Of a stretch of DNA of 64,000 nucleotides, positions 1-64,000 are shown piece by piece. The notes beneath the pieces are model-generated. The model did no database searches and was not told where the DNA came from. It was given only the letters and a program-made list of their open reading frames with translations. Location of the stretch: assembly GCA_964016885.1 (NCBI GenBank), contig OZ024740.1, forward strand, positions 376,526,001 through 376,590,000, given 5' to 3'. Every line of letters starts with the position of its first letter. The first letter of the stretch is position 1. Origin of the DNA: Eledone cirrhosa (taxonomy: Eukaryota). The position numbers and the translations under genes are program-made.

Positions 1-1259
1 CAGAAAGGCAGAGTATGAAATTGAAGAAAACCGTAACAAGAAAGCGAAGATCGAACACACCAATGACTAAAGCCGAGTAGAATGGAGAAGTAACATCTAC
101 GTCAAGAATGGAAAGAAAAATAGTATAAAGAACGTCTGCAGTCAGAGCACCTTTTAAGAATATTTAAATAGAAGTCATTTATGGAAAAGTGTTTTAATAA
201 ACCAAAGGAAAAACATCCTAAAATTCTTTAGTGTAGATATAAATAGAAATGCTCATTGAAAGCCTCTCATATAAAGACCCATACAAATAAATTTGCCGGT
301 GATTTGAAGGGATATACGCATTCATATAAGTAAGCCTATAAACGTACTTGCAAAAAATACATAAAATAAATACAGTATACACATGCTTGATTAAGTAGAG
401 TGAGCGTGAGAAATTAAATCCGAATCAAAAGAAATTTACGTACATATTCAATGATTTGCAACGGTGTGGTTTCCGCAACATGGATTAGATTTTCCTTGTG
501 TTTACAGCGGTCCATACCATCCATAAACACAATTTTGCTATGATCATCTTCAGATGTGAAATTCACGTAGATATATTTATTTCATCCATAAATTATTCAT
601 AGTAGAAATCTGCTCTTCATGCATCCTTTAAAACAACTAGCTGAAACTCTGTAAAGTCCAACTTAAGCTGACCATACTTTAGCTAGTAGCTAGGAATCAA
701 TTTTCTGCCATATAATAATATCCATTAGAATATTAAAATCATACAGTGAATTACTTCAAATTATAGAACATTAGAAGTTTACATATCCGCAACGTTTCCG
801 ACTTGAAAGAAAAGAATCATTAAATACACCCCCAGCCTTTGTTATATTCCTCAATACGTTCAACACTCTGATTCAACCTGCACGTCTCACACCGTGCTAT
901 AACTATATATAGATGATCACTGACTACAATCTCAAGATAGAATCAGATTTCAGCTTTTATTAGTGGCGGTCGCCTATTATGTTCGCTTGTATGTAATACG
1001 GACAAATATAAGTGAAGGCAACTTCCATTAAACATTTCAGCTGGATAAAAATAAGGCAGGTATTTATTAATGCATACATCATGTTCATGGTATAATATGA
1101 GCTGATCGCCATAACACCTTCCAGAAAATATCTGACCAGATTCAAAGTATATTAGATTATAACTTTTAAAATCAACTTATTCTATCAAAGCATGTTGATA
1201 ATATGCATTCACTTGTTGTTTTTATTTATATATATATACTTCGTTTTGTTAAATGTAAT

Positions 1260-1934
1260 TTTAAACATCAGTGCTGCAAAAACGGAGACACTCGTCCTCG
1301 CAAGGAAGCCTGGGCAGTGTAAGCTACATATGAATCGAGTTCCACTGAATCAAGCTTTGAAGTTCACGTATCGAGTGATGGAAGGCAGGAGGCCTAATTA
1401 GATGAACGAATTGCAGGATCTGGTGAAGCAATGCGCCAGCTTCAACATTCGGTAATCAGAAGAAGGGAGGTAGGTGTAAAAGCGAAACTCGCTATCTTCA
1501 ATTTAGTATTCGTGCCTACTCTTATTTATGGTCATGAATTTTGGGTATTGACCGAATGAATACGATCACGAATGGAAGCGGCGGAAATGGGGTTCCTCCG
1601 AAGGATACCTGGAGTAACATAACTCGATAAGAGCGTAGCTCGGACATCAGAGATTCACTCCAGATAGAACCACCACCTCTCCGAAATCAGAAATCACAAC
1701 TCCGATACTATGATCATGTGTCTCAGTAAACAATCACTGAACAGATTCTCCAGGCAACACCAACCGGCAGGAGACTCGAAGGTTGACACCGAGCAATATG
1801 GTTGAATAACACATCCATGATCTTGGTTGGTCTCTCTCGGATATCCAACTGAATCAGTTGGAGACAGTTGCTTCTGACAGAACCCACTGGTAGGAGCGTT
1901 TGAGGACTCTTCCTTCATGACTTTCTAAATATGT
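1260..1934 (+). mobile_element. 5'-truncated, degenerate RTE-clade LINE 3' end
   Basis: Broken translation LNISAAKTETLVLARKP...KLAIFNLVFVPTLIYGHEFWVLTE*IRSRMEAAEMGFLRRIPGVT matches the RTE post-RT region; it is followed directly by a (GAA)n tail. Confidence 0.8.
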
Positions 1935-2051
1935 GAAGAAGAAGAAGAAGAAGAAGAAGAAGAAGAAGAAGAAGAAGAAGAAGAAGAAGAAGAAGAAGAA
2001 GAAGAAGAAGAAGAAGAAGAAGAAGAAGAAGAAGAAGAAGAAGAAGAAGAA
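1935..2051 (+). repeat. (GAA)n microsatellite, probably the expanded RTE tail
   Basis: Pure gaa run of about 117 nt at the RTE 3' end. Confidence 0.95.
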
Positions 2052-2324
2052 TGCTAATCTCTCGGACTCGAATTGAGAGAAACATTGTTATTCAGGTTAA
2101 TCTCATTTATTTACGAAGAGTTTACCTTTGGGAAACGAACGAGCCCTATAAACTAGATTTTGTAATTAACACTTTAAGTTAACGGATCATTCTTTAATGA
2201 TATATCTGTCTGCCTGTTTGCAGGTGTTAACAGTTGTAACGCATGATACATATTCGCAAATCGTGGACAAAGAAAGTAATGAGCTCCAACTAAATGTACT
2301 CTTATTATTAGCGGAATCTTAGGA

Positions 2325-2536
2325 CGGTGGGTTGGCAGTATCAGTAAAGAGTCGGACACCATGCTTTGCACCATAGAGTTACGGCCATTTACGGTCTGAG
2401 TTCAAATCCTGCTGAGGTTAATTTGCCTTTCATCGTTACGGGGTCGATAAAATAAAGTACCAGTCACGCACTGGGCCCGATTTAATCGACTTTCAAAAAA
2501 TTGTAGAAAATTGTAAAAAAGTAGAAATAATTATTA
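2325..2536 (+). mobile_element. tRNA-derived SINE
   Basis: A-box tggcagtatcag, B-box gagttcaaatcc, conserved gcctttcatc..cggggtcgataaaataaagtaccagt domain, gtagaaataattatt tail; many copies in the window. Confidence 0.85.
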
Positions 2537-2552
2537 GCAGGGATCTTGAGAA

Positions 2553-2752
2553 CGGGGCCTTGGAAGTATCGGCTGAGTGGCGAACAACGTGCTTGGAGAC
2601 ATATAATTACGTCCTTTATATTCTGAGTTCAAATCCCGCTGTGGTTAGCTTCCTTATTGAGTCATAAAATAAAATACCAATAACGCACTGGAATTGATTT
2701 AATCAACTTTAACCTTCCCCCAAAAATTGTTGGCCTTGTTAAACCATTATTA
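2553..2752 (+). mobile_element. tRNA-derived SINE, diverged tandem copy
   Basis: gagttcaaatcccg B-box and degenerate central and tail motifs (ttggccttgt). Confidence 0.7.
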
Positions 2753-3204
2753 GTGTCATGTTGGAGAGTGGAAAGTAAAGGATATTCCATAGTTCACGTT
2801 TAACCAGGAGCTCTTGCATCTATTGATTTAATAAGTTGATAAAACAGTGTAGATATAACCACTCAACAAACAAATATCAGATTAATTTAAAATTCTATGG
2901 TCATTCCACTTAGCTTGCGTAAATAATGCTTGTACAAGTTCTCCTTCGTTGTATATCGTTGACATTTACAAGAACCAGGACTGGAATAAGCCGTTAAACT
3001 TAATACTGATTAATCCTCAAGAGATGTCAATATTTCTTAGAAAATAAATTGTTTAAATAGATTCTGAATAACACTATTCACACAGAAACCAGTTACACCT
3101 TATTTAACTATCGTGTGAGACATGAAATTATATATATATATATATGTGTGTGTGGGTGGGTCTCTGTGTGTGTGGGTGTGCGTGTGTGTGTGTTTGTGAA
3201 TGTG

Positions 3205-3355
3205 TGTGTGAATGAAGGCAGTAAAACCCAGTTAGATCAATAATCACCAAAGTACACGATACTTGGGGTAGTAGCGTGGATAACATGAAGGTTTCGGGAC
3301 CCCGATGCCTGAGCTCCTGCCGTTTCAACAGCTAGATCCGAACGTCAAAGTGTTC
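3205..3355 (-). mobile_element. PLE 3'-terminal fragment with the 3' half of an HHR (subfamily of 31506-31613)
   Basis: Minus strand gttcggatctagctgttGAAAcggcaggagctcaggcatcggggtccc...ctactaccccaagtatcgtgtactttggtg aligns with 31557-31613 and with the 8785-8923 family. Confidence 0.65.
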
Positions 3356-3377
3356 ATATATATATATATATATATAT

Positions 3378-3494
3378 ATCAAAAGTATATATTGAGTTAA
3401 AACTCAGAATAGTCTCTTACAATTAAAATAGCTTAAAGATAAAATTTCCGAGCCGTATAATATACTTTAATATAATAAAGAGTGATAAACACAG

Positions 3495-3551
<57 letters not shown>

Positions 3552-4200
3552 CAAATCATGAGGGACCAAATTCGCTAGGGTGAATAATATCCTAACTATG
3601 AACAGTACAGTTTGCCAGACTCAATTAAAAGAATAAATTAAGAAAAAGTACAAACTCATAGTGATAACTATCAAACATCCAGTCAGTCTTTGGTAAAACT
3701 GTTTCGCATCAAGTGAGGGAATTACCAATTCTATTGCTCTTCAGTGGATGTAAAAATTAGTAGACCATTCACTTAGAAGACTAAATGAAGCGCGTCTTTA
3801 GAATGCACATGGTATTCAGAGTCTAGCGTGTCTCGTAAAACGTATACTGCTAGAAATAGCAGCCTGGTTCACTCGCCAATTATTAAGCTTTACAAAATTC
3901 AACGAGCCGTATTTATCAAAAGTATATATTGAGTCAGAAACTCAGAATAGTCCCTTATAATTAAAATAGCTCAAGGAAAACATTTTCCGAGTCGTATAAT
4001 ACACTTTAATATAATAAAGTGAGATAAACACAGATATATACATATATGTGTTCAAATCATAAGGGACCAGGTTCGCTAGGGTGAATAATATACTAACTGT
4101 GAACAATACGGTTTTCCAGACACAATTAAATAAATAAATTAATGATTTGAACACATATATGTATATATCTGTGTTTATCTCTCTTTATCATATTAAAGTG
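3378..4200 (-). repeat. Partial tandem (~540 bp period) non-coding repeat with an HHR and a short terminal inversion (pLTR- or retrozyme-like)
   Basis: 3378-3640 is repeated at 3915-4145; 4155-4200 is an inverted copy of ~4001-4048; an HHR lies between the direct copies. Confidence 0.7.
3676..3750 (-). ncRNA. Type I hammerhead ribozyme motif, cleavage triplet mutated
   Basis: catcca CTGAAGA gca...tgc GAAA cagtttt acc aaagactg AC tggatg: 6-bp stem I, 7-bp stem III, GAC where GUH is expected. Confidence 0.8.
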
Positions 4201-4379
4201 TGGCAGTTTCGGTAGAGGGTCGGACGCCATGCTTTGACGCATAGAGTTACGGCCCTTGCCATTCTGAGTTCAAATCCCGTCGAGGTTAACTTTGCCTTTC
4301 ATCTTAGGGGGTCGATAAAATAAAGTGTCAGTAATGCACTGGTGAATTGCTGGCATTGTGCAAAAGTAGAAACAATTAT
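4200..4379 (+). mobile_element. tRNA-derived SINE
   Basis: tggcagtttcggtagagggtcggacgccatgc...ctgagttcaaatcccgtcgaggttaactttgcctttcatc...gtagaaacaattat. Confidence 0.9.
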
Positions 4380-4420
4380 ATATACATATATATATATATA
4401 TATAGATATATATATAGATG

Positions 4421-4455
<35 letters not shown>

Positions 4456-5228
4456 GTTGGAATTGTTATAATTACATGGGCCTTTGAAAACTGCCTGCAG
4501 TAGGATTTGAATTTAGTACGTAAAGGGCTGTAACTAAATATGTTGCCCGATGCTCCGACGATTCTGGAGTTGTACCGCTCTAATTGATCTCTTTGTGTTA
4601 AAATAAAATTCCTGTTGATGGCCTGAAATCATTTATAAATATGAAGTTAAAGAAAGTTTGAATAGAATTTTTCACAGGTAACTAAATTAATCCGTTATTG
4701 TCTAAGGCAAAGGTTCTCAGCTCATTTCAGCCAAAAGCCCCATTTGCCTCTCGAAATCACGAAACGCCCCCTACCCTATTTTTCCATTTTTCAATATACT
4801 ACTGATTTTTATATCAGTAGATTACTGGGCCAAATCAAGTTATGTTAGAATCTTTAAAAAAATCTTTAAAACATACTCGTACGAATTAAATACTAAAAAG
4901 TTATAGTGCAAAAATATTTCAAATTATATATTTTTGAAAAACAGACGTGAATGTTCTCAAAGGTTTGATCTCAGTCGAAAAAGCTTCTTTTTTTTTTAAA
5001 TTCTGAATTTCACTGTTAGATGTTGTAATATTTTGAGTGGATAGACAATTCTACAATTCAAACTGAAAAGTCAAAATACAAAAGATGCTAAATATGAAGA
5101 ATTTCTTACCTTTCTCTGGAATCATAAACTCAAGGGAAAAATAGTACCTTGCAAAATAAAGTGCCTCGATCTTAGTGCAACGAATGAATTGAGAGGCTTA
5201 GTGACAGTGAGCAAACAATATATGTATC

Positions 5229-5284
<56 letters not shown>

Positions 5285-5429
5285 TTGTTAAACAATATTC
5301 AATGATTATGTCAAAGAATGAGTATTACAGTAGATTGGAAGCACTCAACGTTAAAAAAAATAATTTTCTGGAGTTATTAATATTAAAATATAAGTATTAA
5401 TAAAATAGACGTTCTTTTGATCAATTACA

Positions 5430-5480
5430 TTTTATTATACATATTTTGGATGTACAACAGTACGTCCTCATCAGACAAAA
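5430..5480 (-). ncRNA. Degenerate type I HHR in a TA-flanked non-coding repeat (~5281-5760)
   Basis: ttttgt CTGATGA ggacgtac tgtt gtacatcc AAAA ta tg ta TA ataaaa: stems I and II pair, GAAA is changed to AAAA; a related relic lies at 23190-23240. Confidence 0.7.
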
Positions 5481-5883
5481 TATAATGATACATGACATAC
5501 CCTGAGATGTTAAATGGTTAAGATTTAATCAAGGTAGTGATTAACCCGATAGAAAATTTTGCTTATATCCTATTTATGTGAAAGTGCGAAAACGTAATAA
5601 ATTGATTAGAGAATGTGTGAGTAAGAAAACTATACTTTCGATCTCTTATTTATTTATTTATTTATTTACTTATTTATAATATAATGTATTATAATATATA
5701 TGTAGTCATATATTGTATTTTATATATGTTTAAATATTTTTAAATATACCTACCACATTTCTATATATATGATTCAAATATAGAGAAAATATCCAAACAT
5801 AAAAATTATTATATACATTATTTTGAACTCTATATTACACATGCACTCATTGTTTGTTTTTCTTATATGTATATATATATATA

Positions 5884-7893
5884 AGAGGGTGTTAAAGTTT
5901 GCTTGAAGCATTGTGAAATGTGTAAAATACGTAGTTAAGAAAGCCACAACAATGCAGAGGGAAATCTCGAGGTAGGAGGTGAATGATAGATAGGAGAAAC
6001 AGGTGAAAGTGAAAATTGAGAGAGACAAAGATGAAAACAAAACAAAGGTAGAAGGGTTACCGTAGTGGAGATTTAATCCCAATATTTCGGGCTCACGCCC
6101 ATCAACGGGGGAAAGTTCCAAAGGGGGGGAACAGGCCAAGCGGAGAAAGTTGTGATGTCGTTAAGACAGGAATGCCGTTATGGGGAGAAAATTATTTAAA
6201 ATTTAAACGAGGGAAAGAATGCGCGTGCGCGTGATAGGCTGTGGTAAAAGCTACTGATCAAATGGGTTAAATCAAGAGGGTGCGCTAGCGTGTGAAAGCC
6301 GTAAAATATGTGTGTGTAAATATATATGTGTGTGTAACTGTGTGTGTATAAGTGTAAGTGTGTATATGTGTGAGTGTGTGTGTGTGTGAAAGATAGTGGG
6401 CTGTAGAAGCTGGAAATCAAAGGGTGTGAAAGGTGGTAGGTTGTAAAACACGTGTGCGTGTATAAATATAGATGTGTGTGTGTAAGCGTATGGGTATACA
6501 TGTGTGTGTAACTGTGTGTGTATATGTGTGAGTGCGTGTGTGTGTGAAAGATAGTGGGCTGTAGAAGCTGGAAATCAAAGGGTGTGAAAGGTGGTAGGTT
6601 GTAAAAACATGTGTGCGTGTATAAATATAGATGTGTGTGTGTATGCGTATGGGTATGCATATACGTGCGTGTGTGTGAAGATAGCAGGCCGTAGGCTGTG
6701 AATGGTCACTATGGTTAAGTTAGCCATGTTAGCTCATTTCTCTCAGCCGGTTGTTAAGTGGGGGTCTGAGGTTCTTAATAACAAGTGCTTCCTTTATCCT
6801 TAAGGATCCGATGCTGCGTTCAGTCGCTAGGACTGTGACCAAGGGTCTACCCTGTGGGTTTCCGCATTTAAGGATGTGTTTACGGAAGGAAGATGCGTTG
6901 GTGTTGATATGTTCCTTGATACGAACATGTAGGGGTCGGATGGTGCTACCTATGTAAAACTTGTTACATTTATCGCATTGAATCTTATATACGACATAGG
7001 TGCGTAGGCAATCTGCCCCCCGTATCGGGCAGTTGCTGAGGGAACACGTCCCATCTGACTCGTCGGGTTTGTTGGAGAGGCATCTGCGCAGCGAAGGTCC
7101 TGTGTGGGCCAAATGTATGTCAAGTCCCTCCGTCCGTATGGCCCTGCGGATGGCGTTCGTTGTATATTCACTCAGGTGGGGGATTTTAAAGAAGCACCTG
7201 CTTTTATTTAAGTTTCTAGTGGGTGTCTGTCTATTGGGTCTGGGGTCTCTAATTCCGTTAATCAGTCGCTTGGGATAACCATTAGATCTGAGTAGATTAC
7301 GGAATTGCGTGGTATGGGTGAGACCACCCATCGGGTTGCTGCATCTATTAGTGATCCGTGTCAGTTCATTTAGGACATAGCCTCTCTTAGCGTTGTTGGG
7401 GAGGGCTGAGTTGTAATGCACAAATAAGTCCTTGCACGCTGCTTTGCGGTAGAAGGTGGTGTTTATGTCTCCTTCTTCCGAGATGTTGATACGGAAGTCG
7501 AGGAGGGTGAGTGACCCGTCTTCTCCTGGGTGTTCGATGGTGAAATCGATGTGATGGTCAGTATCGTTGATGCCACAGCCTATCACGCGCACGCGCATTC
7601 TTTCCCTCGTTTAAATTTTAAATAATTTTCTCCCCATAACGGCATTCCTGACTTTACGACATCACAACTTTCTCCGTTTGGCCTGTTCCCCCCTTTGGAA
7701 CTTTCCCCCGTTGATGTGCGTGAGCCCGAAATATTGGGATTAAATCTCCACTACGGTAACCCTTCTACCTTTGTTTTGTTTTCATCTTTGTCTCTCTCAA
7801 TTTTCACTTTCACCTGTTTCTCGTATCTATCATTCACCTCCTACCTCGAGATTTCCCTCTGCATTGTTGTGGCTTTCTTAACTACGTATTTTA
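5884..7893 (-). mobile_element. Penelope-like element, 5'-truncated, with an inverted copy of its 3' end
   Basis: Thumb plus GIY-YIG ORF; arms 5923-6244 and 7573-7893 are inverted repeats (~320 bp); flanked by (TA)n; ~158-bp tandem repeats in the 3' UTR (6300-6690). Confidence 0.92.
6729..7572 (-). CDS. PLE RT thumb + Cys linker + GIY-YIG endonuclease (5'-truncated)
   Basis: IDFTIEH...LTLLD, FYRK..KDLFVHYNSALP, CSLSNCPIRGADC, YVVYKIQCDKCNKFYIGSTIRPLHVRIKEH, IKEALVIKNLRPPLN. The MRVRVIGCG start of the ORF-track entry comes from the inverted arm. Confidence 0.9.
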
Positions 7894-8069
7894 TATATAT
7901 ATAAATTTAAATGTAACACGTGGATAAGTGTGTTTGGTACAGGTCTATATATTTATCTATCTATCTATCTATCTCTCCAAGAGAGGGGTCAAACATGCGG
8001 CCCGCGAACTACTTTTCTATGGCCCGTGGTAGAACCAATATTTCAGATTCCATTATAACTGACGAAAAT

Positions 8070-8286
8070 AGGCGGTGAGCTGGTAGAATCGTTAATACAT
8101 CTGGCGAAATGCTTAGCAGTACTTCTTCCGTTTTTACGTTCCGAGTTCGAATGCCCCCAATCTCAACTTTGTCTATAATCCTTTTGAGGTCGATAAATTA
8201 ACTACCAGTAATGAACTGGGATAGATGTAATTGACGGGACCCTGAACCCCAAATCCATGCCTTGTGCCTATAGTAGAAATGATTAT
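8070..8286 (+). mobile_element. tRNA-derived SINE (second subfamily)
   Basis: ggcggtgagctggtagaatcgtt...gaaatgcttagc...gagttcgaat...gaggtcgataaattaactaccagt...ccttgtgcctatagtagaaatgatt. Confidence 0.85.
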
Positions 8287-8382
8287 AACTGGTGAAAATC
8301 ATCACCCACCACCACATTTGGCCCACTGTCCCTCTCCTCCGGGACGTAATGGCCCATCTGTCCTTGAATTTGAGACCCATCT

Positions 8383-8461
<79 letters not shown>

Positions 8462-8463
<2 letters not shown>

Positions 8464-8715
8464 TTTACTTTTTTCTGTCTCCTGACTACGCCCATGCTGG
8501 AGCATCACCTTGGTAAGTTATGGGGACGTCAACAAACCCAAAAGCATTGGTGGGAGGGCAAACACAAACACACACACACAGACATATATCCATATATACG
8601 ACACACTTCTTTTAGTTTCGGTCTATCAAATCCACTTACAGGGCTTTGGTCACCCTAAGCAGTGGGACTGAACCCGGAAAAGTGTGGTTGGGAAGTAAGC
8701 TTCTTGTCACACTAC
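8462..8715 (-). mobile_element. SINE of a different family
   Basis: Minus strand has a pol III-like head (aagcttacttcccaaccacac...gggttcagtcccactg) and tail (gatgctccagcatgggcgtagtc); a similar tail is at 55260-55340. Confidence 0.65.
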
Positions 8716-8728
8716 TCATATATATATA

Positions 8729-9100
<372 letters not shown>

Positions 9101-9107
9101 CATACAA

Positions 9108-9516
<409 letters not shown>

Positions 9517-9874
9517 GAAAAATTGACAATGAAAATAAAAAGAACAAGGCCAAGTTACTTCATAACTTTGTTTTATTTTGTTGTTTTTATTTTTATTGTT
9601 AATTTAATACCTAATATCTGACTCTGTTCTAAAGACCTAAATCATACATACATTTGCGTACGTATATAGCTATGCATTTATACATTTGTATATATAGATG
9701 CATTTTTACTTGTGTAAGGATGTGGACATGATTTATGTTTTTTTGGTAAGGAGAGAATTTTGTCTGCAGATTTTATTAACTTGGGAGATTAAATATCACA
9801 GCATTTTAACCTCATCAAACACCAACGCCGGCCTGTATATGCATGTATGTATGTATGTATGTATGTATGTATCA

Positions 9875-10478
9875 GGTCACCAGTTGGTGCTACTGGTAAC
9901 ATGTATCCCAGTACAACCTGTCTCATGATCGGGTCGTTGGCGACTAAACTGGCAACCCACCAAGGTTTCTTGGTGAGGAGGGTGACTTTGAACATCCTGC
10001 AGGAATAAAGACAAAACCTGTCAAAGGGCAAATGAGCTCTTAAGAGTCAATGGCCATCCAAAATCACCGGGAGAGATGACCCCTTAGCCTTTATCAAGGA
10101 AGAATTCTAGGAGAAGGAAAACTCTGATATAACACCTGCAACTCTGATGGTATCCAATGATGTTGACTTGTTCTTCTTTTCGGTAAATATCATCTTGGTT
10201 AAGAGAGTGGGACTGGTTTTGTGCAGTGCCTTTGCTCACTATAAAAGCTTCACGGCACAGGCATTGCTTTATATCTGGAGATCTCTCTGCACTTGTCGTC
10301 ACATGGTACGATGGGCCCAACACTATGTGTCAATAATTGTCACAAGTTTAGTGTTTATACCAGAGTTTTCAAGTCGCTGGCTGGACTAAAAAGTCACACT
10401 CGTTCAGCACATCGGTAGGGGTTCTCCTACATGGATATAAAGTAGTGGCCGTACTCGAAAACGAGTTGGCAGCCACCA
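9875..10478 (+). mobile_element. Interspersed repeat, possibly LINE 5'-UTR-derived and non-autonomous
   Basis: 10071-10463 is nearly identical to 43686-44078; contains an aaggaaaactctgatataacacc motif; bounded by (TATG)n. Confidence 0.6.
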
Positions 10479-11064
10479 TGTATGTATGTATGTACGTATG
10501 CATGTGTGTGTATGATTGTATGTATCATTGTATGTATGTATATATGTATACACCCTCAGCTTTCATACCATTGCTTCTTTTTCTTGTCGTTTCTGTTGTT
10601 CTTGTAACTGGTGTCATAGTTGTCGTTGTCCTTATTTTCATTTTCTTTGATTTCTTTAGTTTTTCTTTTATCTCCCTAGGGAATTGGTTGACAAGCCTCT
10701 TTCATTTATTTTCTTCGTTTTCTTCATTCAAACTGGCTGTCACACTGGCTGTCTCAGAGTCGTACAACAATGGCTTATAACACTTACCAAAGTAAAGAGC
10801 CTTCACTGCCCCCAAAGCTTTACACGCCGCCCTAACGCCCCCTTGCTCCAACCCCCCCACACACACATCCACACACACACACACCCCGCTGGGGGAGGGG
10901 GGGGGGTATATTCCCCCAGTTGGGAACATTTGGTCTAAGCCATTACATTATGTATCGATTTTGATAATCTCTCCATTATGTACAATATAGCGTTTTCTAT
11001 ATATTTCAAATTCGTCTGGGAAGGCATGACGACACTTATTAATGATATTTAGTCCTTTGTAAAA

Positions 11065-11099
<35 letters not shown>

Positions 11100-11563
11100 T
11101 GATAAATATGTCTATGTATGTATGTGCGTGTGTGCGTGTGCATGTGTGTGTCTGTGTGCATGTGTATGTTTATTTCTGTGTGTGTGGTGATCTTCCACAG
11201 TCAAGAAGAGATAAACAGCGTATGTAAATACACACCAACACACACAGATCACACACATACACGCACTCATACACACACACATACACACATCAGTTCTGCA
11301 TCTGTCTTGATATGAAAATCATATGCATCCTTTCTCTACCAAAACAGACACCGGACAGAGATTTCAGAAGTTCATTAACTACAGGGAATGATTCACATTG
11401 TTAAGGAAACTATTTGACTGAATCGTGCCAGTTGCTGAGAATATAGTAATGATTTGTAGTACCCACATTTATTCTATTGAAACGGAGCATAATTCCATTC
11501 TTCCAGTCCTTGGGAACTGCACCTTCACTTTAATCTACACTAAGTTCCTTGAAAATGTCATAC

Positions 11564-11785
11564 GTCAACCACCAAAGCGTACGAAATAAGCGCAGTTTCC
11601 ATTTTCATTAGCAGCCTACATAGAATGCTTATACGTTTTGCCGTTGTTACCTCATCTATTGGGGATGCAACGTCCAGGTAGCTGACAACAGAATTTTCTT
11701 CATTGGTACTAATTACTGTATCATTCACAACAAACCCACGGTTTAACAGTTCAGACAATTTGTTCCATTCAGTAACCCGCGACAT
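11564..11785 (-). pseudogene. Candidate 222-nt host exon (unknown product)
   Basis: Bounded by aacag| and |gtatga, open in phase 0 (MSRVTEWNKLSELLNRGFVVNDTVIST...ALVVD), unique non-repeat sequence; neighbouring segments look coding but contain stops. Confidence 0.3.
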
Positions 11786-13048
11786 CTGTTCATATTATAA
11801 ACACAATTGAAACATTATTAGAAAAAAAAAGCCGATGTTGAAGATGTAGGTATATATGCTTAACCCATTCGACCAGGAAGCGTCTTACGTTCATTAGTAT
11901 CTGTAGCCACTTTAATGCAATGAAGAAAATCCTGCTATCAGTGAGCCTCGCGAGGTGGAATGGCCCTTACAGCGCATTTCCCTATCCATCTCCCGGGGAA
12001 ACACCTTCTCCATTCTGTCCGCCGGGGCTGTGGGGAGGCCAGCACGTGGGTCCCCATTTGCTCACCATACGGAGAGATGGGGAGCGCCAGACAGATAGAG
12101 GGATGACAGTGGGAGTTCGGCTGTTCTTTCATGTTTGCTTAGGATACAATTGCACTGTGATAGAAATTCTTATATTATTAGTCTGTGTGGTTTTTTTTCT
12201 GTTGAGATTATATATTATCGCAATGATTAAGTACTAGAACCTGCTACAGCCCTTGCAGCCCACATCAGAATTGCTCTTTGGAAGCATGAGTTTCTCAACC
12301 TCAGTATAATTTCTATCAAAAGGAATTACTATGATTGGCTATATCATAACCGTATTTAAGAAACACAATTAATCTGTTCCCAGGTTGTCATATATTTGAG
12401 GCTAGATAAACGGTTCTGAAATTCCTTTCTTAGAACAGGATCGTTTATATATTGTTGATTTTCAGCTATATATCGCAGCTAAAATTTTCATTGGTATTCG
12501 TCAGGTTACGAGCATTTATAATCCATTTTATAGAGATAAGCTCTTCAAATTTCTTTTGCTTTCCAGAGCAAACTGCAAAGCCACAACAATTATCACTGCG
12601 CACAGATTTTCATTTACTCGCTTAGTAAAAGCTTTATCCACCTCCGATCTACTCAAGCTAATATTTGCGCTCCAATTGAATTTATGAAGGATAGATAAAG
12701 ATTATATTATATGGATAACGGTGTCAAATGAATGCATCGCCTGTAAATTAAACTGATCACTTTTGCTGTATTCCATATTTTAGTTCATATATATATATAT
12801 ATGCAAAAGTTCTATTTAAATTGTTGGGATACAACAAGCAAATATTTTTATAACTGATATAAAGTACTCAACAAGTATTTGGAGTAAACATACGATATTA
12901 ACAAATGGAAACTATATTTATAAAACCATATTTATTTCATTATACATATTTCAAGGACACCAAGTTAAATTATGGTGTATATATATATGTGTGTGTGTGT
13001 TGTGTATGGGTGCATGAGTATATGCGGGTATGTATATATGTATGTATG

Positions 13049-13201
<153 letters not shown>

Positions 13202-13404
13202 GTATAAGTATGTAAGTATAGGTGGGTAAAAATATGTACATATGATGCATGGGTGTATATATATATATATATATATATTTATGCATACCTCCCTCTCATG
13301 TAGGTATGTAAGCTCATATAGGTCTGCACCTTGAGAATCATGAAAATATCTACATGTATGCATGTGTATAGGTGTATATATATATAGGTATGTATGTGTG
13401 TATG

Positions 13405-13454
<50 letters not shown>

Positions 13455-13781
13455 GTGTGTGTGTGTATATTTTTTGTGGGTATGTATATATATATATTCA
13501 TATATATATATACATGAATGTGGATGATTTACTTTATACTTATTATTTATTCGAAGAATAGCTTTGCCCTTCTATTAATGCAGTTTATACTATTAGTTTC
13601 TTCATAACTAGAGCTTCTCTTAGTTATTCATATGTTATTACTAATTTAAGCTTCCAAATTGTTGTATTGTTTTTATTAATATATTATATTAATGTTAATC
13701 GTATATTTTTTCTTACTTCAATTAATAAGTATTATCAAAATGATATGCTCTAGTTTTATACCTATAACATTATTTTAGTAC

Positions 13782-13971
13782 GGGCGGCGGATTAGCAGTA
13801 TCGGTGGAGCGGCGAACAACATAATTTCGGGCATAGAATTATAGCCCTTTACGTTATGAATTCAAATCCAGCCGAGGTTAGCTTTTCATGCTTACGGGGG
13901 CGATCAAATAAAGTGCCAATAATGCACTGGAGTAATTGCTGGCCTTGTGCCTAAAGTAGGAATAATTATTA
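13782..13971 (+). mobile_element. tRNA-derived SINE
   Basis: gggcggcggattagcagtatcgg...ttcaaatccagccgaggttagc...ggccttgtgcctaaagtagg. Confidence 0.8.
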
Positions 13972-15270
13972 TAGTGAGTAGTATATGTGTATCAGTATGT
14001 ACTGCTTTAGCAAAATATGTTTAGTTACTGCACTTCATATCTTTATTACTAATAGATTTTTAATTGCGTACACTGTCTTCCATAAAATGTTAACGTTTTT
14101 CCTAACTGTATCTTACGATTTCGGAATTGAGATATTGGACATTTATGTTATTTATGTTGTTTAATAGATTCTCAAATGTAATCTGAGTATTTGGAATATT
14201 AATAATAACATTCGATTCGTTTGCAATTATGCAAACAAGCCTCATTTTCATAGCCATGCTCTTGTTTTGGCATGTAAACAGAACTGCAGACACTAATGTT
14301 TCTGGGTATCACTCTTCATCAGTACAGCTCACTGTTCACTTGCCAACTGTCAGAGCTAGTGAAAATATATGCTATTTTCTAATATATACAGTGACTGATC
14401 GGCATGCTTTGCATATTAGCAGACTATCTGATCAGTCAGTCTGACATATATATGTATGTGTATATATATATATATGTATATATATAGAGAGAGATATAAA
14501 TATACACGGGTGTGTATGATTGTGTATAGAAGATTATATTAATAAAAGGAATTCCATCTTTGTCTGATTTACTCGTTTTATTTACAATCCTTTAAAATTT
14601 ATAATGGTATTAGAATGAAATAGTATGGTAGAATATTAAATGTTAAGTGTTAATTGAACAAGTACTTTCATGCTTTCGCAATCTTCAGTTTCATATTGTG
14701 TGGTGACAGTCAAGTTTGCAATTGTCAACTGTATATATATATATATACACACAACGCGTCACCGGGAATTAAACTCAAATCCTTACGATTGTAAGCCGAA
14801 TACTCTAACAAAAGGTTCACGCACATTCACGCACACACAGGCGCACATATATATATATGTGTGTGTGTGTTACTGAGATAAATGTCTAGAGAGAGAGATA
14901 AACAGATGGATGGACCGACAGAGAGAGAGAGATGTATATTACTATAATGGAAAAAGCTTATATCTGCAATCATAAAGTGTCCATTTCCTCTTTCTCAATA
15001 TTTAAAGCATGTTTGAAGAAGCCACATCTTTCTTAAAGAATGCATAGCTGGAGTAGATAACAAAGACAAATTCTCAGTTTAAAGATAGCCAGTAAGTGGT
15101 TATCCTTAAGCTAAGTATCGACAGAGGATGCGACAATTTTAATAGGAATGCATGAATGGGGTGCTAATTGTAAAACAATAACTTCGCATTAGCTTGAATC
15201 AAGTGAAGATGTAATCATACAAGCACAAGTGTAAACTTTTTCAAGTATGAACGCATGTATATAAATGTAC

Positions 15271-15447
15271 AGTGTCGGTAGAGGGTCGGATGCCATGCTT
15301 TGCAGCACAGTTACGTCCCTTCATGGACTGAGTTCAAATCCCGTCGAGGTTAACTTTGCCTTTCATCCTTACGGGGTCGATAAAATAAAGTACCAGTAAT
15401 ACATTAGGATAATTGCTGGCCTTGTGCCAAATGTAGAAACAATTATT
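15271..15447 (+). mobile_element. tRNA-derived SINE
   Basis: B-box gagttcaaatccc, central gcctttcatccttacggggtcgataaaataaagtacc, conserved tail. Confidence 0.9.
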
Positions 15448-15786
15448 TCCTTACAAGTATATACATAGATTTAACGATGAGTATATAATGAGGCTGCTTG
15501 CGGAACATGTCTTTGTAAAACCCATTAACGTTGCAAATCGAATTGCGTTAATTAAACACATTAAAAAAAGCCATTATTACAAAGCTATTGTGTATTAAGC
15601 TATTGTGTAATAAGATAAGTATCACAGTTTCATAACAGTATCACATCAAACTAAATTCTGCAAACCACATACTACTCTATTTCGCCGCATGTGACATGTC
15701 TCAAAATTACACATTGCAATATATAACATCATTAAACCACAAACCATAATCCAAATATCTGTATAATACTACAATTAATGCATTGT

Positions 15787-15933
15787 ACCCTAAATTTTTT
15801 AATCGACCTCGAACGGATAAAAGACAAAGTTGACCTCGGAGGGATTTGAACTCAGAGAGCAGAGACCCAAAATTAATACTGCAAAGCATTCAGTCTATCC
15901 GATGTTCTAAAGATTCTGCCAATTCAACGCCTT
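15787..15933 (-). mobile_element. tRNA-derived SINE
   Basis: Reverse complement of the SINE head and central domain (gatttgaactcag; gattctgccaattc). Confidence 0.75.
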
Positions 15934-16501
15934 AATAATGCAATGTACTGCACTAACTTACACTCCATTACACCGATATCGCTAGAACTGATGAAAATGG
16001 CAACCAAACCCCAGTTTGCTCGATCAAAGCTGAAGTGGTGCTAAATAAGAAAATAACAGCATTATCAAATGTTTACAATATCGGGTATACATAAAATTTA
16101 ATAGTAATTGCAAGTTTATTTTTTTAAACAGAATTCGTTTCATTAGTATTTTTGTTTAATATCTAGCGTTAATCTCTTCTTGATCGGATACGATTTTAGA
16201 ATACCATTCACAAATGTATTTAAGTTATTTCACAGCCCCCCAGCATTTACTACCAATATCATATATAAATTCTATACAGTGTGTAATAGCATGAATGTTT
16301 ACCAAATAAACAAATATATGATGAAATGTATTCCCTATAACACCACGAAACCAGTCAAAGTTTTGCAGGGTAATATTGCATGAAAATGGTTAATAAAAAT
16401 GATGAAAGCGCCCATTCGATTTTCATTCATCTGAAAACCAAATCTATAAAAATAGGTTTCTCTTCCTTTCATGTTCCGGTGTCGATTAAATCAGTAGCTG
16501 A

Positions 16502-16593
<92 letters not shown>

Positions 16594-17374
16594 TTATGTA
16601 TGTGTTTGTGTGTGTGGTATGATATAATAACTGCCAGTTCATAATAAATGCTTTACAGAAGACGACTATCTCTTCAATGAATTCCCTGCTGTTATGAAAT
16701 ACCGCCAATTGCAGGCTGCTGGCCAGTTTGATGACGGAAGAGACTTTGTTTAGGTCACCTTTTTTCTCGACACTTTCCATGTGGTATGGGTGAGCAGTGT
16801 CTCCCTAAAAAGGGCCGCTGCGACGCTCAAATCACTGCCAAAGGATGTTGCTGTAAGGTTAACAGTGCAGCGCCGTTCAGATAAGGCTTGAGCCGAACAC
16901 ATATAAGTTTGTGACGATGTGCTTCTAACTAGTCGAGTCAGTACATGTTGCCACTCGTCCATCGCTCTGAGACCTGTGAAGAAATATCCGTGCATAAAGA
17001 TGGAAATGCTTCGTGCTACACACACCTTCCCGTAGCTATGTGCCCAATGACAATCTAAGGAAAGATAACAGGACAGTTACAAGGATGGCATGTCGTGGAG
17101 TTTAAATTCTTCAGTGGGTGTAACCTTACTCACCACGCTTGGCCAATTACAGGTTGGTTGGGTATTTAATTTATAGTTGTGGTGAATGGCCGTTGATTTA
17201 GTTGAGTCCAGGCGCCCTTGACAGTTCTCGTTTTTGTGCAGCTCGATTTCCACTCACTCTCCTAGCCAGATCAGGGTCTGGTGAGGAAGCTGGTTTAGTC
17301 GGCGACCACGGCTAGATAAAAGGGAAAAACAAAACCTCCCTTTTGTTGCAGAATAGGAGCTTCTTGTCTATTTG

Positions 17375-17531
<157 letters not shown>

Positions 17532-18321
17532 TGTGTGTGTGTGCGTGTGTGTGGGGGGGGGGGGGGGTGCGTGCGTGTGCACGTGTTTATGTGGAAACGC
17601 GTAATTTAATGGTTGTGTTTGACTCACGATTGTTTAGTCGTACGTTTGGAAAAAGGCAGCTCGTTGGACTCATGGGAAAGAATTTTATTTCAGGATGCTC
17701 TTGCTGGCTCAGTTCGTGAAAATACAATACACATGCTGTTAAAGGATCTTGCCTTATTGCACGTGAATTTCAAGAGCTGGCTGTTACGTTGATCAAATAG
17801 TGGAGTCAATAGACGGAGCCATCAAAAAATCAGCACAAACACAACACACATATATGCTTGCACACACCTATATTTTAGAAAATATTACCCATTGAAAAAC
17901 AAAAGAACAACGCTACTTAAATATATTATATAGTCTGCAAGTTAACCCTACAGATAAACTATAAGAAATGAAGTATATAGCATAAGGTATAATAGAAACA
18001 GACAGTCTAGAAAAAAACGGCCATGACTTACATAGGACAAACGGTTAGTAGTATAGGTGAATGATGGAGAAGACCTGGTGAGAACTCGTATGCGAGAAAA
18101 CCTCGTCAGAGCTGTACTTATATGTCAAACTAGAACATAGTGCTTCACTAGAAAACATTGAGATAAAATTTATATATAGATTGAGAGAAAAATACTCAGA
18201 CAGATTAATAAAGTCATGCATATAATAGAAATTAAACCCACCCTCAATAGAAAGTGCGTATCAATTAAGAATAATCCCACACCCTATTGACTGATGACAT
18301 TATATAGAAAAAATAAAAATC

Positions 18322-18810
18322 GGGGATGCCACCTGCTGCGACACGTTCTCCGCCACCAACTTAGTCTCTACGGCCACAAACCCTGGCATTGCGGCCCGCC
18401 TCGCAGAAGAACGTAAAATAAACAAATACCGGAGTTTGTCCGGCCGCTTCTTCTTCATACCCGTTGCTGTCGAGACCTCAGGCGTACTTGGATCCCGTAC
18501 TGCCGACTCCTCCGCAAAATCGGAGCGTCGCCAGGCCCGTCTGAGGAAGGAGCCCCACGAGGTTGAATGGCTGTTGCAGCGTGTGTCACAGGCCATCAGC
18601 CGGGGGAGTGCTTCTGCCGTCTTGTCAGCGGGGCGCAGCACTTCAGCCCTCTTCCCCTAGGCCCAAAGCCCGATCACCCTACCCTCCAACTCCATCACCC
18701 CTCCCGTCTCTTCTGCAACACCAGAGCTCTTGCCATCCCCTTCCCCTCCCGATATTTTTATTCTTTCTTTCCTTTTGTTTCCTCTTCGTTGTTATTATTT
18801 CTATATTGAA
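18322..18810 (+). mobile_element. CRE-like LINE 3' fragment (restriction-like endonuclease) with 3' UTR
   Basis: DATCCDTFS...AARLAEERKINKYRSL..FFFIPVAVETSGVLG...LLQRVSQAISRGSASAVL is the typical CRE-clade RLE C-terminus; GC-rich island in AT-rich context. Confidence 0.8.
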
Positions 18811-20242
18811 AATGAACATGTATATATACATATAAATATAAATAGTGCATTAATAGAAATACATAAGCCTACCCTCGAATAAAATAATAACCAATTAACG
18901 ACGAGTAATTAGGAGGATAAAGCATATATACACACACACTGAGGCATGGTCATAACCAGGGAGGAGAAATAAGACAAAAACATATAGGCTGGCACATGGC
19001 AAACCCAGACGCTTATGTAAATAAAAATACAGAGTCAAAATAAATAGACGAATGTATAATGTTCTAGGATCTTCAACGCCGAATTAAAGAAGATATTCAA
19101 CACGTAAAATATGGTAGGTTTCCCATCCCTGTTACAGCTGTAAGAAGCGCTCAATTATAATATAGAACAGAATATTATTCAAGTAAAGAAATGTTGGTTG
19201 GTCAAATAATCTTACCACAATAGTTGTAAACAGACGTAAAGTACTCTTTTTTACTGGGACGACGCCATTCCTCGGAGCTAAAAACGAGTATCGCTCGACA
19301 TTTTTTTCAATGCACTGCATAAATGTTTCCCCAAGTCACATAGATACAACAAGATATTTAATAGACGCATTGTCAAGCTATCATAATCTACCAGTAAAAG
19401 CTTAGCCCCAAAATAGCCAGTATTAATAATAAACATTTGAAGATTAAACATAGCCCAAATGCACACACTACAGCATATAACTCAGCACGTTACGGAAATA
19501 TGGTGAAGACACAATGATATACAGAACAGACACAACTCCAGTAACCCAGCAATGGTAACCATAAAGATAGATATAACCATAACACAACACGAGATAAAAT
19601 CAATTGTAACTTAAGCAACCAAGAGAGAGCACGCTAACGGCCGAACGGCCGTTTCTGTTTGGTTGGCCGAATCAGAGGGGCTAATTCCAATTGGATGCTA
19701 AGACAAAAATAAGCTATAAGCTTGTAGTATTTATATGCTTATGAACATCGACTGATGAAACTTATTTTCTTACAGAGCAGAAGCTGGCGAGTTCTAATTA
19801 ATGAGAGGTAGTAATGAACTGACATATCATGATTGCTGCGTGATTGGAGATGTATATATATGAGATGACATAAGTAAAGGGTAGTGTCTGCAACTCACTT
19901 CGGTTTCTCACGACTTTCTTCATAATGTGTATTTTGCCGGAAAGTATGTTCAAAATCTTAGAAAGTGATTACATTGATAAAATTGAAAAGAAAATAGGTC
20001 ATATTCACTTAGACTAAGTGGAAATTGGTTGTGATCTTAACACAGTGGATTATCAAATTAATCTACTTATGCAAAACATCTTGTTCATATAAACAAAATG
20101 TCTTTCATAAACATGATTTATAAAAACATTACTTGAATAAAATACAGTGACAGATGTATGTATGTGTATATATGTGTGTGTGTGTGTGCGTGTGTGTGCG
20201 TATCTATATCTTTATATAGGTATATATATATATATATGTATA

Positions 20243-20303
20243 TAGGAACCAGTAAGACCCCGACAGCTGAGCTCAAGCCGTTTCGACGGCTAATTCTGGA
20301 CTC
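20243..20303 (-). mobile_element. Short PLE 3'-end fragment (HHR 3' half)
   Basis: gagtccagaattagccgtcGAAAcggcttgagctcagctgTCggggtcttactggttccta between TA runs. Confidence 0.85.
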
Positions 20304-20319
20304 ATATATATGTATATAT

Positions 20320-20997
<678 letters not shown>

Positions 20998-21140
20998 ATT
21001 AAAATACTGGAGCGTGTTTGAGTCAAACACCCTCTTCGTATTATAGAAATGACAGTAAAAGGTATAACTCAATGCAGTTAAACAGAGCCAAAAAATTAAG
21101 AGAGTAAAACAAAGAATCCTTTAATACATCAAAAGTTTTT

Positions 21141-21186
21141 ATTAGCCGACAATGTTTCGTCCTATTAAGGACTCATCAGGGCAATC
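21141..21186 (-). ncRNA. Type I minimal hammerhead ribozyme, canonical core
   Basis: attgcc CTGATGA gtcct taat aggac GAAA c att g TC ggctaat. Confidence 0.92.
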
Positions 21187-22809
21187 AAAACAACAAGAGG
21201 TAATATCGGCAGATACAAGCCAGAAACTCTGAAGAATATGGAGTGTACATACACTAATATCTTACAAAAATATATGATAATGAAAATGAAAATAAAGATA
21301 AAAATAATAAAAATATATAATAAGAATAACTAAGGATGTAGATAACATTAAGAACCATATTACAAATATAGTCCAAAGCAACCAACCTAAATCTAAACAA
21401 ATTTGGTTATATAGAGCAGGAATTATATATAACACAATATAATACATTATAATAATAATATACTTTTACCAACATTAAAATTCCAAATTAATAATCAAAA
21501 GGTACAATATAAACATGAATATATGTGCGCACACACACACACACACACACACATATATAACAACACACACCTCTATGTTCGACTACACAAAAATTAAGCC
21601 CTATTAGAAGTTTGAAATAAGCATGGTAAGAGTGAAAATATTACTAATACATCTACCCAATATACATGAGGCAATAATATGATATAATTACAAGAAACAC
21701 ATATAACAAATAATAAACAACAAAATTATATTATTCAATATAATATAATAAAATAGATAATCCCCGGTTAATTTACAGAAACAATATAGATGTCACAATA
21801 AAATACAATGATAAAGCGTTAACAGTGTATTAACATGTACCATAAACAATATATACAAATTGATTCATACTGGGTTACAGAATAAATGAGGAAATATAAA
21901 TTATATAATATATATTATATAATACTCAAAAAAACTATAATGGTACAGGGAAAAATTATGATGTTACAGAAAAAATAGGATGTTACAGAAAAAAATATAC
22001 AGACATCTAACATGATATGTAAAGTCTAAATATCATAATGTTACATATTACAATATTACAAAAATCCAGACATCTTACATGATATATAAAGTTTAAATAT
22101 CATAATGTTACATATAATAAGGATCAATATTACATACAATATAATATAATATATTATAAAATTGGCATAAAATATATAAATACTTATAATTACAAGGTTA
22201 GTAGACAGACATATGTGGATGAGTGAGCGAAGCCAGACAGTGAATAGTAAATAGAATATAGAATAAAACAAATAAATATAATCAACCGGAAATTACAAAA
22301 CAAAAGCAAATGTATACATATTTAGGCCTCGCGTGCATTTAAGAAATTAGGTAAACACTAAGGAAAGCAATCATTTTAATTGACTCCAAACCCTATTTGA
22401 TAAATTAATATTAAAAATATCGAACCCGTCCAATAAGGTAGTATAATATTAGCTGTAGTTTAAGTCATTAACGTATATAAACTTTTAAAGTATATAAACT
22501 TTTTTAATTTGGAATTTTAATGTTGGTAAAAGTATATTATTATTATAATGTATTATATTGTGTTATATATAATTCCTGCTCTATATAACCAAATTTGTTT
22601 AGATTTAGGTTGGTTGCTTTGGACTATATTCGTAATATGGTTCTTAATGTTATCTACATCCTTAGTTATTCTTATTATATATTTTTATTATTTTTATCTT
22701 TATTTTCATTTTCGTTATCATATATTTTTGTAAGACATTAGTGTATGTACACTCCATATTCTTCAGAGTTTCTGGTTTGTATCTGCCAATATTACCTCTT
22801 GTTGTTTTG

Positions 22810-22854
22810 ATTGCCCTGATGAGTCCTCAATAGGACGAAACATTGTCCGCTAAT
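22810..22854 (+). ncRNA. Type I minimal hammerhead ribozyme (inverted copy)
   Basis: attgcc CTGATGA gtcct caat aggac GAAA c att g TC cgctaat; one stem I mismatch. Confidence 0.88.
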
Positions 22855-22939
22855 AAAAACTTTTGATGTATTAAAGGATTCTTTGTTTTACTCTCTTAAT
22901 ATATATATATATATATACAAAGATATAGATACGCACATA

Positions 22940-22996
<57 letters not shown>

Positions 22997-23030
22997 ATAT
23001 AGATACGCACATATCTATAACTATTTATCG

Positions 23031-23088
<58 letters not shown>

Positions 23089-23449
23089 GTATCTATATCT
23101 TTATATATATATTTATATATTATTCAAAACATTAACAAATGAACGATATTCACATAATCAAAATATATGCCTTATTATATACGTTGTTTTTTCAGTACGT
23201 CATCATCAGATACGATATATGATTTGATATATGACATACCGCTCCGGTCTTGATTATACAATTCCAGTATTGGCAGTAATATTTTGAATAATATTTTGTT
23301 AATATTTTGAATAATATTAATAAGTCCAGGAAAACTGTGATTTTAATCTCTTGTAAAATTGTATTCATTGAGTAATCAACGAACCATATTAATCTTTGGT
23401 TATATATATAGAGAGAGATATGTGCGTATCTATCTATCTAGTGTATATG

Positions 23450-23597
<148 letters not shown>

Positions 23598-23607
23598 AAC
23601 AAGTAAG

Positions 23608-23701
23608 ACCCCGACGGCTGAGCTCAAGCCGTTTCGACGGCTAATTCTGTACTGAATGTAAATTTATTCTGGTATTTAAATAGCTGAACTTATCAAGGGG
23701 T
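23608..23701 (-). ncRNA. Type I HHR with U3:A8 core and long stem II
   Basis: acccc TTGATAA gttcagcta...(~40 nt)...tagccgtc GAAA cggc ttgagctca gccg TC ggggt. Confidence 0.85.
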
Positions 23702-24880
23702 AATTCCATATATGGTCAAAGAGATAATCACCAGGATTGGTCACATCACAAGTTAGTAGTAAATCTGTGATGGCAAGTTGGTGGGGGAAGGGTAGCTAAA
23801 CCTGCCGGTAGGAGAAAAGGGGAGAGGGGGTGGAGTAGACCCATTCATGCGTTGGTAGTGCCAGCTACAGCTGGGTGTGAGGTCAAAAAGGATACTGGGG
23901 AGGGGGATGGGGAGGAGGTCGAAACGGTAAGTAGAACAAAGGGTAAAACTAAAAGGTTCTGAGAGAGAAAAAAAAAAGAAAGCGAAGTCTGGTTACTAGG
24001 ACTTAAGTCTCACGCTATTGCTAGTCTAAAGAAATACATAAATAAATAAATAAACAAATAAGTGGATAAAAGAATAGATAAATAAATTTTTAAAAAAAAT
24101 ATATATATATATATACTGTAGAATAAAAAAATAAATAATAATAATAGAAATAAACTAGGTGGGACGGAAATAAAGGGACCCTTATACGAGGTATAAGTGC
24201 GTGTATCGTACGGTGACTGATCAACAAAGGGGGGGCAGAATACTAAAGAGACTACCACGAAATAATAAAGGTTTCTACCCCAATCACAGGGCCAGCAACC
24301 ACCCAGTGCAAGAAAGTAAACTAGTACGAGAATATAATTCAGGGTCCCGCAAAAAAATACTAGTGCTAACTCTAAGGGTACCGCCAAGAAACAAAAAGTC
24401 TTATACAAGCTACATGAAAGATCGTACGGAGTAAACATAAAGATCGGAAAATTAATACAGGAACATCCCCCCCCCCCCCCAAAAAAAAGGGAAAAAGAAG
24501 AAATACTGGATAAACGGGAAATTAAAGCAGAGATGCCACTAAGAAATATAGAAGGCACGGAAAAAAGGCGCAGCGGTCGGAGAAGGGGGCGAGTATCCGA
24601 AGTCTAACACCTCTGCTATAAAAAGCGGAGTCAGCCAAATCTATCATAGAATAGGGGAGGGGGGGGTGCTGAAGCTACAAGGGACCGATGGGCTACCTCG
24701 GGTGGGCGAGAAAAAGACGACGACAAAGAAAACGACAAAGAAAAGGAACTGGGGTAGAAGGACTAGGGAGGGATGGGGGAAGGAGGAAATAAAGAGGAAG
24801 CGATAAAGGAATGTAAAAGAAGATCTTACGTCTCCATTGCCAAGCAGGGGTTACCCATTACAAAATAGGCAAGTGGGGTG

Positions 24881-26704
24881 TTATAGCCCTAGTCTACCCC
24901 CACCCCCCACCCCCGGGTCATTATGGGGTTTGAGGGCGAGGTAAGTCCTACGTAATCGGTGTTTACATGCAGTAACCAGTTCATCTTTCTTGTTTAGGAG
25001 TTGGTCCGTCGAAAACAACATTTGTAATGTTTCCTCCGAGCATAAATTGCACGAACGGCGTCCTCCCGTGTAAGAGTTGGTTCTGGACAGTAATTTCCAA
25101 GTGAGATCATAGTTGATGTTGTTGTCCTTGAGGTCCCATATGTGGCCCGAAAGTGTAGTGGCGTGACGCCAGGCCGGGTTTCGGAAGGTATGTCTGTGTT
25201 GGTATAGCCGGGTCTTGAAGTCGCATGCGGTTAATCCTATATAAGCTTTGTTGCAGGTGTCCGTACTAACGTTGCACTGGTAGATCACATTACGGTCTCT
25301 GCATCTGTTGTCGAGGGGGCAACTGGATCTATCAGGACAGTTGCACCTCCTGGTCGGCTCTCCCCTGCTATTTAGGTTGTTTCTTCCATCGGGGTTGAGT
25401 TTTTTGTTGTTGGAGGAGACGATGTTTTGTGCGAAGTTAGGTGTAGTGCTGTAAGAGAGTTTGATGGTATTTTTCTTAATTATTTTGTGGTTGCGGTGTT
25501 GTGGTGGGAAGTGTTTTTCAATGAGCCTAAAGAAAATTTTCCCGATGGGAGTTGTCACCTCGGCGTTGTGGGGAGGATTGAACCATGTTACATTGCGTGA
25601 GCGGCGGTGTCGCCTGCTGGTTCCGCTAATGGGAGCTGGACAGTAGGATATTTCCTCCCGGAAACCACTCCGCTTGAGGGCCTGGTTGTAGTAAGGCGCA
25701 TGTTCATCGAATATCTTCTCATTAGCTGACAAGCGGGATATACGGAGGGAGATGTTTTTGACCAGGTTGTTGGTGATGTTCCTAGGATGGTTAGATCGGC
25801 GGTGGATGTAGTGCAGGTTGTCATTGGGTTTCCTGTATGGGTAGTACAGGTCATTATTGAGATCGAGGGTAACGTCCAGGAAATTAACTCGGGTCAGAGA
25901 CGTTTGTAGGGTTATTTTAAATCCCCAGTCCCGGAAGAAGCTGATTAATTGTTTACGGACCCGATCTGTACTACTGGGGTTGTACCCTTTAAGTGTAAGG
26001 AGCCCATCATCACGGTACAATCCGCCACCGAAATCAGGAAACATATTGGTGAGTTTGGCTATAAGGAATAATCCTATAAGATCTGTGACCTCCGCCGAAT
26101 CCGTAGCGCCTATGCTGACGTCGAAGGGTGAATCAGGAGCTCTTTTTATCCATTTGGAGTTGTCAAAGAGTAAGACTGTCTTCCTGGCGTGGAGGATGAT
26201 TTTTCTTTCCTTGTCGGTGATGGGCACAAATGCTTCGGCGAAGTCCAAGGCGGCAGTAAGTAGCGGTAAGGTGATAGAAGCATAGTAGCTCTCTATGTCG
26301 AACTGGATAAATTTAGTGTCTCGTTTATCCTCCAAATTGCTGAACCATGAGATAAATTCCTGGGTGTTGATCCATAGGCTAAGTCGGGCGTGTTGCTTGA
26401 CTTTTGGTATCACGCGGTCTAGGATTTTTTTGCTGATTCTCCCTATGTCGGATTTCGTTGGGTTTATAAGCCTGATAGATGGTTTACGGTCGAAATCGGA
26501 TATGTGGTCCTTCAGTGTGAAGTAGGGTGTCAGTGGGTCTAGGGGTTCGGTGCGGTCGGCGACCCCGAGGCCGGAGGTAATTTGTTGTCCATCTCGATTA
26601 ATGTCCTCGATCCATGAGTGGTTAGCCTTTTTATAGCTGGAGTTTAGGCTGCTCCTGATCAGTGTATGGTATCTGTCGGGGTTGACAAAGTATAGGTTCC
26701 CAGT
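24881..26704 (-). CDS. PLE reverse transcriptase + GIY-YIG endonuclease (5'-truncated)
   Basis: TLKDH..RLINPTKSDIG, QFDIESYYASI, DVSIGATDSAEV, LYRDDGL, VNFLDVTLDL, CNCPDRSSCPLDNRC, VIYQCNV...YIGLT..FKTRLYQH, CNLCSEE, CKHR. The first ~22 residues of the ORF-track entry come from the TA flank. Confidence 0.95.
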   Translation of the reverse strand, partial: TGNLYFVNPDRYHTLIRSSLNSSYKKANHSWIEDINRDGQQITSGLGVADRTEPLDPLTPYFTLKDHISDFDRKPSIRLINPTKSDIGRISKKILDRVIPKVKQHARLSLWINTQEFISWFSNLEDKRDTKFIQFDIESYYASITLPLLTAALDFAEAFVPITDKERKIILHARKTVLLFDNSKWIKRAPDSPFDVSIGATDSAEVTDLIGLFLIAKLTNMFPDFGGGLYRDDGLLTLKGYNPSSTDRVRKQLISFFRDWGFKITLQTSLTRVNFLDVTLDLNNDLYYPYRKPNDNLHYIHRRSNHPRNITNNLVKNISLRISRLSANEKIFDEHAPYYNQALKRSGFREEISYCPAPISGTSRRHRRSRNVTWFNPPHNAEVTTPIGKIFFRLIEKHFPPQHRNHKIIKKNTIKLSYSTTPNFAQNIVSSNNKKLNPDGRNNLNSRGEPTRRCNCPDRSSCPLDNRCRDRNVIYQCNVSTDTCNKAYIGLTACDFKTRLYQHRHTFRNPAWRHATTLSGHIWDLKDNNINYDLTWKLLSRTNSYTGGRRSCNLCSEETLQMLFSTDQLLNKKDELVTACKHRLRRTYLALKPHNDPGVGGGGRLGL

Positions 26705-26839
26705 TATATATATATATATGAATATAGACATAGAATATTCGAAAATATTCTGTATGTTTATAATAAACATTTTGAAGACCTAATCGCTATAGAATAGAAT
26801 ACGTCACGTATATATATATATATATAGTATTTTTATATA

Positions 26840-26887
<48 letters not shown>

Positions 26888-26891
<4 letters not shown>

Positions 26892-27170
26892 TAATCTACC
26901 TATGCAAGACATATTGTTCATATAAACAAAATGTATATAATAAACATAATTTATAAAAACATTACTTGAATAAAATACATTGACAGATAGATGTATGTGT
27001 ATATATGTGTGCGTGTGTGTACGTATCTATATCTTTATCACGCTCACACGCACACATATATACACATACATCTTTCTGTCAATGTATTTTATTCAAGTAA
27101 TGTTTTTATATATCATGTTTATTATATACATTTTGTTTATATGAACAAGATGTCTTGCATTGTTAGATTA

Positions 27171-27174
<4 letters not shown>
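26888..27174. repeat. Fold-back palindrome; third copy of the arm at 20056-20215
   Basis: aaattaatctac...aaatacattgacaga arm 26888-27018 is inverted at 27047-27174. Confidence 0.85.
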
Positions 27175-27223
<49 letters not shown>

Positions 27224-27323
27224 ACACACACATCTTGTGTACACGCACGTTTGTCTGTGTGTATGTAACTGAAATTTTGAGAAATATGGAAACATCACGT
27301 ATACGATATATTCAATATACATT

Positions 27324-27354
<31 letters not shown>

Positions 27355-29373
27355 ATGAGAGAGAGAGAAAGAGTGAGGGGAAAAAAGAGTGAGGGTGGGC
27401 GTGTATCAGTTTGTGTGTGTTTGTGTTTTTCTGTGCGTGTGTGAATCCTGGGTTCAATCATGGTTAACCGCAGTTAGTAAGGTACGCAATTTATTAGTAT
27501 AGTGCAAACATCACATTTAATATAGAAATGGCTTCACCAAGCTAGAACTTTTTCATTCAAAGGAAATCAACTGGAAAGCCTAATGATGAATCGGTTTCTA
27601 TATAAAATATGATATACATATATATATAAACAATATTGATAACTGAATAGAAAAAGCGAGATTCAATTTGAATGAACATTGCATATAATTTATACATAGG
27701 AGTATAAATTCTCGAATACTAATAGTTTAAATGCATGTTTTAAAATTCATCTGTTTACATAACTATCCTAAATTTGAATATGCCACTATGTAAAATATCT
27801 TCAAAATATGTCGTGATATTTCACAGGAAAAAATGTAATAATATTCAGCTTTATCATTATCGTTAAATCAGGATTTCTAACTTGTTTTATTTTGAAAATA
27901 ACTATGCATCTGGATATATTGTTGCTTTTTACAATTATTATCATCCATCTGTCATGGAAACTGATTATTATATATTCCTGTTCAATGTATTTGTGGCATT
28001 TTTGTATTTTATTCGCTGTGATATATTTCAAATTTCCATGAATAATGAATAATATATATAACAGCATTTCGTTTCGGAAATATCCTGATGTCTGACTCGT
28101 AACCTTGCAGGTTGTCAAGAAAAGTCGTAATTGTATAGATGTATCTAAAATTGGTTCTATGTAATTGTGTAGTATTCAAATTCTATAAATCCTAATTAAT
28201 CAAATTTCAATTTCTGATATGTGTCCATTACCTCAGGAGCCACTTTAAATATCTTCAACGTTTTTGAGACTAGAGATGTGAGAATAGACGTATTGTAATA
28301 TCTACTTAATTTTTCTCATAAACCTATTTGCTGCTGCGTATAGCTTCTCGTTGAAATCTATGCCCACCAATATTTTAGAATCAAAATTTATCCATGTAGC
28401 ACGGTGTGCTGTATCGTACACATTTTAGTCCTGCTCTTATATCCATATATATTAATTTCAGTGCCTATCAGAAATAGTCAGTATTGTGAAAACAATTATG
28501 TATTACGGCATGAAAATCGAAGTAGAATACGATTAGTTTATCACAGAGTGATTTGAAAATATATGTATTGAACTTACCTGACACATAATTATTTTCGAAA
28601 TGATATTGAGTTGAAGGATTTGAAATTTTAAACTTATTGGTTAGAAAATGTTTGGGAGATTTATTATCATTTGCTAATAAAATTTAAGTTGTGCATAGAG
28701 AACCTAGAGTCATCCTGATTGTTTTTTAATATTACTTATAAAATATAGAAAGTTGGAATAAGAAGTTACTCACCGATGCTAGAAATCGAATCCTATTTAT
28801 ATAATCTTTAAGATATAAAATAGAAATTCAAGATTGTAGAAAAAATGCTCATTGCGAGACTGATTAATAAGGAGTTTGATTCAAAATCAGAATTCGTTTG
28901 TTTCGTCAGATCATCTATAGACGTGAGCTCGGTAGTGTAAACCGAGCAATCTTATTCCATCTTAACTTTCCACGAACAATTTATTTAATATTTAACAGAA
29001 ATATAAGATTCGATGTCTAACTTCTGTGAATAAACATTTACTTTGTTTTCGATTCCCATCAAGAAGATATCTTAATGAGATTATATTTAAACATTCTCAT
29101 CTCCAAAGATTTTCTAAGCACCACTCTCATTTTCTAAATACGGATTTGACAATGTATTGCAAGTAAGGAAAATAAGATGGAGATCATTGCAACGCCTCTA
29201 CTCATATATCTGGTATATTAGGGGTGTCTAAGGTCTACAAATTACAACAGCAATAACAACTTATATATATTTCATAGAATGTTTGATCTTTAATGTTTTA
29301 AGCATTAAAACTGTTACATTCATTATACAGATATTTGCAACAATAGATGCCCTATATTAGTGATTTATTTAAT

Positions 29374-29427
<54 letters not shown>

Positions 29428-30645
29428 TGTGTGTGTATGTGTGTGTGTGTGGATGTGGATGTGTGTGTATATGTGTGTGTGTGTGTGTATGTGTGTGTGT
29501 GTGCATTTATTTGCAAAGGTTGTCATTGTATTGATATAATGTTTATAATAGCGTAGTTAGCTATTTTAGCCAATACATTGAGACAATATTTTAGTAAATT
29601 ATTTTACAATAGCTGAAAATTTTAACTAAACTTTTACAATATTGTAATTAATTCTGAATCATAGAATTAATTATATTAAATATTTGTTATATAATTTGCG
29701 CTCATAAATTTATACTCACAAAAGAATTTAATTCACAAAAATGTACGTATTCCCCCGACAATACGTATCTGATACTTTTATCTAAAGTTTAAATGCAGTA
29801 ACCATTTTAATGTTTTAAGTTCAATTACTAATTAAGTTTCATAAACTTTGACAGTCAACATTTCCGTGAAATGAGGCAGCGCAATTCTTATGATATTCGC
29901 GCGGTTAGTGGCAATCGTGGATTATACACAGACCAGAGAACTGGTCCAAATGTGTGCAACAGATTGGACTCAATTCAGATTACCAAAATAACATACGGTG
30001 GTGTAAATCCGGACGATGAATGCAGACTACGACATAAGAAAAAATATCTACAGACTATCTGACGTCGATGGCACAGTTACCTCTACCCAAAAAGACTAAA
30101 AGAATTGCATCTAGCTAAAGCTATGTTAGTCGACATTTGCCAAAGCTACCATGAAAGGATTTTAAGAATAATTCCTTTAACAAATTGCTTTGCTTGCACC
30201 TATATTATTGAAAGATTGAAAGATTCATATATTATTGAAATATTGAAAGATTCAACTTAAAAGAATGAAATTATTCTCTGCCTGTCATATTTTCGCAGAA
30301 ATGATAGAGATGGACAGCGTTTCCACAGCTGAGTTTCACATAGACGCTTTAATATAAAATACTAATGTTTCCACTTTAGAGACATGCATTCAGACGATGT
30401 GGGGAAAAGTGATAGTAAAGATATGGTTATTGTTAGACGGAGTAAGTTAAAATAACATCTGCGTTACTCGAGAATTAAATATAAAACAGTTCTACATTTT
30501 CCGGCATTTTAACACTTTCAATTCCTTTAATCGATTTTGACGTCAATAGTGAGTTCATAATTGACAGAGGTCAAATAACTTCAAGCATATCGAAGTCAAT
30601 TGAAAATATCAATTTGAAACACTAATATTATTAGTGAGAAGATAA

Positions 30646-30872
30646 GAGCGGTACCTTGGCAGTCGCTAGAACGTGTGACAGAATGCTTTGTGGCTTAGAC
30701 ATTCCTTTACGTTCTGAGTTCAAATCCAGCCTGAGCTAGCTTTGTCTTTCATCCTTGCGGGGTCGATAAAATAAAGTACCTCTAACAAGGTGGGGCCGAT
30801 TTAATCGGCTTTCTACACGCCCCCCCCCCCAAAAAAAAAATTGTTGGCCTTGTGCCTAAATCAGAAATCATT
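30646..30872 (+). mobile_element. tRNA-derived SINE
   Basis: ttggcagtcg...ctgagttcaaatcc...tttcatccttgcggggtcgataaaataaagtacc...ttggccttgtgcctaaa. Confidence 0.85.
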
Positions 30873-31505
30873 TTTAGCGAAACGGGACCGATTATTAATA
30901 GTGGTACTGTTAGTTTTTATCCATTTTATGTTATAGGGCATACAGAGCAATGTTTGCTAATAAACAGACAGCCCTCAATTTGACCCAAGTATATGGAGGA
31001 CCGTAACTAAACTCAGCAATTCATGTTATCCAACACTCTCAATATTCTGCGAAACTACCACCTGTAGAAACCACATTAAATTATTGTCTTCATGTCTGAA
31101 AACATACAATGAATGCCTTGACACATTTATAGACATTTTTTTAAATTATCGTTTTGCGTCTCTGCTTCTCACCTTTTGTTTCCTGACACTGTCTGTCGAT
31201 ACTCCCACATTATTGTAGAATATTAATCTCCATATTTAAGGTGTTATAAGTCACACAGTTTGTAAACACCAAGGTTAGGTTTTGTACAAAAACTTCGTCT
31301 AATATATATTGAATAATTTTCTTTGCAATTTGCAAGTAATAATATTCAGTTAATATATAATTATAAATATAAATTTAACTACGAGATCACTGACCACTCC
31401 ACGTAACAGACAAGTAAAACAACAAACTTTTAGGATTTTTTGCTTAGATTTTCTTCTTTTTTTTTGGGGGGGGGGGCTTTGATTGCATGCCCATATATGG
31501 ATTGT

Positions 31506-31601
31506 ACCCCTTGATAAGTTAAGTTAGATTCCCGCCATTCTAATACTGGTGGCTTAGTTCGGATCTAGCTGTCGAAACTGCCAGAGCTGAGCCGTCGATG
31601 T
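31506..31601 (+). ncRNA. Type I HHR with U3:A8 core and long stem II (diverged)
   Basis: acccc TTGATAA gttaagttagatt...ggatctagctgtc GAAA ctgc cagagctga gccg TC gatgt; same architecture as 23608-23701, with stems I and III eroded. Confidence 0.75.
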
Positions 31602-31624
31602 CCCGAGCTTTTCATATATATATA

Positions 31625-31985
31625 TAAAAGAAGTTAATATCCCCACAGGTACTAAGTACCCCTGGAAATATATAGGGTGTCTATGATACAGTGGTATTAA
31701 TTTGACATACCAGAATTATAAAATTGAGATAAGCGGAGCAAGCAAGATTCAAACAATTTTTTTAAATAAATTAAAAAATATAATTTAAATATTTACCTAT
31801 TCCATTTGCTTTTACCGACGGTTTCACTTCACAAACGATTGGAGATCCCTAGGGACTTCCAATCTTTTGTGAAGTGAAACCGTCGGTAAAAGCAAATGGA
31901 ATAGGTAAATATTTAAATTATATTTTTATTTTTTTTATTTTTTTATTATTTGAATGTTGCTTGCTCCGCTTATCTCAATTTTATA
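31625..31985. repeat. Fold-back palindrome containing HHR 3' halves
   Basis: Arms ~31716-31849 and 31852-31985 centred on ccctaggg; each reads gaagtGAAAccgtcggTAaaag; TA flanks. Confidence 0.8.
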
Positions 31986-32089
31986 TATATATATATATAT
32001 ATGCAAAGTAAGATAATAAACAGATACACACAAATACAATACACATGCTGATGATAATGACTAAGATAATGAGAGTTTTCCTGTAGGCC

Positions 32090-32875
32090 TAATTGCACCA
32101 GAAAGCGTTGATATCTTCAGTCAGTGTACAATGTCCATCGCGTATTTCGACCGTCAACCCTAACATCTTCTCGCTAGTAAGAAAGTGCAAGAGTACCTTA
32201 TGGCGCCATTTATATCTCCATCGGGCATCAGCTCATTTACCTACTGATAAAATGTGTGTCATGTTGCAGCTGTTTTCCACAGAGCCTACACGATTTATCC
32301 TCCCTCATGAGGTTCCCGTCAATCCAGGCTCCCTGGATTGCTTGTTCCACAGCCCTTGAGTTTCGCCCTTCCTCCTCCCGGTGCCGACATCATTCGTGAT
32401 TTATGGCTCTCTCCTCCACTTTTGTCTATCTATCCCCATGGTCGGAAATGGGACGTCCCAAGACCTATTTCCGTACATATTATCCGGATGATGCTCCGTA
32501 GCTTCAGCATGTTTTATACTTATGTGACAGAAGCGTCAGATGCCCATTTGCGTTCTGATCTTGTAGTTACTCTTGCCTCTCTCACTTGTGCCTCCTATGA
32601 ATCATTAAACATTATCGTCATGATTGAATGTATTACTTTGAATTCCTCCACTACAGATGACAGAGGAAGCTGAAGCTGTCCTGATCTTATGTAGAGGCCA
32701 ACTTTAGTGAAGCTTGTGGGGATTCCCAACCATTGTTACCGGTATTCGTTGATCTTATTTTCCACTCTCTCCAACCTTGAAGCAGTGACTTTATACACGT
32801 TTAGCAGCCATATGAGTCCCAGCAGCGCACCATGCTGGCAGAGCCAGCTTTTAAGCTACTTTGAAAAAACATTTA
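32090..32875 (-). mobile_element. Degenerate HERO/R2-group LINE fragment
   Basis: WLLNVYKVTASRLERVENKINEYR*QWLGIPTSFTKVGLY..LQLPLSSVVEEFKV and RSERKWASDASV...GLG motifs of the post-RT region. Confidence 0.7.
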
Positions 32876-35800
32876 TGTCGTTGCGACTTCATATCGTTCG
32901 CTCGTCATGAAAAATGTTTTGTCCTTTATTTATATATATGATTTGCTACACCGCAATTATCCGAAAGTTGATAAAAACTAAACATTTCATTCCAAATTCG
33001 TTATAGTTTTGAATCTCTTCGATAGTGTTGTGCCGGATTATTTCAATAGCCACACTGCTTCATCCATATCCATCTTTGTAAAGAATATAGGCATTGCGTT
33101 AAATATAAATAACACGCAAAATGCAATATGTCAGTCCGTGATCGTATTTTTCAAATTTCAAAAACCTGGTATTTTTCTCTTTATATCTATCAATGCAAAT
33201 ATTACAAAATTTGTGCACACACATTCTAACACTGTAAGAAACCCGCTTGGTGTGTGGTTTTCTGCTAGTAGTAAATACATGTAAGAACGCACTAGTAATA
33301 CGAACCTATATATAATTAAGCTGTTGCATGTTCCTATTAGGCACAATTTGATTTAGGCTTTCATTCATCCTCATAGGGCAGTACATTAACTAACAGTGGA
33401 TGTGTTAGTTTGACATGAAAAACTGTCATTATTTGTGGACGAATCTTGAATTTGTATTCTAAACACTGTTAGCATATATCTCGTTTAATCTATTCGGTCT
33501 CCTTTTCTTTTCACCACTCCATTTACCTCTGTGTATGTTTCTATGTATCTGATCTTCTATTTTCATCACATACGTATGAGCATATATTTTTATGAATTCT
33601 TCTGTACGCATTACTTATTTGTTTATGGATTCATATGTATTTATTACGTAGATTTATATGTATTTATTACGTGTTTCTATGTGAATTCGTGTGTATATGT
33701 TCAAATATGCAGTTAACTTTTCTTCTCTGTATATATATGTGCGGGATATCATTTCTACCGACCAAGTGGGTGCCACTGAGACTATCAGTGCATGATTACT
33801 ACGTAATATCTATACAAAAATCTACATGAAACTTTCTATATGTCAAATCATTCAAACTTAACAAATCTTTAAGCAGAAATTGGGCAATAACGAGTAGAAT
33901 TGCTAATCCAATTATAGCTTCTGACTTCGAGGTAGTGTCGTCATACTAATATGAAACATCAAGAAGTGTAACGATTTAAAGACACATTCAAATTATTTAC
34001 AATATTTAATGTGTGTATGTGATTGCTAAGTTGTAATCCCTACTGTTAGAACGTTCAACGCCTTTTGGAAGTTGATCCCATAATTGCCAGTTTTCTATGT
34101 GCATAGTAAACTTGATGAACCTTGTCTTTAACGATAGGAGTTCCAATCGTGCGCATCACGTTACGCATTACGTAATATATTACAGCTCGTACTAAAATAG
34201 TTTGGAATATCAAAAGAGATTACGCCGATACATGTAATAGTTCAAATGGTATCGAAAAGGCTTATAAGGTTAATAGATACTTATACAATATATACTTTAT
34301 AGTTTTAACTGCATGTGAATCTAATTTGCTGTGTTTACGAGAACGTAATATTTGTTTAATAGATAGTGGCGGAATTTGAATTTAGAGAGAGATCGCATTA
34401 GAAATTGAGAATTTATTTCTTAATCCACAATCATTCGTTTACTTCTTTCTACTGTTAGACACAATCAGCATTACATTCAAATACTAATGCAAATTAGTTC
34501 TCACTTGTTTTATACGCTTAATTCAACCGACATCATTTTCATTACCGGACACTTTTCTGTTTAATTTCCTTTGCAAAATCATCATTACATTATCGCTTAA
34601 TATCATTATATTCATCTTTTGCTACCATCACTATCAGCAGCAGTAGGAACATTAGAATTATCATCATTATCATCAACTATTTGGTTTTACTTTGTATTAG
34701 CTTTCTTTTCCATCAACATTTCTTCATCATTCCTTCTTCCTTTCTTCCATTTAGCCATCTAAATTACATGATGCAAATTACATTTCTGCTGTTTGAAGGT
34801 CCACTGATTCACCCTATCTTCCTCGGTATTTATTTATCAATATTGACCATTAATTATATATGTCCATATCTGTAACGAGATATGTTTACAAAAATAGAAA
34901 TGATGTGTTTATTTATTGACCTACTTTTAATTAAATGTTACAATCTTACGTTACATCAGCGGGTGATATTTATGCCCATATGTCCATTAACCATATTTAA
35001 GTGAAAATGAATGAGAACTTTGAAATAATGTGCGTTTAATCAAGTAAATATTCGAAAGATTTTTCACATTTTCATTCGAAAAACATGTATTTATATAATC
35101 TTTCAGGAGGGACAAAGGATTATTTAAATTTCTTTTGAATTGATTGAGAAATGTTTTTCCGGGAGATATTTTAAGAATGGTATATTTATCATATATATAT
35201 ATACTGGTCCAATCATATGGGTAACAATGGATAGTGCAAATCATGTGAAATTCGACAACCTCGTACTGATCTCGTCTAGGTTTTGTTTGTTATTTTGGTA
35301 TAAGTTAAGTCCGAGAAACAATGCTACAAAGACTTATTATAGGAAATGATTTAACACAGTGTCATAGGGCCACCTTTTGTCAGCTCTGTCTGAAACATCG
35401 AATTTCACATTTTTCAATATAAAAGAACTGAAAGGGTACGATTACTGAATTTTGTTCCTCTGCTTTCTCAGTTCACTGTTTGCTTGTATCTCCTTTGCGA
35501 ACATATATATGGGATACATAGAATAGTTACTGATACTATTACGGGAACAAGATTCACGACAAAATTGTGGATATGCACTACCGTAAAGACCGCCAGTATT
35601 TTAATGGCCGCAAATTGGCAGAAATCTTTGGGAATAATCATTTGCTGTGGTTGTTCTCGTTCTATGTGATTTCAGTTCAAATTTATATTTTTTACCCTTT
35701 CGAAATTTGGTGGGATTACGATGTGTATTAAATCATTTGTTCTGTGGTCCTTGCAATATTTGTTCTGTACGTTCTGAAGTAAAACCCCGCTTCCGCTCAC

Positions 35801-37073
35801 GACAAAAGCAGGGTGAAACATCTTCCTTTAGATATGTACAATAGATGGTATGAGCAATGCGAAAAACCAATTGAATGGTAGTTTCCTTTATTTGATATGA
35901 AGAATCGGTAATTATCGTGAACATCTTTTCCGTTGGTATGAAGCCTCCGATCAAGCTTACTTATGATCAAATGTATTCCAGTTATGACAATTCTGTTCGC
36001 TTCGAATATAGCTCGCTATTGAATATAATAGATCTTTCGCTTCTACTTTCAGCAGATCGAGTACTCATGTATGTGCATTAGTTTGGTTCCCTCATTGGAT
36101 ATAGGTTGCAGTGTCACACAGTGCGATGCCTATTGGCGCCAAACCACTACATTTACACTCTCACCTATCAGAAAGCACAGAATCTTTAGTAATATGTTTT
36201 GTTTTTCTATTACGCTTAGATAGTAATATCCGTGTGTTATTGTGACATAATTAACATTTACATTTAAAGTAAGACAATATCATTGCTACAGCATAAATGC
36301 ATTTCCATTTACACAGTTTCATGTGGTTAAAATGAAATCTCAGTAAGAAAGCATAATAATTTGAAGCAAAAACCATAAATATCCACTTTAAAGTTTTCAT
36401 GATTTTAACGCGAGATGCATTAATGGATCAGGTTTTATGCATCACTTTTATATACAATCATGTATGACTATTTTTTATGAATAAAATCATATATCAGTTT
36501 TCGAAGATTTGCCTGAAGAATGGGGACGTGCAGATAAAATTCATTAGCTTCACATTTAAAATAATCAGCATCTTTTCCTTTAAAAATAATTAACTGCCCG
36601 AGTTATCAAGATTATATTTCAAATTAAATTCAACGAAAAACATTATTGATTTATCTAAATGATCAATTATCAAAATTTGAAATTAAGATATTCATCCAAA
36701 TTTAAGTTAGTTAAATGTACGTGATACTGAGTATAATTTAACTATAAATCATAACTAATAACTGGAATATCCAGTGTTTTCCAAAATGTTTTCAAGTAAT
36801 TTTAACCTAGGTTTGACGTGGTGCTAATAATATACGAAGATAATGAGTGAGGCAAAGGAAAAATAGGTTGCAAGAAAGAGAAACATTAGAGTAGAGAGAA
36901 CGGGATGTAAATATCTAAGTGCGAATAAGATACATAAAATGCATTCAGTGTTGAGTGTAATCCTATACAATTTACTGGAAACGAACATTCACAAATATTT
37001 TCACAAGACGATCGAAAGAAAATCTGAGTAATAATTTTCATTTTCTGACTCACGTAAACTATATATATTCTAA

Positions 37074-37960
37074 CGGTCACCCAGCCCTCGCCGGTCTGTA
37101 TTGTGCTCAAATCTATTCATAAAGCACCTATTGTCATCTGTCGCAATGTCCATTTGTTTAAATAAAATATGTTAAAAGGTACTTAAATATTGCATGACAA
37201 AACTCTTTTAATCTTTTTAATTTTTGAAATTTGTTTAGAATATCTAAATACAGAAAGTAATAATGAAAATAACAGAAAAATGTAATCTACGAAAATTATA
37301 AACCATTCACAGTACTTCAGTTTATACAATGCTTTTAACTTTTTCTTTGGAGCATATACGAAAGGTTTGTGGGGGTCTTCCTAGTCTGGAATAACTTATA
37401 CACATTTGACAATGTGAGGAACAGCCCTATTCTAGATGGAGACCGATACCTTGCAGGGTTGAGGACCTAGGGACGTGTTAATGGACATTGCGTAACTGAG
37501 TCTCATTGGGAATTGCAAGTATTTGAAACGAATGAGGACATCTGTTTGTATTAGCGGTATTCCAGATTTAAACACAATGTCTCCATTACCACATCCAGTG
37601 AAGATTTTGGCTTCGATAATATGAGACTGTAATCGGCCCCAACCATACACATCCCAATGCACAATCCTGGCTGATTCAGGTTTCTGAGAAGAATGGTCAC
37701 TTTGGCCTTCTTCAATTCAAGGACGTGTGGCACCCTACCGCACGGTTCCAGATTGTTGGGATAATGAACAGTACCGTCCTCATCGATAACTTTGTCGATA
37801 TACTTATAGGTTTGGCTACTTCCAGGGATCATTTGGGAGATATTTTGTTGTTGGCATTTACTATTATGTTTTTGAGGGCAATGATTGCTCTTTCACTCAG
37901 ACATTCCTTAATGAAATGGAGGATTTCGAGATTGGGGAACACTTAATTAAGCTTCCACAG
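37074..37960 (-). mobile_element. Helitron 3' remnant (Pif1-like helicase C-terminus plus terminal hairpin)
   Basis: PHVLELK..VTILLRNLNQPGLC, IIEAKIFTGCGNGDIVF..IPLI, FKYLQFPMRLSYAMSIN with frameshifts; ccggcgagggctgg hairpin followed by ttag (degenerate CTAG) near 37075-37100. Confidence 0.82.
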
Positions 37961-38394
37961 AGGTACAAATTGATGAAGTATCCAAATATACTTCAGTATT
38001 AAAGGATTACTTTTCCCTAAATTTAAACGACAGAGAGGGGCTTATCTATGACTCCGAGTATCCTCTACTTATGCGCCTCTCATATTTGCACGGATGAAAT
38101 CGCTGAGGCTGGGTAAATCCGAGGGTTTCCTCCTTCCCCCATTCCATTTCCAGAAAAGGCGATTGTAATCGAGTTCAGATTATTTGGAAACACACGAAAC
38201 AAAAACTAGAAAAAATAACTTCATCGGTATTCATAGCGAGTGATTTTATCTAAATTTAAACGTTCTCAGAAGTAACTCCGATGAACCGTACCTCCATTAT
38301 CGGGAAGAGGTGTCGGTGGCTAGTGAGTCGATGTTATATCATTCGATAACAAACGAAAACAAAAACTAGAAAAGGAAACAAAAACTAGAAACGA

Positions 38395-38516
38395 GACTCA
38401 CTCAGATGGTGGATGGGTGCTACTCGAGAATGCTGAGGATGGCTCTGAACATTAATCAGTATACACTGAGGAAGAAAAACTCAGAGCTGTATGGGAGCCT
38501 CCAAAAGGTCAGCTAA
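38395..38516 (+). mobile_element. Short RTE-type LINE fragment
   Basis: Nearly identical to 52984-53090 (QMVDGCYSRMLRMALNINQY). Confidence 0.75.
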
Positions 38517-38660
38517 AATGTAACATATATATGAATTAGTTTTGCGAGGTATTTGATATGAAATCGTGTGTCGAAACAAACATTGTTATACTTGAGGAGG
38601 GTCATATTTGTGTAATATTGCCAGAATTAATAACAGAACACACTCACTGTTTGGTTGGTT

Positions 38661-40395
38661 GAGAATCAGTGAGTGCAACAAAAAGAGGAACCTATCCAAC
38701 TGCATAATAGGCAGCATGGATGTGGTATCACTGTACCCATCCATTAACATCGATTTCGCTGTGGAAAAATGTGTGGAGTTGATCATTGAGAGTGAGGTGG
38801 AGTTCTGCGACGTCGACACACACGAACTGGGCCTCCTACTTAGACTTACATACGACACTGACTACCTAGGCAGCCATGACCTTAGACGTTTCTGCCCTAG
38901 TAGACCCGTAAGAGGTAGACCCCCCCCCCCCCAGCATAACCTCAATGGCAAAAAAGACTCCCATGGGAAGGTGGATTGGGTGGACCAAGCTATACCAACC
39001 CCCCAAAACAATGATCAGCTAAGAAAAATGGTCGCACATGCAATAGGCGCTAGTATCAAAACTACCATAATGGGCCACATATTCAAATTGAACGAGAAGA
39101 TCTACACCCAAAATGAGGGAGCAGCCATTGGCGTTAGCATAGCTGGTGATGTTGCCAAACTTTTCATGGTATGGTGGGAAAGGAGACTTAAAGATCTCCT
39201 TAATGAGAGCTCCATAGACCTCATCATGTACTCTCGTTACGTAGACGATATCAATATAGTTATAAGAACATCCCCACTAGAGAGCCCTAACAAGTTTGAT
39301 TTAGAACGTAGCACAATCGAAAGCATCCAGCAGATAGCTAATTCCATACACCAGAGTATAACTGTAACTATCGACTTCCCTTCCAAACATCCTAACAATA
39401 GACTACCTGTATTAGACACGGAACTCTGGATTAACACTATAGACGAGAGAGCCCAAATTCTCCACTAACACTATACTAAACCCATGGCCTCCAAATACCT
39501 GATACTCAAAAACTCAGCAATGTCCAGTAGTGCTAAGTTTAATATTCTGATCGCAGACTTGGTACGAGTGATGAAGAATGTGTCCCGCATGTGCGACCCA
39601 ACAGAAATGGAAAGACACATCCAACACTTCATCAACCGCATGCAGTTCTCTGGCTACAACCAAAGAGACAGAGTCAGAGTATACGAAGGAGCCATGGAGA
39701 AGTATAAGACCCTCATAGAACTGGACATGAAAGGAATTTGCCCATTATACAGGAGCAAATCATGGAATAGCTTAGATAGGGCTAGACATAAGATAGGGAA
39801 AGCCACCTCATGGTACGACAACCAGAGATACCAGAGTGTCATGTTTGTGGACGCTACCCCTGGAGGGAAATTAGCTAACCAGTGTAGAAAGGCCCTGAGA
39901 AAGACCCACTTAAAGATTAAGGTGGTAGAAAAGCCAGGAACCACCATAAAATCCCTGATCAGCAAAACCTACCCTTTTAAGAAATCCCACTGTACTAATA
40001 GGAAATGTATCATATGTAAGGTAAACCCCCGGATAAACTGTAAAACTAGAAACGTTGTCTATAGCATAAGATGTACAGAGGGTACTTGCAGAAACATGAC
40101 AACAACATACATAGGCGAGACAGCTCGTAGCATAGGTGAAATGATAGACCAACACTGGGAGGAACTAAAAGGACGAAAAAACGGATCAGTACTATACGAA
40201 CATGCCAGACAGCAACACGACGGTAACATAGACAACATAGAAATTAGAATAATATCTAAACATAGAAATGACCCAGCAGATAGGCAAATCAGAGAGGCCA
40301 GTGAAATAGAACTTAGAAGGCCAAGACTAAACAGAAAGAATGAATGGAATAACAACAACACCCAAACAAACAACACTGACCTAAGAGAAGTATAA
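38661..40395 (+). pseudogene. PLE RT + GIY-YIG ORF with one in-frame TAA (39466-39468)
   Basis: GSMDVVSLYPSI, GAAIGVSIAG, YSRYVDDI, RLPVLD, CTNRKCIIC, NVVYSIRC...YIGETARS, RQIREASEI; the two ORF-track segments share a frame. Confidence 0.9.
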
Positions 40396-40641
40396 ATAAA
40401 TAAATAAATAGATAAATAAATAAATAAATACATACACAAGCACAATAACAACAAACACATATAAACACACACTAGTCACCCAATCACCGACACACATCAA
40501 ACAAAACACTATACACACACACAAACGCATGCGCAAAGAAGACAAAATAAAATGAACAAACAAACAAATAAATAAATAAATATATAGACAGACTAAATAA
40601 AAATGGCGTAGACATACAATGCAACGGGGGAAACAATAGCA

Positions 40642-40681
40642 CCACTGACGCTGTTGCAGATGTGCAACGAAAGAACTCTGA
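40642..40681 (+). ncRNA. Degenerate HHR in the PLE 3' UTR
   Basis: ca CTGACGC t gttgca gatg tgcaac GAAA g aa c TC tg; A9 is changed to C. Confidence 0.55.
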
Positions 40682-40876
40682 TAAACTATATATATGTGTT
40701 TGTGTCTATATTGTATCTGTATTATTTTTGACCGCCGGTCAGTCAATGGCAACATTGAGGACCGAATAAATTAGATTACCGATATAAAAGACACAGAAGC
40801 GTAAACCAACCAAACAGTGAGTGTGTTCTGTTATAAATTGTGGCAATATTACACAAATATGACCCTCCCCAATTAT

Positions 40877-40975
<99 letters not shown>

Positions 40976-41575
40976 TACACATACCTATACATAGAAATAT
41001 ACACATATATATATATATACAGTACAAACATATACACAGTTAAGTATATACGTACAAATATACATACACACACATATATATACACATACATATATATATA
41101 CACACACACAATACACACATATACATACTCACATGCATACACACACTTACACGCGCATATACTCTCAACCACACGTATAGGTACATATACACAAATGTAG
41201 GCGTATATACATATATCAAAAAATATAAATACATTCACACACATATACATGAGAAAAAATACATACAACCACATACACATATATATATAAATAATGACTT
41301 ATATATAAAAATATACATACGTACACGCATACGCATATGCACACGTACATACACACATATATATATATATAACTTCAACATATATATATATATAGATATA
41401 TAAAAGTGGAAGGGGTATTCCATAAGTTGGAAATCCGACAAATATAAATAAAAATGTTAATGTTTATAACTAATTTAGAGCACTCGACAGTTTCCTCGAG
41501 TAAATATTCAATGATATTAAATATTTAATTTCTTTGTATATTTATATATATATATATACATACATATATATATAT

Positions 41576-41615
<40 letters not shown>

Positions 41616-41673
41616 TACAAACACATATACATAAACATACATATACACGTGCAATAATTCGACACTCACATAA

Positions 41674-41745
<72 letters not shown>

Positions 41746-41789
41746 AAGTTAAATAAAAGTCAAATGATTAAAATTTAGCTTCGTTTATT

Positions 41790-41844
41790 ACTGCTATATA
41801 TATTTCAGTGACAGCCATCTTTGGCTGTGACCTCTTCAGGCAGT
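41790..41844 (-). ncRNA. Type I HHR (left arm of palindrome 41741-42000)
   Basis: Exact reverse complement of 41897-41951. Confidence 0.88.
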
Positions 41845-41896
41845 TTGAATTAGTATGGTATAGACAAGTACATATGTCTATACCATACTAATTCAA

Positions 41897-41951
41897 ACTG
41901 CCTGAAGAGGTCACAGCCAAAGATGGCTGTCACTGAAATATATATAGCAGT
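41897..41951 (+). ncRNA. Type I HHR with palindromic (TA) stem III
   Basis: actgc CTGAAGA ggtcacagcca aaga tggctgtcact GAAA tatata TA gcagt. Confidence 0.88.
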
Positions 41952-42097
41952 AATAAACGAAGCTAAATTGTAATCATTTGACTTTTATTTAACTATATTT
42001 TACAATACTTCGGAGTAACCAAACCAAACTGCGCACTTCGTGGAGTACTCCAGCCTGCATACTGAGGTGTTGTTAAAACACCAACATAAACTCAAAA

Positions 42098-42132
<35 letters not shown>

Positions 42133-42156
42133 GTATGTACATACACATACATATAC

Positions 42157-42213
<57 letters not shown>

Positions 42214-42228
42214 TACACATACATATAC

Positions 42229-42276
<48 letters not shown>

Positions 42277-42279
<3 letters not shown>

Positions 42280-42460
42280 AACCAGTAAGACCCCGGCAGC
42301 TGAGCTCAAGCCGTTTCGACGGCTAATTCTGGACTAGCCGTCGAAACGGCTTGAGCTCAGCTGTCGGGGTCTTACTGGTTCCTATTACCCACTCTACTAC
42401 CTCAAGTATTGAGTACTTTGGTGCGTTATGGTCCACCTGGTTCCTTACCACATTCCTTCG

Positions 42461-42463
<3 letters not shown>
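42277..42463 (+). mobile_element. Fold-back PLE 3'-end fragment (HHR 3' halves)
   Basis: Same family and layout as 8729-8923; junction gacggctaattctggac|tagccgtc. Confidence 0.85.
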
Positions 42464-42528
<65 letters not shown>

Positions 42529-42741
42529 ATGTCTGTGTGTGTGTGTGTGTAAATAAATCAACCAAAATATACTGTAGTGTCCAATCCGTATGAAGAACTC
42601 AATGTAATCCAAATATCATGAAAAGAGAAGATGTATTCAAAGATTTTTTCGATGAAAATCACAGGAAAACAGAGTCAAGATAAATTAATAAAAACAATGA
42701 ATAAAAACAAAGAAACAGTTCCTTATATTAAAAAAATTCAT

Positions 42742-42861
42742 CATTTTACGATCGTTTCTAGGATATATATGTGTGTGTTGGTATGTATATTATACAGATC
42801 TATGTCATTTTACAAACTATCAGAGGAAATAAACATACCTACACATGCTGTCTTCAGACAT
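42742..42861 (-). ncRNA. Long-stem-II HHR inside palindrome 42684-42994
   Basis: tatgt CTGAAGA cagcatgtgtaggtatg...cataccaacacacacatatatatccta GAAA cgatcg TA aaatg; the inverted arm 42876-42994 repeats only the 3' half. Confidence 0.65.
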
Positions 42862-43368
42862 AAGCAAAATTTGTTCATAGATCTGTATGATATACATACC
42901 ACCACACACATATATATCTTAGAAACGATCGTAAAATGATGATTTTTCAATATAAGGAATTGTTTCTTTGTTTTTATTCATTGTTTTTATTAATATATAT
43001 ATATACATATATACACACACACAGAAATATATATATATATATAAAAGAGGTGGGTGTATGAAGGGTAAGGTAGAAAGTAGGGGAGGGGGGAATATGAGTC
43101 AACAGAATTATAAATAACATAGGACAAAAAAAAATATAAAAGTAGATGAGGGAGAAAAAGAATATATGTGTAAAGCATATATGGGTAAAGAATATATGGA
43201 TTCAGAGAGTAATAATAATCGTAGTGAATGTAAGGCGTATTAAGTAAAGAAGGTGGTTACACACCCACCTCTTTTTTATATATAGATATATACTTCTGTG
43301 TGTATGTATGTATATATATGTATATATATATATCTATATGTATATGTATGTGTATGTATATATATATA

Positions 43369-43427
<59 letters not shown>

Positions 43428-43685
43428 TTATGTGAGTGTGCAATTACTGTGCGTGTATATCTATGTTTATGTATATGTGTTTGTATATGTATGTATATTT
43501 ATATATATATATATATGTGTGTGTGTGTATGTGTGTGTATGTGTGTGTGCGTGAGCTTGTGTGTGTGTGTGTTTATGCGTGTGTGAGATTTTTATATATA
43601 CGTGGTGATGCAAATTTGTTTATATATATGTGGTGATGCAACTTTATGTATGTGTGTATGTGTATATGTGTGTATATGTGTGTAT

Positions 43686-44076
43686 GAGAGATGACCCCTT
43701 AGCCTTTGTCAAGGCAGAATTCTAGGACAAGGAAAACTCTGATATAACACCTGCAACCCTGATGGTATCCAATGATGTTGACTTGCTCTTCTTTTTGGTA
43801 AATATCATCTTGGTTAAGAGAGTGGGACTGGCTTTGTGCAGTGCCTTTGCTCACTATAAAAGCTTCACGGCACAGGCATTGCTTTATATCTGGAGATCTC
43901 TCTGCCCTTGTCGTCACATGGTACCATGGGCCCAGCACTATGTGTCAATAATCGTCACAAGTGTAGTGTTTGTACCAGAGTTTTCAAGTCGCTGGCTGGA
44001 CTAAAACGTCACACTCGTTCAGCGCAACGGTAAGGGTTCTTCTACATGGATATAAAGTAGTGGCCGTACTCGAAAA

Positions 44077-44078
<2 letters not shown>
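43686..44078 (+). mobile_element. Interspersed repeat, copy of 10071-10463
   Basis: Near-identical sequence (gagagatgaccccttagcc...ggccgtactcgaaaacga). Confidence 0.8.
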
Positions 44079-44127
<49 letters not shown>

Positions 44128-44130
<3 letters not shown>

Positions 44131-45465
44131 GTACACACAGTTCAAGAGTAACCAATCTTAAAGAGATAGATGGAGATAGGCGAGGAGATATGAGAGGAGA
44201 GATTGATGAATTAGTTAGAAGCCAAAGCGTAAAGACATGTGCTCAATGTGCAATATGCAGTAGAAATCAGCTAGGTCGCTGGGTTCATGCAGAAGTTAGG
44301 TGCACAGAGCTGGAAATATTCATTAGATCAACAAAATAAGACCACAAATTTCACAAGGAGGACATTATTAAAAGATTGTCAACATATTTTAGTTTGATGT
44401 AAGGAATGTAGAGAATAATAATAATAATAATATTAATAATAATAATGTCCGTTTACAATTCTTTCGCTAGTCCATATAATATTTCTGGATCAAATGACTA
44501 TATATCATAATTGATCTGGTCCAGTTGAAAATAATTAACATATTTAAAAGACAGAGCGGCTCATCAGAACTTCAAAGGAATATAAATTAAAATAATGAGA
44601 GAATGTTACATAATATAATGTTCCATATATTGGTGTTTTACTATGATTCTTGGTTGCATCAGTTGTCAGCCATAATCAAGCAGTATGCATCTGTCGAGGC
44701 TGCATTGTGCGAGATCTGCCTATGGGTAAAAAGATGACTGCCAAACGACATATTTACCTTACTAATTAGAGGGTGGTTTCAGGGGAAGTAACTCCTCGAG
44801 AGATTAGACATTGTGGGTATTTATAGTTAAGTGCTAATTTTTAAATTTTTTAATTGAGAGACAATGTAGGGGAGATAACTTATAATTATCTAAGTTGTTC
44901 ATAGCAATTTAACTTATTAGCTACACGTAAAAATGGGGCTAGATGACTAAGTTAGGTCAAATATTCTATTGGCGAAGGAATTAGCCCTTCGATGTTGACA
45001 GCTAATAGGTACCTCCGTTCTATCGTTAATCGGTAGAGGTCGTGATAGAGTTATGTAATATGCTTCTGTAATACAGAGATCACAAGATTCTCTTCGTCCA
45101 TTGAACGGTTGGGCCCTAGCCACGATATCCCATTTTAGTGAGTGTTGAACGTTGATTAATTTAAGATTTTTAATGAGCCTAGCTAGCGATGTCGAACATC
45201 TGTTGCTAGGGTCTCGGAAAGAAAAAGAGTAGCGTTATAGCGTACCTTAAAAGGGTTAGAGGTAGACCCGATATAAGAGCTGGTATTCGCAGCAGTTTTA
45301 ACCGTGCACCTATAGACTGTAACAATTGTAAGCGGACATTATTATTATTAATATTATTATTATTATTCTCTACATTCCTTACATCAAACTAAAATATGTT
45401 GACTATCTTTTAATAATGTCTTCCTTGTGAAATCTGTGGTCTTGTTTTGCTTAACTAATGAATAT
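44128..45465 (-). mobile_element. 5'-truncated PLE (GIY-YIG only) with inverted 3'-end copy
   Basis: 44965-45323 encodes VYRCTVKT..SSYIGSTSNPFKVRY...LKWDIVARAQPFNGRRESCDLCITE...SCQHR with a frameshift; arms 44316-44460 and 45324-45465. Confidence 0.88.
44451..44570 (-). ncRNA. HHR with ~90-nt structured stem II insertion
   Basis: gtt CTGATGA gc...(internal hairpin cagatcaattatga/tcatttgatccag)...gc GAAA gaattg TA aac; the inverted copy reads aacaattgta, giving a palindromic stem III. Confidence 0.7.
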
Positions 45466-45591
45466 ATATATATATAGAGAGAGAGAGAAAATTGAGGTTG
45501 GTAATGGCACATGGAATATATAAGAGACAGAATACTTTTTTGTGAAAAAACATATAATTTTATAAGGTAAGGAAATAATAAAGGGTATAAA

Positions 45592-45637
45592 AAATGACCG
45601 GTTTCGATGGGTCTGCAAAAGCCATCTTTTCAAATGT
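45592..45637 (-). ncRNA. Minimal HHR, U3:A8 core (left arm)
   Basis: Reverse complement of 45850-45895. Confidence 0.7.
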
Positions 45638-45849
45638 TGATTAATGTTAAGAAAAATTAATAATAAGAAGAGTTAAAATTTGAGATTTGAAAATTCACTA
45701 CCAGAAAGGCACCCAGCAGTCAACGAGCTGCTAACCGAGCTGCTACCAAGATGAAAACTACTGTGAAATCCCGCAATGAATTTTATACTTGACTTTTCAA
45801 ATCTCAAATTTTAACTCTTCTTATTATTAATTTTTCTTAATATTAATCA

Positions 45850-45895
45850 ACATTTGAAAAGATGGCTTTTGCAGACCCATCGAAACCGGTCATTT
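45850..45895 (+). ncRNA. Minimal HHR, U3:A8 core
   Basis: acat TTGAAAA gatgg cttttgcagac ccatc GAAA ccgg TC attt; palindromic ACCGGT stem III, weak stem I. Confidence 0.7.
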
Positions 45896-46029
45896 TTTAT
45901 ACCCTATAAAATTACCTTATAAAATTATATGTTTTTTCACAAAAAAGTATTCTGTCTCTTATATATTCCATGTGTCATTACCAACCTCAATTTTCTCTAT
46001 AACCTTCGTTTTGTGTAGTAAATTACACT

Positions 46030-46113
<84 letters not shown>

Positions 46114-46285
46114 GTATATATTTGTATGTATATATATATATATAAATATACAAAGATATTAAATATTTAATATCATTGAATATTTACTCCAGGAAACTGT
46201 GGAGTGCTCTAAATCAGTTATACACATTCATATTTTTATTTATATTTGTCGGATTTCTAACTTATTGAATACCCTTCCACTTTTT

Positions 46286-46359
<74 letters not shown>

Positions 46360-46630
46360 CGTATGTACGTGTACATATGCGTATGTGTGTATGTATGTAT
46401 ATTTATATATATAAGTAATTATTTAATTTTATATGTCTGTGGTTGTATGTATTTTTTCTCATGTATATGTGTGTGTGAATGTATTTATATTTTTTTATAT
46501 ATGTATATACACCTATATTTGTGTATATGTACCTATACGTGTGGTTGAGAGTAATATGCGTGTGTATGTGTGTGTATGCATATGAGTATGTATATATGTG
46601 TACTGTATATATATATATATATATATATAT

Positions 46631-47830
46631 AGGTGGAAAAGTAAGAAATCCGAGAACTGACCGTTAATACATGTTTATTTAAAACAGCACCTACGTGCGT
46701 TTCGCCTGGTTGGGCTTCTCAAGGGCATAAATAACCAGAAGTTTTCCTTTCATGGCCTGGAAACTGTTTTGGGGAGTACGTTTACGTCATAGTTCATTCT
46801 TCGTAAAAAAGCGTGTTTTGATTTTGCAGTAGGCCAAGGGAGGTAACTCTGGCCGGTGTTAGGGCAGTCTTTTCCGGACAAATTTTTTATCCGTTACAAG
46901 ATGTGGTTACAACCTTACCATTGTCAATACGCACATGGTCAGGTAATCAACGCTTACTTTGAGACGTTTGTTCGCTGCACCTGCCCGCCTGGGTCATTTG
47001 AAGCTGGGTCTGGGATGCATGGTTAGTTTCCTGGATGTTTTTTGCAGCGCCTTCTCACCGGGGTGTTAAAGCTTGTTGCAGGGAGACCCGCTACATGGTT
47101 TCACTCCTTAACCTTATCCAATCTGAAGAAGGATATTTTTAAGCGATGGGTACAGCTTATCGTCGTTTTTGCTCTGCTGTTGATGAGCTCGTGGGGTGCA
47201 GTTATGATGTGGTAGAGCTCCATGAGGCAAAGATCGCACTTCCTCTTGGAGTAGTACGGTGCAGCCCTGCCGACAATATCCCAGTGCGTGGAGAAGCTGA
47301 TGTTTAAGTCTTTTAATGATGTGATGTATTCCGTGAGCGAAGTGGAGTGTCTTAATTTCTTATTTGTGAAAGAGTGGAGATGTTTTCGAAATCTAATTTT
47401 GAACGGGCCAGGGGTAGCCCCTATATAATGTTTAAACGCTATTGTGGTTAGTTACAGTGCACCTATATATAACTCTATCAGTCAAGCAGTATCTTCTAAG
47501 GGGCAGCCTCCCCTGCCGCGGCAGTTGCAATTTCTGTCACGGTTCCTTCTAATTCCCACGGTGAGGCTATCATTATTGCTATCTACGTTGTTATCTACGC
47601 TCCCGCACCTGTCGTTAGCATTATAACCCACTGTGCGCGGGGTGGTACGATTATTATTCCGCACGTCATGTCCTGCATGTTTTCTAGTCATGTCGCGGTT
47701 ATGGTGGTTGCGTCTATAGAGGCTGTTGCCAGCACTATTGGATGCTGCTAGGGAGTCGTTAAGGCCGATATATTTATTGTCAGGTGTAGGTGCGTTTGTG
47801 CTAGGGTGCTTTGTCTTGCTGATCTTACAA
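46631..47830 (-). mobile_element. 5'-truncated CxCx5C-type PLE (linker + GIY-YIG, frameshifted)
   Basis: RNCNCRGRGGCPL, VIYRCTV, HYIGATPGPFKIRFRKH, HWDIVGRAAPY..KCDLCLME, SCTHR; 3' end at (TA)n. Confidence 0.88.
46687..46726 (-). ncRNA. Minimal HHR, U3:A8 core
   Basis: gccc TTGAGAA gcc caacca ggc GAAA cg ca cg TA ggtgc. Confidence 0.78.
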
Positions 47831-48048
47831 AAAGGTGACGTTGTTGCCTAAATACTGTACGGCGTAATTCGGGCTGTTTGTTTGTTTACAAACAAACCGA
47901 GCATTATAATAAATGTTCGGTAAACCGATACGTGCATATATATATATATGTGTGCATGTATTTATATATATACATATTACTGTACGTTTGTATACATATA
48001 TGTATGTACGTATACATACATACATACTTACATTTAAGTAATATATAC

Positions 48049-48230
<182 letters not shown>

Positions 48231-49059
48231 GTCTTTAATGCATTGAAAATGTACCATGTATTTTAATATATTCGTATTTACGAATATATTCTAATACATG
48301 TTAATATACGAACATTAAAATTCGTAGCAAATCCCCAAATATCTGTATAACGTCAGCTTATTGCATGTAAACAAACGCTAAATGTAAAAGAAACCTGACC
48401 TGTAATACATAAATGTGAATAAATATAAAAATATATGTTAAATGGAAATATACATAATGTATGCCTAATACTTAAATGCAAAACGTTTTATATAAATGCA
48501 CTGACAAGCTAGTGTCAAGCTGCCGAACAAAGTTTAGCAACTGTACTAAAAGCTTATGTTAAAACATATCAAATCCACCGTAGAAAGAATAAAATGCATC
48601 TGTCAATGAAAAATGTTATCTAAACCAAATACAGTAATTTATACTTACATCACTACAATACCTACAAAAAAAATGTCGTTCTACACTTTGGACAATCTTT
48701 AATAAGTTCATCAAACTGTACCATCTTTAGAACACTGGTCCCTTCATTCTGTAGATACAAAGCACTTAGTATTTTGTGGGTGATCATGATTCGCAGGAAA
48801 ACGTTTATGGGTGCTAATTTGCTGAATGATTCATCTCCTGAGCGCCAACTATCATTTCAAATACATTATGAGAACTGCAAACCAACTTTAGAGATATCTG
48901 CAAGCCATTCATCATGGGCTGAACTTGTCTATTGAGAGGGCAGAAAACGTCATTCGGGATAGGTTGCAACATGGACAATTTTTTTCCGTAACTAAACTCA
49001 CAAGGAAAGTTGAGGTATGTTTCTCAGCTTCAGTTTGTATCTCGGAATCAGGTACACTC

Positions 49060-49230
49060 CATAAGTGTTCCATTAATTGGAAAGTTATGAGTTCGAATCC
49101 CAAATCACATGGTGCATTGTGTTCTTAAACAAAACACGTCATTTCACGTTGCCTCAGTTCATTCAACTGTAAAAATGACATGCAACGAAACTGGTGCCAA
49201 GCTGTATCGGTCATTGTCTTTCCCAGTACG
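49060..49230 (+). mobile_element. CORE/V-like SINE relic
   Basis: gagttcgaatccc B-box followed by ttgtgttcttaaacaaaacac...gcctcagttcattcaactgtaaaaatg. Confidence 0.5.
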
Positions 49231-50645
49231 AGGCAGCAGCCTCTTCAACAAGATTTAATTACTGAACAGTAAGGGAGACGGAAGCAGCTGGCTTTTTTCT
49301 GAGTAATAACCAGAAATATTGCTGTTATAATCATACGACTTCGTTCTGTTGTCTTCGAAATTAATATCATCTTTTCAAAAACATTTTAGCAGAGAGCTAG
49401 CCCACGGGGAAGTAAATTAAAACCTTTCTACGAAGCAAAATACCGCACAATGAGTGTTAAATGCTATTAAACTTACCGAAGCGTAGCCGCGCCATATTTA
49501 ATGGCGTATACACCACACACAATATATAATAACTCCACATCATTTCAGCAGGGAATAATAAGAAAGACCGTTACCCTACCAGATACGCAAACATTGCATA
49601 TAAGAGACATGTGGTATTTGTTAGCTAATATAGTACTTACATTTTTAGGATCTGCAACAATGATTCTTAAAACATTTTATCATCAGAACGATTTCCTCTT
49701 CACATATTGTTCGTGGCACGTATGACTGCTTGGCATTTCCAAGATTGCCAAATCATTTCAATGATCCCCAACAGAAATGCACCGAATTGTGCAATATGTT
49801 CCATAATTCCTAAACGAATTTTCAGTGTGCTAAGGTCCTATGATCCATTTTGCTTCCTCTAAGTACCAGGCCCTTCTCAATGAGAAATATTGTCAAATTC
49901 GAAACATGGCACAATATTTCAGTCGGGTATTTCTTATTTTCCTGCACTTGTTTTCCTAACCATCTGTTTACATGGGAAGGTTCTCAAGATAGAAGATTGT
50001 ATGGGCACGTGTAAGTATATATATATATATATTCGCTATAATTTGAAGGCAATGATCCAGTTATTCCACAGATAGAGCACTCTTAGTCCTCAAAACTTGT
50101 ATAAGGAAGACACGAGAAAATTTGCTGCCCTTAATCAAATATATTAAAATAAAGTACCAGTAATACACTGGGATAATTGCTGGCCTTGTGCCAAAAGTAG
50201 AATCAATTATGTTTAAATATTAAATAATAGGCCTCGTTTTGATCAAAGTATAGGACTTCCAATAATCACCCACCACCCACCACCGTCAATGTAAAAATAA
50301 TATAAGTGTAAGTTAAGAGACAGTTCAAACACAGAGAAATTTCAAATCCTTTCAAGAGAAGGTGGGAAGAGAGAGAGAGAAGGGGAGAGAGAGAGATTTA
50401 CCAAATAATTCTTGATTTCCTTTCTTCTACAATTTGTACTAACACAAAAGCAACATCATTTGTCTTCTCTTTCCTTTAATTATGTCTTTATGCCTTATAA
50501 GTTTCCTGTATCACTAACCCCTTGTATTTTGGCGACTTCATTGCTTTGTTTGGGGTAAGAGTAAATTTTAAAAAATGTTGATTATTGCCCCCAAAATAGC
50601 ATCTATGATGTAAGGGGTGAAAAGAATAACACATGCTGAAGAAGT

Positions 50646-51112
50646 AATAATTGTTTCTACTTTTGGCACAAGGCCAGCAACTACCTAGTGTATTACTGGT
50701 ACTTTATTTATCGACCCCGTAAGGATGAAAGGCAAAGTTAACCTTGGCGGGATTTGAACTCAGAATGACAAGGGCAGTAACTCCATGCGTCAAAGCATGG
50801 CGTCCGATACTGCCAAAATAATATTTAGCTTTAATAATAATAAATTCTTATTTTAATAATTCTTTCTGCAATTGGCACAAAGCCAGTAATGTATGGGAAG
50901 GGGAATGCCGATTATATTTGTCCTACGCTCTACCGATTATAATTGTTTCTAGTTTTGGCACATGGCCAGCAATTTGAAGTTGATTACTGGTACTTTATAT
51001 TTTGAACTCGTAATGATGAAAGGCAAAGCTAACCTCCGTGGTATTTGAACTCAGAACCTAAAGGGTTGTACCTATATGCCACAACGCATGTTGTCCGACA
51101 CTCAACCGATAA
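50646..51112 (-). mobile_element. Cluster of 2-3 tRNA-derived SINE copies
   Basis: Reverse-complement copies at 50646-50815 and 50938-51112, plus a partial copy at 50852-50940. Confidence 0.85.
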
Positions 51113-52273
51113 TATTTATAACAGTGTTGTCCACTGACTGAACAAATATATGTTATAAAACTCTCTGTGAATATAGAGAGCGAGGGAAAACATGAGTTTT
51201 GAAAGTCATGTTATTGAAATTCAAGGGGGCAAGAGATAACTATAAAATACCTGTTGAATGAGAGAGATACTAAATGGGGTGGAAAAAATGAAAACGATAC
51301 AAGATGTGACTAAAAATATCGATTACATATGATCTGATATATGTAGGAGACATGACATATATAAGTTGCAATGCAAATATTTCATCAAGATATGTTGTTA
51401 TTTAAAATAGAAAAAAAAACAAAGAGCATAACTTAAGTTTTAAAATAATAAATACACACTTTGTATTAATAATGTTGAATAAATAAAAACATCAAACATA
51501 CATTCATTACTGAACATCGCCATAGCAATATTAGAAATCGTGCTAATAGAAAGATAATTTGCCCCCCCCCCCCCCCCCACTGCCCCGCGCCCTCACCATT
51601 CTCACTCAACGTTAAAACTAATGTAGGTAACAGATTTTTAGCTCTCTTAGCTAGACACTTCCCTATAACTTACAAATAGCCCCCTATCTTTAACAGACAC
51701 AGGGTGAAACTCGGAGACTCCTGTGCTAAGAATATGAAGGCCCACATCATCAACAGCCCGAAGAGCAGCATCCCACTAGGGTGGTTTTGCGGAAAGCCTG
51801 TAGCTTGTCTCTCTTAACCAACATTGTAGCACACCTGCTGTAATTTACGAAGCTGTGGTCACTTCCAACTGACCAAATCAAAAATAAGAGGTCAAATCCT
51901 ATGTAGGTTTGACTATTTTTGCATATACGGATTCGTACTGCCGTTTTTCTTTTCCGTACAGCCTCATTTAACCCGAGCTGATGATCCGTATAAGGTGACG
52001 CAACTAACTGTTGTGGAACTACTACTAGCAAACTCGTCCCATGGACTGAGTGCTCTACTATTACAGATATAACCCACCAGTTTTCTTCTATATATATATA
52101 TATATGTGCGTGTATGTGTGTTGTCTGTATGTGTGTGTGTGTATGTTTATTCATTTATTTTTATACATATACACACATATATATATATATGCACACACAC
52201 ACATATATATATATACCCATACTCATTCAGATATATATATATACATACCTACACACACATATATACAAATATG

Positions 52274-52618
<345 letters not shown>

Positions 52619-52714
52619 ATGTATATATATATTTACATACACATATACATACATATACACACATATACATACACATTCACACACACGCGCACCCCCCCCC
52701 CCACACACACACAT

Positions 52715-53332
52715 ATCTGGTAGAGAATATTAAGAAGCCAGAGAAGATTACGAATGTAAGCGGGAGCTGCTAGAATTGGTTGAGGACGTCCTGAAACTGG
52801 GAGCAAAGATTGAGAATACAGAAGATGATGTGGTCAAGAGGCAGAACAAAGCCAGGGCGGCGTGCCACAGTTTGAGATTTTGTGGAAGTCGGACCTTCGT
52901 AAAGACCTGAAGATCCGACTCTTCGTTGCTGTAGTGGCGTCTGTGCTGCTGTACGGGTCTGAAACTTGGACACCTACCAAGAAACTCATTCAGATGGTGG
53001 ATGGGTGCTACACGAGAATGCTGAAGATGGCTCTGAACATTAATCAGTATACACACAGAGCTATACGGGAGCCTCCCAAAATTCAGCTCCAAAGTAGCAC
53101 AGAGGAGACTGGGTTAGCTGGACATGCTCACCGATTTCCATTTTGACACTGCACTCAGTGCTCCTATGAGAGCCCCTGCGTGGACACACCAGATGAGGGA
53201 GACCGAGGTTGACATATGCTGATGCCCTAAGGGCAGACACTGGTCTGTTGGAGACGCAGGACATAGCAGCAATGATGAGGGACAGAGACCGCTGGAGAGA
53301 ACTCGTCCATGGATCTCGGGATTTTACCCGCC
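52715..53332 (+). mobile_element. RTE-type LINE 3' fragment
   Basis: LWKSDLRKDLKIRLFVAVVASVLLYGSETWTPTKKLIQMVDGCYTRMLKMALNI...LAGHAHR...GRPRLTYADAL..MRDRDRWRE. Confidence 0.85.
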
Positions 53333-53399
53333 CTATATATTTATATGCACGCAAATGCATACATACACATAGGTACATACAGGCATACACACATATACA

Positions 53400-53945
53400 A
53401 GTACGCTTATACAAGTAGAAAAGGCGAGTAGGTAAAGAGTACTTACATAATCTTAATACTCTGAGGCAGACCGAAAAAGGGTGTAGGTTGCAGGTAGGGG
53501 GTGGAGTGCGATAGAGGGGGATATTATGTCGAGTGAGATGCTTTTTGAAACTATCATTCAGGGGGAAGAACAGGTTTGTGGGATGTATACGTTGCATAGT
53601 TTTTGTGCATGCAATTCGGGCACTCTACAGAGAGTTTATTCAGTGTTGGGCCCTTGGCAAATAGTATTTCATAGGTATCTGAAATACAAGTCTCAACACT
53701 TGCGTCCTCCTATGTATGAGAGCACTCTCTGGAGTAATTTCCATTTGAGCGTGAAAGGGGTGGAGTTCCTCTTGAGGTCCCAGACATAGGTGGCAAGTGC
53801 TTTTGGTTGGATTTGTCTGGTTTTCTGAACGAGTGGGTATGGGCATATCACTGGGTATGTATTGATTACCGTATTTACTGTGGTTACCCCCGATTGAACC
53901 AGGTATACACACATATTTGTATACAGCTACGTCGAGGCTAAATTC
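53400..53945 (-). mobile_element. Degenerate PLE GIY-YIG C-terminal fragment
   Basis: ALATYVWDLKRNSTPFTLKWKLLQRVLSYIGGRKC resembles TLSGHIWDLKDNNINYDLTWKLLSRTNSYTGGRRSC of the 24881 ORF. Confidence 0.75.
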
Positions 53946-53989
53946 TATACATACATACACACGCACAACACACACACACACACACACAT

Positions 53990-54066
<77 letters not shown>

Positions 54067-54216
54067 TGTGTGCGTGTGATTATGTGTGTATAAATGTATG
54101 TACATATCCAGGTGTCTCAGTATATGTATATCTGTTTGTATGAAAATGTATCTGTATATATTTTTTTATAAGTGGATAAATGATGTTTTTTGAAATTTTT
54201 TGATAATTTTCAAGAA

Positions 54217-54467
54217 TTATTTCCTGTTAATTATAAGTAAAATAATTGTTTCTACTTTAGGCACGAGGCCATCAAATACTCAGTGCATTACTGGTACTTT
54301 ATTTTTCGACCCCGTAAGGATGAAAGGCAAAGTCAACCTGGGCGGGATTGACTTTGCCTTTCATCCTTACGGGGTCGATAAAATAAAGTACCAGTAATGC
54401 ACTGAGTAATTGCTGGCCTTGTGCCTAAAGTAGAAACAATTATTTTACTTATAATTAACAGGAAATT
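54217..54467. repeat. Palindrome of two SINE 3' halves plus flank
   Basis: Arms 54217-54336 and 54348-54467, 11-nt spacer cctgggcggga. Confidence 0.9.
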
Positions 54468-57040
54468 ATAAGTAAAATAATGTTGTTTTTTTTTACCTTG
54501 ATTTTTTTTACCTTGATTTTTAAAACTAGAAAAATAGCTTTGTGAAAGCGGCGTAACAAACAATAGTTAGTTTTCATATTTTATGCGTTCATCATACCAA
54601 TAAATAGTCTTGAAAGGTCCTCCATCTTTTCTAAGGTACGAGGACGGATATTCGACACATTCTGTTTCTATTTAATGTTGTTTTTATTTTCAACCGATGA
54701 TGGAAAAGTGCAGAAAATACTTATATATAATTGCATATGTATGGATGTTGATTATACGAAATTTCCCCTAACATTATTCGAAGGATGTACAATTTTCTTG
54801 AAATATGAGTAAAGAATTAAAAATGATTTAAAAGCTAATGCTTTAATCTGTATATTTGAATATATTTGCTCTCTCTTTGTGTCTGCATTTACAAAACTAT
54901 CTTCCTAAAAATCCTCTTTCTCTCCAAACTAATATTATATATAAACATATTGAGCAAATTCTAAAACGGTGTTTATATTATATCATATATAATTCTCTAT
55001 ATACGTTTGAGCTTTTTATATATAGGTTTAACTTTGCTATATACATACGCACATACATATATATATATATATATATAGATATAGATAGATATATATAGAT
55101 AGATATAAAATACGTGTCATATGTATATATATGTGTGTGTGTGTGTGTGTGCCCCAGTATCTGTATTTGTATTGCTATTTGGTTATGTCTCATAACTTAG
55201 TAGTTTGACATTTGTAGACCGATAAAATAAGCCCCAGTCTAGAAAAGAGTACCGTGGGTTTGATATGTGTAACGAAAATGCCTTCAGGTAGGTGCACCAG
55301 TATTGCCTCATTTCTCTGAATGGGACAGTAAAAAATAAAACAACACAAAGGCAACATAAATTATGACCCTTCAATATTTTAAAGGTTAAGCTAGGGTGTG
55401 TGTATATATATATATATATATATACTAAGAAGATATTTTTGAAACAAAATATTGGCTTCAAATTTTACCAAAATGTCTCATATTTTGCCAACCAATAGGA
55501 ATTGCTACAAATTCAGGGTAATACCTTCTGATATATAATCGTTCATATATTGTCAGTATAAATATTCAGACAAACCCGGTAATACGGTGGAGGGAAAAGA
55601 TCCTCTGGTTCACATTTTGAAACAGAATTTAGAGACATGGCACAAGAATTTCATAAACACTCATTTTAGTGTCATTCTTTCTGACAGTGTACCAGGGCAT
55701 TTTTCTAGCAAAATTGCTAAGTACTTGTCATCATATTGCAATCCTAATAGTGCTTCCACCCACTAAACGAAAAACAGTTGTAGGTAGAGCCGCGGTGTAG
55801 TAATTAACGTGCTACTTTTTGTGTGTCTTAAAACAGATATTAACCACTGAGGATGTTTCACGTATCGTTTCAGACATAGTATAACTAGAGTCCCATTAAC
55901 TAATCAGTCATTCCTGTTTATAGACAATATCAGACTTTTTAAAGAGAGATTTTCCTGCAGTTTCTTTCAGCTCAAGCAACAGGATCTCATTACGATAATA
56001 ATTAGTAATCATATGACTATTATTTTACCTTTTTGACTGCGCAGAAATCATTGAATTTTATGGCGTGTATTTCTTTAAAGAAATGTTAGTAGGGTAAGTG
56101 GGGGGAAATTACTGCACTTTTATTATATTATTGGCTAAATCAACATTCTATTTTGGATGTGCGTATTTCATTTTAATTCAACTATAATGCAAACTATTCT
56201 AATTTGATTTAATGATTCAAAAATAAATGTATTGCGTTATATATTCTATTTTTCTTCTTGTTATTTAAATATACATCATGACTATTGTAAATGCATTAAA
56301 ATAATATTTCATTCTGTATATGAGTTGATAATTATTTCATAACAAAATGGCGAGTACTATAACAGACAATTAAAAATTATTTTCCCCTCATCGTAATTAC
56401 AATGTTTTGAAAAAACACTCAAAATAGCTCTCATTATAAATATTCGTTGATTTGTCTGTATCTGTTATTATATAAACCATATTTTCATTGATGTCGAAAA
56501 TTATCGATTAATTATAAACGAACTAGCATTGAAACTTTAATTTACTTGAAATAAGAACAAGCATTAATCTTCCAATCCAATAAGGATATAATACAGGTAA
56601 TTAGGCTTCTTTGTTGTTGGTGGTGGTGGTGTTATTATCATTGTCGACGTTGTCATTGTAGTATTTTTCATATTTCAGTTCATTCGATTTCCAACTGAAC
56701 ATTACAAATTCTATAAAATAATTTCTTATCTTTAGGCTAATGTATAATTAATACAATTTTCGGTTTAAAATAATTTTTGCATTTTTCGTAGAATAACAAT
56801 ATTAAGTTACAGAATATGAACAAGATTTCTCACCTGCATGATTGAACATAGGAATTGTGTGAATAAGGCTACTCTTTATATAAAATGTACTCGTCCCTTT
56901 TTTTTCAACAATTATTGTACGTGCATATTATCAAGATTTATCAAAAATCAATAAATTGAATAATTAATAATAATTAATTATTTATATAATTACTATTATA
57001 AAACGTAATATATTTATAATTAATGTTATTATTATTATTA

Positions 57041-58859
57041 TAGCTGCATTTATCTTGCTTTATGTTCATACGAGTTATCACCAAGTCACAACCAGTGACC
57101 TCAAGAGACAACAAGGTCCGCCATGTTCAAGAAAGAACATACATACTCACACATGCATCTTTAGTGTTTAGACTTGTGATGTACTTATATTGACAGAATC
57201 TTCCTTAGTATATGGGCAGTTCCCATTAGTACTATCTTTTGTATTTCTCCTATACGCGGGTTTCCTGGGATTTGCGATAAGTAATCATTAGACCCCTTAG
57301 GTATCATTCCTAGAGCGCCTACAACCACTGGTATTGTTTTAGTTCTCAATTTCCACATTTTTCCAATTTCTATCTCCAGGTCCTTATACTTGCTCAATTT
57401 TTCAAATGTTTTCAAAGATACATTCTTGTCTATTGGAACAGACATATCAATTAGCAGGCATACCCTCTTTTGAAAGTCTTTCAATATTATATCAGGTCTG
57501 TTTGGATGCTAAACAATATTATATCAGGTCTGTTTGGATGCTAAAGTTCCACAAGATTGAGATGTGATCTTTTTCAAGTATGGGAGGTGGTTGATGATCC
57601 CACCAATTCTTTTGATGGGGCAGGTCAAAATGCTTACACATTATCCAATGTATGTATTGTGCAGCTCTGTCATGCCTGTTTAGGTATTCGGTTGGAGCTA
57701 TAGGACTGCACATTGAAATTATATGGTCAATGGTCTCTGGTTGTTTTTTGAATACACGGCATAATGGGCTGCACCCATTTTTTATTATGTTGGCTTGGTA
57801 ATTTTTTGTTGGCAGACATTGATCTTGTGCCGATATAATCAGTCCTTCAGTCTCCGATTTCAGTCCAGAGGATGCCAACCACTGATGGGTTAAAGTTTTG
57901 TCAACATCAGGATTGTTAGCTTGCTCTGGGTATTTTCCATACAGAGGCTTTTCTTGCCATTTCTTAGCCAGTTTCTGTAGCAGTTCTTTCTTTGCAGTTA
58001 CTTTTACCTGCTTTGCTTTTTCTGTGTTTTCCATTTCAGCAGTAAATGGGACTTCTGAAATTTGTAGTCCGTTACTGTATCTTTGTGCATCTTTTGTAAT
58101 GGAATATGATCGTTTGATGCTTTCGTGTTTCAAGACGAGTTTGATCATCCAATCATGTGAGTCCCTTAGATATGTAGATAATCCAATTGTTGCAGTTTTC
58201 AACGCAATGTCTAACTGGATTAACCCACGTCCTCCTTCTTTCCTAGGGAGATATATTCTATCTATATCTGCCTTAGGGTGATGCATTCTGTGCATGGTTA
58301 AGAATTTTCGGATTTTTGTGTCGAGCCTACGGATCTCTGTGCTTGACCAGTTGATGACATTGTAACTGTAGGTTACTACTGGTATGGCAAGGGTGTTTAT
58401 GGCATCGATCCTATTCCTTGCATTCAATTCCGTTCTTAAGATTGCTCTTACTCTGCGGTAACATTCCTTCCTTATCCTTTCCCTCATTGTCGAGTGCTTG
58501 ATTCCGTCTCCTTCACAAACACCTAGATATTTGTAAGTTTTTTCTTGATCAAGTTCTCTTATCACGTTCCCCCGATCAAGATTAATGTCTGAACTCTTCA
58601 GCAGCTTTCCTCTGGTGAACGTTGCTTTGGCGCATTTATCTAGTCCAAACTCCATTTTAATATCATCACTGAACTGCTTCACAGTGGATAATAGCCCTTC
58701 CAATTGTTCATCATTTTTTGCAAATAGTTTCAGGTCATCCATGTAGAACAGGTGATTAATGGTTTTGTCATAGACTTTATATCCATGTTTTGTTTCATTG
58801 AGCATTTTACTTAATGGTATAAGTGCGATGCAGAATAAAAGCGGTGATAAAGAGTCATC
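57041..58859 (-). mobile_element. R4/Dong-clade LINE, 5'-truncated (RT, CCHC-like, RLE), ending in (TAA)n
   Basis: DSLSPLLFCIAL, HLFYMDDLKLF, FGLDKC, GGRGL, CRV..ETIDHIISMC, RHDRAAQYIHW, PDIILKD..LIDMSVP..KLSKYKDLEIE; a ~32-nt tandem duplication at 57483-57544 breaks the frame; taataataa at the 3' end. Confidence 0.92.
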
Positions 58860-59712
58860 TGTTGTTATACCATCAAACCTGCATATTCCCCAGTGTAAAT
58901 ATTGCCCTACTCGGTCATGCTTCATTATATATTACTGAAGAGCGCTAATACTTTGCAGCCTGAAACCATGTGGTCAAGGGTTTCACTATGCCCATTGTAG
59001 AATCGATAATCTGTATCAGTTCCATTTTCGATCACATTGACATTTTCCAATTTATAATATTGAAACTGTAGGTGACGACAGGGATTGCAAGCGCATTTAT
59101 GGCAAATAATCTATTTCTCGAGTTAATCTCCCTTTTCATGACAGAACGTACTCTCTGGTAGCATTCCTTTCTGAATCCCTTTTCCATGCTGGCGTGGCGT
59201 GATGAATACCTTGACATTCATTGATCTCCAGATATCCGTAGGCTTATTCTTGTTCTAATTCCCCAATTACTGAATTCACATCTATTTCTATTGAGTTTAT
59301 GCTTGTCATTCTACGTTTCTTGAATGTTGTATTGGCGCATTTTTCCAGTCCTTCTCCATCCCCACATAATCACTGAACACCTTGATTGTCTTCAGTAGTC
59401 CTTCCAGTTCGTTGTCAATTTTGGCACACATCTCAAGTCATCCATATAAAGCAAGTGAGGTATTATTTTGATGTCTATTTTTTTTGTTACCATATTTTGT
59501 TTTGTTAAGTGCTATTTCTTCTATGATTTGGGATAAGTAACCATTAGACCCCTTAGGTATCATTCCTAGAGTGTCTACAACCACCGAGATTATTTTAGCT
59601 CTCAACTTCCACATTTTTTCCATCTCTATCTTCAGGTCTTTATACTTGCTCAATTTTTCAAATGTTTTTACATTCTTGTCTATAGGAACGGACATGTCAA
59701 TTAACAGACATA
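58860..59712 (-). mobile_element. Scrambled fragments of related R4/Dong copies
   Basis: RLE piece 59520-59712, RT piece 59033-59510 and zinc-knuckle/RHD piece 58860-59030, in non-colinear order. Confidence 0.8.
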
Positions 59713-59727
59713 CAATTATTATTAGTA

Positions 59728-59824
59728 GTAACTTTGCCTTTCATCCTTATGGGGTCGATAAAATAAAGTACCAGTAATACACTGGATAATTGCTGGCCTT
59801 GTGCCAACAGGAGAAACAATTATT
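59728..59824 (+). mobile_element. SINE 3' half
   Basis: taactttgcctttcatccttatggggtcgataaaataaagtaccagt... Confidence 0.85.
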
Positions 59825-60676
59825 ATAATAATAATTATTATTATTGTTCAGTCTTTCAAGACGTGGTTTACATTGGTCGTGTAAGTTTGTTCTATTTACA
59901 CGACCGTTTAACATAGAGGTACGACAAAGAGCCGTACCTATATGCCACGAAGCGTATTGTCCGACGCTCTACCGATACTGCCAACTTTCTCTCTGGTACA
60001 CTTGGACAAATTGTAGGCAATTTGTAAACAAGAATATTAATGACAGTAAATAATGCAAAATATCACGTCTATATATATTGCAGTGGCTATTATCAGTATA
60101 ACTGAAATATAAGGGATTTACCACATAGTCTGTTTGCAGACTGCATGATATTGTGTGATTGTCTTATATAAAACAGTAGTATCTAAATTGCGATTTCTCG
60201 CGTTTCGTTATAATATTCAACATATAATATATCAAATTTTATTTAATTCCTCATTAAATGTTAAAACGTGTAAAATAACCATAATGATAATTCGTTTCAT
60301 TTTTTGAATAGTTATGGAATAATAAAAACTAATGCAATAACAACAACTTGTTTCACATTTTTACGAAATAAATTTAGAATTTAAGCGGTATTACACATAT
60401 TTAATTAAACAGTAATATAATAAAATAGATTCTAATAAATTGGTTATTAAAAACAAATCGCTATCGTAAAATAATATTTGCATAGTTTGGGAAATACATG
60501 TATGCTAAAGGTAGACGCGCTCTATCATCCACTTTTCTAAAAAATAAATCATACACAAAACACCAGCACCAACAGTTTTGCAAGAGATGTCAACATGAAT
60601 GGAGCTGTTATTTCTATCTAAAGACATTTTTTCCAATCCCGCCCCCCCCCCTCAAACTATCTTATTCCTCATTCTT

Positions 60677-60712
60677 TCTTCTGATGAAGGACTAGCGTCC
60701 GAAAAGTCAAGA
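60677..60712 (+). ncRNA. Minimal HHR, one substitution in stem III
   Basis: tctt CTGATGA a ggac tagc gtcc GAAA a g TC aaga. Confidence 0.75.
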
Positions 60713-60807
60713 CCCTCTTCCTGCTATATCAAGCGTTAACCAAATATATCCCTTCCATATACTGTACCGATCGTGTTGTTATTTCTGTTTACCTTTTACA
60801 CACACAT

Positions 60808-60837
<30 letters not shown>

Positions 60838-60838
<1 letters not shown>

Positions 60839-60975
60839 CTAGTCCAGAAATAGCCGTCGAAACGGCTTGAACTCTGCCGTCAGGGTCATACTTTTTCATA
60901 TTTCCCACTCTACTACCCTAAATATTGAGTACTCTGGTGCGTTATGGTCCATCTGGTTCCTTACCACAATTCCTT

Positions 60976-60982
<7 letters not shown>
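60838..60982 (+). mobile_element. Diverged copy of the PLE 3'-end fragment family
   Basis: agtccagaaatagccgtcGAAAcggcttgaactctgccgTCagggtc...ttatggtccatctggttccttaccaca. Confidence 0.85.
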
Positions 60983-61044
<62 letters not shown>

Positions 61045-61681
61045 CATATATATGTGCGTGTGTATATACATATGTGTGTGTGTGTGTGTTTGTCATATAG
61101 AATAATGATTTCATATAAAATAAATATGCTTCTTTTCTACTAACGTACCTATTATCTGTGTTTTATTCCAATCCCCTTCGTAAAAAACATTGACCGAAGT
61201 AAAATTGCGATAGACAGTTGAATCATTGCTGTCTCGTATATTGTGGAATCGTCTTATGAATCAGTCAGCCAAACAACAATTTCCCAAGGCGGTTGCCAAT
61301 TTTTCCTCTCTCACTCATGTAATCACCATAAACATATTGGTTTCATCTCTCTATTTCACTCATTGTTTATTAACAACATGAATCTCTTCCCCTACGTCTC
61401 CATTTTGTACATAAATTCCCTCATCTCTAGAAATATATTAGTCCCACATATATCGCCCCCTTTTATCTCCTCTTCATTATGTTTTGAACTTTTGTAGTTA
61501 TTTCTTAGCTATTGGCAATTTTATTAATTGTTGTACAGCTGTTATATATACATATATCAGCTGTTATATATACATATATCAAACTATTACATGCTTTACA
61601 GGGATTTTTCATAAAATCAAAACATTGTTTATATTTAATAATTAATAATTTTAAATAGGTGATTTCAAACTATAATTTATA

Positions 61682-61884
61682 CATACTCTTATTCGGACTA
61701 ACTTATATAGAAAATATATAAACGGGAATTGATTATGCCATACTCTTATGCGAACTATACTCTTATCCGATATACTCTTAAGCGGACCCATGCACTGTAC
61801 AAAACATAGTACATAAATTCGGGAATTGATTATGCTATACTCTTAAGCGGACTATACTCTTATCCGATATACTCTTAAGCGGAC
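61682..61884. repeat. Minisatellite-like repeat (atactctta subunits; ~65-nt block duplicated)
   Basis: cgggaattgattatgc..atactctta..cggac at 61723 and 61820. Confidence 0.8.
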
Positions 61885-62392
61885 TCGACTCTACTGAGTT
61901 TCGTAATATTCCTTATATATTTTATATAATTTCTACTTGGAAAAACACCGTTGGTTCTCCGATATCCTCTTATTTGGGAGATATTATGTGCAATCGTGAC
62001 ACCGAAAGTTATGTTGGTATGTAGGGCTAATCAAGCCGTTACGTCTTCAAACATGAGTCCAAAGGAAGATAGCACCTGGCTCTCAACGCTGGAGCTTTCT
62101 CCAGGAATATAACATCATCTCGAAAAGAATCCTTTTACAGAAACGGATCAATGAAAGGCAGATAGCCCACTGGAACAACAGAGTATTCATTAAGTATAAG
62201 GCAACTAATTGATAATATAGCCATAGTGAGTCCGTCCTAACATTGCCATTCCTCTCCATTTAAGTAACACTGGCTCCCTCTTACTCACACGAACTATTAT
62301 ATATAGGAGTAAACTATCCCTCAATTTACACTGCGACATCACCCAGTAGGAAAATACGTATACAATGTAATCTTATGTATACGAAAATACGG

Positions 62393-62423
<31 letters not shown>

Positions 62424-63635
62424 ACCAATGCACAAACATGTTTAGATCGTCAATTCCTATGTCAGAAAGACAAGATACTACATCACCAGTCAATCCACTC
62501 CCCTTCGTCTATACCAGATAGAACACGCTATCGATTGCGCGCCCCTTTGAATGAGTGGTGATGTCGGAATGCAGATATAAAATTTACTTCCTAAACCACA
62601 AGACGATATTATTTTTTTTTTGTTACATGGGATACAATACTAAACACACGAGTTATTTCTGGGACTGCAAAGGCAGCGATATGGCCTTCCCATCAAATGA
62701 AGGATCTTGGGAAGATCTCGGATCGATTCAAATGTTGCCAAGATGTGCCAGCTCTGTACGACGAAGAGACGGAGTATATTTAAGTTGCACATCATCACTA
62801 ACTATCTTAACACGAGATTATGCCTACCTTCGCCCCATCACCCATACCCACTTATAAACAAGCACTGGAAATTTACACCGTCATCAAGATAGGATATTTG
62901 ATAACCAGTGACTTCACCATCAGTTTCACAGACCACTGACTTTTCCAAAATTGTTCATATAGGTTCTCATTTACAACACTATGATACACAATGGTTATTG
63001 TTTCAGAATCTTTCCTTTTGTTCCGTTTCTACTATATGTAAACATCAATAAGATATCGAATACTTAAACAACTCGTGGTAGGGATATCTTTATATAAGCT
63101 AGACTAACTAAAATATATTTATTTGTCGGTCTGGCTTATACTCCCATAATTAGAGTTTTTATGACTTAAATTTAATAGGTAAAATTGCGTCTCTGGGTGA
63201 TATTTTATCCACGTTTTGAGAATTTTTATTATTAGACACTAATTAATATTTAATTAATATAAAACTACTCCTTAATTTGTCAAGTTGTATCTGAGGGTAC
63301 TGTAACTGCTATTTCTAGCGACATTATAAGTCTGTCGCATTGTCCTAATATATTAGGAGGTATTTGATGATTTAATAGTTCAACAACACAACGTGCGATT
63401 TTGGACAACATGCTGCCTGGGCAATTGAAACGGTACGTATAATTTCTTGGTCAATAGCCTCTTAGTTTTGGAGACACCCCTGAAGAGTATTGCGTATTCT
63501 TCAATTATTGGTAATTTTGTCGTCTGTCTGGCTTATACCCCCATAAGCAGAGTTTTACTCACTTAAATTTAATATGTAATATATATATACATATATATAT
63601 ATATGTGTGTTTGTGTGTGTGTGTGTACATATTAA

Positions 63636-63755
<120 letters not shown>

Positions 63756-64000
63756 ATATATTTATATATATATGCTACATATTAAATTTATATATATATT
63801 ACTTATTAAATTTATATATATATATATATATAAGTATATATGTATATACACAAAGACACATATACCTATAAGTATATGTATGTATTTATTTCTAGCTACA
63901 TGCGGGTTCCTGATCAATCAATTTATTAATCGATGTCTCGCTGAAACAATCTATCTATCTTTCTATCTTCTATCAACTAATATTTATTTTATACAAAATT

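Follow-up and report, generated by a model that had tools for sequence, protein, structure and literature searches.

The window, a 64,000-nt stretch of the Eledone cirrhosa genome, contains five hammerhead motifs in which the Watson-Crick pair between core positions 3 and 8 is present as U3:A8, together with two inverted copies of a C3:G8 hammerhead that serve as a comparison (Table 1). The cores (TTGATAA twice, TTGAAAA twice, and TTGAGAA), with GAAA, stem II, and an NUH site, had been picked out in a sequence-only reading of this DNA, and all were confirmed. After each core, stem II is closed by G10.1-C11.1 and is followed by GAAA, stem III, and GUC or GUA. The features of a type I core (N3-UGA-N7-N8-A9, then GAA, the A15.1-U16.1 pair, and H17) are found in all five motifs, which, judged by sequence, are genuine hammerheads of type I that carry U3 and A8.

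Table 1. Hammerhead motifs and host elements in the window.
Feature	Position	Strand	Details
Family A1 type I hammerhead	23608..23701	-	core UUGAUAA 23696-23690 (TTGATAA in DNA)
Hydra-type PLE, family A1, 5'-truncated	23596..26779	-	terminates at (TA)n at 23596
Family A1 open frame	24881..26779	-	632 aa stop to stop; RT-like part, CxCx5C linker, endonuclease with CxxC and CxH
Family A2 hammerhead, older sister subfamily of A1	31506..31601	+	core UUGAUAA 31511-31517, C17 at 31596
Lone terminal-repeat fragment with the 31506 motif	~31372-31613
Family B minimal hammerhead	45592..45641	-	core UUGAAAA 45633-45627, C17 at 45596
Family B minimal hammerhead, second copy, identical and inverted	45846..45895	+	core 45854-45860 (TTGAAAA), C17 at 45891
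Family B inverted terminal-repeat pair	~45489-46033
Family C minimal hammerhead	46687..46726	-	core UUGAGAA 46722-46716 (TTGAGAA), A17 at 46692
Hydra-type PLE, family C, decayed 3' part	46633..47828	-	endonuclease remnant 47104-47538
Family D hammerhead (comparison)	21141..21187	-	canonical CUGAUGA core
Family D hammerhead, second, inverted copy (comparison)	22808..22854	+	C3:G8
Family D inverted repeat, 400 nt	21095-21494 / 22501-22900

The motifs had been described as four sequence-distinct, independent loci. Their U3:A8 cores stand, but their independence does not, and by sequence the five motifs belong to three families. The 23608 and 31506 motifs match at 67 of 101 aligned columns, the endonucleases of their families form one clade (support 100/99), and they represent sister subfamilies, A1 and A2. 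The motifs at 45592 and 45850 are identical at 50/50 bases and constitute one inverted pair. The term minimal fits families B and C but not the 23608 and 31506 motifs, in which stem II is long and stem III has 5–6 bp. The A1 motif in the window has a long stem II and a 6-bp stem III with a palindromic loop, and the cut is predicted 3' of C17 at 23613. In the family B motif at 45592, a palindromic ACCGGU occupies the place where stem III would stand. The 31506 and 46687 copies are decayed relative to their own families; stems I and III are damaged in the former, and the latter has lost the palindrome ACGUACGU typical of family C.

The host elements are Penelope-like retrotransposons (PLEs). In families A1 and C, the hammerhead lies in the terminal repeat 3' of the RT-endonuclease ORF on the same strand, ~1.19 kb and ~0.38 kb behind it, respectively, which bears out the earlier placement of two motifs at the 3' ends of CxCx5C-type PLE bodies. 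The A1 element is homologous to other copies between 23596 and ~26430, and the motif definitions applied to its frame are those of PMC8557442, section 11. Families A, C, and D have the CxCx5C linker and CxxC and CxH around the end of the endonuclease, and are classed as Hydra-type by these motifs. A Pfam search of the A1 and C proteins gave no match. Copies of A1 and A2 terminate at (TA)n, as does family C in the window. In the family D locus L259, RWR and DKT are visible by eye, a region that the A1 window copy does not include, and two direct terminal repeats of 1,033 nt, both containing the hammerhead, flank a full ORF. No same-strand terminal-repeat pair was found for families A, B, and C in the loci examined, which were mostly 3–10 kb long and truncated or inverted.

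The body of family B has been seen only in copies outside the window, where the hammerhead is located 0.95–1.33 kb behind the endonuclease match. In one of these copies, L131, a Cx4Cx2C linker fits the Neptune pattern Cx2-5CxxC and precedes a C-terminal GIY-YIG endonuclease (E 0.00024, narrowly below the cut-off of Pfam). Naiads have the same linker as Neptune, but their endonuclease is placed in front (PMC8557442). Family B is therefore termed Neptune-like, an assignment by linker and endonuclease architecture. Family B and two relatives share U3:A8 and the Cx4Cx2C linker and are 23% identical to the A1 protein.

Each motif of the window has many genomic copies. U3 and A8 are present in 35/35 A1, 39/39 B, and 33/33 C aligned copies, all of them best-scoring matches and thus biased towards the query; the 35 A1 rows are the anchored ones, and 15 of 50 rows, which were 3'-half fragments and other partial matches without the core, were left out. 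By-eye reading of 37 A2 rows, selected with the same bias, showed no C3:G8. A search of a family C subfamily with positions 3, 7, and 8 free, and hence unbiased there, gave by-eye counts of 98 U3A8, 2 C3A8, and 0 G8 in the 100 listed of 222 matches; N7, in contrast, was variable (G 73, U 25, A 2). Among the 100 listed of 177 matches of a Neptune-like relative of B, nine are U3G8, two are C3A8, and none is C3:G8. For family A (100 listed of 2,676 matches), the corresponding figures are 19 C3A8, 3 U3G8, and 1 C3G8.

These counts bear on the possibility that the motifs are C3:G8 hammerheads that have decayed independently. Changes from C to T and from G to A are frequent in decay, and several copies in the window carry damage at other positions, but U3 and A8 occur in essentially all A1, B, and C copies, and C3:G8 is nearly or wholly missing from the listed matches of family A, the family C subfamily, and the relative of B. 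A family consensus of C3G8 with frequent single mismatches, which would have pointed to random decay, was not found. The tabulation of Y3-R8 states proposed earlier gave, for a genome-wide pattern and its reversed control, 28,310 and 602 matches for U3A8, 13,868 and 236 for C3G8, 408 and 222 for C3A8, and 367 and 183 for U3G8, counts to which a few high-copy families contribute most. U3A8 motifs are therefore commoner than chance would give. Paired states greatly exceed mismatched ones, and decay is refuted. As the earlier reading had argued, the sequences support U3:A8 as the norm of these families.

That a PLE-linked U3:A8 class might be undescribed did not hold, since Cervera and De la Pena 2014 (PMC4209133) explicitly report ~1,300 U3-A8 hammerheads in Cercyon PLEs of Schistosoma mansoni. 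As here, these are type I hammerheads in PLE terminal repeats, mostly single or in inverted pairs, with a palindromic remnant of stem III. On the other hand, the carriers in E. cirrhosa are Hydra-type and Neptune-like elements with an endonuclease, the counts reach tens of thousands, and in family A stem II is long and stem III complete. Covariation to U3-A8 in natural cores is also on record (Perreault et al. 2011, PMC3088659), with a reference to Przybilski and Hammann 2007 for in vitro activity of such variants; the pair swap is the same, while the relevant sections of that paper mention neither a tie to PLEs nor a C3.A8 lineage. Family B resembles the Penelope hammerhead of Drosophila virilis in its 2-bp helix I and palindromic stem III, but differs in its U3:A8 pair, which the account of that hammerhead in PMC4209133 does not report. 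The present data add Hydra-type and Neptune-like PLEs to the carriers of a published variant, which is of value for annotation, and do not reveal a new kind of system.

The reading had suggested U3:A8 as a signature of the Hydra lineage, and families A and C are indeed both Hydra-type and U3:A8. They also resemble the Hydra PLEs of Craig et al. 2021 (PMC8557442) in being short, with a CxCx5C linker, CxxC and CxH, a (TA)n insertion, and a hammerhead near the 3' end. However, the Hydra rows in File S2 of that paper are C3:G8 in 26/26 cases, C3:G8 is likewise found in Hydra-type family D and in the L132/L172 family, Neptune-like family B and its two relatives have U3:A8, and the published U3-A8 case sits in Cercyon elements (PMC4209133). 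A clade-wide marker is, on these sequences, refuted and highly improbable; U3:A8 marks single families only. Whether families A and C acquired U3:A8 independently was considered, and separate origins are not established, as the deep endonuclease tree is unsupported (26/23).

Family A is predicted to form three helices, with helix I open and a stem III of 5–6 bp, and the hammerhead fold lies within 0.8–1.1 kcal/mol of the minimum in typical A1, A2, and older A copies. In stem II of this family, 3/9 pairs have changes on both sides, and the covariation score was reached by 2/500 shuffles; three of five measures were not above shuffles (49, 447, and 482 of 500). Helix I of family B has only two contiguous pairs, and the palindromes of B and C self-pair at -8.3 and -9.8. 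It appears from these models that B and C would need a dimer for helix III, and that family A could fold as a single copy. Folded without constraints, the window copies do not adopt the hammerhead fold, and their z values of -0.66 to -1.44 against shuffles are not unusual.

In hammerhead chemistry, the 3:8 pair holds the 2'-OH of nucleotide 8 in place for catalysis. We consider it probable, from sequence comparison, that the motifs are terminal-repeat hammerheads of three PLE families with U3:A8 as the norm, that they cut the element transcript, and that selection on the 3:8 pair is real but loose. Cutting after GUC or GUA would free the element RNA from a longer read-through RNA, with U3:A8 taking the place of C3:G8 in positioning the 2'-OH, probably at a lower rate. 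In B and C, where a palindrome is all that replaces stem III, two copies would have to pair up. Selection would act on master copies, and inserted copies would mostly decay. Against cutting by these motifs count a pairwise mutational scan in which only the G3:C8 swap rescued activity and every other single or double change in the core left it low (PMC9901934), and the poor in vitro cleavage of metazoan minimal PLE hammerheads (PMC4209133).

The apparent looseness of selection is seen in family A. Seventeen of the 100 listed copies of the 23608 family have the core CUGAGAA, with a C3.A8 mismatch, and in the tree they stand between older and younger subfamilies with U3:A8 (AU p 0.0005), as a grade that spans several successive well-supported nodes (96/90, 99/96, 100/99). 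Either the 3:8 pair has not been strictly kept in family A, or the register of the core has shifted. The lineage appears, from its sequences, to have gone on spreading for some time with the pair mismatched before it regained U3:A8. The earlier proposal of selection on an active fold is supported in that paired 3:8 states predominate across families, but not as a strict requirement in every family. No second CUGAGAA subfamily was found in family C among the 100 listed of 222 matches. The U3:A8 class itself is already published, and the CUGAGAA subfamily is the new point of the analysis.

The same grade, with its succession of supported nodes, would also fit a view of the hammerheads as passengers whose core drifts with each master lineage, transposition proceeding regardless of cutting and U3:A8 being a frozen inherited state. 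Naiad PLEs proliferate without canonical hammerheads, and Craig et al. raise the idea of hammerheads parasitising PLEs (PMC8557442). However, paired 3:8 states dominate across families, position 7 and the loops vary in family C while 3 and 8 do not, and family A came back to U3:A8. Its core is otherwise invariant (U4, G5, A6, A9, G10.1, G12-A14, and C17 in 26/26 aligned rows, of which U4, G5, A6, A9, and G10.1 were fixed by the search pattern). We regard the passenger explanation as unlikely.

Alternatively, CUGAGAA may be an active core in a shifted register, in which C3 pairs with G7 in the role of G8 and a spare A lies between A9 and G10.1. In line with this, G7 is present in 17/19 listed C3A8 matches of family A, and in the tree C3 arises where G7 is already present, and U3 is regained (UUGAGAA, L384) ahead of the loss of G7. 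PLE hammerheads often have an extra nucleotide between 9 and 10.1 (PMC4209133). Against this, only a single lineage is involved, in which the C3-G7 link may reflect shared ancestry, and the family C subfamily has C3 in only two of the 100 listed copies despite its 73 with G7. The shifted register also demands loss of the N7 spacer, for which our literature search found no precedent. A protonated C.A wobble is a possible pairing for C3.A8 and a simpler alternative, and the shifted register seems distinctly improbable. More broadly, family A could represent a natural walk from an old U3.G8 state through U3:A8 and CUGAGAA back to U3:A8, with the CUGAGAA stage an active and undescribed core that either tolerates a C3.A8 mismatch or uses a C3:G7 register without the N7 spacer. 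This proposal, drawn from the sequences, is tentative and on balance doubtful. The family A ladder nevertheless matters more than the main claim, as it offers natural sequences for asking if PLE spread requires hammerhead cutting, an open question (PMC8557442), and it bears on how a compensatory pair is crossed via a mismatched intermediate.

The U3A8 lead in the genome-wide counts arises because the pattern fixes G10.1, C11.1, and C15.2, and a genome-wide excess of U3:A8 over C3:G8 was rejected. A looser scan of 98 evenly spaced 10-kb stretches (980 kb; 109 matches, 12 in the control) gave 70 C3G8 and 16 U3A8, and another over 980 kb gave 65 and 14. An Rfam scan, swamped by microsatellite miRNA matches, shows no Hammerhead_1 match to any of the five motifs in the 150 listed of its 269 matches; the C3:G8 copies of family D score 32.6 and 31.7 bits, below the gathering cut-off of 34. 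In the sample of 98 stretches, a paired state is in the majority in 12/13 multi-copy clusters (10 C3G8, 2 U3A8). As anticipated by the earlier reading, searches restricted to CUGANGA would, at 16 U3A8 against 70 C3G8, lose a sizeable share of the hammerheads in this genome.

All five motifs with U3 and A8 in the hammerhead core (U3:A8) that the sequence-only reading had placed in the window are found in its sequence at those positions. A descriptor in which core positions 3 and 8 were left free recovered 4/5 of them and also picked up C3:G8 hammerheads at four sites of the window (21179, 22816, 41839, and 41902); the motif that it missed, at 31506, is evident by eye and has damaged stems. The motifs had been counted as four sequence-distinct, independent loci; they are real but represent three families. 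In family A, the A1 (23608..23701, -) and A2 (31506..31601, +) hammerheads are identical in 67/101 columns and their endonucleases form a single clade (support 100/99), and the family B motifs at 45592 and 45850 are identical and mutually inverted. Family C is represented by 46687..46726 (-).

The U3:A8 hammerhead is real and family-wide in this 3.0 Gb genome. Copies were drawn from the best 40-46 matches per family in DNA searches, 30 loci being taken from each. A U3/A8 core is present in 35/35 anchored A1 rows (15/50 rows are partial, without the core) and in 39/39 family B and 33/33 family C aligned rows; in A2, C3:G8 was seen by eye in 0/37 rows and G8 in 2/37. Since best-match rows lean towards the query, patterns with positions 3, 7, and 8 open have been used as well. 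By eye, the first 100 of 222 such matches to a family C subfamily comprise 98 U3A8 and 2 C3A8, with variable N7, and the first 100 of 177 to a relative of family B comprise 89 U3A8, 9 U3G8, 2 C3A8, and 0 C3G8. The cores of A1, B, and C refute a C3G8 consensus with random decay, the outcome that had been named as counting against the proposal.

Tabulated across the whole genome by a Y3-R8 descriptor, as had been suggested, paired cores lie far above mismatched ones. The tight pattern gives 28,310 U3A8 (602 in the reversed control) and 13,868 C3G8 (236) vs 408 C3A8 (222) and 367 U3G8 (183), and the listed mismatched-core matches are mostly copies of paired families with one change. The 2:1 lead of U3:A8 over C3:G8 is an artefact of the tight pattern. 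The order is reversed when 98 stretches of 10 kb, spaced evenly, are scanned with looser settings (70 C3G8, 16 U3A8, 6 U3G8, 3 C3A8, and 14 others; 109 in total vs 12 in the control). Among its 13 multi-copy clusters, the majority core is C3G8 in 10 and U3A8 in 2, and one is mixed. With the tight pattern, the most abundant U3:A8 family is that of loci L263-L288, which has a UUGAAAA core, a 4-bp stem II, and an ACCGGU palindrome; a Neptune-like endonuclease lies upstream in L257 and L264, and close inverted pairs are frequent. Retrozyme-like tandem arrays, in which each unit carries a single hammerhead, have been observed at G000:C1:6519941-6521556, C1:5738326-5752444, L211, and L216, with periods of 316 nt for a U3:A8 core and ~466 nt and 310 nt for C3:G8 cores.

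The A1 hammerhead is continuous with the 24881-26779 frame, also in other genomic copies. Families A and C show the defining features of the Hydra clade (PMC8557442): a CxCx5C linker together with CxxC and CxH motifs. Family B has a Cx4Cx2C linker, a weak GIY-YIG match, and only 23% protein identity to A1; by its linker and GIY-YIG match, it is probably Neptune-like. The Hydra-type family D of the window and the Hydra-type L132/L172 family have C3:G8 hammerheads, as do 26/26 Hydra hammerhead rows in File S2 of Craig et al. (PMC8557442), from which families A and C differ in being U3:A8. The suggestion of a Hydra lineage signature is therefore not upheld. Because Neptune-like B has U3:A8 while Hydra-type D and L132/L172 have C3:G8, U3:A8 is a trait of single families within at least two PLE types. 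U3:A8 may have been gained once or separately in A and C; deep support in the endonuclease tree is 26/23.

Family A is the exception. Of its 2,676 matches, the first 100 comprise 77 U3A8, 19 C3A8 (17 of them CUGAGAA), 3 U3G8, and 1 C3G8. Forty short stretches were picked by core, and rows were obtained from 37 (not L351, L367, or L377); with earlier loci, 60 rows were aligned, 8 long-branch or partial rows were dropped, and core columns were removed. The tree of 52 rows and 216 columns, rooted on A2, runs from UUGA(A/C)AA subfamilies through CUGAGAA, over three starred nodes, to UUGAGAA and then to the young A1 UUGAUAA subfamily (98.7% identity among copies). For groups named only after the first tree was seen, AU tests rejected a single clade of C3/G7 rows (p 0.0005) and one of A1 plus older U3:A8 rows (p 0.00001). 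This order reads as a master lineage that would have continued transposing with C3.A8 and then reverted to U3:A8, though recombination between subfamilies may have shaped the tree. Selection on an active fold rather than decay had been proposed; U3:A8 as the family norm agrees with it, but a C3.A8 stage in a spreading lineage weakens the case for strict selection on the pair, unless C3 pairs with G7 in CUGAGAA in a shifted register. The sole independent check on such a register, family C with its frequent G7, showed no C3 subfamily among the matches listed.

Old family A copies at L387, L388, and L389 have an A2-like stem II start followed by GAUCA or GAUUA. Such copies are U3.G8 in 4/4 cases, at loci selected for U3.G8, and are possibly an old wobble subfamily; both GAUCAUUA rows among the first 100 of the 2,676 matches are also U3.G8.

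The energy with the hammerhead fold enforced was compared with that of the minimum-energy fold. The enforced fold lies 0.8-1.1 kcal/mol above the minimum in typical family A copies (L002, L038, L375), 3.2 in window A1, 4.4 in L216, 8.7 in window A2, and 6-9 in B and C monomers; L359 is left out, its cut site having been misassigned. Self-pairing of the stem III palindrome (B -8.3, typical C -9.8, window C copy -3.1 kcal/mol) fits the dimer model of PMC4209133. When 25 distinct rows of family A are compared, pairing holds in 87.6% of cells, stem II shows double changes in 3 pairs, and 2/5 measures clearly beat shuffles. In family A (window 23608-23701, -), the word AGCCGUC is present on either side of GAAACGGCU, a duplication that allows a competing hairpin able to sequester the core; this hairpin is the minimum-energy fold in the window A1 copy and L216.

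In the hammerhead, G12 acts as the base and the 2'-OH of nucleotide 8 as the acid, held by the 3:8 pair. The chemistry is also touched on in PMC9901934. Cleavage would most likely fall close to the 3' end of the element transcript, and in the window A1 copy the predicted cut lies 17 nt before the end. In line with the proposal of PMC4209133, it would release the RNA of the element from tandem or read-through transcripts. Because U3:A8 is reported active in vitro (PMC3088659) yet gives no rescue in the pairwise scan of PMC9901934, the U3:A8 hammerhead is likely a slower ribozyme. The PLE-linked class, for which the sequence-only reading could not say whether it was described, is already in print for Cercyon PLEs (~1,300 matches; PMC4209133), and natural U3-A8 is given in PMC3088659. 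A literature search, covering part of the key hammerhead work and, for PMC4209133 and PMC3088659, main text, found no report of U3:A8 in Hydra-type PLEs or of a CUGAGAA core. The available text of bioRxiv 10.64898/2026.07.22.740005, PMC6765202, PMC7151607, and PMC7229834 leaves the interpretation as is.

Family A subfamily and stubs, and retroelement remnants
Feature	Location	Strand	Remark
CUGAGAA (C3.A8) family A subfamily	L216:1897-1990, L220, L353-L369; G000 C1	+ (L216)	grade below youngest U3:A8 subfamily
Family A stub	window 3299-3343		3' hammerhead half only
Family A stub	window 8743-8830		3' hammerhead half only
Family A stub	window 20257-20302		3' hammerhead half only
Family A stub	window 42290-42370		3' hammerhead half only
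Family A stub	window 60826-60886		3' hammerhead half only
GIY-YIG PLE fragment	window 6729-7610	-	retroelement remnant; 211-nt inverted repeat on its flanks
Pair of frames, RT + endonuclease-like	window 38596-40395	+	retroelement remnant
Non-LTR RT	window 57185-58931	-	retroelement remnant

The short family A stubs of the window are often inverted pairs flanked by (TA)n runs and may be a non-autonomous derivative. Family D (window 21095-22900; L259) is young, with copies 99% identical, and L259 is a full-length element with direct repeats of 1,033 nt and an open frame of 915 aa. A palindrome of two head-to-head C3:G8 hammerheads occupies 41788-41953, with CUGAAGA cores at 41839 (-) and 41902 (+). 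A fourth Hydra-type endonuclease remnant, decayed, lies at 44947-45320 within 44410-45320 (-), and is followed at ~44568-44440 by an apparent CUGAUGA hammerhead in decay, its stem II ~100 nt long (by eye).
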